In this document: positions 1 through 64,000 of the stretch, piece after piece | Numbering within the stretch: position 1 is the stretch's first letter | Layout: each line of letters begins with the position of its first letter | Source of the DNA: Candidatus Omnitrophota bacterium | GTDB taxonomy: Bacteria; Omnitrophota; Gorgyraeia; JABMRN01; RBG-13-46-9 | Direction: 5' to 3' | DNA: 64,000 nucleotides | NCBI GenBank assembly: GCA_016782425.1 | Contig: JADHYN010000001.1 | Location: 655 to 64,654, forward strand | Notes under the pieces: model-generated | The model's database searches: none | Seen by the model: the letters and a program-made list of their open reading frames with translations, nothing else | Told to the model about the DNA's origin: nothing | Position numbers and translations under genes: made by a program

Positions 1-870
1 TACTGTCAGCAGAATACTGAATGCTTCGAAATCAAGATTAAATAGGTTAAAAGGGTTAATATAGTGGTAAATTACAAATCCCTTGCGTCCTCCAATGATT
101 CCAAATAGTAAAAGAAGCATGGCAATAAAAAAACATGCGCGGATTGTGTTTGTAACTACAAATGGAAGTTTTCTTTTTTTGATTTTTCGCAAAATTGGAA
201 TGCTATAAATAAGCTCTTGCAAAGCACCAAAAGGACATGCCCAGCCACAAATTATCTTATTCCCAATAACAGCTAGTATAATGAAAAAACCAAAAGCGAT
301 TACTTTAATCATTGGGTCAGGGTAAAGCCCTACCATGGATTTAAATACCTTAACAACAGCTTCCATCGGGTTAGGTGATTTACCAAGAAGAAACCCAGCA
401 ACTGTTACAGAAAGCAATAGAGAAACAATATATGGAGTACGTGGATACCAGTCACGGCGGCTTTTAATATCCACCCCATCTGGACGCCCCAGCCTTATAA
501 GAAATACAAGTCCCAAAAGAACCAATGCTGCATAAACATAATATTTAAGCATAGAATCTCGATGGGATAGAATATGTTCAATGGCATGATCAAGCTCTTC
601 GTATGTTACCTTTAATAACTTGAGAGGCTTTTTCTTGGAAATATCAATCGGTAACTCAAGCTCCCTAGCAAGGCCTTTACCTGTAACCCCAAGTTTGGGA
701 GCAACATCCTGAATAGACATATTAATATTGAAATCGATTGATTCCTTTGATTTGCTGGGTGGGCTTGACAAAATACCAAGGGCTGCGATTGTAAGCATTC
801 CTGCTAAAGACGAAAACAGCCAAATTCGTTGTTTAAAAGAGATTTGAGAAAGCCAAGAACTAGTACTCAT
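1..870 (-). CDS. 4Fe-4S binding membrane protein, NapH/MauN/CcoG-like (partial, runs off window start)
   Basis: The reverse-complement translation from the ATG at 870 reads MSTSSWLSQISFKQRIWLF...ICGWACPFGALQELIYSIPILRKIKKRKLPF. The CGWxCPFG motif and hydrophobic segments are typical of polyferredoxin-type membrane proteins. It is absent from the ORF track because it is open at the window edge. Confidence 0.55.
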   Translation of the reverse strand, partial: MSTSSWLSQISFKQRIWLFSSLAGMLTIAALGILSSPPSKSKESIDFNINMSIQDVAPKLGVTGKGLARELELPIDISKKKPLKLLKVTYEELDHAIEHILSHRDSMLKYYVYAALVLLGLVFLIRLGRPDGVDIKSRRDWYPRTPYIVSLLLSVTVAGFLLGKSPNPMEAVVKVFKSMVGLYPDPMIKVIAFGFFIILAVIGNKIICGWACPFGALQELIYSIPILRKIKKRKLPFVVTNTIRACFFIAMLLLLFGIIGGRKGFVIYHYINPFNLFNLDFEAFSILLTV

Positions 871-952
871 TTTTTCTTCATAACATTATAATAGTAAAAT
901 TGGGAATGGAAACCATCTGACATCCGAAAGTCCTGATAAAGATTTTTTTCAT

Positions 953-1843
953 TTAAATCAAACCCTTAAAGCCCAAGTCCCTGTAGATCACAACATGGTC
1001 CTGCTGTTGCACTAAGGGTCTTTTTTTTCTATAGAACCTATCGTAAATAAAATCAGCGATCTCCTTTCTCTCGGCCAAATTATACCTATGTACATTCGGA
1101 TAAAGCAATACCATCCAGATCACCGCCATGAATTTATTGAAATCTTTTACTAAGCATTTTACGTTGCTTGTTTTTGATATTATCTGAGTTTTCTTAAAAT
1201 TTTGGTTTTTAGCCAACACTTTTTTAAATCTCAAAATGTCCTGATCGTTTTTATGATTGAAAAATTTTCCTGCAAAATGATTGTAGAGCCATGTTGTGGA
1301 ATAAGGATTTCTGCTTTTAGATGACATAAGCACGATGTGTATGGCGCCTTTGCGAGCCAGGATAATTTTAAACAAGTTCTCAAGTATCGCATTCCATTGT
1401 TGCTCCTGGGCGTAATAAAGGGAATGGTGAAATATAATAAGTTCGACTTTTTTGCCGTTAAGCTTTTTTCTAAAGAACTCTTTTGTAGTTTTCTCTCTTA
1501 GAAATAGCCCTCCATAATCTGCCTGGATGGTTTTTACATGTGTGACGAACTGCCTTTGAATGCGCTCCCTTACTACATCTAAGGCTTTTTTCTCTATGTC
1601 TACCAGGTAAAGCCCCCCGCGAAATGCCGTTTCTAAAATACGAAACTGCGGTTCATTGCTTGACCCGATAGAAAGCGCCCTCATCTTCTTTGAAAGGGGT
1701 ATTGACTTGTGCAAAGTTCTTATCACTTTCGCAAGCGCTTTTCCTATATCAACTTTATCATTGCTATATCGCGACCATATTTTATCTTCCTTAAACATCT
1801 CAGTACGGGCGGCTCTAAGCCCGGATCCTATAACTTTTTTCAT
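953..1843 (-). CDS. hypothetical protein, possibly methyltransferase-fold
   Basis: This is a 296-aa ORF. ALSIGSSNEPQF...GGLYLVDIEKKALD weakly resembles motif I of a Rossmann methyltransferase. I see no stronger motif. Confidence 0.3.
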   Translation of the reverse strand: MKKVIGSGLRAARTEMFKEDKIWSRYSNDKVDIGKALAKVIRTLHKSIPLSKKMRALSIGSSNEPQFRILETAFRGGLYLVDIEKKALDVVRERIQRQFVTHVKTIQADYGGLFLREKTTKEFFRKKLNGKKVELIIFHHSLYYAQEQQWNAILENLFKIILARKGAIHIVLMSSKSRNPYSTTWLYNHFAGKFFNHKNDQDILRFKKVLAKNQNFKKTQIISKTSNVKCLVKDFNKFMAVIWMVLLYPNVHRYNLAERKEIADFIYDRFYRKKRPLVQQQDHVVIYRDLGFKGLI

Positions 1844-1845
1844 GG

Positions 1846-2220
1846 CTATTCTCCTCGGATTATCTCTTCATCCTTCTTGCGCCAGGCAGGATCAACTATG
1901 CATAAAAAAATCAAATCTGAATTGCCGATATTTTTTATATACTGTACTGAGTGTGGCGGAATATAAACGGCGCAACCTTTGTTTACCTTTGAAGTTTTTC
2001 TATCTACGTGCACTAAGCCTGAGCCTTCTAAGATATAATAGACCTCCGATGTTTTAAGCCTGTGGGGCATTGTAACCCTGCCCGGTTTAACCACTGCGTG
2101 CGCCAAGCTATAACGGAATTTAAAATTTCCTTTATCTCTATGCAGCAGTTCCCGTAAAATTGCTTTATCTCGGGAAATGAACTTTTTGCATTTATTTAGT
2201 CGTTTTATAATCATATACAA
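1846..2220 (-). CDS. cupin domain protein
   Basis: This is a 124-aa protein. Its H..H...E..Y.LEG and G..V.IPP..H motifs are typical of the cupin_2 barrel. Confidence 0.65.
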   Translation of the reverse strand: MYMIIKRLNKCKKFISRDKAILRELLHRDKGNFKFRYSLAHAVVKPGRVTMPHRLKTSEVYYILEGSGLVHVDRKTSKVNKGCAVYIPPHSVQYIKNIGNSDLIFLCIVDPAWRKKDEEIIRGE

Positions 2221-2352
2221 GCCCTCCCCTCTCTCCTTTTTTTAAAAAAAATCGCTTGCGTTTGGCTCCTTCTAGATTTTTCTATCGGCCAAATATTTGT
2301 TGTTTATTTTTTGACGACACTTTTTTCTCTACCTTTTCATTACCAGAACTCT

Positions 2353-3507
2353 TCATTCCTTGTACCTATCAGCGAGCTGTTCGACCAGATATTCAAAAAT
2401 TATCGACGTCTCCAAATCATCATAGGTATCCTGCGGGTGATATTGCGTACCGAGCATCGTCTTATACTCATAGGCATCTATGATGACCCGGTTTTTCAAT
2501 ACCTTTTTGAATTCTTCGTTAAATTCTTCGTATTTTTTGTCGATGATCTTATCTTTATACTCGCTTAAGGGATGATAGGAAATTACCTTGACGTCATCGG
2601 GAATCGGCTCTATCAAACATAAAGAATGGTCAAAATCCTTATTCATGTACATTTCTTCGCCGGGCTCCCCTTTGCCCTTAAAAATTTCAGGTACGGGATA
2701 AACGAATAAACTGTATTCCATATAACCGGAATCTTTCTTGTGCGTATGAAGCATTTTAGTGATGTGCCATGTCTCCTCTTTGGCGTATTTTTGGCCGGTC
2801 TTTTTAAACGCAACATCATAGCCGTTCTCTTTATACTCAAACAACCTTCCCAGTTTTCCACCGGCGTGCATATAACCTATTTGTGCCCCGTGGCAGGTTC
2901 CCCATATCGGTTTGTCCTGTTTAAACGCGGCGTCTATAAAGAATAAAATGTACAATGTCTCCATGATGTCTTTAGCATTGGCACCATCCGGCGTATCGAC
3001 CAGGGTAACATAAGGCTTCAAAAAGATAGGATGAGCGCCGTACGTATAGTTTGGTTCGATTATCAGGAATTCGAATTCGGCCATGAACTCTTCAATTGTG
3101 GCGTGAAGTTCGGACAGGCGGGACTTAGGATTTCTCTTTATGTACTCGCGGATACCCTTTAAGAGCTCATCCGTGCGGGGATTGGCTTTTTTTATTGCCA
3201 TAACCTCGGTAACACATTCGTTCAGTAAATCCAGCAATTCCTTTTGAAACTCCGCCTTCTCGTCAAGAAATTCGTGTTGAAACGGGTTGAATAGGACAAA
3301 CGACATTTTCAGAAGCGGTTCAACCTTTTTTGCGCTATCCTTGAAAGCGTAAAATATCTCGGGCTGCATCCTTGTGTGCTCTCTAGAGGAAATCACAAGC
3401 GTATCAATTTCGATTTGCTCGTCTTTTTCCGCAAACGCAAACAAGAATGACGCAAGTAACGCAATCGTTATAAAAAGAAAAATGCTAAATTTTTTGTTGC
3501 CACGCAT
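2353..3507 (-). CDS. secreted class I glutamine amidotransferase-like (gamma-glutamyl hydrolase / peptidase C26-like) protein
   Basis: There is an N-terminal signal peptide (MRGNKKFSIFLFITIALLASFLFAFA). A GTCHGAQIG nucleophile elbow (G-x-C-x-G-x-Q) and a downstream YHPQ resemble the GATase1 catalytic triad region. Confidence 0.45.
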   Translation of the reverse strand: MRGNKKFSIFLFITIALLASFLFAFAEKDEQIEIDTLVISSREHTRMQPEIFYAFKDSAKKVEPLLKMSFVLFNPFQHEFLDEKAEFQKELLDLLNECVTEVMAIKKANPRTDELLKGIREYIKRNPKSRLSELHATIEEFMAEFEFLIIEPNYTYGAHPIFLKPYVTLVDTPDGANAKDIMETLYILFFIDAAFKQDKPIWGTCHGAQIGYMHAGGKLGRLFEYKENGYDVAFKKTGQKYAKEETWHITKMLHTHKKDSGYMEYSLFVYPVPEIFKGKGEPGEEMYMNKDFDHSLCLIEPIPDDVKVISYHPLSEYKDKIIDKKYEEFNEEFKKVLKNRVIIDAYEYKTMLGTQYHPQDTYDDLETSIIFEYLVEQLADRYKE

Positions 3508-3646
3508 TTTTAGCCCCTTTCACTTCTTTATCACGCTTATCATGACAAATCCACCCTCATCAAAGCTTTTTTACGGTTAAAAAATCACACCTCTTTTTCG
3601 ACACTATCTAATTTTAAAAAAGGTACGAATGTATATTGCTTTCATA

Positions 3647-4735
3647 TCAGGTTGTCCTGCCAAACAGATGTTTGGTTTTTAAGCATACCCTTACCAGCAT
3701 AAGCATAACCGGCACTTCAATCAATACGCCTACAACAGTAGCTAAAGACGCTCCTGAAGATAGCCCAAAGAGTATCGCGGAAGTAGCAATGGCAACTTCA
3801 AAATGATTGCTTGCGCCTATCAATGCTGAAGGCGCAGCATCTCTGTATGGTAATTTAAGCCATTTTGCCAGGGCATATGCGATAATAAATATCAAGCACG
3901 TCTGGATAAATAACGGGATAGCTATCAAAAATATAATTTGAGGCTGGCTTATAATCAACTCTCCTTTAAACGAAAATAAAAGTATTAGCGTGAGGAATAA
4001 GGCGCTGATAGAAACCGGTGTTAAATAATGCAGGAATTTTTCTTCAAACCACTTAAACCCTTTTTTTCTAATAATCCATTTTCGGGAATGGTACCCCAGA
4101 AAAAGAGGCAGGCCAACATAAGTCGCAACAGATAAAACTATCGTCTGCCATGGTATGGGCATTTTATTTACCCCTAGCAGCCACCCCCCTAAAGGAGCGT
4201 ATAGAAACAGCATAGTCAAAGAATTTATAGCTACCATAACAAGCGTGTGGCCGTCATTGCCCTTAGATAGATGTCCCCAGACAAGAACCATTGCTGTGCA
4301 GGGCGCAATACCTAATAAGATACATCCGGAAATATAAGACCTGTATAGCGCTACCTCTTGTCCTCCTTTAACAATTTCAAATCCCGGAAGCCAGCCTTTA
4401 AAAAGCACTCCTAAAAAGAGAGTCGCGATAGCGAGCATGGTAAAAGGTTTAATGCACCAATTTACAAACAAGGTAAGAATAACCGGCTTAGGGGCCTTTC
4501 CGGCTTTAATAACCTCGGCAAAATCAATTTTTACCATAATCGGGTACATCATAAAGAAAAGGCATATTGCTATGGGAATCGACACCTGGTGTATTGAAAT
4601 CTTATCTAATGTGACTGCCACCTGCGGAAATAGCTTTCCCAATAAAATACCTAAACCAATGCAGCCGACAACCCATAGGGTTAGATGCTTTTCAAAAAAA
4701 CTTAAGCTTCGTTCTTCGTGAATAACGTGTTCCAT
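3647..4735 (-). CDS. arsenite efflux transporter, ACR3 family
   Basis: This is a 362-aa polytopic membrane protein. [25 protein letters not shown] and [10 protein letters not shown] match conserved ACR3/ArsB(Bacillus-type) regions. Confidence 0.7.
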
Positions 4736-4742
4736 TTTAAAA

Positions 4743-5423
4743 TTATAGTAAATAATTCCAAATAAAATACAACCCGACTAGCACAAATATAACACCTGTT
4801 ATTTTTCTTGTATACTTCTCGACAGCAGCTATTTTATGAAACCAGTGTGAAGCTGATAATACGCCGAGCGCGATTCCTATCGCAAAAAGCATGACCGGAA
4901 GCCCTGTACCTATGCCAAAAAAGAAAGGCAAAACTATGCCTGCTTTGCTACTCAGCGCCAAAGGAATAAGGCTACCGAAAAATAACGCCGCGGAAAGCGG
5001 GCAAAAAGAAAGCGCAAAAATAGCTCCCAATAAGAATGCGCCTTTTGCCCCTGACCTGGCGAGAGACTCCTGTTTTTCCTTTGAAAGTGAAAATCCAGGC
5101 GTATTGAGGCGTATCACGCCCAAAAGAAACAGCCCAACCACAAGCAATAAAGGGCCCAATATTCTGTTCATATATTTTTGCAGAAAGTTCGCAACGGAAG
5201 GAACGCCGGCGATAGACGTTATAATAACTACTCCCAAAATAGCATATGCGGCCATGCGCCCAAGAGTATAAGCGCTTCCTGCCAATAAGACCGCTTTGGG
5301 ATGATTTATTTTCTTTGCCAGAAAAGAAATAGCGGCAACGTTAGTTGCTAAAGGACAGGGACTAATCGAGGTAAGTATGCCCAGCCAGATGGCAGATCCA
5401 AAAGTAATAAAAATCTCCATCAC
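4743..5423 (-). CDS. CcdA/DsbD-like transmembrane thiol-disulfide transfer protein (resembles ArsG-family annotation)
   Basis: This is a 226-aa membrane protein with two membrane Cys motifs, SPCPL and FCPL, as in the DsbD_2/CcdA core. It sits between ACR3 and thioredoxin-like genes. Confidence 0.6.
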
Positions 5424-5839
5424 TACATATCTTTCAGAAAAATAGCGACTTCGCTTTTAACATAATCGGTATACTTTGTTTTATTCCTTACGTATTCCCA
5501 GATTTTATCGAGATTTTTATGCTTTACTTCTTTACCGTCTTTTACTAAAGATAGGACCAGCGATTTTGTGTAGAGCTGGTAATCATTTACAAAATGTTCG
5601 TTTTCTTTTTCTTCTACGTTTACTGTCTTAAAAATAAGATTGCCTTTAGCTAATTCTTCGCTGAAATTATTGTCAATTGCATCTTTGGCATACTGCTCTA
5701 ATTTTTGACAGGTAGGGCATCGGAAGGCTCCGTGAAAATAATAAACTATAACTTTGCTGTTATCGCAGAATGCGGAAGATGCACTAAAGAGAACTGTTAC
5801 TAAGATAAGGATGGTTAAAAACTTTTTTATGCTAACCAT
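5423..5839 (-). CDS. secreted thioredoxin-like CxxC protein (resembles ArsF-family annotation)
   Basis: It has a signal peptide and a CPTC motif inside YYFHGAFRCPTCQKLE. It overlaps the neighbouring genes by a few nt, which suggests an operon. Confidence 0.5.
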   Translation of the reverse strand: MVSIKKFLTILILVTVLFSASSAFCDNSKVIVYYFHGAFRCPTCQKLEQYAKDAIDNNFSEELAKGNLIFKTVNVEEKENEHFVNDYQLYTKSLVLSLVKDGKEVKHKNLDKIWEYVRNKTKYTDYVKSEVAIFLKDM

Positions 5840-6057
5840 TTTTTAATCTCCTCCGCTTGAGGTATCTTACCTACTATTTTTACTTTCCCGTCTATAACAA
5901 GCGCCGGTGTCATCATTACGTCATAGCTTGTAATTTTATCCATATCTTCCACTTTTAGCACTTCGGCCTGAATGCCTGATTCTGCAACAGCCTTTTTAGC
6001 ATTTTCATAAAGCATTTTACATTTAGGGCAACCCATCCCGAGAATCTCTATTTTCAT
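5827..6057 (-). CDS. thioredoxin-family small protein (redox-active disulfide protein 2 / MTH895-like)
   Basis: This is a 76-aa protein with MKIEILGMGCPKC...VIDGKV. It forms the classic pairing with a DUF318 permease immediately upstream. Confidence 0.75.
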   Translation of the reverse strand: MKIEILGMGCPKCKMLYENAKKAVAESGIQAEVLKVEDMDKITSYDVMMTPALVIDGKVKIVGKIPQAEEIKKWLA

Positions 6058-6068
6058 TTTTCTCTCCT

Positions 6069-7253
6069 TTATTTAGCTATGATCCCAAATAAAATTCCGC
6101 TTATAGTGGCCATCACAACAACCAAAAATATATACACGATAGTTTTTTTCGTTCCTATGACACTTCGGATTACGAGCATACTGGGCAAACTAAGCGCCGG
6201 CCCTGCCAATAATAACGCTAATGCAGGACCCTTACCCATGCCTGCGCCGATCAGCCCCTGTAATATCGGTACTTCTGTAAGCGTAGCAAAGTACATGAAC
6301 GCGCCGAATATTGAAGCAAAGAAATTAGCGAATAATGAATTGCCCCCGACTAATCTTTCAACAAATACTGCCGGGATTATGCCTTCATGCCCTACCCTGC
6401 CAAGAAGAAAGCCGGCAACCAGTACCCCTAAAAGAAGTAGCGGCAGTATTTGAAGAGCGAACTCCCAGCTTGAATTTACCCATTTTTTAAGCTCATCTTT
6501 CTTAAACCATTTTATCAGCATCAACGCTAATGCTATCGCAAAAAAAGATGTAACTACCCACTTAAAATGATATATATTTGCCCATATTCCTGTATCTTGC
6601 GAGTCGGGTTTTGTCCAGTTAGCAAATACTAAAATTACAATCATAGAAGCAAAGTATATTGCGTTTTTCCACAAAGGCCTCGACACCTCTTCTTCCGGTA
6701 TTGAAAAGTTACCTTCTGCGTGGCGCTTTATTTCTTCTTTAATGAATATTAGATGCATTAAAAAACCGATAACTACGCTAAAGACTACTGCCCCTATTGC
6801 CCTCGCAAGGCCAAGCTCCCATCCTAAAACTTTGGCTGTAAAAATTATAGCCAATACATTTATGGCAGGACCGGAATAAAGAAACGCGATAGCAGGCCCC
6901 AATCCGGCTCCGCGCTTATAAATACCAGAAAATAAAGGCAGAACCGTGCAGGAACAAACAGCTAAAATACTTCCCGATACAGATGCCACGCTGTAAGCTA
7001 ATATTTTCTTGGCCTGCGCCCCAAAATATTTAATTACAGCTGCCTGGCTTATAAAAACCGATATCGCGCCCGCTATAAAGAAAGCCGGGACAAGACAAAG
7101 TAATACATGTTCCCTGGCATACCATTTTGCAAGCGCCAATGCTTCGAAAGCGGGATTCCTAAATGGCAGCAGACTTAACGGTAAATAGTAAAAGCCTAAG
7201 AATACCGCTGTAACTATAATAAATTTATTCAGATTTTTCATAATTTTAAGCAC
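6069..7253 (-). CDS. permease, COG0701/DUF318 family (ArsP-like, with membrane CSC motif)
   Basis: This is a 394-aa protein with two repeated halves of TM helices. LAVCSCTVLPLF resembles the TPFcSCS motif of the ArsP organoarsenical permease. Confidence 0.65.
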   Translation of the reverse strand: MLKIMKNLNKFIIVTAVFLGFYYLPLSLLPFRNPAFEALALAKWYAREHVLLCLVPAFFIAGAISVFISQAAVIKYFGAQAKKILAYSVASVSGSILAVCSCTVLPLFSGIYKRGAGLGPAIAFLYSGPAINVLAIIFTAKVLGWELGLARAIGAVVFSVVIGFLMHLIFIKEEIKRHAEGNFSIPEEEVSRPLWKNAIYFASMIVILVFANWTKPDSQDTGIWANIYHFKWVVTSFFAIALALMLIKWFKKDELKKWVNSSWEFALQILPLLLLGVLVAGFLLGRVGHEGIIPAVFVERLVGGNSLFANFFASIFGAFMYFATLTEVPILQGLIGAGMGKGPALALLLAGPALSLPSMLVIRSVIGTKKTIVYIFLVVVMATISGILFGIIAK

Positions 7254-8745
7254 GCTGATTGGGGTCCTGGGATTTTATATACGAAAGCAATCTTGACGTA
7301 AATAAAGACGCAACGCATATTTTGCTATAATCGATCCGGATATCATTCAGGTATTGCAACACGAGATTCTGCCGGGATCCCGAAGGCAGGATACCCGAGA
7401 AGAAAAATCCCATTTCCTCAAAATCTTTTGCGAACTTCATGGTAAGCGGATCGCAAAGATCAAGATAAAGAAAAACGGCTTCTATTTTGTTATGCACCAG
7501 TTCTTTTAAGCTATGACGGATTTTTTCTTTAATATCCGAGCCGTATTCTTTGATATGTATGTAGCCCGTGGACATGGGGCCGTGTATTTCTGTTTCTATT
7601 ACGGAATATTCGCGGGAAACGACAGGCTCCGCCTGTTCCTTCCACTCTACCGGAACGCCGATATTCGAATAAATATCCACAAGCACGGCCTTGTGATGCC
7701 CGGGAGCGTAAAGCGATTTATTCAGGTCCTGATTAATATCCCGGAATAACACCACCATGCTTTCACGCTGCTGGCCATGCTCCAGAGAATCCCTGAACAT
7801 GCTGGCCTGCGCCATTCCTATCATAATTCCGCATTCTTTGAAGTTGTTTTTTAAAATAACCTTCTGTGAAAATGGGTGAATGGTAACAGCCGTGGCGTAC
7901 AGCCCTTTTATACCTTCTTTCTTGGCTTCATTGATGAGGTATTCGCAAATGCGATTAAAACATCCCTGGCGCCTGAAGTTCGGCTTTGTAAAAGCGGCTC
8001 CCAGTTCTACGGCGTTCTTTCCTTTGAACACCTCAAGCGTGGCATGGCTTACAATTTCACTTGTTTTATCACTAACCGCAACACCTGATATTAGTTCTTT
8101 TTTCCTGTTCATCTCGGCGATTCTTTCAGGGTAATAAATAAATTCGTGTATATAATTATATCCGTAGGTTCGGTAAGCGCACTGCGACACCTCTATGGAT
8201 TTCTCCGGATTAAGCAATTCCACGCGATAATCCGCTTTTTCTATTGGCTTTTTTTTCGGTCCAACGGGATTTTTATAGGGCTTGATTTCTGATTTATCAA
8301 TGCATTTATCGATGTGTTTTTGATGAATATATTTAACCAGGTGAACTTCCTTGCCTCCGAAGCCGTTATTATGAAAGGATAGTTCGTCAACGCTATGCTT
8401 CATAAGATAGACGCCAAGTCCCGTGGTCTTGCCTTCTTTTATTACTCTATCGATAGAGTATTCCTCAACATCACCCGGGGAAAATGGATAGCCCTTATCC
8501 TTTACGATAACCTTAAATATAATAGAAGAGGCTTCGCAGATCACATCAAACAGAGCCGCCTCTTCCGGTAAAAAGGCATGTTTTATAACGTTTACCGCGG
8601 CTTCATCGGCAGCAAGAACAATTTTGTCAACGTCATCTTCAGGAAGTCCTGCCTTCTTTGCAGCTTCACGCACACAGGCCCGCGCTGTAGGAACATAAGA
8701 AAAATGGGCCGGCAATTTCAGATGTACAACTTCTTTATTCTCCAT
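7246..8745 (-). CDS. fusion protein: N-terminal RsbW/SpoIIAB-like HATPase_c (anti-sigma factor kinase-like) domain + central GNAT N-acetyltransferase + C-terminal unknown domain
   Basis: The N-terminus (VPTARACVREAAKKAGL...AADEAAVNVIKHAF...GLGVYLMKHSVDEL) matches the HATPase_c_2 fold. RRQGCFNRICEYLINEAKKEGIKGLYATAV is a GNAT acetyl-CoA motif. There is an AAGGAG RBS upstream of the ATG at 8745. Confidence 0.55.
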   Translation of the reverse strand: MENKEVVHLKLPAHFSYVPTARACVREAAKKAGLPEDDVDKIVLAADEAAVNVIKHAFLPEEAALFDVICEASSIIFKVIVKDKGYPFSPGDVEEYSIDRVIKEGKTTGLGVYLMKHSVDELSFHNNGFGGKEVHLVKYIHQKHIDKCIDKSEIKPYKNPVGPKKKPIEKADYRVELLNPEKSIEVSQCAYRTYGYNYIHEFIYYPERIAEMNRKKELISGVAVSDKTSEIVSHATLEVFKGKNAVELGAAFTKPNFRRQGCFNRICEYLINEAKKEGIKGLYATAVTIHPFSQKVILKNNFKECGIMIGMAQASMFRDSLEHGQQRESMVVLFRDINQDLNKSLYAPGHHKAVLVDIYSNIGVPVEWKEQAEPVVSREYSVIETEIHGPMSTGYIHIKEYGSDIKEKIRHSLKELVHNKIEAVFLYLDLCDPLTMKFAKDFEEMGFFFSGILPSGSRQNLVLQYLNDIRIDYSKICVASLFTSRLLSYIKSQDPNQRA

Positions 8746-8778
8746 TACTTCTCCTTATCAAATATGTCATTCACCACA

Positions 8779-8812
8779 AGCAGTAGGGGAGGCTTAAGCC
8801 TCCCCTACTGCT
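8779..8812 (-). terminator. perfect 15-bp stem hairpin (aGCAGTAGGGGAGGC ttaa GCCTCCCCTACTGCt) overlapping the maf stop codon
   Basis: I see the inverted repeat directly. A near-identical element recurs at 47934-47975. The U-tract on the minus strand is weak, so it may be a REP-like element rather than a strong terminator. Confidence 0.45.
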
Positions 8813-9392
8813 ATTTATCGAATATATTTATTCCAGCCTTTTTCAGGAGTTTTGCGAGTTTCGCGAGCGGCAGCCCCACGACGTTATAAAAGCATCCCTC
8901 GATCCGGTCTATGAATAGGCCGCCTCTCCCTTGTATGTCAAAGCTTCCAGCTTTATCGAAAGGCGAGGTCTCCTTAAAATAACCCTTTATATCGCGCTCT
9001 GTCATTTTGCACATGCGTATCTTTGTTTTTTCGTAATCTTTATAGATTTTATTCTTATCGATGTCAAAAACAGCGAGTCCTGTATAAACCCACTGGGGTT
9101 TTTTAGAGAGTAGTTTAAGGGTTTTTACCGCGTCTTTCATGCTTTTCGGCTTTCCGATCATCTTTTTCCCCACTAAAACAACAGTATCTGCGCCTATTAT
9201 AACGCCTTTTTTGCGCTGTAAGGCAACCTCGCGCGCCTTTAAAGCCGCATTCTCCATGACAAGGTCTTCGCATCGCTTTTTAGAAGTTCTTTTTTCCCTG
9301 ACCCGGGACGACGCAGTTTTAAACTTGAGCCCTATTTGTTTTAATATGGCTTTACGCGCTTTTGATTTTGACGCGAGTATTATTGTCCTCAT
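8811..9392 (-). CDS. maf: Maf-like nucleoside triphosphate pyrophosphatase (septum formation protein Maf)
   Basis: ILASKSKAR...GADTVV...GKP...V.TGLAV...F...I.GYF...D.AG.F.IQG...I..I.G...NVVGLPL is the Maf family signature across the full 193-aa length. Confidence 0.85.
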   Translation of the reverse strand: MRTIILASKSKARKAILKQIGLKFKTASSRVREKRTSKKRCEDLVMENAALKAREVALQRKKGVIIGADTVVLVGKKMIGKPKSMKDAVKTLKLLSKKPQWVYTGLAVFDIDKNKIYKDYEKTKIRMCKMTERDIKGYFKETSPFDKAGSFDIQGRGGLFIDRIEGCFYNVVGLPLAKLAKLLKKAGINIFDK

Positions 9393-9407
9393 TTTTTATT
9401 TTATTAC

Positions 9408-9503
9408 AAGATTACACAGATTAGGAAAAGATTACACAGATTATAAATCAGACAATCTGCGTAATCTAGGTTGCGTATTTATACGCAAGAAATCTGTGTA
9501 ATC
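9408..9503. promoter_or_regulatory. array of a repeated 13-16 bp motif (AAGATTACACAGATTA x2 direct at 9408-9423 and 9428-9443; inverted copy AATCTGTGTAATC at 9491-9503; degenerate inverted copy at 9454-9467) plus the palindrome TTGCGTATTTATACGCAA at 9471-9488
   Basis: I read these directly in the 115-bp gap between the flavoprotein stop (9508) and the maf start (9392). The spacing and orientation look like an operator or transcription-factor binding array. Confidence 0.4.
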
Positions 9504-9507
9504 ATTC

Positions 9508-10782
9508 TTAAATAGCAGCGCCTTCTCCGGCCAAATATCCGGTTGAAAACGCCTGCTGGAGATTATAACCCCCGCTCGGGGCCGTACCGTCTATTACCTC
9601 TCCGGCAAAATAAATTCCGGGAACTATTTTTGACTCCATGGTTTTCGAATCTATCTCATCCGTGGAAACACCGCCACCTGTGACCATTCCTCTATTGATT
9701 GCGAGCGCCCCGGTTACAGTTAAAGGAAAAGCCTTTAGCGCTGACACGATAAGAGCTCTTTCTCTTTTTGAGGCCTCGCTTCCCCTTTTCCCGGGATTTA
9801 TCCCGGCAATTCTAGCAAAAATGCTCGCGAGGCGTATGGGGAGAAGCTCCTTAAGGAGGTTTCCTATTTCTTTTCCCCCTGATTCTTTGAATTCCCTTAT
9901 AAGGCGCGCGTCAAGCTTTTCTCTGTCAAGGCCGGGTTTTAAGTCTATAAATACGGGTATTTCCTTTGCACGTTTCAGGCAGAGTGTTATCTCCCCGCTT
10001 AAGTCAAGAACAAGCGGCCCTGAAATCCCGAAGTGCGTAAACATGACCTCCCCTATAGGAGAAACTATTTTTTTCTGTTTACACCCCGGGGTGAAAAAAG
10101 TCACTCGCACGTTTTTAAGCGCGAGACCCTGGAGCTGGCGCACCCAAGGCTCTTTGGTCCTCAAAGGAACAAGGCCCGGCCTTAAAGGCTTCAGCTTATG
10201 CCCAAATGTTCTGGCTATCTGAAAACCATCGCCTGTTGAGCCGGTATGCTTAAAAGACATTCCGCCGGTTGATAATATGACTTTTTTTGCCGAAATGATA
10301 AGGCCCTCGTATCTTTGGCCTTTTTTTACTTTGCCTTTGATTGAAAAACCTTCACCCTTTTTTTCTATTCCGGTAACGCGAAAGTCAAAAATAGTATCGA
10401 TTTTGCGATCTTCAAGTGCTTTTTTGAGCGCCTGCACAACAAGACGCGCCTTTTGTTCCTTCGGAAAAACCCGGCCCTGACGCTCCTCAACCACCTCGAG
10501 GCCATTTTTAGTAAAAAAGTTCATTAGATCACGGTTCGAAAAAGCAGTAAATGCTGCGCGAAGAAAATTGCCCTGGGTCCCGAATTTCTCGATAAACGTA
10601 TCTAGAGATGCGGTATTCGTGATATTACACCTACCTTTACCGGTAAGGTATATTTTTTTGCCTACCGAGGAATTGCGTTCGATTAAGATGGGAGTGGTAT
10701 TTTTATCGTGCGCACTTATAGCCGCCATGCACCCGGCCGGACCTGCGCCTATTACGGCTATATCAAAAAGCTTATCCTTCAT
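9508..10782 (-). CDS. NAD(P)/FAD-dependent oxidoreductase, HI0933/BaiN family flavoprotein
   Basis: It has an N-terminal DIAVIGAGPAGCMAA dinucleotide-binding motif, and GRCNITN and GGMSFKHTGSTGDGF are typical of the HI0933-like family. Full length is 424 aa. Confidence 0.85.
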   Translation of the reverse strand: MKDKLFDIAVIGAGPAGCMAAISAHDKNTTPILIERNSSVGKKIYLTGKGRCNITNTASLDTFIEKFGTQGNFLRAAFTAFSNRDLMNFFTKNGLEVVEERQGRVFPKEQKARLVVQALKKALEDRKIDTIFDFRVTGIEKKGEGFSIKGKVKKGQRYEGLIISAKKVILSTGGMSFKHTGSTGDGFQIARTFGHKLKPLRPGLVPLRTKEPWVRQLQGLALKNVRVTFFTPGCKQKKIVSPIGEVMFTHFGISGPLVLDLSGEITLCLKRAKEIPVFIDLKPGLDREKLDARLIREFKESGGKEIGNLLKELLPIRLASIFARIAGINPGKRGSEASKRERALIVSALKAFPLTVTGALAINRGMVTGGGVSTDEIDSKTMESKIVPGIYFAGEVIDGTAPSGGYNLQQAFSTGYLAGEGAAI

Positions 10783-10862
10783 CGTATTTCATCCGCGTAC
10801 TTCGGGTTCGGCCTGTCATCGAATGTAAGGACGATTTTATTCATGCTTTCATCACCGTAGAA
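10634..10862. repeat. direct repeat copy A (~229 bp) covering the 5' end of the flavoprotein gene plus ~80 bp upstream
   Basis: It is near-identical to 12392-12619. The 40 bp immediately upstream of the ATG, catcgtatttcatccgcgtacttcgggttcggcctgtcat, are identical in both copies. Confidence 0.7.
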
Positions 10863-11012
10863 GTATATAATGGGTTCTTATCGGTTTCTGCAGTAAGGTA
10901 ATCGCTACCTTCTTGGATATAGAAAAATGCCAAAAAAACGCATATTAGGAAAATAACATGTCTCATGTGTTTTTTTGCTCTGAGAATCTTGGAAGTCTGG
11001 TTTAGAAATTTC

Positions 11013-12221
11013 TTAAACCAATTGCGTTAAAAATGTCCGGGCAGGCACAATGATAGGTTCCGTATGCCCGAAGCAATCATTGGGAACATATTCCATATCA
11101 AATGCCACCTGGAATGCGTGTTTTGCCTTAATTTTATCCTGAAAATAAATTAAATTTTTATTTAGTCCGCCTTTTGAAGACAGTTTAACCTCAACTAAAA
11201 ACCATGGTTTTTTATTTTTTGAGACCAAAAAATCTACTTCGCGTTTTTCTTTATCTCTGATAAACCACAAGCCATACTGCCCCAAACCGCAATCCGTCCA
11301 GAAATGAATTGCTTTTAACAAATGAGATGCTACTAAAGTTTCCGCTCTTTGTCCTTCATCGTTACAGACGATCCAGTCCCACAAATAAGTTTTGGGTTCT
11401 TTGATAAGAGAGCGTGGAATGTTTCTCGACCATGGCTGAATAGTAAAACAGTAAAAAAAGGATTGCAATGTCTTAATCCAGCGGCGTATTGTAGCGCTGG
11501 ATACATTAACCTTATTAGCGAGGTTCGTGTAATTAGTAAGTTGTCCGGCCTGATGTTTTAAGATTTCGGCCAGAAGCTCAATTTGTCCCAATTCCTGGAT
11601 ACGGCTTAAATCCCTAATGTCTTGGCGTATTAATTGTTCTTGTCGCAACGTCTTCCAGCGATTTAAAAATCTTGGATCATTTTTTATGAATGGTTCTGGA
11701 AAACCGCCGTTTTTAAGTAACTTTTCAAAATCTTGATTTTTGCTTTGAAAAGGTTTATTAATTTCTTTTCCTGATAAACCAACTCTTTCCAATTCTGCCA
11801 GAGACAACTGGTGTAGACGATACGGAAAATATCTACCCATTAAACTGTCCCCGCCCTTTTTATAAACATCTAATCGGGAGCTGCCTGTAACGATAATCTT
11901 AGTTCTCTCTTTGTACGTATCAAAAAAGCCTTTTAAAAACGTCTTCCATTTCCCATACTTGTGAATCTCATCAAATACGATAATAGGAATATCTTTTGCG
12001 AGCTTATTCAAGCCGGCGAAAGCGGCGACGCTTTCGACGCCTTCAAGAATAATTTTTCTATGATCCAGATTATCCCAATTCAAATACAAAAACTGGCTTG
12101 AAAACTCTTTAGCCATAAGGCTAACTGTCGTTTTTCCGGCTTGACGGGGACCGGCAAGAAAAATCATTTGCTCGTTATGTTCAAAATGTTCTTTGATAAT
12201 AGATGTGTATATTCTCTTCAT
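11013..12221 (-). CDS. AAA-family ATPase with DUF4143 C-terminal domain
   Basis: It has a Walker A motif, FLAGPRQAGKTT, and a Walker B motif, IIVFDEIH. The C-terminal region is typical of the AAA_14/DUF4143 architecture. Confidence 0.8.
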   Translation of the reverse strand: MKRIYTSIIKEHFEHNEQMIFLAGPRQAGKTTVSLMAKEFSSQFLYLNWDNLDHRKIILEGVESVAAFAGLNKLAKDIPIIVFDEIHKYGKWKTFLKGFFDTYKERTKIIVTGSSRLDVYKKGGDSLMGRYFPYRLHQLSLAELERVGLSGKEINKPFQSKNQDFEKLLKNGGFPEPFIKNDPRFLNRWKTLRQEQLIRQDIRDLSRIQELGQIELLAEILKHQAGQLTNYTNLANKVNVSSATIRRWIKTLQSFFYCFTIQPWSRNIPRSLIKEPKTYLWDWIVCNDEGQRAETLVASHLLKAIHFWTDCGLGQYGLWFIRDKEKREVDFLVSKNKKPWFLVEVKLSSKGGLNKNLIYFQDKIKAKHAFQVAFDMEYVPNDCFGHTEPIIVPARTFLTQLV

Positions 12222-12291
12222 CTGATTAATCTCACGCGCTATTTTTTCGTTAATTCGTATTATGACTAGTTTACCATATATCTAAAATTAG

Positions 12292-12540
12292 TCAAGACTG
12301 CTTTAACATATATGTCATTTTGGTCAAGCGCATCTCTGTGTACGGCGGGTTCGGGCTCTCATTAAAGGTAATGGCTATTTTCGTAACGCCCTCATCGCCG
12401 GTAAGGTATATTTTTTTGCCGATCGAGGAATTGCGCTCGATTAAGATGAGATTAGCGTTTTTGTCACACGCGCGTATCGCCGCCATGCACCCAGCTGCGC
12501 CTGCGCCTATTACGGCGATATCGAAAAAGTTATCCTTCAT
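12292..12540 (-). pseudogene. truncated paralogous fragment of the HI0933-family flavoprotein gene (N-terminal ~50 aa conserved, then frame runs out)
   Basis: MKDNFFDIAVIGAGAAGCMAAIRACDKNANLILIERNSSIGKKIYLTG aligns with residues 1-48 of the 9508..10782 product and then diverges to a stop. It lies inside direct repeat copy B. Confidence 0.7.
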
Positions 12541-12619
12541 CGTATTTCATCCGCGTACTTCGGGTTCGGCCTGTCATTGAAAGTAATGGCGATTTTATTC
12601 ACGCTCTCATCGCCGTGGG
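12392..12619. repeat. direct repeat copy B (partner of 10634-10862)
   Basis: I aligned it by eye. The shared +-frame peptide PVRYIFLP...ITAISK...LSFIVFHPRTSGSACH appears in both ORF-track entries, 10568..10828 and 12320..12580. Confidence 0.7.
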
Positions 12620-12648
12620 GTATATAGTAGTTTCGTCGCCGTAAGATT

Positions 12649-12685
12649 CTGTTTCTATTTTTATAAAAAATAGAAAGACAGTGAA
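12649..12685 (-). terminator. imperfect inverted repeat ctgtttctattttt-ataa-aaaatagaaagacag immediately after the wecB stop
   Basis: The hairpin is seen directly and sits at the 3' end of the long minus-strand glycan operon. There is no clean U-tract. Confidence 0.3.
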
Positions 12686-12693
12686 AGAGCATA

Positions 12694-13839
12694 TTAAAAA
12701 TATTGTTTTTTTCTAGTCAGAATTTCCACAATTCTGCCGGCTGCCCTGCCGTCCCACATTTTAGGTACTTTGAATTTTCTGCTTCCCTTTTTAAGCACAC
12801 TCAAGGCCTTGGTTCTTATCGAATCGGACCTTGTACCTATCAACTCGTTAGTTCCTTCTGTAATTGTTACTGGGCGTTCTGTGTTTTCCCTGATTGTTAA
12901 ACAGGGGATCCCTAAAATGGTCGTTTCCTCTTGTATGCCGCCGGAATCGGTAAATACTAACTTTGCCTTAGATGTGAGCCGCAAAAAGTCTATGTAGTTT
13001 AAGGGCGCAATTGCGCAAATGCCACGCGGAGTTCCAGTTGCTCCTAAGCTATTGAAATATTTCTGCAGCTTAAATACCTCAATTTGTTTTTTTGTGCGTG
13101 GATGCACGGGAAAAATTATGGGTAACAATTTGGATACGCTTCTTAGCCCATTCAAAATTTCAACAAAAACATCTTTATTGTCCACGTTGCTTGGCCTGTG
13201 AAGGGTTAGAACAGCGTATTCCGTAATATTCTTGTTTTGGTTTAAGTTTAATTTTTCCAAAATTTCTGAGTTTTCGGCTTTTTTTCTGTACGAAAAAAGT
13301 GTATCACACATCACGTTTCCCACAAAGAATATTTTTTTTGGATTTACTCCTTCATTTTTTAAATTCCTGTTCGCGTCCTCGCATGTCGTAAAAAGATAGT
13401 CGGAAATCCTGTCTGTCAGAATTCGGTTTATTTCTTCCGGCATACTCATATCAAAGCTCCTGAGCCCGGCCTCTACATGGGCAACTGGTATCCCAAGCTT
13501 TGCAGCCGTCAAGCTGCATGCAAAAGTTGAATTAACATCACCCACTACCAAAACCACATCAGGTTGTATTTTGACAGCAACTTTTTCAAATTCAATCATA
13601 ATTTTTGCTGTCTGAACGGCGTGCGAAACAGATTTGATTCCGAGAAAAAAATTCGGTTTTGGAAGACTTAGTTTTCTAAAAATTTCACCCGACATCTTGC
13701 TGTCATAATGTTGCCCCGTGTGAACCAGGACATATTTTATATCGCCTCTATTTTGTTTTTTTTGAATATTTACCACGTTTATAATTGAAGCTATTTTAAT
13801 AAAATTCGGCCTTGTTCCTACTACAAATATTGCTTTCAT
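12694..13839 (-). CDS. wecB: UDP-N-acetylglucosamine 2-epimerase (non-hydrolysing)
   Basis: VVGTRPNFIKIA...HTGQHYD...DVVLVVGDVNST...HVEAGLRSFD...EEINR...SGGIQEE is the full-length WecB/MnaA signature. Confidence 0.85.
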   Translation of the reverse strand: MKAIFVVGTRPNFIKIASIINVVNIQKKQNRGDIKYVLVHTGQHYDSKMSGEIFRKLSLPKPNFFLGIKSVSHAVQTAKIMIEFEKVAVKIQPDVVLVVGDVNSTFACSLTAAKLGIPVAHVEAGLRSFDMSMPEEINRILTDRISDYLFTTCEDANRNLKNEGVNPKKIFFVGNVMCDTLFSYRKKAENSEILEKLNLNQNKNITEYAVLTLHRPSNVDNKDVFVEILNGLRSVSKLLPIIFPVHPRTKKQIEVFKLQKYFNSLGATGTPRGICAIAPLNYIDFLRLTSKAKLVFTDSGGIQEETTILGIPCLTIRENTERPVTITEGTNELIGTRSDSIRTKALSVLKKGSRKFKVPKMWDGRAAGRIVEILTRKKQYF

Positions 13840-13842
13840 AAG

Positions 13843-15096
13843 TTAGGGGTTCTTCCTCATGATGTCTGTTATTTGAAAAAATTGTATGCGCGCCATTCCA
13901 ATCCCCAGCATAATCCAAAACAAAACGACCAATTGCAAGGCATAAAGGTTTGTATCAAAAAAACTTTGCCCCATAAACGCCAAAAGCCCACCCATTATTC
14001 CTAGAAGCAAAATGTCACCTGTTTCCTTAACTTTTCGTATGCCTGTATAGAAAAACCTCCATAAAATCCACAAAAAAGAGCCCAAACCCAAAAGCCCCGT
14101 TTCAGCCGCCATGTGTAAATATGAGTTATGTGGATAATTACCGGTTTCTTCCGTCAATCTATAATGTGGCGCGACAACTGCATAGGTATTTGGTCCAGTT
14201 CCAAAAATTGGAAAATCTTCTATGATGTTAAGTGCTTCTTGCCATACGTACTTTTTTGAACCGGCTTTTTCGAAACCCTCGCTTAAAGTCACTAATCTTT
14301 TTTTGATTGGATCAAATACTAGGTAACCCAATAAAAACGATGCACATAAGAAAAGTATTACAAAGAAAGAAAATATTTTTATTGGCTTAGTTTTATTGAC
14401 AAAAACAAAGAATCCCACAAAACAGAAACCAGATAAAAAACCCAACCAGGCGCCGCGGCTAAATGTCATTCCCAAAAAACCAATGCCTGCTGCAGCCAAC
14501 GCAATTAACGGCAAATTAAATCTTAATGAAGATTTGCGGGTTCTGTAATCGAAAAAAGACATAGCCAGCAAAAGCGGTATTACAATAATAAGCCAGCCTG
14601 CGAAATCATTTGGTGATAAAAAAGATGCCCGCAGTCGTCCGATTATTGCATAGCCTCGTAAAAAATCCGTGCCTGTTACACATTGAAAAATTGCATCTCC
14701 AAATATAAGTAAAACAGAAGCGATTGTTACAGACAATAAAAATTTTGTCCGCTTAGCTTGGTTATTCTCCGTTAAAAAATCAAAACAAACGTAAAACAAC
14801 AAAAGATACTCGGCCAACTTTAAAAACACTCCTTCCAGGCTTAGTGCAACATCCACGGAAATAGCCATGGAAACAAATGATACCACGAAAAGCGTCATAA
14901 TGGGTTTGTTTAATGGCATTTCGGGAAAATAATTCTCGACTTTCAGTTTGTGCATTGTAATTTTTTTAAGCGCCCATACCGCAATAGCGATATGAGCGAA
15001 TATTTCAATTCCTGATTTTGAAAACGGTATAAAAAAAATGGTTGCGCATAAAGATATCCCGATTATTTTATTTGCTATTTTTTCCATGTTCAACAT
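13843..15096 (-). CDS. O-antigen ligase/polymerase (Wzy-like) family membrane protein
   Basis: This is a 417-aa protein with about 10-12 TM segments and a large periplasmic loop. It sits within a glycan locus. Confidence 0.6.
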   Translation of the reverse strand: MLNMEKIANKIIGISLCATIFFIPFSKSGIEIFAHIAIAVWALKKITMHKLKVENYFPEMPLNKPIMTLFVVSFVSMAISVDVALSLEGVFLKLAEYLLLFYVCFDFLTENNQAKRTKFLLSVTIASVLLIFGDAIFQCVTGTDFLRGYAIIGRLRASFLSPNDFAGWLIIVIPLLLAMSFFDYRTRKSSLRFNLPLIALAAAGIGFLGMTFSRGAWLGFLSGFCFVGFFVFVNKTKPIKIFSFFVILFLCASFLLGYLVFDPIKKRLVTLSEGFEKAGSKKYVWQEALNIIEDFPIFGTGPNTYAVVAPHYRLTEETGNYPHNSYLHMAAETGLLGLGSFLWILWRFFYTGIRKVKETGDILLLGIMGGLLAFMGQSFFDTNLYALQLVVLFWIMLGIGMARIQFFQITDIMRKNP

Positions 15097-15103
15097 TTAT
15101 TTA

Positions 15104-15877
15104 TTATCTAAATTTCTTGCCAAGCCGTTTAAAACAAATCCGATCTTTTTTAGTTGGAAAAGAAAAATACGAGCCATCTGATGGATCATTTTTTATCGTT
15201 TTTACACGTCCCCTCCTAATGCAGTCGATGCCCATGATTAAAACGTCGAGTCCCTTTAACTTATTTTTAGCAAGTAGCGAACATAGGGTATCATCATGAT
15301 CGATATCAATATCTAGCTGAACGATAATATTTCCCTGATCGATTTTCTCATTAATATAGTGAAGCGTAACCGCTGTTGTTTTCTCGTTATTTACAAGCGC
15401 CCAAAAAGTTGGAAGCATCCCTCTGTAATGCGGGAGTTTTCCCGAATGAAGATTTATGCAGCCATGCTTTGGTATTTTAATTACACTATCCCTAAGTTTT
15501 TGGCTAAACGCGATACTAACAATAAGGTCAGGTTTAATTTTATTTTTTAACACGTAGATAAAATCATCGCTGTTAACGTTTTGAACGGGAAAAACGGGTA
15601 TTGAAGAAAATTTGGCTACTTTTTTTACAGAATAAAATCTTTTTTCCTTTGCATGCGACAACATGTCTTTTATTTTATAATTAATAGCCAATAAACTATG
15701 CATCATAAATTCTTTGGGCCCTAAAAAGTCATAATGCCGCAATGCCATCTTTAAAAAAGAAACGTTATGCCTCTTCCCTATTCCCAATCCAACAATTTCT
15801 TTATTTCTCTCAAAAAGATGTTGAAAAAATGTTGGCAGGTAAAATGGCTCTTCCTGGGTTAGAATAAAAATCCTCAT
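15104..15877 (-). CDS. formyltransferase-family protein (sugar N-formyltransferase-like)
   Basis: HGCINLHSGKLPHYRG matches the conserved formyl_trans_N N-H-S/D motif. It overlaps the upstream gene by ATGA. Confidence 0.7.
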   Translation of the reverse strand: MRIFILTQEEPFYLPTFFQHLFERNKEIVGLGIGKRHNVSFLKMALRHYDFLGPKEFMMHSLLAINYKIKDMLSHAKEKRFYSVKKVAKFSSIPVFPVQNVNSDDFIYVLKNKIKPDLIVSIAFSQKLRDSVIKIPKHGCINLHSGKLPHYRGMLPTFWALVNNEKTTAVTLHYINEKIDQGNIIVQLDIDIDHDDTLCSLLAKNKLKGLDVLIMGIDCIRRGRVKTIKNDPSDGSYFSFPTKKDRICFKRLGKKFR

Positions 15878-16728
15878 GTTTTATCTCCGGCCTTATGAGT
15901 CTCAATTGCGTAATCGCGTACCGCGTCTATCATTCGCGTGAATTGGTAGGTTTGGAAAATTTTTTGGAGTTTTTTTAGCGGGTTGCCAACACATATCTTC
16001 CGGCGTACTTTCGAGGTTAACCTTCTCGGAGCAGGGCTCTTTGGGTCAATGTCATATGGGTGAATATACATGACTGCCTGTATGTTTCGGTTATTTAAAT
16101 AGGATATCCCTTTAAGAAAAACCCATGCCGGAAATAACCTAAAATAACCCCCTCCGCCCATGGGAAGTTCGCAATTTTGGACGTTGAGAGAACTCAATGG
16201 GATTTCATAGAAGCGCAAACAAGCCTGATGAAGCATTCTTGTTTTCGAATTCCATCGATACCATGGGTGATATGGCGGATACAGGCTTGAATCATACAAA
16301 TAATCCGCCTTTTTCAACATATCCAAAAATGAAGTTTGCAGTTTAGAGTTTACAAAACACGGAAACCGATAACCGTATACCGGCGCACCGATTATCTGTT
16401 CGATTGTTTCTTTTGATTTTACCATATCCTCGTATAATTCGCCGGGATAGCTAGCGTTAACGTTGTGCCAGTACCCGTGGCTGGCGACTTCGTGTCCTTC
16501 CATATGAATTCTTCTTGCCAGATCAGGATACTGCTGAGCCACCCAGCCAAGAAAAAAGAATGTTGCTTTTACATTATATTTTGCTAATAAATTAAGAATT
16601 GTATTGCTATTCTCCTTGACCCTTCCTTGTACTTTTTGCCAGTTCGCTCTTGAAATATCATTAAATGCCCTACCATGAAAAAAATCTTCCACGTCCACAG
16701 AAAACATGTTTTTGACAATCGGTTTCAT
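15874..16728 (-). CDS. polysaccharide deacetylase family protein (DUF3473-type, EPS/PEP-CTERM locus-associated)
   Basis: FSVDVEDFFH...ATFFFLGWVA..YP...HEVASHGYWH is a NodB-like catalytic motif set. Confidence 0.7.
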   Translation of the reverse strand: MKPIVKNMFSVDVEDFFHGRAFNDISRANWQKVQGRVKENSNTILNLLAKYNVKATFFFLGWVAQQYPDLARRIHMEGHEVASHGYWHNVNASYPGELYEDMVKSKETIEQIIGAPVYGYRFPCFVNSKLQTSFLDMLKKADYLYDSSLYPPYHPWYRWNSKTRMLHQACLRFYEIPLSSLNVQNCELPMGGGGYFRLFPAWVFLKGISYLNNRNIQAVMYIHPYDIDPKSPAPRRLTSKVRRKICVGNPLKKLQKIFQTYQFTRMIDAVRDYAIETHKAGDKT

Positions 16729-16750
16729 GCTATTTTTCGTATTCTTATTT

Positions 16751-18112
16751 TCAATGATTCTTCGGACCGCATATCAATGTTTGCAACGTTTTTACCATGA
16801 TAAACAGGTCTAAAAATAAGGAAGCATATTTGATATAATATAAATCGTACTGAAATTTCTCTATATGTTCCTCTATGCTTCCACCGTAATCATAATTAAC
16901 CTGAGCCCAGCCGGTGATACCCGGTTTAACACTAAATCTAATCGAATAAAACGGTACATTGTCCTCTATGAGCTGCGCGAAATGCCTTCTTATTGGCCTT
17001 GGCCCCACAAAGCTAAGCTCCCCTTTTAAAATATTTATTAATTGTGGTAATTCATCCAGTTTTGTCCTTCTTAAAAGACTGCCTACTTTCGTAACTCGGT
17101 TATCGTTTTTAGTTGTCCATTGCGGCCCGTTGCTTTTTTCCGCATCGGCAACCATTGTTCTAAATTTAATCAGCTTAAACGGATTTTCTTGAAAACCTAT
17201 TCTTTCCTGAAAATAAAATATCGGCCCCTCAGAGGTGGCTTTAATCAAAATTATTATTACTAAGCATACCGGTAATAAAAATAGCAGGCCCAACAATGAT
17301 CCAAAAAAATCAATAAGCCGCTTTGTGTTTTTAAATATGGGCGCCGAGAAAGCCATGATGCTAGGAAAGGGGCTATTCTTATTGGCCAGATAATAACTGA
17401 TCGCAAATTTTCTTGTCAGTACTTCGTAAAAATAATCGCTTCTACACACTTCAATTCCTTTGAAATTATACTCGTATATCTTTTTTGCGACATCTAACGG
17501 CATTTGATAATCCAATGCCAGGACCAATACCTTTATTTTTTTAGACTGTATTAGCGTTTCAAGATTTTTATTTTCAAGAACCCCTGCAACGCTATACCCG
17601 GAACCCTTTAATCTCTCGGTTATCTGTTTTGACAGGATGTCTGTGCCTATAAACAATATGTTTACGCTTTCTTTTGCCGGCAAAAAAACATATTTAAATA
17701 AAACCATTTTATGTAAAAAAAGGCATGTTGTTGAAAATATTAAAAAGGAATATAAAATATATTTCGTCGGTAAAATTATCGGGAAGATTCTGCTTATAAT
17801 AAGAAATATTGCACAAAACAAAAAGTTAATCAATATTATGCATGTAATAGTGTAAGCTTTTCGAAAAGTCTTTGTAATTTCGTACAAACCAAAAATGTAG
17901 AACAGGAAAGGGTATATAAGCAATATACATAACATGAAATATAAAAGGCTCGCGCCGAAAATGTCCGCAGTGAAATCGTTCACTTTCGGCTTCGATATAA
18001 GATAACAAGAAAGAAAATAAGACAACAGACCCGCAAGAAAAACACAGCTTATATCTGAAATTGCCATAAAGGCTTTCTTTTTGTCTGTTATGTTTCTAAA
18101 TATAATTTTCAT
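16751..18112 (-). CDS. exopolysaccharide biosynthesis polyprenyl glycosylphosphotransferase (initiating sugar transferase, WbaP/EpsB-like)
   Basis: The C-terminal bacterial sugar transferase domain reads PFKLIKFRTM...LDELPQLINILKGELSFVGPRP. It has N-terminal TM helices. Confidence 0.85.
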   Translation of the reverse strand: MKIIFRNITDKKKAFMAISDISCVFLAGLLSYFLSCYLISKPKVNDFTADIFGASLLYFMLCILLIYPFLFYIFGLYEITKTFRKAYTITCIILINFLFCAIFLIISRIFPIILPTKYILYSFLIFSTTCLFLHKMVLFKYVFLPAKESVNILFIGTDILSKQITERLKGSGYSVAGVLENKNLETLIQSKKIKVLVLALDYQMPLDVAKKIYEYNFKGIEVCRSDYFYEVLTRKFAISYYLANKNSPFPSIMAFSAPIFKNTKRLIDFFGSLLGLLFLLPVCLVIIILIKATSEGPIFYFQERIGFQENPFKLIKFRTMVADAEKSNGPQWTTKNDNRVTKVGSLLRRTKLDELPQLINILKGELSFVGPRPIRRHFAQLIEDNVPFYSIRFSVKPGITGWAQVNYDYGGSIEEHIEKFQYDLYYIKYASLFLDLFIMVKTLQTLICGPKNH

Positions 18113-18119
18113 CGTTTAT

Positions 18120-19373
18120 TTACAATTTATCAAACAATAATTTGTATTTTTGTATTACGAGTTCCTTTGAAAAATTTTTTTCGGCAAACTCCCTCCCTCT
18201 GCGACCCATGCGTTCCCGCAAGTCAGGATTATTATATAAAAATTCCACTTTATGCGCCAGGTCATTCGCGTTTTCGGCTTCCGCACAAACTCCACCCCGA
18301 GACATCTCTATAAAATTCCAGATCTCGCTATTTTTGTCTGTTACGGTAATAATCGGTCTGCCGCTTGAAAGTATACTGTATATTTTTGACGGGAAAGCGA
18401 GGTGGGATATGTTTTTTCTCAAGCTTACAAGAGAAACATCTGCGCTAGCCCATATTTGCGGCATTTTGTAAAGAGGCTGTAAGGGTATAAAAATAACATT
18501 TTTCAGACCTTGTTGTCTAACTAATTTCTCGGCTTCGCTTTTTCTTTCGCCTCTACCAATAAACATGAAGAGTATATCCCGATTTCTGAGAAGCCTTGCG
18601 GCTTCGATAATAAATTCGATTCCTTGTGGTTCGCCCATGTTCCCCGCGTATAACACGACAAATTTACTTTCCAGGTTGTATTTTTTTGTAAACTCATTTT
18701 TTTTCGGAAGCGGTTTAATAAGCTCAGTGTCGCAAAAATTTGGTATAACAACAATCTTCTCAAAAGGAACGCCCTTTTCAATAAGAGTATCTTTAATCCT
18801 ATCCGAAATTGCTACGATGATTTTTGCACGGCGATAAATAAATTTCTCAATTTTCCCGAGAATATAGGAAACGGGTTTCGCTCTAAACAATTTTATGGAG
18901 AATAATAGATCTGGGTTTACATCCTGCACGTTGTATACAAAAGGTAGGTTTTTTACTGTGGAGATTAAAACCGCTAGAAGCCCACTGAAAAACGCCGGAA
19001 AACTCAATGTAAAAATAAAATTTGACTTAAATTTGCGATCGAACATTATAGTAAAAAAAGCTGAAATAAAAAAAGAAAAATAATTAATCGTTCTTCGGAA
19101 AATTCCGTTTTTGTCGAATAGAATATCAAGTGTTGGCGAAAGGACAAATGTTCTCTTTATATATAGTTTATCCTCAATGGTTTGCTTTAAAAAAACCCCC
19201 TTGTATTCACGCCATAATTCTTCCCGTCCCTTTCGGTAGTGCGGCATACCGGCTATTATATTAATCTTATAGCCGTTAGCGGTTAAATGTGTAAATATAG
19301 ATTTGTAGATCGGCTGCAGGGGGCCCGCATACGGGTACCAATACATTATTATTGCTGTTATCTCTTTATTCAT
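18120..19373 (-). CDS. glycosyltransferase family 4
   Basis: GNMGEPQGIEFIIEAA... and the E-x7-E region are typical of GT4 retaining glycosyltransferases. Confidence 0.75.
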   Translation of the reverse strand: MNKEITAIIMYWYPYAGPLQPIYKSIFTHLTANGYKINIIAGMPHYRKGREELWREYKGVFLKQTIEDKLYIKRTFVLSPTLDILFDKNGIFRRTINYFSFFISAFFTIMFDRKFKSNFIFTLSFPAFFSGLLAVLISTVKNLPFVYNVQDVNPDLLFSIKLFRAKPVSYILGKIEKFIYRRAKIIVAISDRIKDTLIEKGVPFEKIVVIPNFCDTELIKPLPKKNEFTKKYNLESKFVVLYAGNMGEPQGIEFIIEAARLLRNRDILFMFIGRGERKSEAEKLVRQQGLKNVIFIPLQPLYKMPQIWASADVSLVSLRKNISHLAFPSKIYSILSSGRPIITVTDKNSEIWNFIEMSRGGVCAEAENANDLAHKVEFLYNNPDLRERMGRRGREFAEKNFSKELVIQKYKLLFDKL

Positions 19374-20289
19374 CTTTTATCGGCCTATACACTGCCTTCA
19401 TCCACTCTATGGTTCTGGGTATTCCCTCTTCAAGTTTTATTCTTGAGCTGTGTTTTAGATCCTTTTTGGCTTTTATTACATCGGGTTTTTTATCTTTGGT
19501 CGTAAATGGCTCTTTTTTAACGTATTTAACGCGGCTGTCTTTCTTGCCCAAATATGACAGAATCAAATCCGACAGATACTTTATGTCATGATATTCGTCT
19601 CCCGCTATATTATATACCTCGCCAGGAATAAAGTTACCCAATATATTGCAGAGTGTCGCCACCGTATCCGTTACATAAGACGAGGTTCGGTGATGGTCCA
19701 AAAAAACCTTATAAGGCATGCCGTGTAATGCATGATAAATAAATTTACATATCACGCTGCGGTAATTGCTATAATATTCGCCTGGGCCATAGGTATTGAA
19801 TAATCTTACTCGAACGCTTTCCGTATTATGCATCTTTTGCGAGTTGATTATCTGCTGCTCGTTAATCCACTTTGTCATTGCGTAATCGTTCAGCTGTTTT
19901 ATCTCGTGATTATCCATAACATTTTCCGCCATGACACTCTTGTAATCACCGTAAACCTCTGAACTGCTGGTAAAAATAAGCCTAAAATTATGCTTCTCCT
20001 GCAATTTTATCACGCTTTTTGTCCCTACCGCATTGGTTTGCCAGAGAACATCGTAATACTCTTCACCGTTCCATCTCCCGAACTCGGCCGCTAAGTGATA
20101 TACATAATCAAAATTGTGATTATCGAAAATATTTGACAGCTGTCGATAATTTCCCACATCACATCGTATATATCTATCGCGATGCGAATGCGCTAAATCG
20201 CAAAGCCATACTTCGTGACCGCGCCTGTGCAAATCCTTAACCAGAACATGACCGATAGTTCCCAGACCACCTGTTACCAAAATTTTCAT
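19366..20289 (-). CDS. NAD-dependent epimerase/dehydratase (SDR extended family)
   Basis: MKILVTGGLGTIGHVL is a Rossmann GxxGxxG motif, and YxxxK is present in YAMTK. Confidence 0.8.
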   Translation of the reverse strand: MKILVTGGLGTIGHVLVKDLHRRGHEVWLCDLAHSHRDRYIRCDVGNYRQLSNIFDNHNFDYVYHLAAEFGRWNGEEYYDVLWQTNAVGTKSVIKLQEKHNFRLIFTSSSEVYGDYKSVMAENVMDNHEIKQLNDYAMTKWINEQQIINSQKMHNTESVRVRLFNTYGPGEYYSNYRSVICKFIYHALHGMPYKVFLDHHRTSSYVTDTVATLCNILGNFIPGEVYNIAGDEYHDIKYLSDLILSYLGKKDSRVKYVKKEPFTTKDKKPDVIKAKKDLKHSSRIKLEEGIPRTIEWMKAVYRPIKDE

Positions 20290-20315
20290 CTGTACCTCCG
20301 GCTATTTTTAAAAAA

Positions 20316-21719
20316 CTATTTTAAGTTAATAAGTGCACCCTTGACATAATTCAACAAGTCATTCAAGCTTTTTATTTTGGCGAAATGGTAAAAAAGTATT
20401 TTAGGTCTTAAGTAAAATTCTCGAAAGGCCCTTTTTTGGCTGCGTAAAATATCCTGGGATTTAAAATTTGCGTATCTTACTACGGACAAATTTTTAACGC
20501 TATATCTGGACCAATCTTTTGTAATGATAAGGCTATTTTTAACCGCATAGTCCCATAAATCGGAACCCGGAAAAGGCGTGACAGTCGTAAAGCCTGCGGA
20601 ATAAAGCGGAAGGTTTTTTGCGAAACTCAAGGTTGCTCTTATAGTATCTCTTGTCTCACCAGGCATGCCGAACATAAAATATCCATGCGCTTTTATTCCA
20701 GCCCTGTTAGTAATTGCTATTGCGTTTTTAATTGTTTCTTTGTCGAGCCGCTTAAATTTTTTCAGCATGCTTTCATCACCCTGCTCTATTCCATATTGAA
20801 TCAACTCGCATCCGGCTTTTTTCATCCACGCAAGAACTTCCTCATTTACCTCTTTTGCGTGAGCGTTGCAATTCCATTTTATATCCAATTTATTTTTTAT
20901 TATTCCTTTGCAAATATCGATTACCCGTTGTTTATAAAGTGTGAATACGGAATCTCTTAATGAAATATATTTTACGCTGTATTTTTCATGCAGTAATTTT
21001 AATTCTTTCAGAACATTTTCAGCGCTGCGATATCTGTACCTTTTTCCCCATGTGCGCGTCACTGAACAAAACATGCACCCGTAAGGACAACCCCTGCTTG
21101 TAATAACCGTGGCGAACGCGCCTCTTTTACCCCAGTGCGGGGGCGGGTTGTACCGTTTCATTTGAGAGAGTAGCCCGTAGTCAGGAAAAGGTATCCGGTC
21201 TATGTTCATTACAAATGGTCTTGTTCCCGTATTCGTAATTGAACTGCCCGTTTTATAACTTATGCCCTTAACTGCTTGATAGTTTTTATTCCCTCTACTC
21301 GACATATCGCACAATTCAAGCATGGTATATTCACCTTCGCCTAGCACGACAAAATCCATGCATCCCTCTTTTAACGCCTCTTCGGGCATTGCGGTAGCGT
21401 GAGGCCCTCCCATAACGGTAACAATAGAGGGATTGATCTTTTTTATTTCTTTCGCAATAATATACGCAGATGGAGCCAAAATGGTCATGGCGGTTATCCC
21501 CACTATATCCGGCTTAAGTGCAATAATGCGATTTTTTATCTCTTCCATACTGCAACCAAAATTGCAAGCGTCAAGAATTTCCACATTGTAGTCGTTCTTT
21601 TTCAGCATGCTTGCAATATATAACAGCCCCAAGGGATGAGACTGAAATTTTGGCTTCACTGGCCTATTGATATTCAATCCCTGGGTAGGATTAATTAGTA
21701 ATATTTTAGGTTTTTCCAT
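20316..21719 (-). CDS. B12-binding domain radical SAM protein
   Basis: It has an N-terminal cobalamin-binding Rossmann-like segment. RGCPYGCMFCS is the CxxxCxxC radical SAM cluster motif. Confidence 0.85.
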   Translation of the reverse strand: MEKPKILLINPTQGLNINRPVKPKFQSHPLGLLYIASMLKKNDYNVEILDACNFGCSMEEIKNRIIALKPDIVGITAMTILAPSAYIIAKEIKKINPSIVTVMGGPHATAMPEEALKEGCMDFVVLGEGEYTMLELCDMSSRGNKNYQAVKGISYKTGSSITNTGTRPFVMNIDRIPFPDYGLLSQMKRYNPPPHWGKRGAFATVITSRGCPYGCMFCSVTRTWGKRYRYRSAENVLKELKLLHEKYSVKYISLRDSVFTLYKQRVIDICKGIIKNKLDIKWNCNAHAKEVNEEVLAWMKKAGCELIQYGIEQGDESMLKKFKRLDKETIKNAIAITNRAGIKAHGYFMFGMPGETRDTIRATLSFAKNLPLYSAGFTTVTPFPGSDLWDYAVKNSLIITKDWSRYSVKNLSVVRYANFKSQDILRSQKRAFREFYLRPKILFYHFAKIKSLNDLLNYVKGALINLK

Positions 21720-23124
21720 CTTGTTTTATAAAATAACGCATCATTTCCCGGAAACATCTTTTTATTAATTGAACTACTTTGTTGATCACCTGACTCTTGT
21801 TTCGATATAAAAATCCGAGCAGCTCCGCGTATCTGGAATTATGGATATACAGCCCAAAAAAGGTCCTTATACGCATGAAATCAAGATAAGTCAAATTGAA
21901 ATTCTGAAATTCAAGAACACTTCCAAAATACTTATCATATTTCGAATAATCCTTGCTCTGAAGCCTGTATCCCCCTTTATTTTCTAAAGCCAATTTATAT
22001 ACATCGGTTCCCGGCCACGGCGTCATTATGCCCACGCTGATTCCATCCGTATTAAGTTTATAAATTAAGCGTACCGTTTTTTCAATTTCGCTTTTTGTCT
22101 CGTCTATATGACCGAGAATATAGTACCCCCACGTTTTAAAACCGAGGCTTTTGGCTAAATTAACCGCGTCTACACACTTTTGCACTGAAGTATTTTTCCC
22201 TGTGGCTTTAAGAACCCTGTCCGAGCCGGATTCGATTCCAAAACTAATAGTGTGACAGCCTGCTTTTTTTATCAACGCTAAAAATTCCTTATCGACTATA
22301 TCAACTCTTGTAGTGCAATCCCATTTTAATCTTTTACTTAGCCCGTTTTCGATTATTTTACTCAACATATTTTCCGTGTATTCTCTATTTAGACCAAACG
22401 TGCTGTCGCAGATTGACAGATCGCTATTCGGTTCATGACCAAGCACATACTCTAGATCGACCAAAATATGCTCGATATCCCTATAGCGCGCCTTCCTGCC
22501 AAGCGTTCGAAAACAAAATGAGCACCTAAACGGGCAGCCCCTATAAGTATTGATAAAATATTTTTTGGCGCGAGGCCATAAACTGAAAGACGCGGGGGCG
22601 TAATCATGCAGATTATTACCATATATTTGTTCGGACGTATTTTTTATTATACCGTTTTTTCGATAATATAAACCGGGGATTCTTTCTACAGTTTCGGAAA
22701 TGGAATTCGCTTTAGACAATTTTTTTAAAATAAACTCTCCTTCACCAACCGCTACCGCGTCTAAACTGGCGTTCTCCCGAATAGTCTCGTCAGGTAATGC
22801 AGTAGCGTGGACGCCACCAAGTATAACGAACGAACCGGGTAAATGCCTCTTAATATTTGTTGAAAACGCAATGACATCTTTTATTTCGGTCGTGGTGGAA
22901 GTAAGCCCTATTATTTTCGGATTAAGCTTTACCAGACGACCAATCACTTCCTTCTCGTCTAAATTAAAAAACTTCGCGTCTATCACCTCAAACTCGATCT
23001 CGTGTTTATTAAGGTAGCCCGCCAAATACGCCAGGCCCACGTGAGGACATCTTACTTTATTAAAATTGAATTTATACGTACTATATGAGTTAAACGGCGG
23101 GTTTATTAATGCTAAATTTTTCAT
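21706..23124 (-). CDS. B12-binding domain radical SAM protein
   Basis: YRGCPFRCSFC is a CxxxCxxC motif. It is a paralogue of 20316..21719. Confidence 0.85.
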   Translation of the reverse strand: MKNLALINPPFNSYSTYKFNFNKVRCPHVGLAYLAGYLNKHEIEFEVIDAKFFNLDEKEVIGRLVKLNPKIIGLTSTTTEIKDVIAFSTNIKRHLPGSFVILGGVHATALPDETIRENASLDAVAVGEGEFILKKLSKANSISETVERIPGLYYRKNGIIKNTSEQIYGNNLHDYAPASFSLWPRAKKYFINTYRGCPFRCSFCFRTLGRKARYRDIEHILVDLEYVLGHEPNSDLSICDSTFGLNREYTENMLSKIIENGLSKRLKWDCTTRVDIVDKEFLALIKKAGCHTISFGIESGSDRVLKATGKNTSVQKCVDAVNLAKSLGFKTWGYYILGHIDETKSEIEKTVRLIYKLNTDGISVGIMTPWPGTDVYKLALENKGGYRLQSKDYSKYDKYFGSVLEFQNFNLTYLDFMRIRTFFGLYIHNSRYAELLGFLYRNKSQVINKVVQLIKRCFREMMRYFIKQDGKT

Positions 23125-24294
23125 TTATAATTCAATTGTCTTTCGTAATATACTTCGATAAACATGAATGTATTTTTCTTTTATTACATCTAATGAAAAT
23201 ATATTTTTTACCCTTTCCCTACCTTTATTTACCATCTTTTTCAAATCTTCCTTGGGTGTATTTAAAATTCGTAAAATACCCTGCGCGAGCATGTCCGATT
23301 TTCGTGGCTCAACAACAATGCCGTTTTCTCCGGCAATTATTTGTTCCCTAACACCGCCAACCGCGGTTGCGACTACGGGAACTCTCATCGCCAAAGCCTC
23401 CAATAAAGCAATGGAGCAAGCCTCGCTTACCGAAGAAAGAACAAAAACATCAAGTATCGAAAGCAGTTCGGGTACGTCGTTTCTAAAACCCAGGATGATT
23501 ATATCGTTTTCTAATCCCAGAATATTTATACTTTTATGTATTTTTTGGAAGTATCGCGCTTTATTTTTTATGGACCCTATGATTATAAATTTTGTGTTTT
23601 TTTCCTTTTTCTTAATTATACTTGCGGCTTTCAGAAAATATTCATATCCTTTCGCCTGAGTAAAATTGCCCGTAGCACCGATAATTCGGAATTCCCGCGG
23701 TATGTTTAATTCTTTTTTGATACTGTTTTTTTTTCTTTCATCCATCAGGTCAGAATTAAACTTATCCGTATCCACTGGTGCATAAAGCACGACGGATCTG
23801 GACCAAAGGCGCTTATTATTTGAAAAGTAATACCTGCCTACTTCTTCAGATGCAATAGCGATCCTGTCAGACAGGGCATGAGCCAATGGTAAAAATAATT
23901 TCTTCATAATTCCGGTAGTTACCGTGTCATTTAAGTGCCATAATATGTTAATGCCGGCAATTTTACCAGCAAACGCCGGAAGACAGTTCGTTATACCATT
24001 TATATGAAGCAATTCGATTTTCTCCGACTTGATTATTCTGTAAATCTTGTAAATGCTGCGTGGTAAAAAAATGCAAAACATAAATAAATTGATCGCCGTA
24101 AAATCGCGCGTTATGCATTGCATATACCGCATGACAAAACATTTAAAATCGTTTATTGGGACATAATTTTTGTTTTTTTCATTAAATAAAAATACTGTAT
24201 CAATATTTTCATCTTGTAGTTTCAGCGCAACATTACGCGCCCGAACCTGCGGCCCACCTAGTCTATTATCTAAAAAACAGTTTAAAACTCTCAT
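23125..24294 (-). CDS. glycosyltransferase family 4
   Basis: The GT4 C-terminal motif is SVSEACSIALLEALAMRVPVVATAVGGVREQI. Confidence 0.8.
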   Translation of the reverse strand: MRVLNCFLDNRLGGPQVRARNVALKLQDENIDTVFLFNEKNKNYVPINDFKCFVMRYMQCITRDFTAINLFMFCIFLPRSIYKIYRIIKSEKIELLHINGITNCLPAFAGKIAGINILWHLNDTVTTGIMKKLFLPLAHALSDRIAIASEEVGRYYFSNNKRLWSRSVVLYAPVDTDKFNSDLMDERKKNSIKKELNIPREFRIIGATGNFTQAKGYEYFLKAASIIKKKEKNTKFIIIGSIKNKARYFQKIHKSINILGLENDIIILGFRNDVPELLSILDVFVLSSVSEACSIALLEALAMRVPVVATAVGGVREQIIAGENGIVVEPRKSDMLAQGILRILNTPKEDLKKMVNKGRERVKNIFSLDVIKEKYIHVYRSILRKTIEL

Positions 24295-25145
24295 GAATAC
24301 TTGCTTGCTGTAAATGTCGGCTTTCTTGTGTATTTTTTATCTTTTTCTTCATCGTATAAAACAGCTCTCCAATTGGCGGGTTTTCTCCCAACTACAAGCA
24401 CCGCATCGCTTAATGCCGGGAAAAGCTTCGTAAGAATAGAATATACCGTTCTCATGATTTTATTTTTTATTTTTTTACGCCCGGCTACATTTACGCCGTT
24501 CGCGTATTCAATAGAAAGACCCTGATACTTTAAAAGCCGCTTGGATTCCTGCAGGGTATATTCCCTGACATGCCCCCTCCATGGTTTTTTGCCAAAATAA
24601 AAGCTTTCCAATGAGACATAGTTGGTCCTGCCAAACAGAACCGAAATACGCTTCCGTATATTAACGGAATTCGGCATTCCTATAAATACATAACCATTAA
24701 TCTTTAATTTGCTTATGAGCTTATTCAGTAAATCTCTTGGCGAATCATGTAAATGCTCCATTACGTCCGTTATAAGTATTCCGTCAAACGTATTATCGTT
24801 GTAAGGCAGGTTTTCATCTGTGATTTCTAAAAAATTTATATTTTCTTTTCGTACAAAATCTTTTATAAGCTCCTTGTTGTCACCTTCTAGGTGCCAACCG
24901 TCTTTTAAATCATCGCAGCCGTAACACACATAACCCATTCTGTTATAAATCGCCGTTTTATCGCATGCCCCGCAACCAAAATCCAATATCTTGGAACCCG
25001 GCAAAATATATCTTCCGATTATGCGCGCTAGCACGCTTCCGAAATCAGTTGCTGTTTCTATATAGCCTTTAAAAGGAAAATCGTTTTTTAGATCCTCTAT
25101 GATTTTCGCTATTTCCCTATCTTTGTTCTTTAGTTTTTTTCTCAT
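24291..25145 (-). CDS. class I SAM-dependent methyltransferase
   Basis: ILDFGCGACDKT is the motif I glycine-rich loop. It overlaps the upstream gene by ATGA. Confidence 0.75.
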   Translation of the reverse strand: MRKKLKNKDREIAKIIEDLKNDFPFKGYIETATDFGSVLARIIGRYILPGSKILDFGCGACDKTAIYNRMGYVCYGCDDLKDGWHLEGDNKELIKDFVRKENINFLEITDENLPYNDNTFDGILITDVMEHLHDSPRDLLNKLISKLKINGYVFIGMPNSVNIRKRISVLFGRTNYVSLESFYFGKKPWRGHVREYTLQESKRLLKYQGLSIEYANGVNVAGRKKIKNKIMRTVYSILTKLFPALSDAVLVVGRKPANWRAVLYDEEKDKKYTRKPTFTASKYS

Positions 25146-25168
25146 TCGCTTATCCTTCTTAAATTTTT

Positions 25169-26644
25169 TTACTTCTTACCTTTCAGAGTATCTATGACAT
25201 TTTTAACCAGTTTTGGACGATTAGTTTTTGCCAACTCAACAACATACGCCAATCTTTTCATGTTGAGTCTAAGTTTATCTTTCCTTGATTTCTTAGCGAC
25301 AATAGTATACGCCCTCTTTCTTGCTGCAATAAGATAACCGGCATCCAGATCATTCACCTCCAGCATGGGCTCCTCTCTTGAATAGGCCTCCCAGTTCATT
25401 CGCTTCCCTTCAATCCAGCGCAACCCTCCTTCGCCTTGATCGGCCATTTTAAATACATCAGTTGCGGGATACGCGTCAAGTATGTTTATACTTGCGTTGT
25501 CACAAGGTAATCTTGCAATCAGTTTCATCGTCTCTTCGAGTGTATTCTTATTTTCGTACGGCAATCCAAAAATAATGCTTATATTTACATGGCTTATGCC
25601 TGCGCATTTCGCGGAATGTACTTTTTCGATTATCGCATCTTTTGCGTACCCCTTATTAGCCTTTTCCAGCACCTCTTCGCTTCCGGATTCCACGCCGAAA
25701 AAGGTATATATACAGCCTGCTTTTTTTGCGTGTTTAAACATTTCAGGATCTGCGGTATCAATTCTTGTCTCAAAACCCCATTGTACTTTTTTATGCAATC
25801 CGCGCTTTATATACTCGTCGCAAAATCTCGCAAACCATTCTTTTTTTGAGCAAAATAGGCTATCTTCAAAATAAATGCGTTGTGCGCCATGCTCTTTATT
25901 TAACAAGTCAATCTCATCTAATATGTTTTCGATTGCCCGAACGCGATGTTTCCTTGTATGCAGCGGCATGCAAAAAGTGCAGCGAAAAGGACACCCGCGG
26001 GAAGCGAAAATGGGATAGACGTGTTGAAAATTATACTTACTGGGGTTGTATACTCTTGCGTACTTCTTATAACATACAAGGGAAAGGTCCGGAAATGGTA
26101 AAGAATCTAAATCCTTGATTAATGCTCTCTCATCATTGCGTATGATTAGGCCTGATTTATTACGCCACGCGACTCCTTTTAGATTAACAAACAAATCATC
26201 GGTCGCGCGGCAACCATGCCGTATTCTCTGGCAAAGTTCAACAATGGTATCCTCTCCTTCCCTTATTACAGCGGCGTCAATATCAACGCACTCTCTAAGC
26301 GTATATTCGGGTAATGCTGTCGAGTGCGCCCCGCCAACCAGGGTTATCGTTTCGGGACATACTTTTTTTACGCATGCGGCAATCTTATACGCTGAAAGTA
26401 TATTGAATGTTTTGGATGAAATACCAACTATGGCTGGACGAAGATCTTTTACTGCTTTTTCCACATCACCATGGCTTAGGTTGTACGTAGGAATATCCAA
26501 GATTTTGACGTTAGCACCGGTTTTTAATTTAACGTATGTCGCGATGTAAACAATGCCCATGTTGGGAGTGGGCAATTTTCGCCCAAGGGCCTGTTCGGTA
26601 ACCAGGCCCTTGGGCGAAGACGGATCAATAAATAAAATATTCAC
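25169..26644 (-). CDS. B12-binding domain radical SAM protein
   Basis: SRGCPFRCTFC is a CxxxCxxC motif. This is the third paralogue. Confidence 0.85.
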   Translation of the reverse strand: MNILFIDPSSPKGLVTEQALGRKLPTPNMGIVYIATYVKLKTGANVKILDIPTYNLSHGDVEKAVKDLRPAIVGISSKTFNILSAYKIAACVKKVCPETITLVGGAHSTALPEYTLRECVDIDAAVIREGEDTIVELCQRIRHGCRATDDLFVNLKGVAWRNKSGLIIRNDERALIKDLDSLPFPDLSLVCYKKYARVYNPSKYNFQHVYPIFASRGCPFRCTFCMPLHTRKHRVRAIENILDEIDLLNKEHGAQRIYFEDSLFCSKKEWFARFCDEYIKRGLHKKVQWGFETRIDTADPEMFKHAKKAGCIYTFFGVESGSEEVLEKANKGYAKDAIIEKVHSAKCAGISHVNISIIFGLPYENKNTLEETMKLIARLPCDNASINILDAYPATDVFKMADQGEGGLRWIEGKRMNWEAYSREEPMLEVNDLDAGYLIAARKRAYTIVAKKSRKDKLRLNMKRLAYVVELAKTNRPKLVKNVIDTLKGKK

Positions 26645-27741
26645 CTTGGTTCACGTTTTGTTTTATGCTTATCGGCAAGTAATATTTTTAGGCTTTCCTC
26701 AAATTTTTTTCCTATGGTCTGCGGCGTAAATCTACGAAAAGCCTCTTCCTTGCCGCTTTGCCCGATTGCACTTCTAAAGCTATGGTCAACTATTACTCTT
26801 TTTATCTTCATAAAGGTTTCATCATTATTTTCATTGTCGACAATTACGCCAGTCTTTCCATCTTCTACCTGCTCAAGCATGCCACCGAATCGATTGACAC
26901 ATACCGGTTTACCAAAAGCCTGCGCCTCGATCACCACATTGGGAAAAGCCTCTTGAAATGAGAAATGAAGCAGCATATCCGCATTTCGGTAATATTCGCC
27001 TATGTTATTCACGCAACCGATCAGTGTAGTTACCTCGCTCATGCCAAATTTCATCAAACTCTCCTGGAACATATACTTGTATGACCCCTCGCCGATTATA
27101 AGCCAAACAGCGTTTTTCGCTACTTCATCAAAAATTTTCCTCATTGTAGGCAGAAAAAATATCAGGCCTTTCATTTTATTATATATATCAAAATGGGTTA
27201 TTGATAGAAAAATATTTCTTTTACGGTTTGTTCCCGGATTTTTTTCGTGTTCCGCGACCTGTGCTTCCTTTATAATGCTATTATTTAGCGGAATTTCCAC
27301 AATCTTTATTCTGTTTTCAGGGACATCTGTATTACTAAGAATTTTTTTCTTTATGAAGCATGAATTGGCAATAATGCCGTTTGATTTATTGATCAAAAAA
27401 GTTCCCAGTTTTGCTGAAAATTTATAATACATTTTCCCAAATATATTTGGCGCCATCCTGGCAAAGGTTTTTCTTTCCTCCCAGATATCCCCTCTTAATC
27501 GCATAAAGTACGGTACGCTAAATAACAGTCTCAAAACAAATGCAAATGCTCCATGCTTGCCCTGATTATCGGTTAAAATTAAAGCTACCTTTCCGCTCTT
27601 TAGAGCCTTATGCAATGATATAAATTGCGGGATCAACTTCTTCCTGAAATTGAAAATTTGAACTATTTCTACAGCGCTCTCGCTGAGCGGTTCAATAATT
27701 TTATAATGCCTTACCGGATGTGCAATGTATACGATTCTCAA
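26641..27741 (-). CDS. glycosyltransferase family 4
   Basis: FQEAFPNVVIEAQAFGKPVCVNRFGGMLEQVEDGKTG is the GT4 EX7E region. Confidence 0.7.
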   Translation of the reverse strand: MRIVYIAHPVRHYKIIEPLSESAVEIVQIFNFRKKLIPQFISLHKALKSGKVALILTDNQGKHGAFAFVLRLLFSVPYFMRLRGDIWEERKTFARMAPNIFGKMYYKFSAKLGTFLINKSNGIIANSCFIKKKILSNTDVPENRIKIVEIPLNNSIIKEAQVAEHEKNPGTNRKRNIFLSITHFDIYNKMKGLIFFLPTMRKIFDEVAKNAVWLIIGEGSYKYMFQESLMKFGMSEVTTLIGCVNNIGEYYRNADMLLHFSFQEAFPNVVIEAQAFGKPVCVNRFGGMLEQVEDGKTGVIVDNENNDETFMKIKRVIVDHSFRSAIGQSGKEEAFRRFTPQTIGKKFEESLKILLADKHKTKREPR

Positions 27742-27753
27742 GTTTTAACCTTT

Positions 27754-29415
27754 CTACCCCAAATAACCCAGGTGGCGTAATCGTTCCATTAGGCGTTTTT
27801 CGTCGCAGGCATTATTTTCCTGTTTTTTATAAATTATACTTTCGGATTTTTGGTATTTTACCGGGGCGCAATTTTTGATTATTTCATCCCATATACGCCC
27901 ATCCATATCTTCCGGGACAGGAACCCCCATTAGATGTAAAACCGTGGGCGCTATATCCTCGATGCGAGCTTCGGAAATTCTGGCATTAGGTTTAATCTTG
28001 TTTCCCATAGCCATCAATACTCCCGAGGGGCTGTGGGACCCACCCCGCCTTCTTACGAATAAGCAGCTATCGCTCAATGTATTCCGTGTCGTGCAGCTAA
28101 AATCATCTATTTTAACTACCAAGTCCGGCATTTTATCAAGATGCGGCCCTTTAGCGTATATATCCTCTTTGCGCAAAATTTCGGCCGATTGGACCTGCCA
28201 TAGAAACTGCAACTTCTTAAATTCAGAGCAAATATGTTCTATTGTTTCTTTGCGTGCCCGCGAGGAAAGGTTTTGTTTTTCGCAAAAAGGCCCAACGTAT
28301 ATTTCGCCATAATTCCCATATCCGTAAGCTTTCGTATGTTCCCAATCAATAAGGTTTTCGTCAAAATTTATGCTGTCCCGGAAAAAGCGCTGCAGATTTA
28401 TCTTGCCCCTTACCACATTAATTAATCGTTCCATTTTTACATTGCTTCTTATTACCGGAAAAAGCATCTTTTTGATACTTCTTGTCAGGTAGCGGCTCGG
28501 GTTCTTCAATAAATTTAAAGACTCTTTTTTTAGATGCAATACCCCTATTTTTTCAAGCCACGTATTGATGTTGAACTGCCATTTCACCGGCTGCATGCCA
28601 TGATCGGACATGATTAAGACCTCCGTATCTTTGCCAGCGACTGTAATTAGTTTCTTTATGCAATCGTCCAAAATAATATAAGACTCCATTAATAAACTTT
28701 GCGCATGCATCATTTCCGGCGCAAGAAGCCTGTGAAATACGCGATCCAGACTTGTAAATGTCGTAATGAGCAAATCCCATTCCGGATATTTTTTCATAAG
28801 ATACAACGTGGCGTCAGATCGGTTAAGCATAACTTCTCTTGCGCGATTCAGCAACCATTTATCGCTAAAAAACCTTCTTTTTTCCATCCTTGATCTCTCT
28901 TCTTTCTGCCCGGCCCTGTATGAAAGAGAGGTCTTTAAATCCCAGAAATCAACTATGTAGGCGCTACCAAAGGCGCTATTTAGCTCGCTCTCCAGCCCCC
29001 TCGGGAATGTTAAAGCCATATCCTGTGGTTTGAAAAAACCGGCTACTATGAATCCATTAACTTTTTCTGCCCTAAAAACAGATGGAACATTAATAACGCC
29101 TATTTGCTTACCTGCGTCATTCACATAATCCCAGAATGCCTTTCCTTCTGAAATTTCACTGTAAATATAAGGTTGAAATGAAAATGTATTCTTTTTTCTC
29201 GTCATAAACCACGGGATTCCTATTTTTGCCGGTGATTTACCTGAGGCAAAAACATTCCACGCGGGGCAGCTGGCAGGGGGATACGTGGAACGCAATTTAT
29301 TAACTACGCCTTTTTCAAAAAATAGTTTAAACGTGGGCAACCTACCCGCTTTAACCCCGAGTTCTATAAAATTCAAATCCGCCGCATCGATTCCAACTAT
29401 AAGCAATTTGGACAT
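27754..29415 (-). CDS. alkaline phosphatase superfamily protein (type I phosphodiesterase/nucleotide pyrophosphatase fold)
   Basis: The N-terminal LLIVGIDAADLNF and internal LIMSDHGM motifs are typical metal-ligand motifs of the family. I place the start at the ATG at 29415 (MSKLLIVGID), which abuts the upstream stop at 29420. The ORF-track N-extension (to 29556) overlaps wzx and looks spurious. Confidence 0.65.
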   Translation of the reverse strand: MSKLLIVGIDAADLNFIELGVKAGRLPTFKLFFEKGVVNKLRSTYPPASCPAWNVFASGKSPAKIGIPWFMTRKKNTFSFQPYIYSEISEGKAFWDYVNDAGKQIGVINVPSVFRAEKVNGFIVAGFFKPQDMALTFPRGLESELNSAFGSAYIVDFWDLKTSLSYRAGQKEERSRMEKRRFFSDKWLLNRAREVMLNRSDATLYLMKKYPEWDLLITTFTSLDRVFHRLLAPEMMHAQSLLMESYIILDDCIKKLITVAGKDTEVLIMSDHGMQPVKWQFNINTWLEKIGVLHLKKESLNLLKNPSRYLTRSIKKMLFPVIRSNVKMERLINVVRGKINLQRFFRDSINFDENLIDWEHTKAYGYGNYGEIYVGPFCEKQNLSSRARKETIEHICSEFKKLQFLWQVQSAEILRKEDIYAKGPHLDKMPDLVVKIDDFSCTTRNTLSDSCLFVRRRGGSHSPSGVLMAMGNKIKPNARISEARIEDIAPTVLHLMGVPVPEDMDGRIWDEIIKNCAPVKYQKSESIIYKKQENNACDEKRLMERLRHLGYLG

Positions 29416-29419
29416 TGTA

Positions 29420-30949
29420 TCATATCTCCCTTTTCGAAAAATCACCGCTTTTAAGCACCCGTCTGACGGCGTTAACCGCTTTGTAGAGCAAAAAACGGTC
29501 CTCTTGCGGCAGCAACAACAAAAAACCAGCAATAAAAACAAAGTTAACGTACGCAAGTTTTAAAAACCAGCAGGCGGTAATATTTCTGATAAGCGCAAAA
29601 GTCACCAGAGCTGCGCACAAAGGAATTATTAATCTGCTATAATCCATGTTCCAGGGATGTATCTTTAAAAGGCTGTATACTTCGATTAAGCCCAACAAGG
29701 CACACAAACTAAGTGAAATGCCCGTGGCAAAGGCCGCTCCTAATATTCCAAAAATAGGAATCAGCAACGCATTTAAAATTATATTCAAGACGGCCATTAT
29801 CGCGTTATTTATAAGAATTAAATTCGGGTGTCCGGACATTTGCAGCATGAAAGGCACCGGCCCCAAACTGGCTTTTAATAAATAAAAAAAGGAAAGCACA
29901 ACAAGCACGCTTGACCCCGTTTCAAAACTTTTACCGAATAAGCCCAATAGGTTTTTAGAAAAAAATACAATAGGTAAAAAACATAAAATGCTTATAATAA
30001 GATTCCATCTTGTCGTTGTTTTAAACAAGAGCTCCGTGTTTTTTAGTTTATTCCTATTGAACAAATCCGCGATTATAGGCGCGAAGGTTTCGTTCAAAGG
30101 CGTAATTAGTAAAGTTATGGAGGCCGCTATGATAGTCGCCATGCTATATATGCCTACGTCGTCCATGTTCAAGAAAAATCCCAGCATAAAAATATCTGTT
30201 TTTGCCAAAAGAAAAAATGAGACAGTAGCGAAGAACATCGGTAAAGAAAACTTGATCAATCCGAGCGGCTCATACACGGCTTTGGTTTTTGATAAAAAAT
30301 GCGGGAAATCTTTTTTCAGATAATACAAGCTTATAATCGATGCGGCAAAGCATGAAATTACAAAGCTCCATATAGCGCCATAAAGTCGGTAGCCTATCAA
30401 GAATACAGTCGTTAAAAGGATTAAATTTATGACCGTGCGGATTAAAAGTATATAAATGTAGCGTTTCATGCTTAGAACGGCACGTATATTATTCGCCGCT
30501 ATCGTAAAAAACACAAAAAACGGCAGCGATATTGAGAAAATCCTCATTACGCCAATAAGCGCGCTTTCATGAAATATATTAATTGCGATAAAAGGAGAAT
30601 AAATATACAGTATTGACGAAATAGCTACCGAACATACCGACGAAAGAACTATTGATATGATCAATATGCCCTTTTCCCGCCCTTTGTCATCCACGCCTCT
30701 ATGTGAAGATATGAATTTGACAATTCCCTGCGATAGTCCCAATAAAGCAATGGTATGCAAAAAAGAAATGACGGTTGACCCCATCGCGTAAAGTCCGTAG
30801 GCTGGCACCCCTAGGGTGCGCGCAAGAAACGCATGCTGCACGAAGTGTAGAAAAGTATTTGCGAGCTTTCCTATGAATATAGTCGTTCCGCCCTTGGCTA
30901 ATTTTTTTATGTACTTTTCGCTGCTTTCCTGATGATTTATTTTATCCAA
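29420..30949 (-). CDS. polysaccharide biosynthesis protein / oligosaccharide flippase (Wzx-like, MOP superfamily)
   Basis: It is 509 aa with about 12-14 TM helices. The N-terminal layout KKLAKGGTTIFIGKLANTFLHFVQHAFLARTLGVPAYGLY is typical of Wzx proteins. Confidence 0.75.
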   Translation of the reverse strand: MDKINHQESSEKYIKKLAKGGTTIFIGKLANTFLHFVQHAFLARTLGVPAYGLYAMGSTVISFLHTIALLGLSQGIVKFISSHRGVDDKGREKGILIISIVLSSVCSVAISSILYIYSPFIAINIFHESALIGVMRIFSISLPFFVFFTIAANNIRAVLSMKRYIYILLIRTVINLILLTTVFLIGYRLYGAIWSFVISCFAASIISLYYLKKDFPHFLSKTKAVYEPLGLIKFSLPMFFATVSFFLLAKTDIFMLGFFLNMDDVGIYSMATIIAASITLLITPLNETFAPIIADLFNRNKLKNTELLFKTTTRWNLIISILCFLPIVFFSKNLLGLFGKSFETGSSVLVVLSFFYLLKASLGPVPFMLQMSGHPNLILINNAIMAVLNIILNALLIPIFGILGAAFATGISLSLCALLGLIEVYSLLKIHPWNMDYSRLIIPLCAALVTFALIRNITACWFLKLAYVNFVFIAGFLLLLPQEDRFLLYKAVNAVRRVLKSGDFSKREI

Positions 30950-32120
30950 AATTTTTCCTCTCAGGTTTTTGCGTCTTTACGGCTGCAAAATACGATCTTT
31001 CCACGGCCTCAATGTATACGCTTGAGATGATTATGACCAAAGGAACCGCGATCAGCCTATAGCGCCAATGAGGCTCCGGCGCAAGTGAAAACAAGAGCCA
31101 GTTGGCACAAAGTGAGAATAATAAAAAATTTAATGCTGTATTTTTTACTTTCTTGTATATGAAAAACGTGCCTAAGAAAAAGAAAGAGAAAAGAAACATA
31201 TTGAAAGGCAAAACTAAGCATAACGCAAGGAGGCTGTTCGCGTCGGTTGGTATTGGTATCCAAAAAGCTGTCAGTTTTTTTAAGTACTCGGGAATTGAGG
31301 CGGCTACATCACTTGCGCTCAAAGACGTTAAAACATCGATAACACCGTGGCTTTTTAGGCCGGCGGTTTTTACAGAGCTTAAAAAAGTTATTTTATATGA
31401 AGCTTCAGAGGCTAAAATCTTTCGCAGCACAGCGTGTTCAGAAAAGTATGATAAACCTATAAGTGAAAAAATCAAAATAGAGATAAACAAAAATTTAGTC
31501 TTTATAACCTTGAAAAGAACAAAAATAAGCATAGCCAGACAAATAATTACTAGCTGTAATTTTAACGTTACTAGGGCTATTAACAAAATTAGGCTCATTA
31601 AAAAATATGAAAACGCCCGTGTTTTTCGCAGTTCCAGCAGGGCATAAGTAAACAGGATAAAAAGAAAAGCAAGCATGCTATCTTTTAAAATAAAAATTGA
31701 AAACCATGCCAATGAGGGTGATAAGGCCAAAAGAACTAACGCCCACACGGCGGCTTTCCTACTAAAGAACTCCTTTGCTATCCTAAAACCAACTATTGGC
31801 ACAAGAGAACTGATAACAATGTTTATGCCTTTTATGAAGAGTGGCGATGGTCCGAATAACCTGTAAACAAAACCGACAAACACGTGCCATCCGTAAATAT
31901 ATTTTATCGATTTGACATACGCGATAAACTCCTGCCAACTGCCGCTCATAGCGGTCCCTATATAATGATATTTATATTCATCCGGAAAGGATAAGAGAAG
32001 TTCGCTGTCAGTAGGCGGAAAAAATTTCATTTTTACAAAGTAGAGCAACAAACGGTAGAATATACCGAATAAAAAAACGCCTATTAAAAGCTTGGTTTTT
32101 GTTACTTTATGTCTATCCAT
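30942..32120 (-). CDS. polytopic membrane protein, possible GT-C fold glycosyltransferase or polymerase
   Basis: It is 392 aa and multi-TM. A DE-containing first loop, SFPDEYKYHY, faintly suggests a GT-C enzyme. The function is uncertain. Confidence 0.35.
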   Translation of the reverse strand: MDRHKVTKTKLLIGVFLFGIFYRLLLYFVKMKFFPPTDSELLLSFPDEYKYHYIGTAMSGSWQEFIAYVKSIKYIYGWHVFVGFVYRLFGPSPLFIKGINIVISSLVPIVGFRIAKEFFSRKAAVWALVLLALSPSLAWFSIFILKDSMLAFLFILFTYALLELRKTRAFSYFLMSLILLIALVTLKLQLVIICLAMLIFVLFKVIKTKFLFISILIFSLIGLSYFSEHAVLRKILASEASYKITFLSSVKTAGLKSHGVIDVLTSLSASDVAASIPEYLKKLTAFWIPIPTDANSLLALCLVLPFNMFLFSFFFLGTFFIYKKVKNTALNFLLFSLCANWLLFSLAPEPHWRYRLIAVPLVIIISSVYIEAVERSYFAAVKTQKPERKNFG

Positions 32121-33262
32121 CCCAGGTCCACGCTATTTTTATTCGTTAAAACATCCTTCAGGCGCTCCTGCGGATACCCCTTGCCGGCGGGATATTTCAG
32201 GAAAAATTTAATATTGTATTTACCCGGCGCTATCTTTGGAGTATATTCATGAACGTATACCTCACCGATTTGCCAATAAGAGGTATTTTTCTGCATTTCT
32301 TTGGCTGAATACATGGCACCATAGGGCCTGCGTTCTTGAGGCAGGCATTCCGCGTTTTCCGGCTCAAAACGAATCACGCATAAATAATCCTTGTTCATTA
32401 AGTCCAGGGATTTAAACCAAAATTTCAATTCAATCCTTTCTTTGTCAATTCTTTCTACGCCATACCCTAGAAATTGTATCTTGTTTAAAAAATTCGCGCG
32501 CGCTTCGTTTGCAGGTGAAAGTTTTTTGATTTCTGAGGTTGTTCTATGCGCACTTACACCATTAACATTATTAGCGCTAATGCGAACAAGGTTTTTTAAC
32601 GCTTCTATGTGCGCTGGTAATAAATCCACTGTTTTTTCATATTCCATACGCGCCATGTCTAATGAACCCTGTTTTTCATATATGTATCCCAATAAATAAT
32701 GAGCCTCGGCGAAGCTGCCGTTTTCGCTAAGGCTTGTCTTAAAGGCCTTTTTAGCTTTTTCGAGCATATCGCTATGTAAATAGCTTAATCCCAGTTTATA
32801 CTGCCCGTAAGAGTTTTTCGTAAAATGTATCGGTAAATCACGGCTGTTTATTTTTTCATACTTGGTTATCACGCCTACGGCTTCTTCAGTGCGGCCAGCA
32901 CCCTGATAAACGTTGTAAAGGCGTACATAATTACTAGTTATCTCGGGCCTGAGATCGATTAATTCTATTAAATATTTTTCTTCGTTTAAAATATCATTTT
33001 CGCGCTTATAATAATCCACCAACTCGGAAATCACGAAGTAATCACAGTATGAGCTTGCAACAAAAAAATCCTGCAACTTTTTTTTTCTTAACATTTGTTT
33101 TTTTCGATAAAAATTTTTATAGATGTCCACGGCCAGAGGCTCAAGGTCCTGGTTAAAACAATGCCGCGCCATTCCCAGCCTTATGAAATCCTGGCCATGC
33201 ATCCAGACCAGAGATAAAAGGCCCCCAATGAGAATAACTATCGCGAGTTTGTATTTTTTCAT
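32102..33262 (-). CDS. tetratricopeptide-repeat protein with N-terminal membrane anchor
   Basis: It has an N-terminal TM helix. TPR-like degenerate 34-aa repeats include AEAHYLLGYIYEKQGSLDMARMEYEKTVDLLPAHIEA. Confidence 0.5.
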   Translation of the reverse strand: MKKYKLAIVILIGGLLSLVWMHGQDFIRLGMARHCFNQDLEPLAVDIYKNFYRKKQMLRKKKLQDFFVASSYCDYFVISELVDYYKRENDILNEEKYLIELIDLRPEITSNYVRLYNVYQGAGRTEEAVGVITKYEKINSRDLPIHFTKNSYGQYKLGLSYLHSDMLEKAKKAFKTSLSENGSFAEAHYLLGYIYEKQGSLDMARMEYEKTVDLLPAHIEALKNLVRISANNVNGVSAHRTTSEIKKLSPANEARANFLNKIQFLGYGVERIDKERIELKFWFKSLDLMNKDYLCVIRFEPENAECLPQERRPYGAMYSAKEMQKNTSYWQIGEVYVHEYTPKIAPGKYNIKFFLKYPAGKGYPQERLKDVLTNKNSVDLGWIDIK

Positions 33263-34455
33263 TAAAAATGCAGCATTGAGTTATTTTTCAGATATTCATA
33301 CAACATAGACGCCGCCAGATAGTGCCCGTATTCGTTCCAGTGGGCTTCATGCTGAAAATATGCCGATCTCTTTGTATTGGTAAAATCAGCCTGAAAACTT
33401 TCAAGCATTGAAACGTTTAATATAGAATTCTGATCACAGAATTTATTTATCGCCGTGTAGGGATAACAGAAATCATAATCCTCCTCAGCCATAGAGCGGT
33501 AGCGTTGATAATACAGACCTGTATTCATTTCTGCCAGGGGTTTCATAGGCAGTGAAACACACAAAAATTGTATGGCGTTTCCGCGGCACACACTATCAAG
33601 CTCCTTAAGACAGGCCAACGTAACGTAAACGGCTTTCATCCAAACCATATTTTTTTTAACTAAAAATATCCCAAAATATTTCGGTATTTTATTAACATCT
33701 TTAACTCTGCGTGCCAACCGCGATATATTCTGCCGCAAAAAACAAAGGAGCTGCGACTTTTTATATACTCTGTAGAGAAATGTGCCCTTGCCTTTGTCCG
33801 TCCCGGAGGGTACGGCCGCCAGTTTGCCATATTTGTCAATCGTATAATACGGCAAAAATTCATCTTTTGTTAACTGTTTACAGCTATTGAAAAAATCATT
33901 CGCGGGATACAGGCACAGGATGACTAAGTCGGGTTTGTATTTAAGTCCGACTTCTTTAAAGTACTTTAATTGCTGAGCCGTGCCCCATCCTGACCTGGCA
34001 AGCGCAATGACTTCGTAGCTGCCGTTTGCGCTGTTGCGTTTTGAGTTTAATTGCCCTGAAAGCACGCTGGCGACGAGATTATCTTTATTGACCTGCAGCC
34101 CCTCTATCATTGAGTCGCCCAAAATAAGTATACGGAAAACATTTTTTTCTTTCTCGTAACCGTGCTCATAATCATGCTGCCCATGAGTATTTATAAAAAC
34201 TATATTATTGAATTCTTTTCCGGCAAATCTTGCACGTTGACAGGGCTTTAAAAGAGCGCCCATGGCACTGTTGGGCACCCATGCAACGGTGGATACCCTT
34301 ACATGCGGCAATACCCTTATACAGATTTCACCAATAATGAATGCGCATATAAGCCCAAGGAAGAAACGGGTAATGACGCTTCTGTTTTTAATATACTTTC
34401 CACTCATAAACTTTTTGATAATTTCGCCAAAACTCTCTTTTCCGCCCTTCTTCAA
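33262..34455 (-). CDS. SGNH/GDSL hydrolase family protein (possible glycan O-acyl esterase/acyltransferase accessory)
   Basis: It has an N-terminal TM helix. ILILGDSMIEG is the GDS(L) block I. A later start at the ATG at 34407 is possible, because the long form overlaps the upstream gene. Confidence 0.5.
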   Translation of the reverse strand: MKKGGKESFGEIIKKFMSGKYIKNRSVITRFFLGLICAFIIGEICIRVLPHVRVSTVAWVPNSAMGALLKPCQRARFAGKEFNNIVFINTHGQHDYEHGYEKEKNVFRILILGDSMIEGLQVNKDNLVASVLSGQLNSKRNSANGSYEVIALARSGWGTAQQLKYFKEVGLKYKPDLVILCLYPANDFFNSCKQLTKDEFLPYYTIDKYGKLAAVPSGTDKGKGTFLYRVYKKSQLLCFLRQNISRLARRVKDVNKIPKYFGIFLVKKNMVWMKAVYVTLACLKELDSVCRGNAIQFLCVSLPMKPLAEMNTGLYYQRYRSMAEEDYDFCYPYTAINKFCDQNSILNVSMLESFQADFTNTKRSAYFQHEAHWNEYGHYLAASMLYEYLKNNSMLHF

Positions 34456-36280
34456 TAATAGAAAAGAATTTTTTTATTTCCGAATCGGGCCAGCCGAGAA
34501 TTACCTCAAAATTCTCTTTCTGCAAATCGTATTTTCTTTTCGAATTCAAATAAAGCTGGCGGAAATATTTATAAACTCCATATTCAAACCCGATTAAATT
34601 CCCACCTATTGGGGTAACTGGATATTTTGTTGCCTTATATATTTTTATTTCCCCTTTTGAAAAAGATTTTAGTAAAGAAAATTTAGGGTTATTTTCGACG
34701 TATAAATTCAAAAAATTCCGCTTTTGGGTAACTACTAAATATCCGATGCGGCCGTCATTTATTTGCTTCAGGAGATCGCTTTCAAACTGCCCTTCAAGCC
34801 ACTCCCTGCTTGGCCAAATAAAAAGTGGCTCCTCATAACGCCTTTCGTATTTATTTTTGAATTCTGATATCTCGACATTTTTTATTTCAAGCAATTCGTA
34901 CTTGCCTTGCGTGAAGAAATATATGGCGTTTAGCGCGTATTTCTGGCACAAAATTGCGGTTCCAGGAACGATATTTTCTTCAATCCACTCCGAAGACTCT
35001 CGCACGGTTTTACTTGTCCACCCGTCTAATTTAAAATCACTTTTCCAGAACGAAAACTCATATACACCTCTCACCTTTACGCCAAATATCAGGCTCAAAA
35101 AATTCTTTTTGGCGGTTGCCCCGACAAATACCTGCATTAAAACACACGCCAAAACTAAAAAAAACACGCTTATGTTCAAAATTCGATTTTTTGCTTTTAA
35201 AAATTCTGTCGGAAAATTAATTAAAAAATTAGCGATCGCTAGATAAAACAAAAAATAAAGCGTAAGAAATTGGCCCAAACGCGAATTCGCTTTGGCGGTT
35301 ATGTAAACTACCGGTAAAAACAATATGACCGCCATCAGAAAAATCCTGTCTGAAAGTTTTTTTCTAAAAACAGCTCCGAAAAAGCTGTAGGCAATTCCAA
35401 AAAAAACCAAAGGCCATATCGCAAGCTGCCTGATAATATACCGGTTAATAAAATTGCTGGCTATTCTCAGCTGTTCCGCAAGAATGCCTCCCGTCGACCA
35501 GGTTAATCGGTTCGGCGTTATTATTCCAAATTTTTTAATTTCGTTTAAATTCACGAGCGGCCCTACCAATATTTCCAGACTTTCTTTTCCGGCAAAAACC
35601 TTATAGAGCCAGGGAGAAAGCAGGACAGCTGAAAACATGAAAAATAGCGCAGTGCCTTTTGCGGTTTTGACGCTTCTGTAACTTTTAAAGCACAGGAGAC
35701 AAACCGGAAGCGGGATAAACATAACTGCTATCACCCCTTTTAAAAGTATTGCCAGTGACAGCGCGAGCCCCGCAAGTGCAAAATATATGTAATTTTTATT
35801 TTTAAACGCTAGATAAATCAAAAAAATGTAACCCAGAATAAAGAACGGCACGATATTATCCAGCAACAGATATGACGCGCATCTGTTGACAACGAATGAA
35901 GTAAACACCAAAAGGCTGCAGGTCAAACCGGTTGCTTTATTGAACATTTTCGACCCGAGAAAATAAATAAGCATTATATTGAGCACATAAAATAGCCGAA
36001 CCACGTAAAAGGCGCTTTTTACGCTATAGCCGAATATACTGAAAGAGGCGGTCATCATAAGGGGAAAAAGCGGTCTGTAAGTGATTATTTTTTCCATGCT
36101 AAATTGCTTATACATAGCCGCTGCATTGCTTAGATACCAGCATGAATCGGGCGAAGGGTTAACGCCCTTTAGAGGAAAAAAAATCATTGCAAGAGCGAAG
36201 AGAACCAACGGTATAAAATAAGGCGATTTTGCCAAATTTCTAAAGCGCGACGATATCTTAAAAAAATTCATAGCAATCAA
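34388..36280 (-). CDS. membrane glycosyltransferase, GT39/ArnT-PMT-like (GT-C fold), putative
   Basis: It is 630 aa with a multi-TM N-terminal half and a soluble C-terminal half, the general architecture of ArnT/PMT-like enzymes. Confidence 0.45.
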   Translation of the reverse strand: MIAMNFFKISSRFRNLAKSPYFIPLVLFALAMIFFPLKGVNPSPDSCWYLSNAAAMYKQFSMEKIITYRPLFPLMMTASFSIFGYSVKSAFYVVRLFYVLNIMLIYFLGSKMFNKATGLTCSLLVFTSFVVNRCASYLLLDNIVPFFILGYIFLIYLAFKNKNYIYFALAGLALSLAILLKGVIAVMFIPLPVCLLCFKSYRSVKTAKGTALFFMFSAVLLSPWLYKVFAGKESLEILVGPLVNLNEIKKFGIITPNRLTWSTGGILAEQLRIASNFINRYIIRQLAIWPLVFFGIAYSFFGAVFRKKLSDRIFLMAVILFLPVVYITAKANSRLGQFLTLYFLFYLAIANFLINFPTEFLKAKNRILNISVFFLVLACVLMQVFVGATAKKNFLSLIFGVKVRGVYEFSFWKSDFKLDGWTSKTVRESSEWIEENIVPGTAILCQKYALNAIYFFTQGKYELLEIKNVEISEFKNKYERRYEEPLFIWPSREWLEGQFESDLLKQINDGRIGYLVVTQKRNFLNLYVENNPKFSLLKSFSKGEIKIYKATKYPVTPIGGNLIGFEYGVYKYFRQLYLNSKRKYDLQKENFEVILGWPDSEIKKFFSIIEEGRKREFWRNYQKVYEWKVY

Positions 36281-36292
36281 AGGGTTGTGTTG

Positions 36293-36979
36293 TCACTGCT
36301 TTGATTGCACGCAGCACAACACATTGCAATTAAACCCAAATAAAGAAGCAAGCGCAGTTTTATCCAGCTTTCGCAGTATTGGCAACATAAAGCGCGGTGT
36401 TGCATTTGGCAGGAGTAGCGAATCTACATACGCATTTAAGATTGTCAAATTATTTTCCTTAAAAATTTGCCTTAAATATCTAAGATCAAAATCCAGTAAT
36501 CTTCGTTCTTCCGGGTGGAATAGCGCAAAAATTACATTAGCAAGATTATTTCCGTTTGGTTCCGTAATAAAAATATATTTTCGCGCCACCCTGCGCATCT
36601 CTTTTAAAGCCGCTGATTGTTTATCGAAACTCAGATGGTGAAACAGCATGCTGCATGTAACTAGATCAAAATATTTATTTTCAAAAGGCATTGCCGCTAT
36701 GTCCGCCGCTACTTTTCCAGCATTGGGGTTTACGCGCAGCATTTTGCTTGAAAAATCAACGCCCATGCAATTTATCTGGAAAGCTTCCGACAGAAATGTT
36801 TGAAAAAACCCGTTTCCGCACCCGCAATCCAGAATTGAGGTTACTTTTGTCGGAATTAAATTTTTTAGTTTTTCAGCCTGGCGTTTATAAAGGCAGACAA
36901 CCACCGGATGCGTCACGTCTCTACGATTCGATTTATCGCGGTGCCAAAATTTCTTTTGCAAGATATCGTAGGAATTCAT
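36293..36979 (-). CDS. class I SAM-dependent methyltransferase
   Basis: ILDCGCGNGFF is motif I, and FDLVTCSMLFHHL is motif II-like. Confidence 0.75.
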   Translation of the reverse strand: MNSYDILQKKFWHRDKSNRRDVTHPVVVCLYKRQAEKLKNLIPTKVTSILDCGCGNGFFQTFLSEAFQINCMGVDFSSKMLRVNPNAGKVAADIAAMPFENKYFDLVTCSMLFHHLSFDKQSAALKEMRRVARKYIFITEPNGNNLANVIFALFHPEERRLLDFDLRYLRQIFKENNLTILNAYVDSLLLPNATPRFMLPILRKLDKTALASLFGFNCNVLCCVQSKQ

Positions 36980-38076
36980 GAATCCTTTTTATTGTGCAAT
37001 TCAGCAATTTCGTTTATTCTCTTCATGGTGCTGTCGTAATCGAGTCCTACGAATTCCAGGTATCTTTTGATTGCCTCATATCGCGGTTTATTCTCCTCTT
37101 TAACAATTTCCAATGCCGCACCTCTCAATAAAATACCATTCCTTATTTGATTACTTCTGAAAGTATCATTTTCCGTAAAACCCACCATTTTATAATACAA
37201 ATAATTGTAAAACGGAGCGGTACCATCGTCTATCCTCCATGTAAGAACTGTATCCTTTGGCGATTCCCAATTAAGTTCTCTGCGTATAGTAGCCAGGATC
37301 TCATTTTCATTCCATGGAACATATTGAAAAAATTTAATCCAGTTTGAATTTTTTGCCTCATACGCCAAGATATATTGCACAAAGTATGCGTTTAGAAGCC
37401 GCATAATTGAACTGTTGATATATCCCGGATTTCGTAAATATTCAATCATATAGCGCAACATTAATTTAGTATGCCCTCTCGCTGACAGCTCGTTTGACTC
37501 GGCGTCTTCATTGACCCCAAAAAAAGACATTTTAAATCTGGTTCTCTCGAAAGAATTACCGTTGCCGGTCACGACAAGCGAAATGCCTTTCTGCTTTGCC
37601 AGTTTAGATATGTGATACTCCATAGTTTTATCGCCTTCTGTAAAAAGCGGTATCATCCCCATGTGAGGCTTTTTTAACCATGCGGTTATGTTTTGCTTTA
37701 TATTACGCCTGATTCTGTCCTTATCCGCTTCAATAATTATATGTTCTATGTCTAGCTTTTCTTTTGTTAGTTTCCAATTTATTCGCGCTTCAGGAGTCAT
37801 TAGCCCCCAGTCATACGTAACGGCTAAAGGGTGCATATTAAACTGTTTCATTAAAAGATAAAGCGCAAAGCAGCTGTCGCGGCCTCCGCTGAAGGTTACT
37901 ACGCAATCGACCGTATTGTCCTTTGAGCGGTATTGCGATAAAATGTCTTCCAGAACATGAAGCGCGGGCTTCTTTCCTATCGGGATATGGCTCTTGCAAT
38001 AATTGCAGACTCCTTTGTCATCAAAGGTAACCATTGGAAATGTTTCAGGTAAAATACATTTCGTACAACGCCTCAT
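36976..38076 (-). CDS. N-acetyl sugar amidotransferase (PP-loop ATP-pyrophosphatase; WbuX/LfnA-like)
   Basis: The N-terminal zinc ribbon is MRRCTKCILPETFPMVTFDDKGVCNYC. The PP-loop is TFSGGRDS. I place the start at the ATG at 38076, not the ORF-track 38187, so it does not overlap the next gene. Confidence 0.7.
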   Translation of the reverse strand: MRRCTKCILPETFPMVTFDDKGVCNYCKSHIPIGKKPALHVLEDILSQYRSKDNTVDCVVTFSGGRDSCFALYLLMKQFNMHPLAVTYDWGLMTPEARINWKLTKEKLDIEHIIIEADKDRIRRNIKQNITAWLKKPHMGMIPLFTEGDKTMEYHISKLAKQKGISLVVTGNGNSFERTRFKMSFFGVNEDAESNELSARGHTKLMLRYMIEYLRNPGYINSSIMRLLNAYFVQYILAYEAKNSNWIKFFQYVPWNENEILATIRRELNWESPKDTVLTWRIDDGTAPFYNYLYYKMVGFTENDTFRSNQIRNGILLRGAALEIVKEENKPRYEAIKRYLEFVGLDYDSTMKRINEIAELHNKKDS

Positions 38077-38105
38077 CCGTCCAACCTCTTGGTGCTTTAT
38101 GGGAT

Positions 38106-38957
38106 TTATTTTTTTGCCGCGCAAAATTGTATATCCCCTGTAGGAACATAAATAATCGATTTTGAAAAACGGCTTTTTATTATCCAATTCACAAGGTTCC
38201 CGGGAAACAAAAAAGGGGCGATTCTGGCGGCTTTATTTATTAAAAAACCTATATTTATCCATGCCCCTTTTGTCGTCCACCCTATTGTTTTTAACCCGCT
38301 TCTTTTGTGCAGTAGATCAATGGTGTTTCGATTAAAAAAACATAAATGCTCAGGAACGGTCATAAATGCCCAGTATTTCCTCATAAGACGTGCCACAGGC
38401 GCACCCGCATTAGGTGTACTAAATGTCAAAATGCCGCCTTTTTTTAAGAAGCGTGACAATTTTAAAAAAACATTTACCGGATCCCGTAGATGCTCAAGCA
38501 CATCCCACAGTGTAATAACGTCAAAAAAATCATCGGGGAAATCGCTTTCCTCGATCATGCGACAAATTATGCGTTCGGATAGTTCTGGATTTCGTTGTTT
38601 GGCCAATGTTGTCGCGTCTTCGGAAATATCTATGCCCCACATATCAAAATAAAGTTTGGCATGACTTATAAAATCGCCTGTCGCGCATCCAACGTCCAGT
38701 ATTTTTGCTTGATCGCATGCTCCGTTTTTGCGAAGCCAGTGGATTCTGCGGTAGCAGGTGTTTTTTATAGCTTTATCATTTATGTATTTGCCGCGAGTGA
38801 AATATTTCTTGGAATACAAGGTATAAAGATCTTTCTTTGTTTGCTCATCAAGAACTAACATAAATCCGCAATCATGGCAATGCGCAATTCTGTAAGCAGC
38901 AAATTTATAGAGCAGTGAAAGATTACGTGAACCGCAAAGGCGGCATTTTTCATGCAT
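38106..38957 (-). CDS. class I SAM-dependent methyltransferase with N-terminal Cys4 zinc ribbon
   Basis: The zinc ribbon is CRLCGS...CHDCGF. ILDVGCATGDF is motif I. Confidence 0.75.
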   Translation of the reverse strand: MHEKCRLCGSRNLSLLYKFAAYRIAHCHDCGFMLVLDEQTKKDLYTLYSKKYFTRGKYINDKAIKNTCYRRIHWLRKNGACDQAKILDVGCATGDFISHAKLYFDMWGIDISEDATTLAKQRNPELSERIICRMIEESDFPDDFFDVITLWDVLEHLRDPVNVFLKLSRFLKKGGILTFSTPNAGAPVARLMRKYWAFMTVPEHLCFFNRNTIDLLHKRSGLKTIGWTTKGAWINIGFLINKAARIAPFLFPGNLVNWIIKSRFSKSIIYVPTGDIQFCAAKK

Positions 38958-38961
38958 TGCT

Positions 38962-40377
38962 TTATTTTAGTTGCAATATATCCATACCTACCTGAAATTT
39001 CAGCTTCAGTTCATTAAGGGAACGTACCGTTCTTAAACTTTTGAAAAAATATGATGGTCTAATGTAGAATTCCTTGTAAGCAGTTTTTAATACTTTTTGT
39101 ATTTCATTCATTTGCACGGTTTCAATCCAGGATTTCGGTTTAAAACCGTCTACCGGATTGAGCGCAAATTCACGCCAGTGGTCATGAGGAAACCTGCCGG
39201 AAAACATGCCTTCTTCGTATAGAGGCGTACCGGGAAATGGAATAAGTATCGTAAAATGGCAATACTCAGGATTGAGTTGTTTCGCGAACTTTATCGTTTC
39301 CAGCATATCAGGCAACATTTCTCCAGGACATCCGAACATGAAGTATGCTGCGGTATGAATTCCTGTATTTTTAGACAATTTAAAAACGCTTCTGATCTTT
39401 TCTTTAGCAATGTTTTTCCCCAATCTTCTCCGTACTCTATCATTGCCAGATTCTACGCCATAGTTAATCATTTTGCAGCCAGCCGATTTAAGTGCTTTTA
39501 ACATCTCTAAATCTACACAGTCTATGCGCGCACGAATGCTCCAGATAACCTTAACGCCTCTTTGCTTTATTTCCCTGCAAACCTCGAAAACGCGCTTTCG
39601 GTCAACGTTAAACGTATCATCATAAAACATGATCTTTACAGCACCCGCTTTTATGCATTCCTCCATTTCATCCACTATGTCACCGGCGCTTCTGGATCTA
39701 AAATTTTTCCCAAGATGTGGCCTATCACAAAACGTACATTTATATGGGCATCCGCGCGAGCTAATCATTGTCGTAATCCCAGATCCAAGCACACTCGAGA
39801 AGTAACGTTTGTTTTTTATCATCGCCCTGTCCGGATGAGGAATATCATCTAACTTCTCAATTAAATTGGAGCTCGTGTTGCACACGACATCGCCTTTTTT
39901 AGTTTTGAAACAAAAACCTTTTATTTCTTTCAGGCTATCTTCGTCATTCCATAAGTTTAAAAGCTTCGCGATTGTATACTCCCCCTCGCCCAAGACCACA
40001 TAGTCAACACAGTTAAAGCCTATAGTCTCTTTAGGATAAAGATGGACATGAGGACCGCCGAAAATTACTTTTATTAGAGGGTTTATTTTTTTTGTAAGGC
40101 GAGCCGTGCGCAAGCAATCTATCAACGAATGAGTCATAGCAGTAATGCCTACGGCATCGGGTTTGCTGCGTTTTATACGCTCTTGGATTTGCCCATAATT
40201 CAATCTCTCGGCAACACAATCAACGAACTCCACATCCCAATCAGTCCACCGTTTTACGCTGGCAGCGATATAAAGCAAGCCTAAGGGTGGGACAATTCCT
40301 GTTCCGCGTTCCAGCACATCAGGTAATTTTGTATCGATAACATTTTCTTCTGAAGGGTATAATAAAAGAAGTTTCAT
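38962..40377 (-). CDS. B12-binding domain radical SAM protein
   Basis: SRGCPYKCTFCDR is a CxxxCxxC motif. This is the fourth paralogue. Confidence 0.85.
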   Translation of the reverse strand: MKLLLLYPSEENVIDTKLPDVLERGTGIVPPLGLLYIAASVKRWTDWDVEFVDCVAERLNYGQIQERIKRSKPDAVGITAMTHSLIDCLRTARLTKKINPLIKVIFGGPHVHLYPKETIGFNCVDYVVLGEGEYTIAKLLNLWNDEDSLKEIKGFCFKTKKGDVVCNTSSNLIEKLDDIPHPDRAMIKNKRYFSSVLGSGITTMISSRGCPYKCTFCDRPHLGKNFRSRSAGDIVDEMEECIKAGAVKIMFYDDTFNVDRKRVFEVCREIKQRGVKVIWSIRARIDCVDLEMLKALKSAGCKMINYGVESGNDRVRRRLGKNIAKEKIRSVFKLSKNTGIHTAAYFMFGCPGEMLPDMLETIKFAKQLNPEYCHFTILIPFPGTPLYEEGMFSGRFPHDHWREFALNPVDGFKPKSWIETVQMNEIQKVLKTAYKEFYIRPSYFFKSLRTVRSLNELKLKFQVGMDILQLK

Positions 40378-40390
40378 GCTTGAATAGCTT

Positions 40391-41272
40391 TTATTGTTTT
40401 AATTCTCTTCTTATGTGCGCCATCTGGTCAACAATTAATCCCAAGAAAAAAATCAAAATACCGCTAAAAATAATTAGCAGGGTTATGTCCTGAATGTTCG
40501 AATGTATAATGTCGTACACCAAAAGAAAAGCCCCCCCGAGAAATGTCAGAAATGCCGCGGGTAAAAATAATTTCAGCGGTGAAAAAATTGTCATGAGTCG
40601 AATAACCAACAAGAATGCCTGCATTCCATCGAAAAGAGTAACCTTGCTTTTACCGAAACGCTTACTCGCAGATATAGGAACATACTTGATGTTATATCCG
40701 TCTCTGAGAAGCGCGATAGTCAATGTAGTTGAAAGAGAAAATCCATTTGGCAAAAGGTGCATATATTTCATAACTATATCTTTCTTGATTAGCCGAAAGC
40801 CTGAATTAAGGTCAGGTATGCGCGTTCTTGATAAATAGTTTGCCGTAGAATTGATTATTTTTTTCCCAAATGAATATAGCGCGGACTCTTTAAACCTGCA
40901 TTCTCTTTCCCCGACAACCATATCATAATTATTCATCTCTTCCAAAAATTTACGAATATCTTCGGGATCATGCTGGCCATCGCCGTCAAGCGTACATATA
41001 AAGCTGCCTCTGGCGGCCCTGATACCGGTTTTTATCGAAGCGCCGTATCCTTTATTAAATGAATGCCGTATATTTTTTACATTGAAATTTTGTATAAGCT
41101 TATACGTATCATCTCTGGAACCATCATCAATAACAATTATTTCAAAATCCGGATATAATTTAATCAGCTGCGACAAGATTCCATTAATAGATTTTTCTTC
41201 ATTGTAAACGGGTATAATTATACTAACTTTCGTAATTTGGGTTGTTGCTAATATTAAAGGGTTTCCTTCCAT
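40391..41272 (-). CDS. glycosyltransferase family 2 (polyprenyl-phosphate sugar synthase-like, C-terminal TM anchors)
   Basis: VSIIIPVYNEE...IIVIDDGSRDDT and a DxD-type TLDGDGQHDP motif are present. There are two C-terminal TM helices. Confidence 0.8.
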   Translation of the reverse strand: MEGNPLILATTQITKVSIIIPVYNEEKSINGILSQLIKLYPDFEIIVIDDGSRDDTYKLIQNFNVKNIRHSFNKGYGASIKTGIRAARGSFICTLDGDGQHDPEDIRKFLEEMNNYDMVVGERECRFKESALYSFGKKIINSTANYLSRTRIPDLNSGFRLIKKDIVMKYMHLLPNGFSLSTTLTIALLRDGYNIKYVPISASKRFGKSKVTLFDGMQAFLLVIRLMTIFSPLKLFLPAAFLTFLGGAFLLVYDIIHSNIQDITLLIIFSGILIFFLGLIVDQMAHIRRELKQ

Positions 41273-41303
41273 GTCACTCCCTACCTCCTTTATAACTTTT
41301 TTG

Positions 41304-41642
41304 TTAAGCTTTTATTTTAATCATTTCCTCATTAATCATGTCTACGAGTTGAAGCTTAGAATGGGCCCCTATAAGCCTTTTGATTTCTCGTCCTTCGTCA
41401 AATAGAATAATGGTCGGCACCCCTGAAATGTTAAAACATGCGGCACTTGTTTGATTCTGATCCACATTTATCTTCGCCACACGGATTGAGCCGTTCAGCT
41501 GAAATAACAATTCCGTTAAAATCACTTCCATCATCTTGCACGGAGGGCACCAGGAGGCCCAGAAGTCGACAAGGACGGGAATGCTAGACTTAAGAACTTC
41601 TTCTTCGAAGTTTTTATCAGTTAATGTTAACGGCTTTTCCAT
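41304..41642 (-). CDS. trxA: thioredoxin
   Basis: The active site is WASWCPPCKMM. It has typical thioredoxin length and fold motifs. Confidence 0.85.
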   Translation of the reverse strand: MEKPLTLTDKNFEEEVLKSSIPVLVDFWASWCPPCKMMEVILTELLFQLNGSIRVAKINVDQNQTSAACFNISGVPTIILFDEGREIKRLIGAHSKLQLVDMINEEMIKIKA

Positions 41643-43149
41643 TCTTTTTTACTGCATGGTTATTGTTTTTAATGAGCTCGAGGCGCTCGACTTCCTTTTT
41701 CTCTCCTGACCACCAAGTTTTTGGCAAGATCACATGTTCTTTTTCCTCTATTCGTTTTTTTATTTCCGGCCGGGTAAGAAGAGCGAACATCCTGTGAATT
41801 TCTTTTTCAAGCATATCGCTCTGAACAAAGCCAAATTCATCCGGTAGTTTATTGAAGATTGGTTCGAAGGGATGCCGATCTGCTTCCACACGCGGATTTT
41901 CGACGCGCTGGATTTCGATTTTAAGGCCAAAATCTTTCTCCCCTATTTTTTTAACGGTTTCCGCGAGTTTGCGCATACTGCAGTAGCCAGACATCTGGTT
42001 TACTACGTCATACTGTCCCGGCTCAGGGGGTTTCGCGATAAGACGGGTTATGCACTGCATGGCATCTTCTAACCCTATAAACCCGCGTATCTGCTCGCCT
42101 TTGCCGTAAAGTGTAAGAGGAAAACCTATTACAGCTTGTGCCACATAGCGGTTGATAACCGTTCCAAATGCTTCGTCTATATCATAACGCGTCCTCAATC
42201 TTGGATCAGCAGCTAAATGGTCGGTATACACCCCGTAAATAACGCCTTGCATGACATCATATGAACGGAGCCACCAATATTTGCAGGCCTCATATACGTT
42301 GAATGTATCCTGGGCTTTGCTACAGTGATAAAAACTTACGGGATCGCGCGGCGTAAGCTCACCTCCCATTGACCATTCTCTGTTATTCCACTTAAGGACC
42401 GCATTCGCAGGAAACATTCCTTCAAATATGGGCCTTCCTGTAAGGGGCGTTCCGTACTCACCCATGGTCCCGAGTTTTATTAATGATGCCTCCGGGACAA
42501 CCTCGTGCATAGTAAACAAAAGCCCTAAAGTTCCTATAACGTTGTTTTTCTGCACATAGGCCGCGTGCTCGAAATCTATCATGCTGTACGGAGCGCTCGG
42601 GCACTCGCCATAATGCACGATTGCCTCGGGTTTTACTTCCTCTATAAATTCTTTCAATAACTCTCGGTCTAATATATTAATTTTTCTGAAATTTATGTTT
42701 AGTCCCAGCACTTCCTTAGCAGCATGGAGCCGTTCAGTCATATCGGAAATGGGCACGATTGTATGCGAGCCCCTTTCAGCAACCCATGAGCGTCGACTGA
42801 AGTTGTCTATACCGCTTACATGGCAACCGAGCTTACCGAGCCACAAAGCCAAAGTCCATCCAAGGTAGCCATCCATGCCAAGTATCATGATACGCATGTT
42901 TTTCAGGAGATACCCGTATTGCGTTTCTCTCCATTCGGGGCACTCCTCGAAAGTTATGCTTGTCGGGTCAAAAAGCCCAAGTTCAGGCCGCCTTTTGCAC
43001 TCTGCCATTATGTGGCTATCTCCGGTTTCATCTTGTTTTTTCTCGAATTTCAAAGCAGACTGCCCGCAAGCTCTAAAATCTACTTTTCCTGCCAGATTTA
43101 TTGCGGGGCAATTCCAACAGGTGCAATCGGAGTTATGGAATTTTGTCAT
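41617..43149 (-). CDS. sqdB: UDP-sulfoquinovose synthase (SqdB/SQD1 family) with an ~85-aa Cys-rich N-terminal extension
   Basis: The core reads MRIMILGMDGYLGW, GECPSAPYSMID, NNVIGTLGLL, KLGTMGEYGTP, SFYHCSKAQD and QGVIYGV, which matches the SQD1 active-site blocks. The N-extension is MTKFHNSDCTCWNCP...C...C...C. Its ATG overlaps the upstream stop as ATGA. Confidence 0.8.
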   Translation of the reverse strand: MTKFHNSDCTCWNCPAINLAGKVDFRACGQSALKFEKKQDETGDSHIMAECKRRPELGLFDPTSITFEECPEWRETQYGYLLKNMRIMILGMDGYLGWTLALWLGKLGCHVSGIDNFSRRSWVAERGSHTIVPISDMTERLHAAKEVLGLNINFRKINILDRELLKEFIEEVKPEAIVHYGECPSAPYSMIDFEHAAYVQKNNVIGTLGLLFTMHEVVPEASLIKLGTMGEYGTPLTGRPIFEGMFPANAVLKWNNREWSMGGELTPRDPVSFYHCSKAQDTFNVYEACKYWWLRSYDVMQGVIYGVYTDHLAADPRLRTRYDIDEAFGTVINRYVAQAVIGFPLTLYGKGEQIRGFIGLEDAMQCITRLIAKPPEPGQYDVVNQMSGYCSMRKLAETVKKIGEKDFGLKIEIQRVENPRVEADRHPFEPIFNKLPDEFGFVQSDMLEKEIHRMFALLTRPEIKKRIEEKEHVILPKTWWSGEKKEVERLELIKNNNHAVKKNGKAVNIN

Positions 43150-44429
43150 TTACTACTCTCTCTTTCGGTTAAAAGATTAATTATATTGGTAACGTCACAT
43201 ACGTTGGGATTTTCGGGAATTAAACTTTCGCAATTCTTCCGGTTAACCAGTAAGAACGCATCGTCCCATGAATGCTTGCCGGTAAAAATGCCTTTAGAGA
43301 AAATTCTTTCGGAAGTTAAGCCGGCTTTTAAATTGAATCCCTTACTTCCTAAAAGTACTAAATCCGGCGCCATGTCGAAATAAGGGCCCTTATAAATTTC
43401 TTCTTTTCTATAGATGCGCTTTATGACTTTTTGGTTATTTTCTTTTAAGTCCTCAAATAATTTCTCTACACCTTTTATTACGCTTTCTTTGTCTTCCGGC
43501 TTAACACTGCCTCTCGGGTATTTGCCTTCTAAATTCACGTAGATGCGCGCCGGATCAAGGGCAAAGGCCTTTGTGCCGTAATCTATATGACTAAAATCTA
43601 TTCTTTCTCCGTTCTTCAGTTTCAAAAAACCTGCCTTTTTTAAAATCCTGTTTACATAAACATCCTTCTCGAGTTTTTCAAAACCATGGTCAGAAAGCAT
43701 TAAAAAAGTGTCGTTTTCATTAATTTTTGATGCGATTTCGCCTATCACTTCATCTATTCGCCTAAAATAGCTACTGAACTCTTCGTGAAATTCATTGTCA
43801 GGGTCTTCGTATGCGTCCCACAAGAAATGCATGAGCCGGTCAGTTCCCGTGAACACAAACATGAATGTATCCCATTCCTCTTTCCAGAGTTCCCTGTACA
43901 CAGCTATGCGCGCCTCGTTGGTCCTTTTTAAATCCTTAAGAAAAAGCTCGATGGATTCGTGCGCCTTACTTGAATCGACATCGGTCGCGTAGTTTAGATT
44001 TTTTAGTACCTCAAGCATGGAATTAGGGTAAGTGGCTTTTTCAAGGTCAAGCGCGACAAAACCGGCCACAAGCACACCGTTTAGTTCGTGCGCCGGGTAA
44101 GTGGACGGAACATTGATAACGATATGGCGCTTGCTATGATTTGTTTCCCAGAAGGCAGGCGTCTTTAAATCATTAAAGTTCGGGAAAGAAAGCCTATAAG
44201 TATTTTGCGGGAATTCCGTAAAACCGAAGATACCGTGTTCTGCCGGGTTTTTCCCCGTAATTATCGATGACCACGCAACAGATGAAACTTCCGGTAGACT
44301 TGAGAACATTTTGCGGAACGTGCCGTCTGAAATAATTCCTTTTGTGTTGGGCATTACGCCGCGGTCAGCCAGGTCTTTTAAGAGCCCGAAAGGAACTCCG
44401 TCTAAACCGATTATTATTGTACGTCCCAT
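43146..44429 (-). CDS. alkaline phosphatase superfamily protein (type I phosphodiesterase/nucleotide pyrophosphatase fold); paralogue of 27754..29415
   Basis: IIIGLDGVPFGLL and LMLSDHGF are the metal-ligand motifs of the family. Confidence 0.65.
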   Translation of the reverse strand: MGRTIIIGLDGVPFGLLKDLADRGVMPNTKGIISDGTFRKMFSSLPEVSSVAWSSIITGKNPAEHGIFGFTEFPQNTYRLSFPNFNDLKTPAFWETNHSKRHIVINVPSTYPAHELNGVLVAGFVALDLEKATYPNSMLEVLKNLNYATDVDSSKAHESIELFLKDLKRTNEARIAVYRELWKEEWDTFMFVFTGTDRLMHFLWDAYEDPDNEFHEEFSSYFRRIDEVIGEIASKINENDTFLMLSDHGFEKLEKDVYVNRILKKAGFLKLKNGERIDFSHIDYGTKAFALDPARIYVNLEGKYPRGSVKPEDKESVIKGVEKLFEDLKENNQKVIKRIYRKEEIYKGPYFDMAPDLVLLGSKGFNLKAGLTSERIFSKGIFTGKHSWDDAFLLVNRKNCESLIPENPNVCDVTNIINLLTERESSK

Positions 44430-44455
44430 AAATTAATTAATTAACCACTCACCAA

Positions 44456-45451
44456 TTAACCATTTTTCATTTCCTTTTCCCAGAATTCCCGAAAAAATGC
44501 AATGAATACGCCCAGAAACAATCCTAAAATACCGGCTACAGCAATATTTTTCATCTTTTTTGGCCTTACAGGAAAAGGCAAAGCTTGCGGTTTTTGCACA
44601 AATTTAATGTTTTGGATCTGGTTCTTTTGCAAACCAATTGTATCTATTTGGGTTTTTAAGTTTTCTATGTCTTTATTCAAGCATTCTATCTCATTCAAAA
44701 GATTCTCTTTTCTGCTTTTTAAAGACATTAACTGGTCGCTTAAGGTACTGAAGTAACTAATATTCTGCTGGACAACGTTTGAGTAAAGAAGAGAGGACAT
44801 GCCGTTCTTATTGGTTTTATCGATTAATAAAGCGTCTCTTTGCGCAATTAATTTTTCAGAATTTTCTTTGACAATTTTAAGTTCGCCGAGAAGGCTCGCC
44901 TCTCTCTCTTCGAGAATCTTTAATTCTTTTTCGCGCAACGCAATGCTATCTTTTTTTGACTCTATTATGTTAGAAACAACAGCTGCCTCTTTAGTAAACA
45001 TCTCTTTTTTATAATCAATGTGAGATTGATAAGTTTCGGTCATTTTGATGAATAAATTGTTTAAAAGTCTAACGCCCGTATCTATCTTGCTCTTCGGTTC
45101 TTCAATACTTATTTTTACGAGAGTGGAATCTTTCGGCTGTGTAACTTTAAGACTTAATTTTTTTCGCCCGGGGTCTACGTTTGAAATGCGCAAAACGCTT
45201 AGATTAAACGCTTCTCCTCGTATTTTTGCTGCTATGTTCTTTGGTGAATCTAAATAAAGTTGCTTATTTCCTTTCGTAATCTCAAGGCTAGGCTCTATAA
45301 TCATGGAAATTTCGTAGCTTTTCGGCATTAAAAAGCTGATAATCGCGGCAGCTATCGTTGTGGCAAGAAAAATTAAAAAGATGGTTTTTTTTCGCTTCAG
45401 GATAACTTTCACATAATCGCTTAAATTGACCTCTTGCTCATGCTCTTGCAT
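44456..45451 (-). CDS. polysaccharide co-polymerase / chain-length determinant (Wzz/PCP-like)
   Basis: It has an N-terminal TM helix, a long coiled-coil periplasmic region and a C-terminal TM helix (IAVAGILGLFLGVFIAFF). I place the start at the ATG at 45451, which has an AGGGG RBS. The ORF-track start at 45484 is GTG. Confidence 0.65.
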   Translation of the reverse strand: MQEHEQEVNLSDYVKVILKRKKTIFLIFLATTIAAAIISFLMPKSYEISMIIEPSLEITKGNKQLYLDSPKNIAAKIRGEAFNLSVLRISNVDPGRKKLSLKVTQPKDSTLVKISIEEPKSKIDTGVRLLNNLFIKMTETYQSHIDYKKEMFTKEAAVVSNIIESKKDSIALREKELKILEEREASLLGELKIVKENSEKLIAQRDALLIDKTNKNGMSSLLYSNVVQQNISYFSTLSDQLMSLKSRKENLLNEIECLNKDIENLKTQIDTIGLQKNQIQNIKFVQKPQALPFPVRPKKMKNIAVAGILGLFLGVFIAFFREFWEKEMKNG

Positions 45452-45579
45452 ATTAAATCCCCTTTCTTTCTGTCTAATAAGCACGTTTTGATAGTGACAA
45501 AAAAAGCGCTATTTTTAGCACTTTACTGCGCAATATAGTATCTATATTATAATATATGGTAGCTAGAAATCAACCAAAA

Positions 45580-47109
45580 TCAGCGGCGGGCGTCGCGTGG
45601 AAGGTAAAACGAAAATTCAGAACCCTTTCCAAATTGGGAAGTTACGAAGATTTTCCCGTGAAACTGCTCGATTATCTCTTTGCATATTGCAAGACCCAGT
45701 CCTGTGCCGCCCTCGGTCTTGCCTGTCCGCGCAAGTTGTTCAAATTTGTTAAAAACGCGGCCAAGGTCCGATTTTTTTATTCCACGGCCTGTATCCTTGA
45801 CAGCAATTTTAATATATTTTGAGTCTGATGCCGAACTTATTTTTACTGATCCTTGATCCGTAAATTTAATCGCGTTATTTACCAGGTTATGCACGACCTG
45901 GGCAATCCTATCCCTATCAAATAACACATTTGGTACGAGGGGATTCAGGTTAAGCTCAAGCTCTATTCCCTTTTTTCCCGCTGTACTGCGATAACTCGTT
46001 CCGATTTCGCCGAGAAGCTCGTTTACATTGGCGCGCGTCATGTCAAATTTCATTTTTCCGCTCTCAAGCTTGCCAAGATCTAAAAGGTCGTTTATAAGCC
46101 GCGTGAGGCGTTTTATGTTATCAAGAGCTATGGCAAGCTGTCTTTTCTGCTTTTTACTGACCTCTCCGAGAATGCCTTCTTCGACGACAGCAACGCTTTC
46201 TCTGATTACCGTAAGCGGCGTCCTAAGCTCGTGGGAGACTAAAGAGGTAAATTCCGTTTTTATATCATACATGCGCAAAATTCTATCGTTTGCCTCTTCA
46301 AGTTCTTTTGTCCTTTTCTTCACAAGTTCCTCGAGGCGCTCTTTATAATTCTGCAGCTCCTCCTCGGCAACCATCTTATCCGTTATGTTGCGCGTAATGC
46401 CGATGATCCCGATTATTTTTCCTTTTTCGTCATAATGAGGAATCTTGGTTGTGCTAACATAAGTTATTCCGCCGTCAGAGCGGCGCGCCCTTTCAATCTC
46501 GCCGATAATCGGCTTTCCTTTTTTTATGAGCTCTATATCGTCTTTAAAATATTTTTCGGCTATTTTTTTCGGAAAAAAATCAAGGTCGGTTTTTCCGATT
46601 ATTTCTTCGGGAATTTTGTTAAGGGCTTCGGCGTGGGCCTTGTTTACGAGAACAAACCGGTTTTGCCTGTCCTTGAAATATATCATGTCAGGGATGTTAT
46701 CTAAGAGGTCTCGAAGAAATTTATCTTTATCAACTTCATGTTTTCCGGCGTGCACGGACTTTTCCATCACAACAACAGCGCCCTCGGGTTTTATAAGAAA
46801 GGTGAGGATTTTGAGTTTCATTTCTTGGCCGTTTTTCGTTTTTCCGTCGGCCTTTCCACTGTGAAAGCCGTAGGAATCTAAAAGATTGTAAATCTCCCTT
46901 TTGGCCTTAGGCTGTTTTCGCCTATCCCCGTAAAGAAGCTCGGTCCTTTTGCCGAGAAGTTCTTTGGGCGAGTAACCGAAGATGCTCTCCGCGTCTTTAT
47001 TGCAGTACTTTATCTTCCGGTCAGGCGAAACAATAATGCCCGGCATAGAGAGATTCTCAAGCATCTCCTTAAAAAAAAGTTGTGGAGCATGTGATTTTTT
47101 ATCGTTCAT
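45580..47109 (-). CDS. PAS domain-containing sensor histidine kinase (cytoplasmic)
   Basis: There are two PAS segments. The HisKA block is SHELRTPLT, and HATPase_c carries N (HNLVNNAIKFT), G1 (DTGRGI) and G2 (GGTGLGLAI) boxes. I see no TM segment. Confidence 0.85.
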   Translation of the reverse strand: MNDKKSHAPQLFFKEMLENLSMPGIIVSPDRKIKYCNKDAESIFGYSPKELLGKRTELLYGDRRKQPKAKREIYNLLDSYGFHSGKADGKTKNGQEMKLKILTFLIKPEGAVVVMEKSVHAGKHEVDKDKFLRDLLDNIPDMIYFKDRQNRFVLVNKAHAEALNKIPEEIIGKTDLDFFPKKIAEKYFKDDIELIKKGKPIIGEIERARRSDGGITYVSTTKIPHYDEKGKIIGIIGITRNITDKMVAEEELQNYKERLEELVKKRTKELEEANDRILRMYDIKTEFTSLVSHELRTPLTVIRESVAVVEEGILGEVSKKQKRQLAIALDNIKRLTRLINDLLDLGKLESGKMKFDMTRANVNELLGEIGTSYRSTAGKKGIELELNLNPLVPNVLFDRDRIAQVVHNLVNNAIKFTDQGSVKISSASDSKYIKIAVKDTGRGIKKSDLGRVFNKFEQLARTGKTEGGTGLGLAICKEIIEQFHGKIFVTSQFGKGSEFSFYLPRDARR

Positions 47110-47157
47110 AATAATATATTATAACACAGAAAAGAATAAATCTGACTATTTATTTGA

Positions 47158-47880
47158 CTAATTGATGTTTTTGAAAATGGGAATATTTTTTCGTTTATGC
47201 TCTGATTTCTTGATCATTTCCTGGACCATGGCGAGTTTGGACTTGTCAATTTTTTCAGTATTGTTTTTTTCAAGGGCAAGTATTATTTCATCGAGTTCTT
47301 TGTATGTTATGCCCATTTCCCCTTCGTCAGTCTGGCCTTCCCAGAGTCCGGCTGACGGCGCGCGATTTATTACATCATCCGGCACACCAAGTTCTGCGGC
47401 AAGCTTGCGCACCTCACTTTTTACGAGATCCCCCAACGGAAGAATATCAGAACCGCCGTCACCGTATTTAGTAAAATATCCGACGGAAATTTCACTTTTA
47501 TTACCTGTCCCGGCGACAAGATAATTCAAACTGTTGGCAAAACAGTAAAGCATCGTCATTCGAAGACGCGGTTTCAAATTTGACCTGGCTATTTTTTTTG
47601 CCTCCGAGTTGGTTTTTAGAAATTCGTCGTAGATTTTATCAAGTGAGATTGTTTTTGTTTTTATGCCGGAGACTTTCGTTACCATTTTCGCGTATCGAAC
47701 GTCATCGGCACTACTCTGGCAAGGCAATATCAGCGCAAGTGCGTCTTCGCCCATGGCTTTTTTAGCTAAACACGCGACAACAGCAGAATCGAGCCCCCCG
47801 CTCAGGCCCAGCACAATACCAACCTTTTCGGCTTTCTTGACTTCGTCTTTTATCCAGTCAGAGATTTTATATGATAACAT
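47158..47880 (-). CDS. nadE: NH3-dependent NAD+ synthetase
   Basis: The PP-loop is GLSGGLDSAV. The 240-aa length and motifs are typical of single-domain NadE. Confidence 0.85.
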   Translation of the reverse strand: MLSYKISDWIKDEVKKAEKVGIVLGLSGGLDSAVVACLAKKAMGEDALALILPCQSSADDVRYAKMVTKVSGIKTKTISLDKIYDEFLKTNSEAKKIARSNLKPRLRMTMLYCFANSLNYLVAGTGNKSEISVGYFTKYGDGGSDILPLGDLVKSEVRKLAAELGVPDDVINRAPSAGLWEGQTDEGEMGITYKELDEIILALEKNNTEKIDKSKLAMVQEMIKKSEHKRKNIPIFKNIN

Positions 47881-47933
47881 AGATATTATTATACTCTGTG
47901 TAGAGAGATTTTGAAATAAAAAAAGTAACTCTT

Positions 47934-47975
47934 AAAAGCAGTAGGCGAGACTTAAGCCTCGCCTACTGCTTTTTT
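47934..47975 (-). terminator. Rho-independent terminator hairpin: AAAA-GCAGTAGGCGAGaC-ttaa-GcCTCGCCTACTGC-TTTTTT
   Basis: The stem-loop has U/A tracts on both sides. It lies just 3' of the HupE-like permease stop (47977) on the minus strand. It is a sequence relative of the hairpin at 8779-8812. Confidence 0.6.
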
Positions 47976-47976
47976 G

Positions 47977-48687
47977 TTATAATCCCAGAAACTGAATCGC
48001 AATGCCGGAAAGGCATATTGTCGCACCGGCAAGGGCATGGCTGTAACGCTCGAGTTTTCCCAATGGTACTATTTTTATACCTAAAGAAAGCAATATTACT
48101 ATACTCATCATAGTGGCAACTGTTGCAGCGCCAAAAGTCAGTGTTACGCCAATAAGGCCAGCTATGCTTTTCTTGGCAGCCGGATACATGAGAATAGGTA
48201 TCAACGGTTCGCAGGGCCCCAGAACGAAAATAGTAAAAAGGATCCAAGGCGTAATATTGCTTTTTGCCTCTTTATGCGCATGGACATGCTCATATTTGTG
48301 CGCGTGGTCATGGTCGTGATTTTCTCCGTCGAGATGTGCATGCACGTGAGCGTGGGGTTTGTTTTTTATGGCCTGGTGAATACCCCATACAAAATATGCA
48401 AATCCAAAACCGATAAAGGCCCAGGCAGCTATGTTACCTCTAAACGCCTCAAAGGCCTCCAATTTCATAATAGCTATGCCAAAAGCAATGCCAATAAAGC
48501 CCAATACTACCGAGCTCATTATGTGCCCTATTCCGCAGAGAAAAGTAATAAATATCGTTTTGGGTAAAGCCCATTTGCGCGCCTTGCTCATTACTATGAA
48601 CGGCAGGTAATGGTCCGGCCCGAAAACCGTATGAAAAAACCCTATCGACGCTGCGGTTGTATATAAAATTATTAATTCTTTGTTCAT
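47977..48687 (-). CDS. HupE/UreJ-like (or NicO-like) nickel/cobalt transporter with His-rich loop
   Basis: The N-terminal FHTVFGPDHYLPFIVM resembles the HupE/UreJ H-x4-G-x-DH motif. The central loop is HAHVHAHLDGENHDHDHAHKYEHVHAHKE. I place the start at the ATG at 48687 (MNKEL), preceded by an AAGGAGG RBS. The ORF-track upstream extension is unlikely. Confidence 0.5.
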   Translation of the reverse strand: MNKELIILYTTAASIGFFHTVFGPDHYLPFIVMSKARKWALPKTIFITFLCGIGHIMSSVVLGFIGIAFGIAIMKLEAFEAFRGNIAAWAFIGFGFAYFVWGIHQAIKNKPHAHVHAHLDGENHDHDHAHKYEHVHAHKEAKSNITPWILFTIFVLGPCEPLIPILMYPAAKKSIAGLIGVTLTFGAATVATMMSIVILLSLGIKIVPLGKLERYSHALAGATICLSGIAIQFLGL

Positions 48688-48914
48688 GTCGCCTCCTTTA
48701 ATGAGACCTTGAGTTATTAAAAATTTCAAAGAAATTTTTCATAACTCAATCTTCTCTGAACTTCTTCCCCGAAGGGTCGAATTAAACCCCGCCCTTTTGG
48801 TAAACGTATTTTTTTGTCTTAATAAACTATTCTTCATTTGCAAAGTGTTATCGTAATTTTTCGTTTTTATCCTTGCCAAAAGGGCGGGGTAAATTCGCAG
48901 ACGGCCTTATGCCT
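48688..48914 (-). promoter_or_regulatory. long (~225-nt) structured 5' leader of the nickel-permease gene, candidate riboswitch or attenuator
   Basis: A 14-bp perfect long-range pairing, CCCCGCCCTTTTGG (48787-48800) with CCAAAAGGGCGGGG (48876-48889), encloses ~75 nt. Directly upstream of the RBS there is also a 17-bp hairpin, GAGUUAUGAAAAAUUUC-UUU-GAAAUUUUUAAUAACUC, with one mismatch. I did not recognise a known riboswitch class. Confidence 0.3.
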
Positions 48915-48950
48915 ATGATTTACGGAAACCTGCAGATTTCCGTAAATCAT
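48915..48950. promoter_or_regulatory. 36-bp near-perfect palindrome ATGATTTACGGAAA-cctgcaga-TTTCCGTAAATCAT (candidate NikR or other operator, or porin terminator)
   Basis: I see this directly, 8 nt after the porin stop and ~230 nt upstream of the permease start. It has no U-tract, so an operator is at least as likely as a terminator. The TTACG-N16-CGTAA core echoes the 6-N16-6 layout of the E. coli NikR box. Confidence 0.35.
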
Positions 48951-48958
48951 CTGCTCAT

Positions 48959-50350
48959 TTAAAAATCAACCTGCGCCCTGGTTCCGTAAACAAATATCGT
49001 GTCATTCTCCCCCTGGTATGAGTGGCTCACGCCATAAGGGTTCCATATAAGCTGAAAGTCCGGGCTTATGGCCAGCCATTTAAATAGCTGGCATTTGTAA
49101 TAAATTTCAATATGCCCTTCTCCGGCGCCAAAATCGCTGGGAGAGGCGTCTTTCCACGCCTTACTCGGGAAAATCTGACCTATGGCGCAGGCGAGAACGT
49201 CGTCATCCCTCTTCCAATATTTACCCGCAACCTGGCCGCCGGTGGACCAGGACCATTCGAGCGTCGGATTCGTGGTAACATCGACCATTGTTATGTCACC
49301 GGGAAGAACGTCAGGCCTTTGCCACCCGAATCGTCCGAATAATCCAAACGCGTCCGTTACCATCTGGTCAAAGCTGAATCCAAAGCCATAGTTTAAGATC
49401 TTGCCTTTATCGCTGGATTCATCGTCCTTCGCGAGCTTTTCGTGATTACGGTCGTTCATCCAGAAGTAAGTCCTGTAATTTCCGTCAAACTGCTCGGTGT
49501 CTATGCCAAGCGCCTCGATCTCCGACGGCCTGAAATTAAACTGAAATGAGTAGAAGTTTTTATCAAACACGTCGTCATAATCAGCGTCGCCTGAAAAATA
49601 GCTAAGTTCTGTTTGGATAAAGCTTATGGGTTCAAATGCAAGAATAAGGTCCATTCCAAGGGCATTTCCCGGAGGAAATTCCATAACAGGAGAATTCCTG
49701 AACATATGGGCAAGGAACTGGGTTTTCTCGTCATTAGCGTATTCGTTCTGGTCAACGCGATCCCCGCAATCCATTTTACCCAGAGTAAAGGCGATTTGCT
49801 TATCAAGCGCGAACTGCGTATAAAACCATTCTGCGAACTCGACGCGCGAACCAGTATCAGCGGCTTCGCGGTTTACATTACTGAATACCTCAAGCTCGTT
49901 CTCGATCGTATCGTTTTCTCCACCCTCAAGATGTAAATACGCGAATCCCCAATCCTCAAACTCTTTGGCTATTTCAACATCAGCCGAGTATGAGGCGTCA
50001 AATATGCTGTTTTCTCCCGCGCCGGCGTTATTAGCGTCAGGGGTGCCTTGCGCGACAAACGTAATACCCGCTCCTATATTAAGCCCTGCCGGCTCGACTC
50101 TCATTCCCTCGCCGGGCTTATATTCTATGAGAGATTTTTTCACTTCGTCCCTTACGTGTTCAAGCGAAATCGCTTTCATATCCTGTTTTACCATTTTTTT
50201 TTCAAGTTCATCAACGCGCATTTTTAGAGACTGTATCTCTGTCAAAAGTTCCGCGGTTGTAGGCGCTGCAGGCCCTGCCGCAAATACAGCCGGGGTTATC
50301 ATGCTTATCAAAATAAATAAAGCCGCCAGTCCTGTGATTTTCCTAAGCAT
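48959..50350 (-). CDS. outer-membrane porin, probably OprB-like carbohydrate-selective family, with N-terminal coiled coil
   Basis: It has a signal peptide and a coiled-coil segment (LLTEIQSLKMRVDELEKKMVKQDM). The remainder is rich in alternating aromatic/hydrophilic beta-strand patterns, with a C-terminal Phe (…RAQVDF). Confidence 0.5.
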   Translation of the reverse strand: MLRKITGLAALFILISMITPAVFAAGPAAPTTAELLTEIQSLKMRVDELEKKMVKQDMKAISLEHVRDEVKKSLIEYKPGEGMRVEPAGLNIGAGITFVAQGTPDANNAGAGENSIFDASYSADVEIAKEFEDWGFAYLHLEGGENDTIENELEVFSNVNREAADTGSRVEFAEWFYTQFALDKQIAFTLGKMDCGDRVDQNEYANDEKTQFLAHMFRNSPVMEFPPGNALGMDLILAFEPISFIQTELSYFSGDADYDDVFDKNFYSFQFNFRPSEIEALGIDTEQFDGNYRTYFWMNDRNHEKLAKDDESSDKGKILNYGFGFSFDQMVTDAFGLFGRFGWQRPDVLPGDITMVDVTTNPTLEWSWSTGGQVAGKYWKRDDDVLACAIGQIFPSKAWKDASPSDFGAGEGHIEIYYKCQLFKWLAISPDFQLIWNPYGVSHSYQGENDTIFVYGTRAQVDF

Positions 50351-50363
50351 ACCTTCCTCCTGC

Positions 50364-50780
50364 CTATGGTAGCTCTTTAGCAGTCGTTGCTGCCGTAAGG
50401 GCCCCGTATTTTACTCCTTTTATTGACTTTAGCTTATCAGCTAACTCTTCTATTTTCTTTGGATTTCCTTTTACCACTATGGTTTCCAGGCAATTATGAT
50501 GGTCCAAATGTACGTGCTGATTCGAAATAACCATGCCGTGGAAATCATGCTGCATGTCAGTGAGCTTATTTACGAGTTCCCGCCTGTGGTGGTCATAAAC
50601 AAGTACTATCGCGCCGGCGACTTCGCGGCCCGAGCGCCACTCGCTTTTTACAAGCTCACCGCGTATGAGCGCGCGTATCGCGTCCGAACGGTTCTGGTAT
50701 TTTTTCGACTTAGCGTACCTATCAAACTTCGCAAGAAGCTTATCCTCAAGCGCGATGCTGAATCTCACAAGTTTCGCCAT
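50364..50780 (-). CDS. nikR: nickel-responsive transcriptional regulator NikR
   Basis: The ribbon-helix-helix N-terminus is RFSIALEDKLLAKFD...RSDAIRALI. The C-terminal nickel site reads HHRRELVNKLTDMQHDFHGMVISNQHVHLDHHNCLE, the H..H..H.H...C pattern of NikR. Confidence 0.85.
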   Translation of the reverse strand: MAKLVRFSIALEDKLLAKFDRYAKSKKYQNRSDAIRALIRGELVKSEWRSGREVAGAIVLVYDHHRRELVNKLTDMQHDFHGMVISNQHVHLDHHNCLETIVVKGNPKKIEELADKLKSIKGVKYGALTAATTAKELP

Positions 50781-50794
50781 GATTGTCCTTTCGT

Positions 50795-50817
50795 GTTACG
50801 ATTTTTATAATCGTAAC
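50795..50817. promoter_or_regulatory. perfect palindrome GTTACGATT-TTTAT-AATCGTAAC 15-37 nt upstream of the nikR start (candidate autoregulatory NikR operator overlapping a TATAAA -10-like element)
   Basis: I see this directly. Its position relative to nikR is what one expects for an RHH-repressor operator. Confidence 0.4.
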
Positions 50818-50864
50818 ATTACATCGCTACTCTGTCAAGTATTTTGTGAGTGTCGACGCCTAAT

Positions 50865-51521
50865 TTAGTGACAGGTTGGGCAGTGAGGGTGGGAGCTTTC
50901 TTTGACGAAAAGAAGAGGAAAAACGATATCGCTTACACAGCATGGCACCCAGACAGCTATAAAGAGGAAAACAAATACGCCTGCGTAGGAAATCCACGTA
51001 AGCTTCTCGCCTATTGCCATCAGGATATGAAACAAAGACGCCCAGGTACTTAAAAGTACGTGTCCGGCGTGAGGAAATTTTGTCCTGGGCCTGAAATAGG
51101 CTATCGCTATCCCTATTATAGCAAGGGGGTTTACGAGCCACCATTTCTCAATAAAACCTATATGCATGTGTCTGTGTGGCATATTAAGAAGCGTTTCCCC
51201 CAGGTAAGGAATAAGGGAATCGCTTAAAGTCGCTATCCCGATAGCGCCGACATAGCCTATGACTAAGAGCGCCCAAATATTACATTTACTTTTAAGACCG
51301 CCGCATTTGTGAATATTATACATCGACGCCGTAACAAGCGCACTTAATAGAACGTGCAGGGGGTGAAACACATAAAACATATCATATGAGGTTCTTTCCG
51401 GCAGGTTCTTACAAAAAAACATAAGCGCTATGCCTGTCAGCGCCCCGAAGATAGTGAAGGGTGCGTGGTGCTTGAGTTCTGTTAATATTTTTTTAAGCAT
51501 ACTTTGTTTCTTTGAATTCAC
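50865..51521 (-). CDS. integral membrane protein with His/Cys-rich motifs (HRHMH, HAGH, C-terminal HPHCPTCH); function unknown, possibly metal-related
   Basis: It is 218 aa with about 5-6 TM helices. The metal-ligand-like clusters and its position next to nikR suggest a metal role. Confidence 0.35.
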   Translation of the reverse strand: MNSKKQSMLKKILTELKHHAPFTIFGALTGIALMFFCKNLPERTSYDMFYVFHPLHVLLSALVTASMYNIHKCGGLKSKCNIWALLVIGYVGAIGIATLSDSLIPYLGETLLNMPHRHMHIGFIEKWWLVNPLAIIGIAIAYFRPRTKFPHAGHVLLSTWASLFHILMAIGEKLTWISYAGVFVFLFIAVWVPCCVSDIVFPLLFVKESSHPHCPTCH

Positions 51522-51585
51522 TGATTATAGTAAAAAACTCGTCTTTTGTCTAATTTAAAATTATATATTTATTATCAGTAAATTT

Positions 51586-52185
51586 TTAATTAGCGTAACT
51601 CCATCGCATTTTGATATCCAGGATAGGAGTACCATTAACTGCATCAAGCCCTTCAACGAAAAGAACCGCCCCTTTTACCTCCGCCAGCCTGACGTCTTGT
51701 ATGCCAATTCTTGACAGTCTGTAAGGCGTGCGTGAAGCGAATACCCCCACTTCTTTTCCGTCTAAACCTCTTTTAAAGATTGATGCCACGGAATTTGCCT
51801 CGTGTAAATAGTAAACAATCGTAATGTATTCTTCTTCTTCTAATTTATATAAGAAAGGTTTTTGTGATGCAAATAGCTTTATGCGCGATGTTCCGTCCTT
51901 GCCACGGGTATCAAAACCTTTACCGGCACGCTTTAGTTTATTATAAACAATGCCTATGGGATAAATTTTAAACGGTTTTGCCTTGCTGTATAAACAGGCG
52001 GGACAAACCGGTTTGCCGTCAACAACAACATTATTGACGGGCGCCATTTTCCTGTTGCACCTAGAACACCTGCTATTTTTCATTGTTTTCTTCCTGAAAT
52101 CACCACGAATCCCCCTTCGCCGAAGCCTCTTTTCGGTTTTTCTACTGAATTGATTTTTCCCGGCAGCTCGAAAATAGTCTGCCAA
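51586..52185 (-). CDS. TsaA/YaeB-like (TrmO-family) SAM-binding beta-barrel domain protein with N-terminal Cys4 zinc ribbon
   Basis: The C-terminal SRTPYRLSRIGIQDVRL...GLDAVNGTPILDIK matches the TsaA-like UPF0066 signature. The N-terminus is CSRCNRK...CPAC. The start may be the ATG at 52086 (MKNSRCSRC), which avoids overlap. Confidence 0.5.
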   Translation of the reverse strand: MADYFRAAGKNQFSRKTEKRLRRRGIRGDFRKKTMKNSRCSRCNRKMAPVNNVVVDGKPVCPACLYSKAKPFKIYPIGIVYNKLKRAGKGFDTRGKDGTSRIKLFASQKPFLYKLEEEEYITIVYYLHEANSVASIFKRGLDGKEVGVFASRTPYRLSRIGIQDVRLAEVKGAVLFVEGLDAVNGTPILDIKMRWSYAN

Positions 52186-52700
52186 TAAGAGATCCGGGAA
52201 AAACGGATTTTTGTCAACATCTCTGTTATTTCTTTAATGCCAAAAAAGTTTGCTTTTTTATAAAAAACGCTTTTTTTTATCCGGTAAAATTTACCTAAAA
52301 AACTATTCTTATCTATAATCCCTATAATAATCTTACCGTTTTTCCTTAGCACTCTTTTTGCCTCTCGCAACACTTGCTCGGGATTTTTAACAAAGCAAAG
52401 GGTAATAATAATTGTAACAAAATCAAATTCGGAATTTTTAAATGGTACTTTTTCTCCAAGGCCTGATTTTATCCTGATCTCTCTTTTTCCGGCTATCCCA
52501 AGCATTTTTTTCGAAGGATCTATTCCATATTTTGTACCAAGCAAAACAGCAAATCTTCCTGTACCCACGCCAATTTCAATTCCTTTTCCCATTCTCGGGA
52601 CTGCTTTTTTTACCGCTTTGAGCTCCGAAAGATATGCAAATTTATTCCTATCGTACCAGGCGTCGTATTTCTTGTAATATTTATTAAATATATTACTCAT
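52080..52700 (-). CDS. class I SAM-dependent methyltransferase
   Basis: IEIGVGTGRFAVLL is motif I, and FDFVTIIITLCFV is post-II. Confidence 0.7.
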   Translation of the reverse strand: MSNIFNKYYKKYDAWYDRNKFAYLSELKAVKKAVPRMGKGIEIGVGTGRFAVLLGTKYGIDPSKKMLGIAGKREIRIKSGLGEKVPFKNSEFDFVTIIITLCFVKNPEQVLREAKRVLRKNGKIIIGIIDKNSFLGKFYRIKKSVFYKKANFFGIKEITEMLTKIRFSRISYWQTIFELPGKINSVEKPKRGFGEGGFVVISGRKQ

Positions 52701-53014
52701 AAATTCGAATCTCCTAACCAGCCATCGTAAAATCTCTTCAAATGTTTATAGAATTCCCTATCCATGATGTTTCTTTTTACATCTTTCTCTTTAAAGGAAT
52801 ATTTATAACCGGCACAATAACTTATTAAAATATCGTTTGCACGGCCTATTTTTTTAAACATTTCCTCGCACTTTTTCTTCTTTTTATCTTTACATTTGTC
52901 AGGATGATATTTATACGCCAGAACACGATAGGCCTTCTTTATTTCTTCCAGGGTCGCATCTTCTTCTAATCCCAGGAGTTGTCTTGCTTCATCAATTCGT
53001 TTAAAATCCGACAT
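52697..53014 (-). CDS. J-domain (DnaJ-like) protein
   Basis: YRVLAYKYHPDK contains the HPD tripeptide in J-domain context. Confidence 0.7.
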   Translation of the reverse strand: MSDFKRIDEARQLLGLEEDATLEEIKKAYRVLAYKYHPDKCKDKKKKKCEEMFKKIGRANDILISYCAGYKYSFKEKDVKRNIMDREFYKHLKRFYDGWLGDSNL

Positions 53015-53030
53015 TTTAATAATTTTCCCT

Positions 53031-53243
53031 TTAAAAACCCGTAGGGCATGTTCCTGTAGGGCAACTTGACCCAGAGGAACCGGATTTACCGCCTGAATTC
53101 CCTACACTAAATAAACTTAATATTTTATCTACGTTTCTGCTATTGCATTTTTTGCATTTAAGCTCTGCTTTTTCAGAAGTCACCCCTATTAATAAATCAA
53201 ACTTTTCATTACAATCTTTGCATACATAAGTATAAATAGGCAT
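53031..53243 (-). CDS. FmdB-family zinc-ribbon protein
   Basis: MPIYTYVCKDCNEKFDLL...CKKCNS is the CxxC...CxxC FmdB signature, with a Gly/Ser-rich tail. Confidence 0.7.
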   Translation of the reverse strand: MPIYTYVCKDCNEKFDLLIGVTSEKAELKCKKCNSRNVDKILSLFSVGNSGGKSGSSGSSCPTGTCPTGF

Positions 53244-53286
53244 TATTTTCCTCTATTGAATTTTTTAGTCTATAACCACAAACCAG

Positions 53287-53604
53287 CTAAATATGAGAAT
53301 CAACCTTGGAGGCAAGTTCCGATTCGGGGACTACCCCGACAACCGTATCAACGATCTTACCACCTTTAAAAATAGCTAAAGTAGGTATGCTCATAATGCC
53401 ATATTCAGATGATGTTTTTGGGGCTTCATCAACGTTTAGTTTGCATACTTTTAGTTTGTCTTTATACTTTTTAGCTATAGCCTCGACTGTCGGAGCAACC
53501 ATGCGACAGGGCATGCACCACTCAGCCCAAAAATCTACCAAAACCGGCAAATCTGAGTTTAATACAACCTCATTAAAATTCGCATCATTTGTATTTATCT
53601 CCAT
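53287..53604 (-). CDS. thioredoxin
   Basis: The active site is WAEWCMPCRMVAP. I place the start at the ATG at 53604 (MEINT), which has an AGGAGA RBS. Confidence 0.85.
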   Translation of the reverse strand: MEINTNDANFNEVVLNSDLPVLVDFWAEWCMPCRMVAPTVEAIAKKYKDKLKVCKLNVDEAPKTSSEYGIMSIPTLAIFKGGKIVDTVVGVVPESELASKVDSHI

Positions 53605-53677
53605 TTCTCCGTTCTCCTTTCTCAAAAAATTTCATTTAATAATATACTTCTAAACCTATTCAAAGATGCTATTCTCT

Positions 53678-54955
53678 CTACTTAACTTGCGACTCTTCAA
53701 TTGAATGTGTTGGAGCAGGAACTTTTTCAAGTTGCCCGTTTCGATATTTATTCACGGTTTCAGCTACAGTTAAATCCTCTGCAATTTTGTATATATCTAC
53801 AAAGTTTTCCTTAAGCATATAAAATGATAATTCTCCGATTTTAGCGGTAAACAGCATATCCAGCTTATATTTTATTACCGCTTTAATAACTTTAATGCCT
53901 ATGTGTTTTTTCTCATTAAGAAATTCGTTGTAATAAAAATCCTCTATTTCTGCATCTTTATCGGTTAATCTTAAGATAATATAATACGGAGCTCGTCCAA
54001 AATGGGCGTGAACCTTTGAATCCAAACCGTTCATATCCTTTACCGGAATAATCACCGATTCAACATTTCGTTTTGCAGGTTCAAGATGTATAAATACGGA
54101 TTCAATATCCTCATAGCTTTTGGTTATCAAATCTTCTGTTTTATCCGCAAGCTCATGCGCGCGGTATAATGGAAGTGTAGGCGAAGTCTCGATTTTGCAT
54201 TCTACCATCTTGAACGGCCCTGATTGCCGAATTTTGACCTCACTTGTTCCTTTAACCCCGTATATTTCATTTATCTTTTTTTCAATCGCGAATTGCAATT
54301 CGGGGCCTAGATTAGCGTCCATTAACGCCAATAAAGACATCCATACGTTTTCAATGCCTAATTTGAAAATCAAAAGCGAAATTAAAACTATAATAACTCC
54401 TTCTATATGGGGAATTCTTAAAAAAGCCAACCATATCCCTGCCAAAACAACCATTGAAGTAATAATATCCAGAAATGATTCCCGGGCATTAGCAATAAGG
54501 GATTGAGAGTTACTTTCTCGGCCTGCTGCTTGTTCTTTTCTGGCTATAAAAAAAGCCGCTATAGCTGATATTCCACTCACAACGAGAGGCAAAGCAGGGA
54601 ATTCTTCAACTTGGGTTATGTGGAAAAGCTTATAATATCCTTCTTTTAACATCCCTATGCCAGCCCATATTATGAATATTCCAATTAAAAAACTAACCAG
54701 AGTTTCTGCTTTATATAACCCATAAGGAAATCTGGCGCTTTTTTTCTTTCCCGCTAACCAAAGACCAAAACCGGAAGCAAAAATTGCCAAAAGATCTGCG
54801 GCACTGTGAAACGCATCAGCCAATAATATTTTTGAATTAAATAGGTACCCTACGGTGCCTTTGGCAATTGCTAGAAACAAAGTAAAAAAGGCAGCTATAA
54901 ACGCTACTTTTTGGCCCCTTTTTAATTTCTCCATCCTACCTTTGGCAATCCCCAT
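53678..54955 (-). CDS. cation diffusion facilitator (CDF) transporter fused to a C-terminal NifX/NifB-like (dinitrogenase FeMo-cofactor-binding) domain
   Basis: The N-terminal ~300 aa have six TM helices with CDF signatures (LLADAFHSAADLL; H/D metal sites). The C-terminal VIIPVKDMNGLDSKVHAHFGRAPYYIIL matches the conserved HFGxAP start of the NifX/NafY/NifB-C domain. Confidence 0.65.
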   Translation of the reverse strand: MGIAKGRMEKLKRGQKVAFIAAFFTLFLAIAKGTVGYLFNSKILLADAFHSAADLLAIFASGFGLWLAGKKKSARFPYGLYKAETLVSFLIGIFIIWAGIGMLKEGYYKLFHITQVEEFPALPLVVSGISAIAAFFIARKEQAAGRESNSQSLIANARESFLDIITSMVVLAGIWLAFLRIPHIEGVIIVLISLLIFKLGIENVWMSLLALMDANLGPELQFAIEKKINEIYGVKGTSEVKIRQSGPFKMVECKIETSPTLPLYRAHELADKTEDLITKSYEDIESVFIHLEPAKRNVESVIIPVKDMNGLDSKVHAHFGRAPYYIILRLTDKDAEIEDFYYNEFLNEKKHIGIKVIKAVIKYKLDMLFTAKIGELSFYMLKENFVDIYKIAEDLTVAETVNKYRNGQLEKVPAPTHSIEESQVK

Positions 54956-54978
54956 TGTTCTTTCCTTTAACTTTCAGT

Positions 54979-55212
54979 TTATTCCTGAAAAAACTGCCGG
55001 GTCATAAAGGCACCGCAATTAGGGCATCTTGTCTGAAAGCAAGGCAAGCCTCGTCTATGAGGAACAACTCTTTCGCAATTGGGACAAATGCAGGTCTCTA
55101 GAGGTCCAACCGGGCCTCGAGGCCCAAACCATCCACGTCCTCTACTCCCTCCAAAACCTCTGCCTCGTCCATCGCCTCCTCTGCCTCTGCCCTTTCCAAA
55201 TCCAAATGGCAT
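54979..55212 (-). CDS. DUF5320-like Gly/Arg-rich small protein, Cys-containing variant (CxCPxC ... CPxCG)
   Basis: MPFGFGKGRGRGGDGRGRGFGGSRGRGWFGPRGP... is followed by CICPNCERV...CPNCGAFM. It is a paralogue of 62572..62805. Confidence 0.5.
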   Translation of the reverse strand: MPFGFGKGRGRGGDGRGRGFGGSRGRGWFGPRGPVGPLETCICPNCERVVPHRRGLPCFQTRCPNCGAFMTRQFFQE

Positions 55213-55227
55213 TTCGATACTCCTTTT

Positions 55228-55941
55228 CTAGACTTTTATTTCTGCCCCTGCTTTAATTGGTAGAAAATCTTTTTTATACTTAAGTTTAAAAATTTCTTCC
55301 GCTCTTGGGCCCGAACAATGAGTGGCTCCGACTTTTTTTACCCCTATTTTCTTGAACTCATCGGCAATAATTTCAATGAGCATTTTGTCCTTGTCCATAA
55401 GATGAAAACCGCCTAGAACTGCGTAAATATCTTCTTTTGGGAAATTTTTCTTTACAGTATTTAACATTTTAATTATGCCGGGGTGAGCGCAACCGGTAAT
55501 AACAGATATACCCTTGTTGGTCTTAACAACCAACGCTTGTTCAGGCATATATTCACCTTTATATTCACCGGTAATTTCACCTGTAACAAAAATGTTTTTT
55601 GAAGTTTCGGTAATATTCTTCGTTCCTTTAAGGTTTCCGTTTAGCTTTTTGGCTTTATCCTTGAATTCGGCGCTGAAATTAGGGCATGCGTAAATCGTAA
55701 GGCCTTTTTTCCTCTTCAACAACTCCCACAGGCCACCCTGGTGATCCCAGTGGTCATGCGAAATTACCACAGCTTTTATCTTGTCGATATTTACATTTAA
55801 AATTTTCATGTTTTCTGTAAGCCAGGCGCCGTTTTCTCCCGTATCGAAAAGCACCTTCTCCTCGACCAAAAAAGAGACCCCCCAACCGGTACGCAGAGTT
55901 TTATTTTTTGCTTCCTTGTCAAAAAGCACTTCTATTCGCAT
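55228..55941 (-). CDS. MBL-fold metallo-hydrolase
   Basis: VVISHDHWDHQGG is the HxHxDH motif. A downstream GCAHPG His ligand is present. Confidence 0.75.
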   Translation of the reverse strand: MRIEVLFDKEAKNKTLRTGWGVSFLVEEKVLFDTGENGAWLTENMKILNVNIDKIKAVVISHDHWDHQGGLWELLKRKKGLTIYACPNFSAEFKDKAKKLNGNLKGTKNITETSKNIFVTGEITGEYKGEYMPEQALVVKTNKGISVITGCAHPGIIKMLNTVKKNFPKEDIYAVLGGFHLMDKDKMLIEIIADEFKKIGVKKVGATHCSGPRAEEIFKLKYKKDFLPIKAGAEIKV

Positions 55942-55945
55942 AATT

Positions 55946-56827
55946 TTATGGCCTTTTGCATAATATTATATCGCCAAGTTCGCATTTTACTTCACGAGCA
56001 ACTACCGGACACTTTGCCATGAAAAGAAAAAATATGTTCTTCTTTCTTCCGGAAAGGGCCTCGAAATTCCCCTGTCCCTTACTTATAACCATATCTGCAT
56101 TTTTATATATCTTCAGGAATTTAGCGGAACAAAGCGAAAGAACCGTTCCGGGGACGTCAAGGCCGCTTGAAATTACTTCTGTTACTTTGTCTAAACCGCA
56201 GTATACGGCATCGGCCATTATGGCGTCATTAATGATAGGTTTTTCTTTAATCGCGTAAAAAATTTTCTTGTGCGGGTATATTCTAAGTATTTCCTCTATA
56301 AGGATCCTGTCGAAAACTATCTCACCAGCGTTATCGCCCAAGTATAAAATCTTACCGGATTTTGCAAGAGCCAGCTTAAAAGCAGCGTAATTAAAAAGGC
56401 GGTTCGACTCATTTTTAATCGCCCTATTTTCCAGATTAAGTATTTTTTTTAGTTCACTCGTAACATCAAGGAAATTTTTTACCCCGTAGTCAATTATGTT
56501 ACCCGCTATAGCAAGTTCCACCGCGGTAAATAACGCGTCTTTCGAACGCCTTACTTTGTTCTTGAGCTTCCCATAAAGTGAAAGTGCCTGGCGATTGCTT
56601 TTTTCTTTTATTTTTTTATATGGGTCTTTCTTGCCGGTTTCCCTGTTTACAGTGCCATAAATTATTCTGCCCATTTCGGGAGGCGATTTTTGGAGGGTAA
56701 GCTTTTCTATCGCGCCTGCTATTTTCTTTAAAATTCTGCGCTGCGTAAGTGAGCCCGCTCCGGCGAGCCGCGCGGCCTCAAGCGCCTGTTTAAAAAAACA
56801 TGGTATACATTCTAAATATGTCTTCAT
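55946..56827 (-). CDS. DUF89 family protein (ARMT1-like damage-control phosphatase fold)
   Basis: The N-terminal LECIPCFFKQALEA (CxPC motif) and the DNAGE metal-binding motif (YLGDNAGEIVFD) are diagnostic of DUF89. Confidence 0.7.
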   Translation of the reverse strand: MKTYLECIPCFFKQALEAARLAGAGSLTQRRILKKIAGAIEKLTLQKSPPEMGRIIYGTVNRETGKKDPYKKIKEKSNRQALSLYGKLKNKVRRSKDALFTAVELAIAGNIIDYGVKNFLDVTSELKKILNLENRAIKNESNRLFNYAAFKLALAKSGKILYLGDNAGEIVFDRILIEEILRIYPHKKIFYAIKEKPIINDAIMADAVYCGLDKVTEVISSGLDVPGTVLSLCSAKFLKIYKNADMVISKGQGNFEALSGRKKNIFFLFMAKCPVVAREVKCELGDIILCKRP

Positions 56828-56833
56828 TTACCA

Positions 56834-57610
56834 TCAAACCTTGCCTCTTCTTTTCAAGGTGTCTTCCGAGCTGATAGGATTAACTCTCTTTTTTTGTGCG
56901 TCATAAACCGAAACGGTATTCAATCCGGCAAAATGCGCTTTTATAATATTCATTTCCGGATTCGTTAACGGTTTTACCCTGCATGGCCTAAGAGGCGTGT
57001 TTAGCTGAACTTCATCGGGACTAATTTCTTTTGCAATCTTCGCAATCTCCTGCACATAGCTTTTATTTTGTTCTATGAACATAATCTGCAACGCCAATTT
57101 TCCTATATAGCAGCTTTTAAAGTCTTTTACTGCCTGAATAATATTTTCAATTTTTATAGTGCTTAACGGCTTATTTACTTGGTTAAAAACTTTTTGCATA
57201 GAACTATCTAATTTGGCAACGACAAAATCCGCACAAAAGAGGTCTTTTTGGACATCTTCTCGGTTCAAAAGCGAGGAATTAGTCAAAACTGCTATTTTCT
57301 CATTTCGTATTTTCTTTATCGCCCTTATCATATCGCCCAGGTTTTTCGCCAATGTCGGCTCACCGGTTCCGGAAAAAGTTATGTAATCGATTTTGAGATG
57401 TGGCAGGCTATCAAACTCTTCTATTACATCCTCAACCTTAACAAACGTCTTCCGTTTATCGGTTAATATCTTAGTCTTTCCGATCTGGCAATATACACAA
57501 TCGAATGTGCAAACCTTCTCACCCTTAGACAAAGGATCTATCCCCAGAGAACTGCCTAACCTCCAGGACGGTACAGGCCCATAAATATATTTATAGTTTT
57601 TTTGGCTCAT
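56834..57610 (-). CDS. radical SAM protein ([16 protein letters not shown]-terminal motif class)
   Basis: CTFDCVYCQ is the CxxxCxxC motif, and [10 protein letters not shown] is the SAM-binding GGEP-like motif. I place the start at the ATG at 57610. Confidence 0.75.
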
Positions 57611-58430
57611 CCAAAACACTCGCAATCTTCACCATAATTTCATTCATGATGTTCGCTGTTTGTGTCTGTCTTTTAAAATGAATAAATGGTTGCCCCGAAT
57701 CTCCAAACTTTACCATTTCAGGTTCAATAGGTATTCTTCCTAAGAACGGCACTTTTAAATCATGAGCCGATTTCTCGCCACCACCCATTCCGAATAAATC
57801 TATCTCTTTTTTGCAGTGCGGGCACAAGAAACCGCTCATATTCTCAATTATACCAATAACAGGCATTTTCAACTCTTTCGCGAATAAAACACTCTTTCTT
57901 GAATCCAAAATAGCCACATCCTGCGGCGTAGTGACCACTATCGCTCCATTTATGTCCGGAATAAGCTGGCATACGCTCAATGGTTCATCACCGGTTCCAG
58001 GAGGAGAATCCACTATTAAGTAATCAAGCTCCCCCCAGTTAACATCAGCCAAAAACTGTTTTATGGTTACCATTTTGAGGGGGCCGCGCCAAACAATAGG
58101 CTGATCTTGATTCTCAAATAACAAAGCAAGACTTACTGCTTTTAGGTTAGGCAAAACTTCCATGGGCTCAATTCCGGACTCAGAACCTATGAGCCTTTTG
58201 CCTTCAATCCCTAACATTTTGGCAATATTGGGCCCGTGAATATCGACATCCAGAATGCCCACCTTATTTCCTTTGACAGCCAGCCCATACGCTAAATTAA
58301 CGGCAACTGTGCTCTTGCCGACTCCGCCTTTTCCGCTTATTACAATAAGCTTATATTTTATTTTAAACATCCTCTCTTTGAGGCGGTTCTCTTGTTCGAT
58401 TCTTTCTTCGTCTTTTTTCTGCATCAGCAA
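57591..58430 (-). CDS. Mrp/NBP35/ApbC-family Fe-S cluster carrier ATPase
   Basis: The deviant Walker A is [11 protein letters not shown]. The [13 protein letters not shown]-terminal CxxC motif is typical of ApbC/Nbp35. Confidence 0.85.
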
Positions 58431-58448
58431 TCTTCTTATTAATTTTAT

Positions 58449-59363
58449 CTAGGGCTTATCAATTCCTGTTTGTAACTTTTCCCATGCCTCGTTTATTTCC
58501 TTTTTGGCCTTTCCGCCAGCGTATTCTGTTATTGTCTTCCCTTTAACCATCGCCTCTACCACAGATTTATCGAAAGGGATTTTGCCTACTAAACCGATAT
58601 TATTTACCTTTGAGTATTCCTCTATTTTTTGCGTCATATCCGTATTAAGGTCGTACTTATTTACGATTAATTTCGCTAAAATACCAAAATGTTTGGCTAC
58701 ACTTATAACCCTATCCGCATCATGAAGCCCTGAAAGCGTCGGCTCTGTAACAACAATAGCACAGTCTATGCCTGAAAGAGACGCTATGACAGGACACCCT
58801 ATCCCGGGCGCGCCGTCTATGATTACGAGATCCGCTTTTTTTGCTTCGGCCAGTTCCTTTGCCTTTTGCCTAACAAGGCTTACAAGCTTCCCGGAATTTT
58901 CCTCCGCTATGCCGAGCTTGGCATGTACCATAGGGCCAAAACGTGTATTAGAGATAAACCATTCGCCTGAAATATTTTCTTCCATTTTTATGGCGCCTAC
59001 GGGACAAGCAAAACTGCAAAAAGCGCATCCTTCGCAGGAAACTCGGTCTACGGTAAAATCCTCGCTTACCTCGTTAGAAATGTCATTTCTAACGGGGCTA
59101 ATAGCATTGAAACGGCAAATTTCTATACATTTGCCGCATTGAACACATTTATTTTTATCTATGAAAGCCGTTTTACCGCTTCGAAATTCATATCGTTCTT
59201 TTATGTTAGGCTGCAACAATAAATGTAGGTCCGCCGCGTCCACATCGCAATCAGCCATTACTTTGTTTTTCGCAAGGGCGGCAAACGCTCCCGTAATTAC
59301 GGTTTTCCCTGTTCCGCCTTTTCCGCTTATTATTACGATTTGCTTCACTATAACCTTTCTCAC
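58449..59363 (-). CDS. MinD/ParA-superfamily P-loop ATPase with inserted 2x[4Fe-4S] ferredoxin domain
   Basis: The Walker A is ISGKGGTGKT. The inserted ferredoxin motifs are CVQCGKCIEIC and CEGCAFCSFACP. Confidence 0.8.
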   Translation of the reverse strand: MRKVIVKQIVIISGKGGTGKTVITGAFAALAKNKVMADCDVDAADLHLLLQPNIKERYEFRSGKTAFIDKNKCVQCGKCIEICRFNAISPVRNDISNEVSEDFTVDRVSCEGCAFCSFACPVGAIKMEENISGEWFISNTRFGPMVHAKLGIAEENSGKLVSLVRQKAKELAEAKKADLVIIDGAPGIGCPVIASLSGIDCAIVVTEPTLSGLHDADRVISVAKHFGILAKLIVNKYDLNTDMTQKIEEYSKVNNIGLVGKIPFDKSVVEAMVKGKTITEYAGGKAKKEINEAWEKLQTGIDKP

Positions 59364-60712
59364 ATTTTGTCTGACGCGTTTTGAGCCGCCAGCACAACCG
59401 GATACATTGTCGGAGCAGACGTCAAATATGGATGGGTTGCCATTTGCAATGTCTCCAGTTCCGTTACAGAAACTCTCTGCTGAATTGCCATGCCGATAAT
59501 GTTAATTATCTCTCCGGCGGATATACCTCCGACAACCTGGCCGCCCATTAAAATACCGGATTGTCTGGAAAAAATAAGCTTTACTCTCACTTTATTCGCT
59601 CCGGGAAGGCTTCCGGGATGCTTATCTATACTTTCCGTATTTCCCGAAACAATCTCAAACCCTTCTTTTTTAGCGCTTGTTTCCGTAAGTCCCGCAGAAC
59701 CTAAAACCAGGCCATCCACATAAGTCGAGTAAATCGCGATCGTTCCTTTGTTTTCACGCACAACTTTTAGCCGATAGAGGTTGGCTCCGGCAATTCTCGC
59801 TTCAGCTGTAGCGGTAGAAGCGAGCATAACAGGCGTATCTCTTCTTGTATAAAAATCTCGTTTCCCGGCGCAATCACCTACCGCGAAAATATCAGGATCA
59901 GCGGTACGCATGTATTCATCTACCCATATACCCTTGCCTCTCCCTAAATCCAAGCCTGCCTCAGTTGCCAAAGTTGTGTTAGGAACGGATCCTATTCCTA
60001 AAATAACACTGTCTATTCTTAACTCTTTCCCGTTGTCAAACCGCACACCTTTTATCTTATCATCCCCCAAAAATTCAACCACCTTAGTGCTGGTTAAAAG
60101 GGTAACGCCCCCTGACTTTAGCCTTTCTTCAACCAACAAAGAAAACTCATCATCAAAAGAATTCGCGAGCAAACGGGGAAGAACTTCGGCTAAATATACA
60201 TTAATGTCATTTATTTTTGAGATCTCATCAGCAAACTCAACGCCTATAAATCCGCCGCCAAGAATCAATACATTTTTCGCTTTTTTAAGTTTAGTTATAA
60301 TTGCTTTAAGATAATTCATGTCCTTATATACGGGGTAGATTCCTTCTTTCTCAATCCCGGCTATAGAAGGCTTAATTGGCATAGATCCCGGGGCAAGGAC
60401 AAGTTTCTCATATTCATATTCTTCACCGCTTTTAGCAGTTATTTTTTTTGCGCTACGATCCATCTTTACCGCTTCGTCAATAATAACTTCTATGTTATTC
60501 TTTTTAAGAGCGTCAAGTCCCAGCTTATTGTCATCAGGATTTTTAAGACTCCAGAACATATAGGGAATCCCGCACGGAATACAACCGTTAACTACATTTT
60601 TCATAACCACAACGTCTTTATCCGGATAATACCTTTTTGCCGTAATCGCGCTTACGAGCCCGGCCGGTCCTCCTCCGATAATAAGAACACCCACTTTTTT
60701 AACCATAAACAC
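59360..60712 (-). CDS. FAD-dependent pyridine nucleotide-disulfide oxidoreductase (CoA-disulfide reductase/NADH oxidase-like)
   Basis: The N-terminal FAD site is VLIIGGGPAGLVSA. A Cys pair sits in NGCIPCGIPY, and the second Rossmann motif is VLILGGGFIGVEFA. Confidence 0.75.
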   Translation of the reverse strand: MFMVKKVGVLIIGGGPAGLVSAITAKRYYPDKDVVVMKNVVNGCIPCGIPYMFWSLKNPDDNKLGLDALKKNNIEVIIDEAVKMDRSAKKITAKSGEEYEYEKLVLAPGSMPIKPSIAGIEKEGIYPVYKDMNYLKAIITKLKKAKNVLILGGGFIGVEFADEISKINDINVYLAEVLPRLLANSFDDEFSLLVEERLKSGGVTLLTSTKVVEFLGDDKIKGVRFDNGKELRIDSVILGIGSVPNTTLATEAGLDLGRGKGIWVDEYMRTADPDIFAVGDCAGKRDFYTRRDTPVMLASTATAEARIAGANLYRLKVVRENKGTIAIYSTYVDGLVLGSAGLTETSAKKEGFEIVSGNTESIDKHPGSLPGANKVRVKLIFSRQSGILMGGQVVGGISAGEIINIIGMAIQQRVSVTELETLQMATHPYLTSAPTMYPVVLAAQNASDKM

Positions 60713-60719
60713 CTTTCTT

Positions 60720-61103
60720 TTATGAAGATTCCAGCATTACACAGAGTCCGTAAATCACATCAATATTATTATCACGGCAAAATTTTATTGCGGTTTCACT
60801 TTCGGCTCCCGGTTGAAGCCAGACTCTTTTAATGGATTTTTTCCGGCATTCCTTTACTATTGTTTCAGTAACAGAAGGCGGGGTAACCACATTAACGACA
60901 TCGATATTAAAAGGGATATCGCTTATGCTTTTATAGCATTTTATCCCATCGACATCGCTAAGACGGGGGTTAACAGGAAAGGCCTCATACCCTTTTTTTA
61001 TTAAAGTTTTCAAAATCTTATACGCGTATTTAGCTTCATTTCTAAACGAGCCAACAATCGCAAACCTCTTTTGTTTTAAAAAATCTTTAATTAGGCTTTC
61101 CAT
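60720..61103 (-). CDS. CoA-binding domain protein (YccU/YneT-like)
   Basis: FAIVGSFRNEAKYAYKILKTL...GYEAFPVNP matches the CoA_binding_2 fold signature. I place the start at the ATG at 61103. Confidence 0.65.
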   Translation of the reverse strand: MESLIKDFLKQKRFAIVGSFRNEAKYAYKILKTLIKKGYEAFPVNPRLSDVDGIKCYKSISDIPFNIDVVNVVTPPSVTETIVKECRKKSIKRVWLQPGAESETAIKFCRDNNIDVIYGLCVMLESS

Positions 61104-61944
61104 CTTTAATTTTGTTAAAAAGCTCTTCAAAATCTTTTTTGTATTCGGGAAACGTTTTCACAATCGACTCACCTTTAGAATAGGCAACTGCTATCTCTTT
61201 CTTAAAAGGTATACGCATGAGAATAGGAATATTCTGTTCCTTGCAATATTTGTCTGTTTTCTCATCGCCTAAATCAGAACGGTTAATCACGACTCCGAAC
61301 CGAATCTTGAGTTTCCTCAAGACTTCTACCGCAAGGGTTAAATCATTTAACCCAAAGGGCGTCGGCTCGGTAACAAGCACACAAAAATCGCTTTTCTTTA
61401 TAGTCTCAACTACGGGGCATGACGTTCCGGGAGGGGCATCGATAATAACAGTGCGTGTTGGATTGAGATGTTTTTTGATTTCCCTTATAACGGGAGGCGC
61501 CATTGCTTCGCCTATATTCAATCGCCCGTGTATAAATTGTATAGACTCAACCGTGCCAATTTCAATTTCACCGATTTCTTTATTCACTTCCTTTATGGCG
61601 CTTTCAGGACAAAAATAAGAACAACTTCCGCAGCCATGGCAAAGGTTCGAAAAAACTAGAATGTTTCCCTTTTTGCCATCAGTTCCTCCTATTACGGCAA
61701 TGACATTGTAAGCGCATACCTCACGGCACCTGCCGCAATAGGTACACTTTTCCTCATCTATTTCCGGAATGGGAATATAAACTTTTTTTGTTTCTTTTAT
61801 CTTGGGTTTTAAAAAAATGTGGGCGTTTGGTTCTTCCGCGTCGCAATCCAAAAACTGCACTTCCTTATTTATAGAAAGCGCTAAATTGACCGCTATCGTA
61901 GTCTTACCTGTTCCGCCTTTCCCGCTTGCAACTGAAATAACCAT
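61087..61944 (-). CDS. MinD/ParA-superfamily P-loop ATPase with inserted 2x[4Fe-4S] ferredoxin domain (second copy)
   Basis: The Walker A is ASGKGGTGKTT. The ferredoxin motifs are CTYCGRCREVC and CHGCGSCSYFCP. Confidence 0.8.
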   Translation of the reverse strand: MVISVASGKGGTGKTTIAVNLALSINKEVQFLDCDAEEPNAHIFLKPKIKETKKVYIPIPEIDEEKCTYCGRCREVCAYNVIAVIGGTDGKKGNILVFSNLCHGCGSCSYFCPESAIKEVNKEIGEIEIGTVESIQFIHGRLNIGEAMAPPVIREIKKHLNPTRTVIIDAPPGTSCPVVETIKKSDFCVLVTEPTPFGLNDLTLAVEVLRKLKIRFGVVINRSDLGDEKTDKYCKEQNIPILMRIPFKKEIAVAYSKGESIVKTFPEYKKDFEELFNKIKDGKPN

Positions 61945-61948
61945 AATT

Positions 61949-62674
61949 TTATATAATCGGTTTATACGCTATAAACATTTCCTGAAATTTACTATTATAT
62001 TTTTCTGTTTTAAAGCCCTTTTCACATAAATATCTATGTATATCTTGCAGATTAAATTTAGCTGTTCTGTGACTCCTGCCCTCTTGGGCATGGATCTTAT
62101 TGAGTACCTCAAATCCATCCTTAGTGAAATCGCTTAGAACAATCTTTCCTTCAAAAGTAAGAACCCTTATAAACTCATCCATTACCTTAAAAGGGTTCTC
62201 GAAATGATGAACTGTATTTATTGATAAAATAATATCGAAGCTTTTATCATCAAAGCTTAAATGCTCGGCATTTTCAATCTTAAAATCAACGGTCTTTTCT
62301 AATCCGGCATATTTTAGATTTAGTTTTGCGATATTCTGTTCTTCTCTAGAGATGTCAACACTTGTAAACTGATATCCTTCTTTGGCAAGAATCAACGTAA
62401 AATGGCCTTTACCGGTCCCAACTTCAAGGATATCATCGAATAACGGCTCGGCCTTATCAAGAACGAATTCTCGTTCTTTGTCTATGTCGAATCCGTGACT
62501 TTGGTACAGCTTCTTACGCTCTAAATAACGTTTGTGGTTTTCTAAAACTTTTCTTTCCAAAATTAATCTTTCTAAGCCTTCGTCATTTTCGTCCCGCATT
62601 TCGGGCAATTTACCGAATAACAAGGCGCTCCCTGCTGATGCTGTAGTCTCTCGCCACAATTCGTACAAACACAA
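61949..62674 (-). CDS. class I SAM-dependent methyltransferase
   Basis: ILEVGTGKGHFTLIL is motif I. The N-terminus of the ORF-track model overlaps the small gene 62572..62805, so the true start is probably an internal ATG, for example 62599. Confidence 0.65.
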   Translation of the reverse strand: MCLYELWRETTASAGSALLFGKLPEMRDENDEGLERLILERKVLENHKRYLERKKLYQSHGFDIDKEREFVLDKAEPLFDDILEVGTGKGHFTLILAKEGYQFTSVDISREEQNIAKLNLKYAGLEKTVDFKIENAEHLSFDDKSFDIILSINTVHHFENPFKVMDEFIRVLTFEGKIVLSDFTKDGFEVLNKIHAQEGRSHRTAKFNLQDIHRYLCEKGFKTEKYNSKFQEMFIAYKPII

Positions 62675-62805
62675 TATCCGCCGGGTCCTGATCCCGGACG
62701 GTTTCCGCCCATGCGGCCTCTGCCGCCACCTCTACCCATGCCTCTACCTGTTCCCGGTCCTCCTCCTAAAGGTCCTGTTCCGTCTCCACCTGGCATTTTA
62801 CTCAC
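62572..62805 (-). CDS. DUF5320-like Gly/Arg-rich small protein, Cys-containing variant (CVCTNC ... CPKCG)
   Basis: MSKMPGGDGTGPLGGGPGTGRGMGRGGGRGRMGG... is followed by CVCTNCGER...CPKCGTKM. It is a paralogue of 54979..55212. Confidence 0.5.
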   Translation of the reverse strand: MSKMPGGDGTGPLGGGPGTGRGMGRGGGRGRMGGNRPGSGPGGYCVCTNCGERLQHQQGAPCYSVNCPKCGTKMTKA

Positions 62806-62820
62806 CTCCTATTTTGTTTC

Positions 62821-63195
62821 CTATTTTCTTGGCGGCATGCCAAATTTTGAATTCACGCTCGGCCCGCCTGTAGATTTAAGCCCACCTTTTTTGTATTTTT
62901 CAACAGCTTCTTTAACCGTACCGGAAACTCCGGTAATTACCTCTACACCGGCCGCTTGTAAAGTCTGAAACGCGTTAGGCCCGACATTTCCCGTAAGCAC
63001 GGTTTTCGCTTTTTTATCAGCAATAAGCTGCCCGGACTGGACTCCGGCTCCACCCATTGAGTCAATATTAGGATTTTTTACCACCTCGAGTTTCATAGTG
63101 TCGGTATCTACGACAATAAAATATTGACATCTACCAAAACGCGGATCAACTTTAGAATCCAGATTGTCACCTTCCGAAGTAATGCAAATTTTCAT
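62821..63195 (-). CDS. NifX/NifB-like dinitrogenase FeMo-cofactor biosynthesis domain protein
   Basis: [30 protein letters not shown]... matches the conserved start of the Nitro_FeMo-Co domain, with a glycine-rich tail. Confidence 0.8.
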
Positions 63196-63210
63196 ATCCT
63201 CCCCTTTCTT

Positions 63211-63615
63211 TTAATCATCGCAATCCTTTTCATTAGGATGGTCACACTCGGACTTCTCTATGCCATAGCCTTTTCCTGCGCCGGGCTTGCAAAGGCTTTC
63301 CCCACCCTCAAGTGTTCCTTTCAGAATTTTTTTTAAAACTTCGTCGATTTTTCCGCTTATGCCGACAATCGCTTTAATGTTAAGCTCTTCAAAAAATTGA
63401 GTTGCCCGCATTCCCATCCCCCCGGCTATTATAACATTTACTCCCTTTTCGTGCAAAAATTGGGGTATTGCACCCGGCTGATGGCCCGGATTTGGTACAA
63501 CCTCTTTTTTTATCAGCTTATTTTCACTAATATCTAAAATGGTGAACTCCGGACATCGCCCGAAGTGGGCAGATACATTGTCCCCGTCAGTTGATATAGC
63601 TATTTTCATAAGCAC
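63211..63615 (-). CDS. NifX/NifB-like dinitrogenase FeMo-cofactor biosynthesis domain protein with Cys/His-rich C-terminus
   Basis: KIAISTDGDNVSAHFGRCPEFTILD is the family signature. The C-terminus is ...GESLCKPGAGKGYGIEKSECDHPNEKDCDD. Confidence 0.8.
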   Translation of the reverse strand: MLMKIAISTDGDNVSAHFGRCPEFTILDISENKLIKKEVVPNPGHQPGAIPQFLHEKGVNVIIAGGMGMRATQFFEELNIKAIVGISGKIDEVLKKILKGTLEGGESLCKPGAGKGYGIEKSECDHPNEKDCDD

Positions 63616-63633
63616 TCCTAATATTACGTTCAG

Positions 63634-63700
63634 AAGTCAGAAATCAGAGGTCAGAGGTCAGATTTTTAGACTCGTCTGACTTCTGTATTCTGACTTCTGT
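63634..63700. repeat. compound direct/inverted short repeats (TCAGA x5; TCTGACTTCTGTAT x2; arms mutually complementary)
   Basis: gttcagaagtcagaaatcagaggtcagaggtcagatttttagactcgtctgacttctgtattctgacttctgtattctgaac forms an extended imperfect hairpin between two minus-strand genes. Confidence 0.4.
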
Positions 63701-63709
63701 ATTCTGAAC

Positions 63710-64000
63710 TTATTTCTTCTCACTTTTCGCCGCAGACTCAAGCTCTTTCACCCGAGCGTTAACAGCGTCAAGTTCTTCTTTAAGAAGCGAAGCCTCTTCC
63801 TTTAACGCCTTTGCCTCGTCTTTTGACGTTGCCTCCGGGTATGCATAACCATACTGCGGGTAACCGTAAGCATAAGGATAGGCTGCTCTAGCCCGGCCCC
63901 GGCCTCTGCCAAAGCCTCTTCCAAATCCTCTGCCACCGCCACGGCCATATCCTAATCCTCTTCCCGGGATAGGGTTTGCGTAACCCGGCACCGGGTAACC
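63710..64000 (-). CDS. DUF5320 family protein (Gly/Arg-rich N-terminus, YPYAYGYP aromatic stretch, C-terminal coiled coil); 5' end probably beyond window
   Basis: ...GYANPIPGRGLGYGRGGGRGFGRGFGRGRGRARAAYPYAYGYPQYGYAYPEATSKDEAKALKEEASLLKEELDAVNARVKELESA is the canonical DUF5320 layout. The frame is open to the window edge, and the ORF-track start is a GTG. Confidence 0.55.
   Translation of the reverse strand, partial: GYPVPGYANPIPGRGLGYGRGGGRGFGRGFGRGRGRARAAYPYAYGYPQYGYAYPEATSKDEAKALKEEASLLKEELDAVNARVKELESAAKSEKK

What the first reader, a model, noticed from the sequence alone, without database searches (positions are those of the whole stretch)
10634..12619. AAA-ATPase (DUF4143) gene bracketed by ~229-bp direct repeats that duplicate the 5' end and promoter of the HI0933 flavoprotein gene; downstream copy is a pseudogene fragment
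Copy A contains the real start of the flavoprotein gene. Copy B encodes only ~50 conserved residues before collapsing (12292..12540). The 40 bp immediately upstream of the ATG are identical in both copies, while the coding parts differ at several codons. This pattern is what a Campbell-type integration would leave. A circular element carrying a homologous gene fragment recombines into the chromosomal gene, delivers the ATPase gene, and leaves a partial duplication. It also provides a second copy of the flavoprotein promoter just upstream of wecB and the whole glycan operon.
Basis: seen in the sequence. Interest (0 to 1): 0.6.

Follow-up and report, generated by a model that had tools for sequence, protein, structure and literature searches.

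The report
ATPase cassette flanked by duplicated target
A horizontally acquired single-gene cassette, encoding a candidate anti-phage ATPase-nuclease, sits between two host genes inside a diverged duplicate of its insertion site, which is the scar expected from single-crossover recombination with DNA from a related bacterium, and relatives of the cassette carry similar scars at other sites in other bacteria.

Summary
A 219-231 nt direct repeat (86% identical, no indels) brackets the AAA_14/DUF4143 ATPase gene. Copy A starts the intact HI0933 flavoprotein gene. Copy B holds only its first 48 codons. One independent assembly spans the whole structure and two more cover parts of it.

The two coding copies differ mostly at synonymous sites (dN/dS 0.15). 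Copy B therefore evolved as a working gene in a related genome and did not decay in place.

New findings:
- A third copy of the 80-nt upstream unit sits at the fragment/cassette junction.
- The repeat probably extends weakly into the end of wecB.
- The ATPase gene and its conserved promoter form a sharply bounded 1.3-kb cassette. Relatives are 77-88% identical across several phyla, whereas the flavoprotein's nearest relative is 61% identical.
- The cassette is flanked by locus-specific duplications of neighbouring gene ends or tRNA 3' halves in 6 of 24 contexts, against 1 of 102 control positions.
- It has no terminal inverted repeats, and no recombinase family recurs among its neighbours.

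It matches the unvalidated defence candidate PDC-S01. I rate it a new variant of a known kind, of moderate interest.

The parts
12694..13839 (-). wecB (UDP-GlcNAc 2-epimerase), last gene of the glycan cluster. Its last ~30 nt (about 12723-12694) and the following intergenic region (12693-12627) form the left copy of the weak repeat extension.
   Evidence: PF02350, 348 bits. Aligns to 11012-10869 at 58% over 111 columns, p 0.004-0.03.
12541..12626 (-). U_B, the upstream unit in repeat copy B. It reads ...GDESVNKIAITFNDRPNPKYADEIR* and its stop overlaps the fragment's ATG (ATGA).
   Evidence: 87% identical to U_A.
12398..12540 (-). F5'_B, the first 48 codons of a flavoprotein gene (start of the 82-aa ORF 12540->12292). 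A truncated orthologue-like fragment.
   Evidence: 24 of 144 nt differ from copy A, dN/dS 0.15.
12530..12577 (-). 48-nt block identical to 10772-10819. Candidate crossover or gene-conversion tract.
   Evidence: P = 0.009 for a run this long.
12328..12411 (-). U_C, the third and most diverged copy of unit U. It is joined to the end of F5'_B through the microhomology ATATACCTTACCGG / TATATAC(C/T)..ACGG and abuts the left end of the cassette.
   Evidence: (D2). 79.5% identical to U_B, 73% to U_A.
12264..12327 (-). Conserved 5' region of the cassette. Two tandem 32-nt units (TTGAC.....TAGTC); the second contains the only sigma-70-like promoter in the region (TTGACT-16-TAAACT, 12295-12268).
   Evidence: Conserved at 80-92% in about 35 loci from other organisms, with homology starting at -101..-114. 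Promoter scan. Tandem units also seen in L051 (D2).
11013..12221 (-). ATPase gene (402 aa): AAA_14 ATPase, HTH, and DUF4143 PD-(D/E)XK-like nuclease domain. Matches candidate defence gene PDC-S01.
   Evidence: PF13173 and PF13635. PADLOC PDC-S01, E = 1.6e-49. Walker A/B and D330/E344/K346 invariant in 46 homologues. C-terminal alpha-beta-beta-beta-alpha-beta fold modelled at pLDDT 80-96.
10869..11012 (-). 144 nt between the ATPase stop and U_A. Probably a diverged copy of the end of wecB plus the intergenic region, i.e. the right copy of the extended repeat.
10783..10868 (-). U_A, the upstream unit in repeat copy A. It contains a 21-codon uORF (10844->10779, MNKIVLTFDDRPNPKYADEIR*) whose stop overlaps the flavoprotein ATG.
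9508..10782 (-). Intact HI0933-like flavoprotein gene. Its first 143 nt (10782-10640) belong to repeat copy A. It is followed by maf, a synteny conserved in relatives.
   Evidence: F-Maf synteny in L003, L101, L104.

Best explanation
The ATPase gene is a self-contained promoter-plus-ORF cassette (window 12327-11013) acquired horizontally and lodged between wecB and the flavoprotein gene.

The repeats that bracket it are two copies of the insertion region: end of wecB, intergenic spacer, unit U, and the first 48 codons of the flavoprotein gene. They were produced by homologous single-crossover (Campbell-type) recombination. The partners were the chromosome and a circular, or tandemly duplicated, DNA that carried the cassette plus the corresponding segment of a related donor genome.

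The crossover most likely fell in one of the identical tracts: the 48-nt block around the ATG, or the 23-nt run at the end of the repeat. One copy stayed continuous with the intact gene. The other was left as a 48-codon stump.

The third U copy and the microhomology junction indicate an earlier step. In that step the cassette already sat just upstream of the flavoprotein ATG in a donor, flanked by a duplication of wecB-end/spacer/U. The 1758-bp unit was then excised or duplicated by illegitimate recombination between ATATACCTTACCGG (flavoprotein codons 44-48) and the similar sequence in front of U.

Shown: the repeats, their divergence pattern, the cassette boundaries, the cassette's horizontal spread, and the recurrence of flanking duplications.

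Inferred: the circular intermediate, the donor, the order of steps, and RecA-type recombination as the agent.
For: 1. Topology. An intact target gene lies on one side and a truncated copy on the other, in the same orientation, with start-to-start spacing of 1758 bp.

2. Copy B diverged under purifying selection. Sd = 14.0 of 32.5 synonymous sites and Nd = 10.0 of 111.5 nonsynonymous sites give dN/dS = 0.15. Random placement of the same 24 differences gives Nd = 18 +/- 1.9, and none of 5000 simulations reached 10 or fewer. There are no indels. Copy B is slightly closer to the family consensus than copy A, at 63% versus 60% mean identity to 119 homologues.

3. Divergence is heterogeneous, as between orthologous regions. 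U plus coding is 86% identical without indels. The spacer plus wecB end is about 58% identical with several indels.

4. There is a 48-nt identical tract (P = 0.009).

5. The cassette is foreign and mobile. More than 120 homologues are 77-88% identical, with source names spanning Omnitrophota, Auribacterota, Humimicrobiaceae, Hydromicrobium and Actinobacteria. Many lie on contigs about the size of the cassette. The flanking flavoprotein's best relative is 61% identical.

6. Cassette boundaries are sharp, at about -105 and at the stop codon. This holds even for pairs 91-95% identical at the nucleotide level in different contexts.

7. Flanking direct repeats of host sequence recur. They were found in 11 of 30 loci, or 6 of 24 distinct contexts, against 1 of 102 control positions (Fisher p = 1.7e-4).

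8. In L080 the displaced copy of the upstream gene's 3' end keeps the reading frame through a 6-nt indel, keeps the stop codon, and differs largely at synonymous sites. This again looks orthologue-like.

9. In L026 the 49-nt repeat is exactly the uvrC/MGMT overlap. A relative (L116) shows the uninterrupted overlapping arrangement without a cassette.

10. No recombinase is involved in cis. Only the ATPase gene lies within the 1758 bp. No integrase or transposase appears among the called genes that cover most of the window. None appears among the families shared by two or more of 107 neighbour ORFs of 33 loci. Only L053/L029 has a serine recombinase next door.
Against: - No empty site, donor genome or circular form was found. 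No close relative of this organism exists in the databases, no allele without the cassette was seen, and no short contig had terminal overlaps.
- dN/dS rests on only 48 codons of the most conserved part of the protein.
- RecA-type crossover between sequences only 86% identical is inefficient and depends on the short identical tracts.
- About three quarters of cassette contexts show no detectable flanking repeat, so a duplication is not obligatory.
- The model does not explain how the cassette reaches new targets, or why the right-hand repeat copy so often begins within 0-35 nt of the stop codon.
- In the tRNA-associated subfamily, a conserved tRNA 3'-half travels with the cassette. That looks more like an att site for a site-specific recombinase.
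Confidence: 0.55

Rival explanations
1. Site-specific integration. The repeats are attL and attR of a small integrative element whose attP mimics the 5' end of the flavoprotein gene. The recombinase acts in trans or has been lost, as in a CIME or satellite-type element.
For: - There is a perfectly identical 48-nt core inside less similar arms.
- In other loci the same cassette is followed by a conserved tRNA 3'-half. In L029/L053 it lies between an intact tRNA-Asn and a partial tRNA copy, next to a large serine recombinase gene.
- Integrative elements flanked by partial tRNAs, one copy from the host and one from the element, are well known (bioRxiv 10.1101/2020.12.28.424599).
Against: - No recombinase gene lies in the 1758-bp unit, among the called genes that cover most of the window, or recurrently near the cassette in 33 loci.
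- Closely related cassettes sit in at least 8 different targets: wecB/flavoprotein, uvrC/MGMT, a Tlc transporter, epimerase 3' ends, and tRNAs. That is not the behaviour of a site-specific enzyme.
- Similarity between the copies extends about 130 nt to one side of the core and 40 nt (weakly about 190 nt) to the other, with coding-type substitutions.
Confidence: 0.15
2. In-situ duplication. The insertion itself duplicated the target, through widely staggered breaks that were filled in or through replication template switching. The redundant copy has simply diverged since then.
For: - Several other loci have nearly identical flanking repeats that abut the cassette: L026 at 98% over 49 nt, and the Fic cassette in L051 at 97% over about 150 nt.
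- The F5'_B/U_C junction shows 13-14 nt of microhomology, typical of template switching.
Against: - A redundant 48-codon stump should accumulate changes neutrally, giving an expected dN/dS of about 0.55 when paired with a constrained copy. The observed value is 0.15, with no indel or stop, and the stump is no further from the family consensus than the live gene.
- The non-coding part of the repeat is much more diverged than the coding part. Uniform neutral decay of one copy would not produce that difference.
Confidence: 0.1
3. Self-mobilising single-gene element. The ATPase-HTH-nuclease protein itself nicks or cuts DNA at or near its cassette and target. This drives excision, capture of adjacent host DNA and reintegration, and the long, variable duplications are its signature.
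For: - It is the only gene inside the unit.
- Walker A/B and the PD-(D/E)XK triad are invariant, and an HTH is present.
- The cassette boundaries are sharp.
- Flanking repeats are enriched.
- The cassette has spread across phyla.
- A conserved pair of 32-nt units bounded by inverted hexamers sits at the left end and could be binding sites.
- In at least 10 loci another DUF4143 gene lies next to the cassette.
Against: - There are no terminal inverted repeats.
- The right end shows no excess synonymous conservation.
- Most copies have no flanking repeat.
- An unrelated Fic gene shows the same kind of flanking duplication, so the process need not be specific to the ATPase.
- The family is currently filed as a candidate defence gene with no reported role in mobility (PMC12988326).
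Confidence: 0.15
4. Assembly artefact or strain chimera.
For: Coverage of the public contigs is low (3.5-6x), and the repeat breaks Logan contigs.
Against: Contigs from three ENA assemblies of different samples match the window at 99.9-100% (L022, L110, L001/L107). L022 crosses both copies and the cassette in one gap-free alignment, and the other two cover copy B and part or all of the ATPase gene. The copies differ by 14%, so short reads can tell them apart.
Confidence: 0.02

Closest known systems
Campbell-type single-crossover integration (episome or suicide-plasmid insertion-duplication). Established genetics, from my own knowledge.
   Same: The insert is bracketed by direct repeats of the homologous segment. 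One copy continues into the intact gene and the other ends where the carried fragment ended.
   Different: This is a natural 1.3-kb single-gene cassette with no replicon or selectable vector. The repeat copies are 14% diverged, which implies an inter-lineage donor. A third partial copy points to two steps.
Complex class 1 integrons, in which ISCR1 and a resistance gene lie between partial duplications of the 3'-conserved segment. From my own knowledge, not checked here.
   Same: A small gene module lies between partial direct duplications of the adjacent host or element segment. The duplications are thought to arise when a circular intermediate carrying flanking DNA recombines homologously.
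   Different: There is no HUH rolling-circle transposase here. The only gene is an AAA_14/DUF4143 ATPase-nuclease.
tRNA-targeting integrative elements and their degenerate remnants (tycheposons; bioRxiv 10.1101/2020.12.28.424599).
   Same: Elements are flanked by a host copy and an element-borne copy of the target end. Partial tRNAs flank the cassette in L025, L029/L053 and L037, and the cargo is defence or niche genes.
   Different: The unit carries no tyrosine or serine recombinase. In the window the target is the 5' end of a protein-coding gene, and related cassettes use many different targets.
PDC-S01, a PADLOC candidate single-gene defence system (an ATPase fused to a PD-(D/E)XK domain; PMC12988326).
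   Same: The HMM match is strong (E = 1.6e-49), the domain architecture is the same, and the predicted catalytic motifs are conserved.
   Different: Defence activity has not been validated for this candidate. The papers I searched do not describe a discrete cassette with conserved promoter units and flanking target duplications.
Free-standing homing-endonuclease genes of phages. From my own knowledge.
   Same: A selfish-looking single-gene module with its own promoter is inserted precisely between conserved genes and encodes a nuclease.
   Different: Homing leaves no target duplication and needs a cassette-free homologous allele. No cleavage specificity is known here.

Membership tests
Campbell-type (single-crossover homologous) insertion-duplication | The insert is bracketed by same-orientation repeats homologous to one chromosomal segment. 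One copy continues into the intact gene and the other is truncated internally. | tested here: met
   Copy A continues into the 424-aa gene; copy B stops after codon 48.
Campbell-type (single-crossover homologous) insertion-duplication | The carried copy derives from a homologous (here orthologous) functional sequence rather than from de novo duplication. | tested here: met
   dN/dS is 0.15, against 18 +/- 1.9 nonsynonymous differences expected under neutrality and 10 observed. There are no indels. Divergence is uneven between coding and spacer.
Campbell-type (single-crossover homologous) insertion-duplication | Relatives have an unoccupied site with a single copy of the segment. | not testable with these tools
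   The nearest flavoprotein homologue is 61% identical, and the gene upstream of it differs in every relative examined. An analogous empty arrangement was seen only for locus L026, in its relative L116.
Campbell-type (single-crossover homologous) insertion-duplication | A circular, or tandemly duplicated, intermediate exists. | tested here: inconclusive
   None of 30 short contigs had terminal overlaps. Reads were not available.
Integrase-mediated integrative element (att-flanked islet, CIME or tycheposon-like) | A tyrosine or serine recombinase is encoded in or beside the element. | tested here: not met
   Only the ATPase gene lies between the repeats. None appears among the called genes that cover most of the window, and none recurs among the 107 neighbour ORFs.
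Integrase-mediated integrative element (att-flanked islet, CIME or tycheposon-like) | Related elements use one conserved target. | tested here: not met
   At least 8 different flanking contexts were found for cassettes 80-95% identical.
Integrase-mediated integrative element (att-flanked islet, CIME or tycheposon-like) | An identical core is shared by both ends. | tested here: inconclusive
   A 48-nt identical block is present, but homologous crossover or gene conversion explains it equally well.
Insertion sequence or DNA transposon | Terminal inverted repeats, a short target duplication of fixed length, and a transposase. | tested here: not met
   The ends show no inverted repeats above shuffled controls in 10 of 11 loci. 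Flanking repeats range from 26 to about 370 nt and vary between loci. No transposase domain is present.
Integron gene cassette | An attC hairpin recombination site follows the ORF, with an integron integrase nearby. | tested here: not met
   The repeated unit U has no significant secondary structure (z from -0.04 to -1.05) and no Rfam match. The cassette carries its own promoter.
PDC-S01 candidate defence gene (AAA_14 + DUF4143) | Profile match and ATPase plus PD-(D/E)XK architecture with intact motifs. | tested here: met
   PADLOC E = 1.6e-49. Pfam PF13173 and PF13635. Motifs invariant. C-terminal nuclease-like fold modelled at pLDDT 80-96, with only weak Foldseek similarity to McrC, Bax1 and VRR_NUC.
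PDC-S01 candidate defence gene (AAA_14 + DUF4143) | Protects against phage. | not testable with these tools
   The literature states that validation is pending (PMC12988326).
HI0933-like / TIGR00275 flavoprotein (copy B as a member) | Full Rossmann, barrel and H2TH domains. | tested here: not met
   Copy B covers profile positions 2-45 only and scores 45.4 bits, below the cut-off of 50. It is a gene fragment.

The most novel reading that the evidence does not exclude
The AAA_14-HTH-DUF4143 (PDC-S01) protein is the mobility factor of a minimal one-gene mobile element. It binds the paired 32-nt units at the cassette's left end and uses its ATPase and PD-(D/E)XK nuclease to excise the cassette together with adjacent host DNA, and to provoke recombination at gene ends and tRNA 3' halves. 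This produces long target duplications of variable length. If so, one of the most abundant 'candidate defence' genes of prokaryotes would be, at least in this clade, a selfish element of a new mechanistic class.
Probability: 0.15. Interest if true: 0.85.

Novelty: new variant of a known kind. Interest (0 to 1): 0.5.

Why it matters
A published survey of archaeal and bacterial genomes lists PDC-S01-type ATPase-nucleases among the most common candidate defence genes in prokaryotes (PMC12988326). How such single genes move between genomes is unclear. In this clade the gene travels as a discrete 1.3-kb promoter-plus-ORF cassette with no canonical recombinase, and it often lies inside a duplication of its target.

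The window gives a clean example in which substitution patterns show that one repeat copy came from another lineage. This points to homology-driven, single-crossover insertion as a route for defence-gene spread in uncultivated bacteria. It also gives a concrete handle, in the form of junctions, identical tracts and conserved operator-like units, for testing whether the protein itself promotes its transfer.

For annotation, the 82-aa 'flavoprotein' ORF is a fragment and should not be counted as a gene.

Tried and rejected
- **Unit U as a polysaccharide-deacetylase remnant.** U reads TFDDRPNP, which resembles NodB motif 1. No Pfam match appeared even at E <= 10, and the deacetylase in the cluster (15874-16728) has a different N-terminus. 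This stays an unverified resemblance.
- **U as a structured RNA, riboswitch or attC.** No Rfam hit at E <= 1 and folding z-scores near 0.
- **U as the flavoprotein promoter.** No sigma-70-like site was found in U. The only such site upstream of the ATPase gene is the cassette's own promoter.
- **A cis-acting site hidden in the 3' end of the ATPase ORF** (TTGACCCAATTGG resembles the left-end TTGACCAAAATTAG). Synonymous-site entropy in the last 8 codons is ordinary, at 0.61 against a mean of 0.72.
- **Terminal inverted repeats.** Absent.
- **Circular contigs.** None found.
- **The 144-nt spacer or the wecB-U spacer as decayed copies of the flavoprotein 5' end.** Not supported (p 0.1-0.8).
- **Empty site or donor.** None was found in GTDB genomes, in 5.8 billion proteins, or in other contigs of the same population. 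L114/L115 looked like an occupied/empty pair for the uvrC site but turned out to be the same sequence.
- **Close copies in cultured phages or plasmids.** None; the best plasmid hit is 54% identical.
- **Structure.** The PDB sequence search was empty. The AlphaFold model was poor outside the C-terminal domain (mean pLDDT 55), and Foldseek found nothing at E <= 0.001.
- **Literature.** A search on 'AAA_14 mobile' returned only irrelevant papers.

Full report
**1. Observation**

All genes in the region are on the minus strand. Read 5'->3' on that strand, the order is:
- wecB (13839-12694)
- a 67-nt spacer
- unit U_B (12626-12541)
- the first 48 codons of a flavoprotein gene, F5'_B (12540-12398)
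- a third, diverged copy of the unit, U_C (12411-12328)
- the ATPase cassette: promoter region 12327-12264 and ORF 12221-11013
- 144 nt of spacer (11012-10869)
- U_A (10868-10783)
- the intact 424-aa HI0933-like flavoprotein gene (10782-9508)
- maf

It covers 10640-10858 versus 12398-12616 at 86% identity without gaps. With small gaps it extends to about 231 nt.

The 'about 40 bp identical upstream of the ATG' is a 48-nt identical block at 10819-10772 and 12577-12530. A run that long arises in 0.9% of random placements of the same mismatches.

Copy B encodes 48 homologous residues and then runs into U_C.

The arrangement does not depend on one assembly. ENA contig L022 matches window 15060-4230 at 99.92% with no gaps, and crosses both copies. 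L110 and L001/L107, from two other samples, cover copy B and the ATPase gene at 99.99-100%. Logan contigs end inside or beside the identical block.

**2.

A degenerate pattern for the core of U matches exactly three times in 64 kb, where 0.01 matches are expected.

U_C directly follows the last homologous base of F5'_B. The junction shows a 13-14-nt microhomology. ATATACCTTACCGG, at flavoprotein codons 44-48, resembles the TATATAC(C/T)..ACGG that precedes U_A and U_B. U_C ends at the first conserved base of the cassette.

The 144 nt between the ATPase stop and U_A align colinearly with the last ~30 nt of wecB plus the wecB-U spacer. The match is 58% identical over 111 columns, with p = 0.004 against shuffles and 0.02-0.03 against random window segments. 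The duplicated segment therefore probably runs from the end of wecB to codon 48 of the flavoprotein gene, about 330-350 nt. It is strongly conserved only in U and the coding part.

U has no Pfam match, no Rfam match, no significant fold and no sigma-70-like promoter. In copy A it contains a 21-codon uORF whose stop overlaps the flavoprotein ATG.

**3. What the repeat copies say about their history**

Over the 48 shared codons there are 24 differences. Of these, 14.0 are synonymous (of 32.5 sites) and 10.0 are nonsynonymous (of 111.5 sites), giving dN/dS = 0.15. Placing 24 changes at random gives 18 +/- 1.9 nonsynonymous changes, and none of 5000 simulations gave 10 or fewer.

A redundant stump paired with a constrained gene should give a ratio of about 0.55. 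Copy B has no indel. It is also slightly closer to the consensus of 119 homologues than the live gene, at 63% versus 60%.

Together with the much greater divergence and the indels in the non-coding part, this is the pattern expected between orthologous regions of two related genomes. It is not the pattern expected between a gene and its decaying in-situ duplicate. Copy B's closest known relative is still copy A (81% amino-acid identity, against 76% or less for all others). The donor was therefore a near relative that is not in the databases.

**4. The insert**

The 402-aa protein has four recognisable features:
- AAA_14 and DUF4143 domains, and an HTH.
- Walker A, Walker B and a D330...E344-x-K346 motif, all invariant in 46 homologues.
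- A confidently modelled alpha-beta-beta-beta-alpha-beta C-terminal domain at pLDDT 80-96. The rest of the model is poor, and Foldseek gives only weak hits to McrC, Bax1 and VRR_NUC.
- Membership of the PD-(D/E)XK superfamily, since DUF4143 is listed there (PMC3424549).

It matches the PADLOC candidate PDC-S01 at E = 1.6e-49. That candidate is a very common but unvalidated single-gene system, described as an ATPase fused to a PD-(D/E)XK domain (PMC12988326).

More than 120 database proteins are 77-88% identical to it. The source names that are given span Omnitrophota, Auribacterota, Humimicrobiaceae, Hydromicrobium and Actinobacteria. Many of these proteins lie on contigs of 1.3-1.8 kb. The neighbouring flavoprotein's best relative is 61% identical. 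The gene has therefore moved horizontally, and recently relative to its host's divergence.

**5. A discrete cassette, often inside a target duplication**

I fetched 76 metagenomic loci that encode relatives.

*Boundaries.* Nucleotide homology between loci starts at -101 to -114 before the ATG. In one subfamily it starts at about -125, and in another at -220 to -264. It ends 0-7 nt after the stop codon. This includes pairs that are 91-95% identical within the ORF yet lie in unrelated flanks.

*Promoter region.* The conserved 5' region consists of two tandem 32-nt units of the form TTGAC...TAGTC. The second unit carries the only sigma-70-like promoter.

*Negative features.* There are no terminal inverted repeats. 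The 3' end shows no unusual synonymous conservation.

*Flanking repeats.* A direct repeat lies just outside the cassette in 11 of 30 loci with adequate flanks, which is 6 of 24 distinct contexts. Only 1 of 102 shifted control positions in the same loci has one (Fisher p = 1.7e-4 for contexts). Three further cases occur in shorter loci.

*The repeats are locus-specific host sequence.*
- L026: the last 49 nt of uvrC. This is exactly the uvrC/MGMT overlap. Relative L116 has the two genes overlapping by 47 nt with no cassette.
- L080: about 85 nt of the 3' end of a Tlc transporter gene. The displaced copy keeps the reading frame through a 6-nt indel, keeps the stop codon, and differs largely at synonymous sites.
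- L050: the C-terminus of an epimerase.
- L025, L029/L053, L037: tRNA 3' halves. Only L029/L053 has an intact tRNA-Asn upstream.

*Position.* The right-hand copy begins 7-35 nt after the stop codon in L025, L026, L029/L053, L037 and L080. In L050 it lies about 270 nt downstream.

*The control hit.* The single control hit is itself instructive. In L051 a Fic-family gene is bracketed by about 150-nt repeats (97% identical) that appear to be the 5' part of the downstream AbiEii-like gene. This is the same design as in the window.

*Neighbours.* Among 107 neighbouring ORFs from 33 loci, no integrase, resolvase or transposase family appears among the families shared by two or more ORFs. The commonest neighbour is another, distantly related DUF4143 gene (14 ORFs, in at least 10 loci). 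Sugar-nucleotide and glycan genes are frequent. Only L029/L053 has a large serine recombinase next to the cassette.

**6. Mechanism**

DNA from a related donor carried the cassette plus the homologous wecB-end/spacer/U/flavoprotein-5' segment. It recombined once with the chromosome, most plausibly in the 48-nt or the terminal 23-nt identical tract. The result was an intact gene on one side and a 48-codon stump on the other.

U_C and the microhomology junction imply an earlier state, in the donor or in an ancestor. In that state the cassette lay just upstream of the flavoprotein ATG, between copies of wecB-end/spacer/U. The 1758-bp unit was then excised as a circle, or tandemly duplicated, by illegitimate recombination between codons 44-48 and the similar sequence in front of U.

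A general cycle would account for the flanked loci. Recombination between the flanking repeats releases a circle of cassette plus one repeat copy. That copy then serves as the homology arm for integration into a naive relative. This fits the orthologue-like divergence of the repeat copies seen in the window and in L080. It also fits the right-hand copy starting at the cassette's end.

The cycle does not explain how new targets are acquired. It also does not explain why about three quarters of contexts lack a repeat.

Shown: the repeats and their statistics, cassette boundaries, horizontal spread, enrichment of flanking repeats, and absence of a cis recombinase.

Inferred: the circular intermediate, the donor, the order of events, and the recombination enzyme.

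**7. Rivals**

- *Site-specific integration by a recombinase in trans.* The identical core and the tRNA-half subfamily favour it. The many different targets, the long coding-type homology and the absence of recombinases count against it.
- *In-situ duplication.* The near-identical repeats in L026 and L051 and the microhomology favour it. For the window, the substitution pattern counts against it.
- *Self-mobilisation by the ATPase-nuclease.* This is the most novel reading. It is compatible with much of the evidence, but nothing supports it directly.
- *Assembly artefact.* Effectively excluded.

**8.

Copy B lies 3' of wecB, so it cannot act as a promoter for wecB or the glycan operon. If it has any transcriptional effect, transcription reading out of wecB would run through the fragment into the ATPase gene. 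No terminator-like site was found on that strand between them.

**9. Verdict**

The finding is genuine and well supported. It is an instance of a known kind of scar, an insertion-duplication produced by single-crossover recombination.

It also belongs to a wider pattern that the papers I searched do not describe. Only three held papers mention DUF4143 and none concerns mobility. The passages I read on PDC-S01 are survey-type. The pattern is a discrete, recombinase-less, one-gene PDC-S01 cassette that recurs inside target duplications across phyla.

I rate interest as moderate (0.5) and novelty as a new variant of a known kind.

Limits:
- The dN/dS estimate rests on 48 codons.
- There is no outgroup, donor or empty site.
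- Metagenomic loci are not fully independent of one another.
- The repeat extension into wecB is statistically weak.

Noticed in passing
window 12328-12411: A third, more diverged copy of the ~80-nt unit that precedes the flavoprotein gene. It is fused to the end of the gene fragment through 13-14 nt of microhomology and abuts the cassette.
   Followed up: yes
window 10779-10844 (and 12537-12602 in copy B): A 21-codon uORF (MNKIVLTFDDRPNPKYADEIR*) whose stop overlaps the flavoprotein ATG (ATGA). The peptide resembles NodB deacetylase motif 1 (TFDDGPNP), but no Pfam hit was obtained. It could be a leader peptide or a gene remnant.
   Followed up: partly
window 12264-12327; also L051 3893-3955: The cassette's conserved 5' region is a tandem pair of 32-nt units, each bounded by the inverted hexamers TGAC(T/C)A...TAGTC(A). 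This looks like paired operator and promoter sites for the HTH of the ATPase.
   Followed up: partly
L051 1731-3292: A Fic-family gene (356 aa, HPFRDGNGR motif) is bracketed by ~150-nt direct repeats (97% identical) that appear to be the 5' part of the downstream AbiEii-like gene. The locus is an islet of toxin-antitoxin-like genes that also holds the ATPase cassette. Target duplications are therefore not exclusive to the ATPase.
   Followed up: partly
L026 3769-3818 and 5213-5262; L116 3855-3901: The 49-nt repeat flanking the cassette in L026 is exactly the uvrC/MGMT overlap, so both genes stay intact. Relative L116 (UvrC 68% identical) has the overlapping genes with no cassette. In L026, MGMT has lost its native ribosome-binding region and starts 4 nt after the ATPase stop codon.
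   Followed up: yes
L027, L032, L033, L042, L058, L060, L067, L069/70, L081, L090: A second, distantly related DUF4143 ATPase gene (18-38% identity) lies next to the cassette, in most of these loci within a few hundred nt. Such genes cluster together.
   Followed up: partly
L029/L053 3478-3553, 5222-5267, 5169-6926: An intact tRNA-Asn is followed, in order, by about 340 nt, the cassette, a partial tRNA-like 3' half, and a 585-aa large serine recombinase on the opposite strand. This looks like tandem accretion at a tRNA integration hotspot.
   Followed up: partly
L027, L032, L033, L038: Loci carrying cassettes 94-97% identical share further 100-1100-nt modules at different distances and in different orders. 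These regions are highly mosaic.
   Followed up: no
window ~12700-45500: A roughly 33-kb glycan or O-antigen-type cluster. It contains at least five B12-binding radical-SAM enzymes, several methyltransferases, PMT_2-type and GT1/GT2 glycosyltransferases, a Wzy-like ligase, a formyltransferase and a DUF3473 deacetylase. Cassette relatives elsewhere also often neighbour sugar-nucleotide genes.
   Followed up: no
window 9407-9506: The flavoprotein-maf spacer contains a 16-nt motif, AAGATTACACAGATT(A), twice in direct orientation and once inverted (94% complementary). It may be an operator or a terminator-like element.
   Followed up: no
window 10800-12400 vs 9400-10800: G+C is about 35-40% across the cassette, as in the glycan cluster, against 44-48% in the flavoprotein gene.
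   Followed up: no

Follow-up and report, generated by a model that had tools for sequence, protein, structure and literature searches.

Four genes for proteins that combine an N-terminal B12-binding domain with a radical SAM core (rS1 to rS4) lie within a single operon of 28 genes for a Wzx/Wzy-type polysaccharide, on the minus strand of the window (the whole stretch of 64,000 nucleotides analysed, from an Omnitrophota MAG) at 12694-45451. Three of them, rS1, rS3 and rS4, each belong to a separate orthologue group present in other phyla, with members in glycan loci. The best explanation as a whole, to which we give a probability of about one half, is that the four are class-B radical SAM enzymes that tailor a glycan, that rS4 acts on a lipid-linked sugar, and that the chemistry is C-methylation; the domain content, the operon, the orthologue groups, the conserved neighbourhoods and the fusions are observed directly, and from them we infer the lipid-linked substrate, the use of cobalamin and the methyl transfer alike.

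The operon and its four B12-binding radical SAM genes

The gaps between genes range from -26 to +31 bp across the operon. Profile searches found in it a complete Wzx/Wzy/Wzz/PGT set, comprising Wzz, Wzx, a Wzy_C protein and the initiating phosphoglycosyltransferase, plus three GT4, one GT2 and two PMT_2 (GT-C) proteins (Table 1). A first-pass annotation had described four B12-binding radical SAM genes and three separate class-I methyltransferase genes in a glycan-assembly locus; all seven are real and share this operon, the four ORFs exist at the coordinates given, on the minus strand, and the outer limits, 20316 and 40377, are exact gene ends. Its placement of the radical SAM genes between GT4 glycosyltransferases is accurate only in part: the rS2-rS1 pair is flanked by GT4b and an epimerase, rS3 by GT4c and a methyltransferase, and rS4 by a GT2 and a methyltransferase. 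MT1 is itself flanked by rS3 and GT4b, and MT3 lies directly downstream of rS4.

Table 1. The operon from its first gene to its last (a, start from the public gene call).
Position	Strand	Product	Evidence
44456..45451 (a)	-	Wzz-type chain-length determinant	PF02706 + PF13807
43146..44429	-	Alkaline-phosphatase-superfamily protein	PF01663 143 bits; no relative in PDB sequence search
41617..43149	-	UDP-sulfoquinovose synthase (SQD1/Agl3) homologue, Cys-rich N-terminal extension of 85 aa	NF041015 418 bits (cut-off 575); Arabidopsis SQD1 (1i24) E = 2.7e-82, full length
41304..41642	-	Thioredoxin	PF00085 102 bits
40391..41272	-	GT2, polyprenyl-phosphate sugar synthase type	PF00535 122.5 bits
38962..40377	-	rS4, B12-binding + radical SAM, 471 aa	PF04055 92.9, PF02310 89.6 bits
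38106..38957	-	MT3, class-I SAM methyltransferase	PF13489 91.7, PF08241 62.9 bits
36976..38076 (a)	-	WbuX-like N-acetyl-sugar amidotransferase homologue, 366 aa (public gene call)	TIGR03573 143 bits (cut-off 203)
36293..36979	-	MT2, class-I SAM methyltransferase	PF08241 65.8, PF13649 62.8 bits
34388..36271	-	GT-C glycosyltransferase (PMT_2, ArnT-like), 627 aa	PF13231 44.2 bits; ~9 TM helices, then soluble C-terminal domain (hydropathy)
33262..34407	-	Protein with one N-terminal TM helix or signal anchor, 381 aa	Hydropathy; no NCBIfam match; Pfam, GDSL-like below threshold only
32102..33262	-	TPR protein, hydrophobic N-terminal segment	Profile searches, hydropathy
30942..32120	-	Second PMT_2-like membrane protein, 392 aa	PF13231 28.5 bits (cut-off 26.1); 8 TM helices (hydropathy)
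29420..30949	-	Wzx-type flippase (MOP family)	PF01943 90.1 bits
27754..29415 (a)	-	Alkaline-phosphatase-superfamily protein	PF01663 91.1 bits
26641..27741	-	GT4c glycosyltransferase	PF00534 89.8 bits
25169..26644	-	rS3, B12-binding + radical SAM, 491 aa	PF04055 69.9, PF02310 67.1 bits
24291..25145	-	MT1, class-I SAM methyltransferase	PF08241 40.9, PF13489 40.0 bits
23125..24294	-	GT4b glycosyltransferase	PF00534 133.2 bits
21706..23124	-	rS2, B12-binding + radical SAM, 472 aa	PF04055 82.8, PF02310 63.5 bits
20316..21719	-	rS1, B12-binding + radical SAM, 467 aa	PF02310 95.5, PF04055 86.6 bits
19366..20289	-	NAD-dependent sugar epimerase/dehydratase	PF01370 132.2 bits
18120..19373	-	GT4a, WcaI-like glycosyltransferase	NF007640 217.7 bits (cut-off 276); PF00534
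16751..18112	-	Initiating polyprenyl-phosphate glycosylphosphotransferase	TIGR03025 318.2 bits (above cut-off 295.55); PF02397 218 bits
15874..16728	-	Polysaccharide deacetylase, XrtA-system type, ArnD-like fold family	TIGR03006 237 bits (cut-off 276); PF01522 + PF11959
15104..15877	-	Formyltransferase, like ArnA N-terminal domain	NF005998 122 bits; PF00551
13843..15096	-	Wzy_C family polymerase or ligase	PF04932 81.4 bits
12694..13839	-	UDP-GlcNAc 2-epimerase WecB	TIGR00236 316.5 bits (above cut-off 210)

All four proteins match both Pfam families (gathering cut-offs 32.1 bits for PF02310, B12-binding, and 29.5 bits for PF04055, Radical_SAM), and each carries a single CxxxCxxC motif: CPYGCMFC at residue 211 of rS1, CPFRCSFC at 197 of rS2, CPFRCTFC at 218 of rS3 and CPYKCTFC at 210 of rS4. 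Hydropathy analysis found no TM helix in any of them. Their lengths (467, 472, 491 and 471 aa) agree with public gene calls made on identical metagenome contigs, and the reading frames of rS1 and rS2 overlap by 14 bp. Four copies of one domain architecture within one operon cannot be a chance pattern. Their mutual identity is 28-33% in pairwise comparison; they are diverged, as had been noted, and anciently so, and are no recent duplicates.

Orthologues in other phyla and the rS4 cassette

Phycisphaerae, Brocadia and a deltaproteobacterium have orthologues of rS1 (52-62% identity), and these adjoin GT4 and phosphoglycosyltransferase genes. The rS3 group is discrete (47-66% identity); one of its loci (L173) carries a GT4, an ABC transporter and a sulfotransferase, and another (L174) carries NeuB, CMP-transferases and epimerases. 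For rS3 orthologues in such company, among nucleotide-sugar enzymes, a soluble substrate fits better than a lipid-linked one. The rS4 group is represented by at least 120 cluster representatives at 45-61% identity. Close relatives of rS2 are few, with cluster representatives at 50% and 47% identity and the rest below 40%. With a separate orthologue group for each, rS1, rS3 and rS4 probably differ in the sugar or position that they modify, and the distinct substrates suggested by the first-pass annotation are likely.

That annotation had also proposed a search for the architecture in other genomes and had called it highly unusual for a surface polysaccharide locus. The relatives do recur: at least four further phyla have orthologues in glycan loci, with Brocadia, Phycisphaerae and Patescibacteria among the carriers. 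The word unusual holds only against characterised loci: dozens of MAGs have relatives adjoining glycosyltransferases, and at least two B12-rSAM copies are present in 38 of 79 related loci; the arrangement is widespread in uncultivated anaerobes and the window is not unique. In loci fetched by family-specific peptide patterns, with crude ORF calling, the same-strand adjacent neighbours (n = 125, from 67 genome loci) included 13 GT4, 12 GT2, 6 epimerases and 6 class-I methyltransferases; epimerases and WecB are common beside relatives. As an internal control within the fetched loci, panel glycosyltransferase matches made up 10.9% of direct neighbours versus 1.5% of genes at least seven genes away (Fisher p = 8e-4).

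Around rS4 the gene order is conserved: a GT2 resembling polyprenyl-phosphate sugar synthases, then the B12-rSAM gene, then a class-I methyltransferase, often together with a GT-C transferase. The window GT2 stands 13 bp upstream of rS4, and its orthologue (150-264 bits) lies within three genes upstream of 11 of the 17 rS4 orthologues whose loci include upstream DNA. The 81 neighbours of 20 rS4 orthologues include 14 GT2, 9 class-I methyltransferases, 8 PMT_2 and 5 LPG_synthase_TM proteins, and a class-I methyltransferase follows the rS4 orthologue in loci L091, L092, L093, L098, L099 and L106. Two gene fusions keep the order of the cassette: P0075, in glycan locus L087, joins a GT2 to a B12-rSAM protein, and P0228 is an rS4-like protein with a class-I methyltransferase fused behind it. 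The best NCBIfam matches of the window GT2 are all polyprenyl-phosphate glycosyltransferases (AglJ, at 119 bits over the full length, PpgS, PgfS, ArnC and a Dol-P-hexose transferase), all below cut-offs, and point to a polyprenyl-phosphate sugar synthase type; like GtrB and ArnC, it has two hydrophobic C-terminal helices.

Cobalamin, chemistry and substrate

In the NCBIfam search none of the four proteins met a family cut-off. The top match of rS1 was HpnJ (229 bits, cut-off 577.6), as was that of rS4 (206 bits, alignment nearly full length), and that of rS2 and rS3 was BchE (158 bits, cut-off 481, and 164 bits); all scores are less than half of the cut-offs, and methylase families such as HpnR, KedN5/GenK-type and TsrM score lower still. 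HpnJ is a putative enzyme for ring contraction of lipid-linked glucosamine and BchE a cyclase; neither is a methylase. The AF2 model of rS1 (pLDDT 94.4) has AprD4, MgmA, TsrM and OxsB as its nearest PDB folds, and AprD4, a cobalamin-free diol dehydratase with a sugar substrate, ranks first in the PDB in both sequence and fold comparison. The first-pass interpretation stands as regards B12-domain radical SAM enzymes in a glycan locus, but on these comparisons C-methylation by them is no more than plausible.

Because the enzyme with the nearest fold is cobalamin-free, a Pfam B12-binding match is no proof of cobalamin binding, and the N-terminal domains might be degenerate Rossmann domains of plain radical SAM enzymes, as in AprD4; AprD4 and ArsL lie inside B12-rSAM sequence networks yet bind no cobalamin (PMC12931638). 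A motif scan found D.H..G in none of the four proteins, and the lack of such a region is what the first-pass annotation would have taken as the sign of plain radical SAM enzymes. This sign is not apt, since cobalamin-bound structures of the class are all base-off and lack the His ligand, so that absence of the motif is uninformative. We regard a lack of cobalamin as improbable: PF02310 is matched at two to three times its gathering threshold, the N-terminal domains align from about residue 6-30 with cobalamin-bound TokK, OxsB and CysS and with the HpnJ, BchE and PhpK profiles, whereas the AprD4 profile covers the radical SAM core only (177-408), and the GG.H and GEGE motifs show little or no variation among 120 homologues. 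A more serious alternative, possible though we doubt it, is that glycan intermediates are tailored without methylation, by ring contraction, dehydration or deoxygenation, epimerisation or C-C coupling; models would be an HpnJ/Cds-like contraction to a carbocycle or an AprD4-like dehydration, with cobalamin, if bound, in the electron-sink role put forward for OxsB. The top curated families and the sugar-acting AprD4 speak for it, HpnJ and Cds are genetically linked to ring contraction of a lipid-linked hexose, the HpnJ substrate comes from a GT2 (HpnI) and a deacetylase, and separate, sometimes fused, class-I enzymes already supply methylation capacity. According to a 2026 review, no structural feature tells the methylating members of this large group from the non-methylating ones, and sequence does not tell them apart either (PMC12931638). 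Against this, the HpnJ and BchE scores are far under the family cut-offs, the likeness to AprD4 is limited to the core, and methylases form the majority of the class-B enzymes characterised so far; wherever a class-B group has a characterised member, the group includes C-methyltransferases (PMC12931638). Judging from mechanism, C1-C5 ring contraction of a polyprenyl-phosphate sugar would moreover destroy the anomeric phosphate linkage needed by the co-conserved GT-C, while C-methylation would spare it, and its product would therefore remain a usable donor.

As to the substrate, the enzymes could instead act on soluble nucleotide sugars as precursor supply, the adjacent GT2 using the modified nucleotide sugar. 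We think this possible but less likely than not: the four proteins are all soluble, rS3 orthologues lie amid genes for NeuB, CMP-transferases and epimerases/dehydratases, and epimerases and WecB often neighbour relatives, but the conserved rS4 order, the P0075 fusion and the membrane proteins conserved alongside (GT-C and PF03706) agree with a sugar that is modified once it is on the lipid. Tailoring of lipid-linked sugars also has precedents in ArnD, of the Arn pathway, and in HpnJ. It is very improbable that the radical SAM genes are unconnected to the glycan, merely inserted, with a lipid, peptide or cofactor as target. Some distant relatives (Bathyarchaeia) do lie beside PQQ beta-propeller and HemN-like genes with no glycosyltransferases nearby, and the substrates of curated relatives include lipids, tetrapyrroles and peptides; against this stand the overlapping or nearly abutting frames inside one operon, the recurrence of orthologues in glycan loci of other phyla, the GT2 fusion and the dependence of glycosyltransferase enrichment on distance from the rSAM gene. 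On balance, at even odds, we take rS1-rS4 to be soluble, cytoplasmic, cobalamin-type (class B) radical SAM tailoring enzymes of a surface polysaccharide.

A possible route for rS4 and its relation to known systems

In the proposed route the membrane-anchored upstream GT2 would put a sugar on polyprenyl phosphate, rS4 and MT3 would tailor the lipid-linked monosaccharide at the cytoplasmic face and, after flipping, a PMT_2/ArnT-like GT-C would attach the modified sugar to the glycan or to some other acceptor in the envelope. The window itself showed no flippase of the GtrA/ArnEF type or of PF03706. The likeliest chemistry would be methylcobalamin-dependent methylation at an unactivated sugar carbon, and O- or N-methyl groups would come from the three class-I enzymes. 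rS1, rS2 and rS3, which adjoin GT4 enzymes and the initiating phosphotransferase, would use undecaprenyl-diphosphate-linked intermediates or nucleotide sugars.

The pattern indicates an uncharacterised kind of sugar modification, with relatives recurring beside sugar-transfer genes in many anaerobes. What is new here is that each of three copies has a separate orthologue group in other phyla, always within glycan loci, that glycosyltransferases are enriched beside relatives, and that the GT2, rSAM and methyltransferase genes form a conserved cassette with fusions in the same order. We propose that a lipid-linked sugar is tailored prior to its transfer in the periplasm, as in the Arn and Gtr pathways, and found no characterised precedent. 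The route proposed for rS4 would follow the same scheme as ArnC-ArnD-ArnT and GtrB-GtrA-GtrC, the tailoring step here falling to a radical enzyme.

The four enzymes and their operon

The window has a GC content of about 40% and carries nearly every gene on its minus strand. Among these are rS1-rS4, four genes whose products join a B12-binding domain to a radical SAM domain (B12-rSAM). All four products score above the Pfam gathering cut-offs, both for the N-terminal Rossmann-type B12-binding domain (PF02310, 63.5-95.5 bits against 32.1) and for the radical SAM core (PF04055, 69.9-92.9 bits against 29.5), and each has one CxxxCxxC motif; by these domain criteria they are members of the class-B radical SAM superfamily. 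Membrane helix prediction on rS1-rS4 gave none. The four open reading frames of the first-pass annotation are therefore real, its limits of 20316 and 40377 being exact gene ends, and the three class-I SAM methyltransferases that it listed (MT1-MT3) are present. Its placement of the enzymes between GT4 glycosyltransferases holds for rS3 and for the rS2-rS1 pair; rS4 has a GT2 glycosyltransferase and a methyltransferase on either side. Database proteins 100% identical to rS1, rS3 and rS4 are labelled 'cobalamin-dependent protein [Candidatus Omnitrophica bacterium]', and stretches identical to the window are found on several metagenome contigs.

Coordinates and content of the features discussed, in positions of the window
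Feature	Position	Strand	Description
rS1	20316-21719	-	467 aa; PF02310 95.5 bits, PF04055 86.6 bits
rS2	21706-23124	-	472 aa; PF02310 63.5 bits, PF04055 82.8 bits
rS3	25169-26644	-	491 aa; PF02310 67.1 bits, PF04055 69.9 bits
rS4	38962-40377	-	471 aa; PF02310 89.6 bits, PF04055 92.9 bits
MT1	24291-25145		class-I methyltransferase
MT2	36293-36979		class-I methyltransferase
MT3	38106-38957		class-I methyltransferase
GT2	40391-41272		glycosyltransferase upstream of rS4
Operon	12694-45451	-	28 genes
Operon start, in transcription order		-	Wzz, PF01663 alkaline-phosphatase-family protein, SQD1-like UDP-sulfoquinovose synthase homologue, thioredoxin
After thioredoxin		-	GT2, rS4, MT3, WbuX-like amidotransferase, MT2
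After MT2		-	627-aa PMT_2 (GT-C), unknown protein, TPR protein, second PMT_2-like membrane protein
After second PMT_2-like protein		-	Wzx, second PF01663 protein, GT4c, rS3, MT1, GT4b, rS2, rS1
After rS1		-	epimerase/dehydratase, WcaI-like GT4, initiating phosphoglycosyltransferase
Operon end		-	XrtA-type polysaccharide deacetylase, ArnA-like formyltransferase, Wzy_C protein, WecB
UDP-sulfoquinovose synthase region	41304-44429	-	operon head
PF01663 proteins	27754-29415 and 43146-44429	-
WbuX-like homologue	36976-38076	-
Formyltransferase-deacetylase pair	15104-16728	-
AAA_14/DUF4143 ATPase	11013-12221	-	directly after operon

rS1-rS4 share a single operon with intergenic distances of -26 to +31 bp, flanked by ordinary anaerobe housekeeping genes. 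It encodes an initiating phosphoglycosyltransferase above the TIGR03025 cut-off, together with PF01943, PF04932 and PF02706/PF13807 proteins, three GT4 and one GT2. Judged by this gene content, the operon is a Wzx/Wzy-dependent surface-glycan locus whose set of tailoring genes is unusually large.

Several of the other genes give hints about the glycan. The UDP-sulfoquinovose synthase homologue is full-length, lies between thioredoxin and a PF01663 protein, matches Arabidopsis SQD1 at E = 2.7e-82 and NF041015 at 418 bits (cut-off 575), and bears an 85-aa Cys-rich N-terminal extension (CTCWNCP...C); because of this homologue, the glycan may contain a sulfonated 6-deoxy sugar. It is possible that the two PF01663 proteins (phosphodiesterase / alkaline phosphatase superfamily) transfer or remove phospho- or sulfo-groups; for the one at the operon head, PDB sequence relatives at E <= 0.001 were not found. 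The WbuX-like N-acetyl-sugar amidotransferase homologue (143 bits, cut-off 203), flanked by two class-I methyltransferases, hints at an acetamidino or related N-modified sugar. The ArnA-N-terminal-like formyltransferase and the XrtA-type deacetylase (PF01522 + DUF3473) overlap by 4 bp, a pairing that recalls, by analogy, the formylation/deformylation logic of Arn. On a related contig, L001, the counterpart of the AAA_14/DUF4143 ATPase gene (19499-20707) is separated from WecB by a truncated HI0933-like fragment, which suggests that this edge of the locus is rearranged.

Family placement and the cobalamin domain

When NCBIfam profiles were compared with rS1-rS4, no copy reached any curated cut-off. 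The best scores are those of HpnJ (TIGR03471; 229, 129, 152 and 206 bits for rS1 to rS4, cut-off 577.6) and of BchE, the anaerobic Mg-protoporphyrin IX monomethyl ester cyclase (TIGR02026; 207, 158, 164 and 177 bits, cut-off 481.35), followed by ApyD, the PhpK family and a ladderane-type lipid enzyme. The profiles of sugar, lipid and indole C-methylases rank lower (KedN5 family NF033712, 62-93 bits against 700; HpnR, 79-109 against 650; TsrM, <=54). The named methylases were compared through these profile scores together with PDB sequence and fold searches. The closest PDB sequences are AprD4 (in the radical SAM core alone), MgmA (9ccb), OxsB, TokK, TsrM and CysS, and a fold search with the AF2 model of rS1 (pLDDT 94.4) returned the same list. 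These searches place rS1-rS4 nearest HpnJ/BchE and AprD4/MgmA; by profile score they fall outside HpnJ, BchE and every other curated family. Many homologues are auto-annotated 'BchE', and these names are over-annotation. We rejected a hopanoid, bacteriochlorophyll or RiPP context, since a scan of the window ORFs yielded no such genes, the hopanoid neighbours shc, hpnH, hpnI and hpnK included; nothing pointed to a defence or phage setting.

Placement in itself says little about chemistry. Class-B C-methyltransferases move a methyl group from methylcobalamin onto a carbon of the substrate and spend two SAM on each turnover. The largest sequence group of the class, still unexplored, includes non-methylating members such as BchE and HpnJ, which have 'no clear structural features' to set them apart from methylases, and every class-B group with a characterised member has C-methyltransferases (PMC12931638). 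Since the methylase profiles stay below cut-off and there is no separating signature in sequence or structure (PMC12931638), classification is compatible with methylation and with other chemistry alike.

A B12-like domain can be empty, as in AprD4, which binds no cobalamin (PMC12931638). In rS1-rS4, the N-terminal domain can be aligned both to the cobalamin-bound enzymes TokK, OxsB and CysS and to the profiles of HpnJ, BchE and PhpK, and the AprD4 profile spans residues 177-408 only; for these reasons the domain is, as far as alignment can tell, of the canonical class-B type and not of the empty AprD4 type, and cobalamin binding is predicted. A GG.H motif is conserved over 120 homologues. The first-pass annotation had proposed that the lack of a DxHxxG-like cobalamin region would mark plain radical SAM enzymes; a D.H..G motif is absent from all four copies. 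This absence is expected, because the cobalamin-bound structures of the class are all base-off, without a His ligand (PMC12931638), and the motif was dropped as a criterion since it is uninformative for class-B enzymes. Where the classical loop stands, rS1 has Q-S-H-P-L-G (residues 26-31, window about 21629-21646, minus strand), and its His28 is at least 90% conserved among the orthologues of 52-62% identity and is not conserved in rS2-rS4 or in wider homologues.

Orthologue groups, neighbourhoods and the rS4 cassette

The four copies are 28-33% identical in pairs. When distances were computed with 125 homologues of other organisms included, each copy was equally far from its paralogues and from homologues of other phyla, so a recent duplication was rejected; together with the separate orthologue groups, this supports the earlier suggestion that the copies have diverged and have distinct roles. 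Orthologues of rS1 (52-62% identity) come from Phycisphaerae, Candidatus Brocadia and one MAG of a deltaproteobacterium. For rS4, the cluster representatives of 45-61% identity number at least 120 and belong to Patescibacteria, Brocadiaceae, Planctomycetes and Bacillota; for rS3 there are about 35 of 47-66% identity, followed by a sharp drop, and for rS2 there are only two 50%-cluster representatives (50% and 47%). Four proteins of 1280-2331 aa (P0421, P0463, P0477 and P0492) each contain two to four rS2-homologous stretches, which makes them multi-module B12-rSAM polypeptides; giant Omnitrophota proteins are described with radical SAM and GT4 domains (2026 preprint).

The relatives of rS1-rS4, when the architecture was sought in other genomes, are likewise found in glycan loci. 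rS1 orthologues adjoin genes for Wzy, GT4, asparagine-synthase-type amidotransferase, MBOAT, carbamoyltransferase and phosphoglycosyltransferase. For rS3, orthologues were seen in a polysaccharide locus of the ABC-transporter type, together with GT4 genes and a sulfotransferase, and in a locus with NeuB, CMP-transferase and epimerase genes. A scan of species-representative genomes, built on close orthologues only, gave 596 relatives, and the best 79 loci kept are almost all from MAGs of anaerobes (Dehalococcoidia, Bathyarchaeia, DPANN archaea, Omnitrophota, Planctomycetota, Smithella); two to five B12-rSAM genes lie within 10 kb on each side in 38 of these best 79 of 596. Their 125 same-strand adjacent neighbours include 13 GT4, 12 GT2, 6 epimerases/dehydratases and 6 class-I methyltransferases. 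As an internal control, the share of genes that match the window glycosyltransferases falls with distance from the rSAM gene: it is 10.9% among direct neighbours, about 5% for genes two to six places away and 1.5% from the seventh place on (odds ratio 8, p = 8e-4). These statistics were obtained with crude ORF calls, phmmer panels of single sequences and loci picked up by family-specific peptide patterns. The locus was called highly unusual in the first-pass annotation, a description that fits when characterised loci are the yardstick; the arrangement recurs across many uncultivated anaerobes and the window is not unique, and this recurrence lowers its oddity and raises its generality.

The context of a Bathyarchaeia subgroup differs, with PQQ beta-propeller and HemN-like genes. 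In loci of Bathyarchaeia and related archaea (L018, L024, L028-L030, L036, L043, L048 and L067), distant rS1 relatives have no adjoining glycosyltransferases and stand beside large PQQ-type beta-propeller and HemN_C-containing radical SAM proteins.

Around rS4 the gene order is more specific. In Brocadiaceae and Patescibacteria it runs GT2, sometimes a nitroreductase-family gene, B12-rSAM and class-I methyltransferase, with PMT_2, LPG_synthase_TM, phosphoglycosyltransferase, Wzy_C-TPR and Wzx genes nearby. A metagenome scan gave 17 rS4 orthologues for which upstream DNA is present, and 11 of them are preceded, at most three genes upstream on the same strand, by a GT2 orthologous to that of the window (102-264 bits). 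Pfam assigned the 81 neighbours of 20 rS4 orthologues to, among others, GT2 (14), class-I methyltransferases (9), PMT_2 (8), LPG_synthase_TM (PF03706; 5) and nitroreductases (3). Natural fusions match the window order: P0075, located in a glycan locus, joins an ArnC-like GT2 to a B12-rSAM, and P0228 joins an rS4-like enzyme (46% identity, full length) to a class-I methyltransferase; a third, P0060, joins a methyltransferase to an rS1-like enzyme. The best profiles of the window GT2 are AglJ (full length), PpgS, PgfS, ArnC and a Dol-P-hexose transferase, every score being below cut-off, and its C-terminus has two hydrophobic helices, like GtrB and ArnC. The GT-C candidate scores 44.2 bits with PF13231 and has about nine TM helices, and PMT_2 is co-conserved with rS4 orthologues. 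A small flippase (GtrA, ArnE/F) or a PF03706 protein was sought in the window operon and none was found; the genes are so tightly packed that there is no room for a small flippase gene.

In three Patescibacteria-type loci, the gene between GT2 and the rS4 orthologue encodes an FMN nitroreductase-family protein (L091 7355-7999, L092 7352-7999, L099 5356-6000), which may have the dedicated role of reducing the Fe-S cluster or cobalamin. In a Brocadiaceae locus, L090, PA14-domain proteins (4273-6711, 9699-11780 and 13899-16430) surround the GT2-rSAM pair, and one is fused to a PMT_2 GT-C domain, so that this GT-C may carry a carbohydrate-binding module.

A candidate tailoring module and its known relatives

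Homology, gene order and fusions are the basis of every functional statement made here. rS1-rS4 very probably tailor glycan intermediates. A further-reaching reading, to which we assign a probability of about 0.4, is that a glycan-tailoring module is widespread among anaerobic bacteria that are uncultivated (Omnitrophota, Patescibacteria, Planctomycetota including anammox relatives, and others). In it, a GtrB/ArnC-like GT2 would make a polyprenyl-phosphate sugar, a cobalamin-dependent radical SAM enzyme would give this lipid-linked sugar a C-methyl or other carbon-centred modification, a class-I methyltransferase would attach another methyl group, and a GT-C enzyme would deliver the product to the cell surface. 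By analogy with ArnC-ArnD-ArnT and GtrB-GtrA-GtrC, we infer that GT2 would charge polyprenyl phosphate with a sugar, that rS4 and MT3 would modify this lipid-linked sugar at the cytoplasmic face, and that after flipping the GT-C would pass it to an acceptor in the envelope. Precedents for radical SAM action on lipid-anchored hexoses are HpnJ and calditol synthase (PMC13459092), and for rS4 we lean slightly towards a lipid-linked sugar as the substrate. rS1-rS3 may act on undecaprenyl-diphosphate-linked oligosaccharides or nucleotide sugars, and the genes around rS3 orthologues favour nucleotide sugars over lipid-linked ones for that enzyme.

As to the chemistry, we give methylation about an even chance overall. 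C-methylation is favoured on account of the strong conservation of the cobalamin domain and because most of what the class is known to do is methylation. A C1-C5 ring contraction of the HpnJ/Cds type would also destroy the anomeric phosphate that the co-conserved GT-C needs, an argument valid for rS4 alone.

Known class-B substrates are antibiotics, tetrapyrroles, lipids and peptides. The class has tens of thousands of sequences, its biggest sequence group being essentially unexplored, and a 2026 review of it makes no mention of polysaccharide, glycan or glycosyl substrates (PMC12931638). A literature search, largely outside subscription journals, turned up no B12-rSAM characterised in the biosynthesis of polysaccharide, LPS or capsule; radical SAM genes receive a passing mention in an Omnitrophota preprint and in a paper on C. 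jejuni HS:19. Since no paper was found on such an enzyme in polysaccharide assembly, the arrangement in the window is best described, from its genes, as glycan assembly of the Wzx/Wzy and Arn/Gtr types to which tailoring by class-B radical SAM enzymes has been added. The three orthologue groups and the GT2-rSAM-methyltransferase cassette, with its natural fusions, are concrete testable units which tie unexplored enzyme space to the envelope glycans of Omnitrophota, candidate-phyla-radiation bacteria, anammox relatives and Dehalococcoidia. If the module is real, B12-radical SAM enzymes would gain a new class of substrate, and C-branched sugars of surface polysaccharides a new biosynthetic route, with up to four such steps stacked in this operon. 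If the chemistry is C-methylation, it would add a cobalamin demand to the surface glycans of anaerobes, and some '+14 Da' glycan sugars assigned as O-methyl could be C-methyl, for example in the Kuenenia S-layer glycan, which is heavily methylated and for which the paper names no genes (PMC5088730).

Among known systems, HpnJ resembles rS1-rS4 in its two-domain architecture and length, and is the top family for rS1 (positions 34-444 of 472) and rS4 (72-466). Its proposed substrate is a lipid-linked aminosugar made by the GT2 HpnI and then deacetylated, hence radical tailoring of a lipid-anchored sugar (PMC13459092), but the scores are below 40% of the cut-off, the proposed reaction is ring contraction and not methylation, and it yields the head group of an end-product lipid and not a glycosyl donor. 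BchE is the best family for rS2 and rS3 and the second for rS1 and rS4, although far under its cut-off and without bacteriochlorophyll context here. GenK, GenD1, Fom3, the KedN5 family, HpnP and HpnR share superfamily and domain order and stand for the chemistry put forward in the first-pass annotation, the methylation of unactivated carbons, sometimes of aminosugars; their substrates, however, are soluble secondary-metabolite intermediates or hopanoids and not surface-glycan intermediates. AprD4 (6fd2), a radical SAM 1,2-diol dehydratase that works on a sugar ring in the making of apramycin, is the best match both in PDB sequence (E = 5.8e-28 and 1.2e-26) and in fold (TM 0.77), but the sequence similarity is confined to the radical SAM core of a cobalamin-free enzyme from an antibiotic pathway. 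The Arn (ArnC-ArnD-ArnE/F-ArnT) and Gtr (GtrB-GtrA-GtrC) systems pair a GT-C transferase with a GT2 that synthesises polyprenyl-phosphate sugars and has C-terminal TM helices, a type to which the window GT2 may belong; a deacetylase and an ArnA-like formyltransferase are encoded in the window too. Arn tailors its lipid-linked sugar, by ArnD deformylation, ahead of flipping; in the window the tailoring enzymes would instead be a B12-domain radical SAM enzyme and a class-I methyltransferase, with no GtrA or ArnE/F flippase beside them.

Follow-up and report, generated by a model that had tools for sequence, protein, structure and literature searches.

Sulfoquinovose is a major organosulfur compound, and how sulfite is transferred in vivo to the UDP-sulfoquinovose synthases has been stated to be unknown (PMC4388408). 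The locus described here lies in a 64,000-nucleotide stretch of genomic DNA from an Omnitrophota bacterium (the window), and it encodes a protein with an SQD1-like core that begins with an additional Cys-rich domain (Cys5), between the genes for an AlkP-superfamily enzyme (PDE) and a thioredoxin. What might such a domain do for the synthase, and could the neighboring proteins supply its sulfur donor? The gene appears to encode a variant of the known enzyme UDP-sulfoquinovose synthase, and the compact set of genes found in its family suggests where the synthase might obtain sulfite.

The two-domain gene and its cassette

The first-pass annotation of the window had proposed that the protein carries a Cys-rich stretch in front of an SQD1-like core. 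The 84 residues preceding the internal MRIMILG do hold C9, C11-W-N-C14-P, C28, C51, and EEC70PEW, and an alignment with plant SQD1, S. meliloti SqdB, and the Pseudonocardia, Marinovum, and Natrinema homologs identified them as extra sequence, while residues 85-480 matched the SQD1 structures 1qrr and 1i24 (E 3e-82 to 4e-82), in agreement with the proposed nature of the core. The early start preferred in that annotation was borne out by conservation of the extension in homologs as well as by the ATGA overlap with the upstream gene. In every one of the 120 best full-length homologs, the extension is present or the homolog is truncated inside it; a database search with the N-terminal domain gave 49 matches to the extension, with E-values from 1e-10 to 7e-51, and the upstream 84 codons show 50-85% identity at the protein level across Bacteria and Archaea. 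An annotation artifact, in which Met85 of MRIMILG is the true start and the 84 codons before it are untranslated, would agree with the alignment of Met85 with the position at which canonical SqdB proteins begin, but it is ruled out by the conservation of these codons as protein, with five invariant Cys residues, across two domains of life, and by stand-alone homologs of the N-terminal domain that occur as their own ORFs. The gene almost certainly encodes a real fused protein within a conserved cassette (Table 1), and at its 3' end it shares 26 nt (41617..41642) with the thioredoxin gene.

Table 1. Features of the cassette and of other relevant genes in the window (positions counted from the first letter of the window).
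Feature	Position	Strand	Remarks
PDE, AlkP-superfamily enzyme	43146..44429	(-)	427 aa; PF01663 "Phosphodiest"; first cassette gene
Stop/start overlap of the PDE and Cys5-SQD1 genes	43146..43149	(-)	ATGA, visible in the sequence
Cys5-SQD1 gene	41617..43149	(-)	510-aa ORF; 84-aa N-terminal domain, then SQD1-like core
Cys5 domain, aa 1-84	42898..43149	(-)	Motifs HN..TCWNCPA, G.VDFRACGQS, ECKRRPELG.FDP, ITFE.CPEW
SQD1-like extended-SDR core, aa 85-510	41617..42897	(-)	NAD motif G91-MDGYLG; T228, Y274, H275, K278
Dedicated thioredoxin	41304..41642	(-)	112 aa; WCPPC at residue 31; PF00085, 102 bits
GT2 glycosyltransferase, polyprenyl-phosphate-sugar synthase type (AglJ/PpgS/ArnC-like)	40391..41272	(-)	C-terminal TM helices; PF00535, 122 bits
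GT-C (PMT_2) membrane glycosyltransferase	34388..36280	(-)	PF13231, 44 bits
Second GT-C	30942..32120		PF13231, 28.5 bits
Second thioredoxin	~53290..53610		WCMPC motif; 31% identical to the cassette thioredoxin

The gene order is not confined to the present genome. PDE is the immediate upstream neighbor, on the same strand, in 62 of the 70 loci with room for it, the other eight having no upstream PDE, and a dedicated thioredoxin follows directly downstream in 62 of 65. The first-pass annotation had proposed to check whether both genes accompany the Cys5 form of sqdB, and in most loci they do. Translational coupling within the cassette appears common: the PDE and Cys5-SQD1 genes overlap or are at most 20 nt apart in 35 of 62 related loci, a count that is approximate because gene starts were taken as the first start codon. 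In contrast, no PDE or thioredoxin neighbor was found in the four loci of canonical sqdB, which lacks the N-terminal domain, that were examined, and in this comparison the two neighbors belong to Cys5-SQD1 loci only. The N-domain protein is encoded in 220 species-representative genomes, all of them MAGs or SAGs of uncultivated organisms, and the cassette spans ~20 phyla of Bacteria and Archaea, with hosts that include Omnitrophota, Planctomycetota (with the anammox Kuenenia), Chloroflexota, Bathyarchaeia, Asgard archaea, Thermoplasmata, and Hadarchaeota. Public databases list the three cassette genes under generic names only, and PDE appears in GenBank as "alkaline phosphatase family protein" (MBL7156560.1). 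The surface-glycan setting recognized in the first-pass annotation stands, but its assignment to the Wzx/Wzy type is to be corrected to a Wzz/GT/GT-C glycan locus, and the cassette itself is found in many contexts. The unit is not peculiar to the Omnitrophota glycan locus but is a mobile cassette with a wide distribution, from which sulfonated surface glycans or glycolipids are predicted for at least 220 species of ~20 phyla.

The core, the Cys5 domain, and PDE

The core is 40.5% identical to plant SQD1 (MAFFT; 40% over 380 residues), and SQD1 is its closest solved relative by a wide margin in both sequence and fold, the best PDB match of the AF2 model being 1qrr (E 7e-32, TM-score 0.84 when normalized to target length). 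It is matched by the Pfam families Epimerase and GDP_Man_Dehyd, and the G-xx-G-xx-G motif for NAD binding is present as G91-M-D-G-Y-L-G. The catalytic residues T228 (in G-T-M-G-E-Y-G), Y274, H275, and K278, which correspond to Thr145, Tyr182, His183, and Lys186 of SQD1, are retained in all 68 full-length family members compared. His95, Arg101, and Met145 are essential in the archeal enzyme Agl3 (PMC4388408); the equivalent of Met145, M229, is kept in 67 of the 68 and that of His95, H179, in 57, with Gln in the other 11, but the Arg101 equivalent is Pro184 in 66. The core accordingly reads ECPSAPY where SQD1 has EQRSAPY, and the usual form in the family is E(C/I)PSAP. EQR occurs at this site in SQD1, Agl3, and the S. 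meliloti, Pseudonocardia, and Marinovum proteins, whereas the haloarcheal Natrinema homolog, which lacks the N-terminal domain, has Pro, which makes the absence of Arg101 a weaker hallmark of proteins with that domain. C183, in the same active-site loop, was considered as a family-specific catalytic Cys and rejected because it is conserved in just 54% and is mostly Ile otherwise. The family is further marked by an enlarged loop between the catalytic Thr and Tyr (residues 236-270), with new invariant R239 and R268, and by a C-terminal tail of ~30 aa (TWWSG...). The NCBIfam equivalog model NF041015 scores the protein at 417.9 bits, below its cutoff of 575, while still being the best family by far (E 3.5e-125). 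Because Arg101 is replaced by Pro and the score falls under the equivalog cutoff, the product is not certain; judging from the sequence, it is probably UDP-sulfoquinovose or a 6-sulfo sugar much like it.

The Cys5 domain is a tightly conserved, previously unclassified protein domain. In the 68 full-length sequences, C11, C14, C28, C51, and C70 are conserved without exception and C9 in only 34%, giving the spacing CxxC-x13-C-x22-(E)C-x18-C with ECxRRPE around C51, and R26, R53, R54, E50, W12, and W73 are near-invariant among the other residues. A Pfam scan of the domain with E-values up to 5 returned only noise, a PDB fold search at E<=0.001 with an AF2 model of the domain alone (pLDDT 74) found no match, and our literature searches found no description of the domain or of the cassette. 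In the full-length AF2 model, residues 51-84 reach pLDDT 92-96. An exhaustive profile search of 1.84e9 proteins yielded only 46 N-domain clusters at 50% identity, and it was through this search alone that true stand-alone Cys5 ORFs surfaced. These encode 68-85 aa, and in three independent contexts they come right after a PDE gene; wherever the contig extends far enough to judge, no SQD1 gene is adjacent. The domain thus tracks the PDE gene also outside the fusion with SQD1. Other short N-domain fragments were rejected as independent proteins, since they originate from contig ends or frameshifts (e.g., L005), as was a 943-aa protein with five apparent repeats (P0202), which is a low-complexity false positive.

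PDE matches PF01663 over the full length of the domain with 143 bits against a gathering cutoff of 23, and it is predicted to be cytoplasmic, with no signal peptide. Its sole sequence relative in the PDB is phosphonoacetate hydrolase (PhnA), at a weak E-value of 2e-3. D10, S49, D197, H201, D247, H248, and H386 each reach at least 90% conservation among 59 orthologs; S49 aligns with the position of the PhnA nucleophile, and the other six residues are the bimetal ligands. No Cys is conserved in PDE among these orthologs, and no fusion of PDE with Cys5, thioredoxin, or SQD1 was found among the best 120 PDE homologs or the 46 N-domain clusters. The enzyme represents an uncharacterized AlkP-superfamily branch, of the COG3379-type "predicted phosphohydrolase/phosphomutase", which gains a probable role through its cassette.

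A candidate route from APS to sulfite and its alternatives

In 14 of 83 loci, the cassette has genes for ATP sulfurylase (CysDN or Sat) next to it. In 10 of these, CysD-CysN lie immediately upstream of PDE, frequently in the order CysD-CysN-PDE-Cys5-SQD1-Trx, and in the further four the enzyme is of the Sat type. The identity of CysD and CysN is supported by NCBIfam scores above cutoff, and CysN has no APS-kinase domain. In three loci of Pirellulales/Planctomycetota, a divergent CysD-CysN-PDE operon runs on the strand opposite to SQD1. No CysH-like gene was found in any cassette locus with an E. coli CysH sequence as the query, and cysH could lie elsewhere in these genomes. The first-pass annotation had suggested, besides a metal or Fe-S center, that the Cys module could be a sulfite donor or relay, an idea to which the ATP sulfurylase genes in the same operon lend indirect support. 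Such an operon covers the making of APS, a thiol reductant, and an enzyme that uses up sulfite, and therefore PDE and Cys5 alone are left for the reduction step.

We infer the following sequence of events. ATP sulfurylase would make APS; its gene belongs to the operon in some genomes and lies outside it in others, the present one among them. PDE might then bind APS, cleave the phosphosulfate anhydride, and hand the sulfo group to a cysteine of Cys5, forming a thiosulfonate as in CysH-type reductases, and thioredoxin would reduce the thiosulfonate so that sulfite is set free beside the SDR active site. The core could use it to convert UDP-glucose, via the 4-keto-5,6-ene, into UDP-sulfoquinovose, and the adjacent GT2 enzyme might load the sugar on polyprenyl phosphate for surface glycan assembly. 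That PDE, Cys5, and thioredoxin convert APS to sulfite next to the synthase, so that the cassette supplies it with sulfite from APS, is given a probability of roughly 0.45. The broader proposal, that the cassette constitutes a CysH-independent and previously unrecognized route from APS to sulfite that is channelled into the fused synthase, i.e., a self-contained "sulfate to sulfo-sugar" machine, is put forward more tentatively and is rather doubtful; if true, it would explain the in vivo supply of the sulfur donor for the Cys5-SQD1 family. Against supply from APS stand the absence of a conserved Cys and of any fusion to Cys5 in the PDE proteins surveyed, the adjacency of ATP sulfurylase in only that minority of loci, and the eight loci that have no PDE upstream. 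PF01663 enzymes, moreover, usually attack phosphorus, which would yield AMP and sulfate from APS, and to our knowledge no member of this family has been found to transfer a sulfuryl group to a thiol.

The conserved Cys residues might instead form a structural metal site or a redox switch, four of the five binding Zn or an Fe-S center or forming regulatory disulfides. Thioredoxin would then just keep the synthase reduced and active, like the thioredoxin-regulated enzymes of chloroplasts, free sulfite would come from ordinary metabolism, and PDE would have a separate housekeeping role in the pathway. A CxxC with three further invariant Cys residues is indeed a typical metal- or disulfide-type pattern, the confident modeling of residues 51-84 in the full-length context is consistent with packing of this region on the core, and 69 of the 83 loci have no ATP sulfurylase nearby. 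We nevertheless regard this explanation as unlikely: it does not account for a PDE neighbor as conserved as thioredoxin, for the Cys5 ORFs that follow PDE without SQD1, or for the co-transcription of CysN and PDE, and the near-invariant Arg, Glu, and Trp residues of the domain exceed what a simple structural knuckle needs. It also seems improbable that PDE acts after the synthase, for example by converting UDP-sulfoquinovose to sulfoquinovose-1-phosphate or by phospho-sugar transfer, with Cys5 as a mere docking module that tethers PDE and thioredoxin serving an unrelated CysH. PF01663, to which Pfam assigns PDE, is a family of nucleotide pyrophosphatases for which UDP-sugars are typical substrates, and the adjacency of PDE and Cys5 fits a docking role; yet PDE-Cys5 pairs occur without SQD1 nearby (loci L009 and L010), the three divergent loci have PDE in one transcript with CysDN, directed away from SQD1, the search with E. 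coli CysH found no CysH-like gene in any locus for thioredoxin to serve, and the destruction of a nucleotide sugar would conflict with the GT2 gene that follows in many loci.

A different donor or product appears quite improbable as well. Sulfur might be delivered from a protein-bound species on Cys5, such as a persulfide or a thiosulfate-derived group, to give a 6-thio sugar, or sulfoquinovose via another donor, with thioredoxin resolving the resulting disulfide. The hosts belong mostly to lineages generally held to be anaerobic, in habitats where sulfide is presumably plentiful, and the replacement of Arg101 by Pro, the enlarged loop with its two invariant Arg residues, and the sub-cutoff equivalog score would all suit altered chemistry. 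On the other hand, the Thr/Tyr/His/Lys set and M229 are retained, Pro in the haloarcheal homolog shows that Arg101 can be missing independently of the N-terminal domain, and the operon link is to sulfate activation by CysDN or Sat rather than to carriers of sulfide or persulfide.

Known systems and the surrounding glycan genes

The Cys5-SQD1 protein shares with SQD1 (1qrr, 1i24), SqdB, and Agl3 (EC 3.13.1.1) the extended SDR architecture, the NAD motif, the four catalytic residues, and the Met of GTMGEYG, and it differs from them by the N-terminal domain, the C-terminal tail, the enlarged Thr-Tyr loop, the E(C/I)PSAP motif in place of EQRSAP, its sub-cutoff NCBIfam score, and the PDE and thioredoxin neighbors, which the canonical sqdB loci examined do not have. 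PDE shares with the PF01663 nucleotide pyrophosphatases/phosphodiesterases and phosphonoacetate hydrolase the full-length domain, the bimetal ligands, and a Ser at the nucleophile position of PhnA, but it is very distant from the solved members, has Ser rather than Thr as the nucleophile, is predicted to be cytoplasmic, and, unlike other PF01663 enzymes, is always paired with Cys5, whether the latter is part of the SQD1 fusion or a small ORF of its own.

APS reductases possess four cluster Cys residues and one catalytic Cys; the latter lies in an ECG[LI]H motif in CysH enzymes, and the APS-specific ones have CC...CxxC as cluster ligands. The cassette resembles CysH and thioredoxin by functional analogy only, in combining a putative anhydride-binding enzyme, five invariant Cys residues, and thioredoxin, and in adjoining ATP sulfurylase upstream of a sulfite consumer in some loci. 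It does not belong to the CysH family: the PAPS_reduct (PF01507) fold is absent from PDE and Cys5, the context of C51 is ECxRRPE rather than ECG[LI]H, and the nucleotide-binding partner is an AlkP-superfamily protein. In canonical APS reductase, the enzyme forms a Cys-S-SO3 intermediate from which thioredoxin releases sulfite (PMC1175818). The complex of chloroplast SQD1 with ferredoxin-glutamate synthase (cited in PMC4388408), for which a part in sulfite delivery has been proposed, embodies the same idea of a partner that supplies or channels the sulfur donor; there is no homology between the two systems, and in the present family the Cys5 partner is covalently fused and the gene for the reductant lies alongside.

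No ATP sulfurylase gene lies within the window. The best NCBIfam models for the GT2 enzyme are those of AglJ, PpgS, and the ArnC type, all with scores under their cutoffs. A GT2 homolog is found within 3 kb downstream in 18 of 55 loci, often right after thioredoxin, and the enzyme is probably the first user of the sulfo-sugar nucleotide. The GT-C enzyme nearer to the cassette is a possible consumer of the polyprenyl-phosphate-linked sugar; both GT-C genes are regarded as context, and they may belong to the system.

The cassette thioredoxin scores 106.7 bits with TIGR01068, above the cutoff of 96.8. CxxC is conserved among the thioredoxins of the cassettes, of which 39 of 61 have WCPPC and none has WCGPC. 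The atypical WCPPC cannot serve as a cassette-specific mark in this genome because the second thioredoxin, with WCMPC, is also atypical. An apparent second thioredoxin in the Fuerstiella loci proved to be a clustering artifact, the protein being a sulfotransferase-like P-loop protein.

The N-terminal domain and the SQD1-like core

The first-pass annotation described a UDP-sulfoquinovose synthase with an extra Cys-rich N-terminal region and an early start, the latter supported by an ATGA overlap with the upstream gene. The first 84 residues of this protein, Cys5-SQD1, indeed have no counterpart in SQD1, Sinorhizobium meliloti SqdB, or the homologues from Pseudonocardia, Marinovum, and Natrinema; the overlap is readable in the sequence, as is one of 26 nt between the 3' end of the gene and the downstream thioredoxin gene, Trx. 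A query with the first 98 residues retrieved 49 proteins (E values of 1e-10 to 7e-51), and the best 120 full-length homologues, which are about 500-520 aa long and 71-85% identical, all possess the extension or are truncated within it. The extension is therefore real, and its conservation refutes a misannotated early start, a view to which we give practically no credence. With genomes sampled at one per species, 220 species encode Cys5-SQD1. Among 68 full-length proteins from related loci, C11, C14, C28, C51, and C70 are 100% conserved while C9 is not, and H5, N6, W12, P15, D24, F25, R26, G29, Q30, E50, R53, R54, P55, G58, P62, and W73 are near-invariant. The Cys5 domain, as we name this extension, is a rare and tightly conserved sequence type: in 1.84 billion representative proteins, an exhaustive search with its profile yielded only 46 clusters containing it. 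No Pfam family matched the domain, and no PDB fold matched its predicted stand-alone model (pLDDT 74).

The match to plant SQD1 (structures 1qrr and 1i24; E about 3e-82) spans residues 85-480 from end to end, the core shares 40.5% identity with SQD1 in a MAFFT alignment, and 1qrr is the top PDB match of the AlphaFold model (pLDDT 78). The core retains both the NAD motif (G91-MDGYLG) and the full catalytic set of T228, Y274, H275, and K278. However, the EQRSAP motif of SQD1, Agl3, and proteobacterial and actinobacterial SqdB is E(C/I)PSAP in the Cys5-SQD1 family, where Pro occupies the Arg101-equivalent position in 66 of 68 members; an Arg101-to-Ala mutant of Agl3 is inactive (PMC4388408). The catalytic Thr-Tyr loop is also longer, with new invariant residues (LTGRP...EWS.GGE.TPRDP), and the score against the NCBIfam equivalog model, 418, lies below the cutoff of 575. 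We therefore file Cys5-SQD1 as SQD1-like rather than as a proven member, with UDP-sulfoquinovose as its probable product (probability about 0.7); it is a previously unseen variant of an already known kind of enzyme. The Arg101-to-Pro change is not exclusive to this family, since a haloarchaeal homologue without the N-domain also has Pro there. This homologue, the SqdB-like protein of Natrinema versiforme plasmid pNVE414, reads AAQPSAPY, and thus is without the Arg101 essential in Agl3, and has TTTGVYG where the SQD1 type has GTMGEYG, so its sulfoquinovose-synthase role may deserve re-examination. Some family members (loci L017, L068, and L084; proteins P0054, P0065, and P0173) carry a ~340-aa LAGLIDADG intein (PF14528) exactly between KLG and TMGEYG, which makes the catalytic Thr (SQD1 Thr145 equivalent) the +1 extein residue.

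Features of the window and of related loci
Feature	Sequence	Position (strand)	Remark
PDE	window	43146..44429 (-)	MBL7156560, "alkaline phosphatase family protein"
Cys5-SQD1	window	41617..43149 (-)	510 aa; MBL7156559, "NAD-dependent epimerase/dehydratase family protein"
Trx	window	41304..41642 (-)	WCPPC; MBL7156558, "thioredoxin"
GT2	window	40391..41272 (-)	polyprenyl-phosphate-sugar synthase type
B12-binding radical SAM or similar-looking ORFs	window	38962..40377, 25169..26644, 21706..23124, 20316..21719 (-)	at least two by Pfam; two others similar-looking
GT-C (PMT_2)	window	34388..36280, 30942..32120 (-)	membrane glycosyltransferases
Second PF01663 protein	window	27754..29556 (-)	600 aa, SGSH_C-like tail
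Second thioredoxin	window	~53290..53610 (-)	WCMPC
Genes similar-looking to L001 set	window	~57600..63600	about 12-20 kb from cassette
ORF running off window end	window	63710..64000 (-)	Gly/Arg/Tyr/Pro-rich, low complexity (GYPVPGYANPIPGRGLGYGRGGGRGFGRG...)
SqdB-like	pNVE414 (L097)	4001..5173
L001 set	L001 (Dehalococcoidia)	123..7617	just upstream of cassette
Stand-alone Cys5 ORF	L093 (Logan SRR11308167 contig)	548..790

A conserved three-gene cassette

When all ORFs around 85 non-redundant loci were clustered without prior assumptions (the genome loci being the best 80 of the 220), only PDE and Trx, apart from shadow ORFs, approached the synthase in frequency. PDE, a PF01663 gene of the alkaline-phosphatase superfamily, immediately precedes the synthase gene in the same orientation in 62 of the 70 loci with room. 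Trx comes right after the synthase gene in 62 of 65; of the three loci where it does not, two have an intein-lengthened synthase gene that runs off the contig. The companionship with alkaline-phosphatase-family and thioredoxin genes raised at first pass is thus borne out, and, together with the conserved extension, it confirms that observation overall and supports its interpretation. The cassette genes often overlap or abut, as judged from heuristically called starts. By contrast, four canonical sqdB loci of cultured organisms, devoid of the N-domain, have glycosyltransferase neighbours and neither PDE nor thioredoxin.

The cassette is very widespread and previously undescribed. All its loci come from MAGs or SAGs, of Omnitrophota, Chloroflexota, Aminicenantes, Auribacterota, Nitrospinae, Desulfobacterota, Acetothermia, Patescibacteria, Poribacteria, Armatimonadota, and Planctomycetota (Phycisphaerae, Pirellulales, Fuerstiella, and Kuenenia), and, among archaea, of Bathyarchaeia, Thermoplasmata, Promethearchaeota, Hadarchaeota, Aenigmatarchaeota, and Thermococci. 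Within 3 kb downstream, 18 of 55 loci carry a GT2 gene of the polyprenyl-phosphate-sugar synthase type. The window is one of them, and its two GT-C genes further downstream imply an extracytoplasmic use of polyprenyl-phosphate-linked sugars in this locus. The B12-binding radical SAM genes of the polysaccharide locus are unusual company for a glycan cluster and suggest that its sugars are C-methylated or otherwise tailored by radical chemistry. The second thioredoxin of the window is 31% identical to the cassette one, and the classical WCGPC was found in none of 61 cassette thioredoxins. The L001 set comprises Nitro_FeMo-Co-like, CbiA/MinD-ferredoxin-fusion, NifU_N, DUF134, and DUF5320 genes, whose proximity to the cassette may be coincidence or a link to Fe-S handling.

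Sulfate activation and a possible sulfite supply

CysD and CysN, both above NCBIfam thresholds (NF003587 and TIGR02034), are encoded directly upstream of PDE in ten loci, and these CysN lack an APS-kinase domain. Seven of the ten show the order CysD-CysN-PDE-Cys5-SQD1-Trx on a single strand, and in three Pirellulales/Planctomycetota loci CysD-CysN-PDE forms a divergent operon facing Cys5-SQD1-Trx. With four further loci bearing a Sat-type enzyme, ATP sulfurylase genes adjoin the cassette in 14 of 83 loci; none occurs within the 64-kb window. A search of the loci with an approximate CysH sequence gave only CysD cross-matches and no CysH-like gene.

These operons encode a thiol reductant, a consumer of sulfite, and the enzymes that make APS; between APS synthesis and sulfite use they offer only PDE and the Cys5 domain. 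Members of the alkaline-phosphatase superfamily act on nucleotide anhydrides and catalyse sulfuryl or phosphoryl transfer. PDE retains all the bimetal ligands and a serine in the place of the nucleophile (D10, S49, D197, H201, D247, H248, and H386), and has no conserved cysteine in the orthologue alignment. Canonically, APS is reduced to sulfite via an enzyme Cys-S-SO3 intermediate resolved by thioredoxin (PMC1175818). From this route and the pathway gap, we propose that PDE, Cys5, and Trx might jointly convert APS into sulfite and hand it to the fused synthase. Such self-supply, inferred from synteny and the gap, is a testable hypothesis, and the cassette is of interest because the sulfite route to UDP-sulfoquinovose synthases in vivo has been described as unknown (PMC4388408).

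The five invariant cysteines might instead hold a metal in a structural role or act as a redox switch, with a regulatory thioredoxin; this reading is unlikely, though the least so of the alternatives. Another, which we consider improbable, would have PDE act after the synthase, with Cys5 only a docking module. The profile search also found genuine stand-alone Cys5 proteins, 68-108 aa long, in which the five cysteines are all retained, and where context is available, three independent groups of their ORFs (L006-L008, L009-L011, and L092) directly follow a PDE gene. In L009-L011 the two overlap by 4 nt, and no SQD1 comes after the small ORF because a convergent gene follows. The Cys5 domain thus tracks PDE. 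Slightly less probable than the docking view is another sulfur donor or another product, which the altered EQRSAP motif might suggest and the intact catalytic residues do not.

The second PF01663 protein of the window, in the same glycan locus, is 24% identical to PDE and has no adjoining Cys5 ORF. The stand-alone Cys5 ORF of L093, accompanied by neither PDE nor SQD1, neighbours genes for a UbiA prenyltransferase, an MCM helicase, a PDDEXK nuclease, and a dUTPase, a context that looks viral or mobile-element-like.
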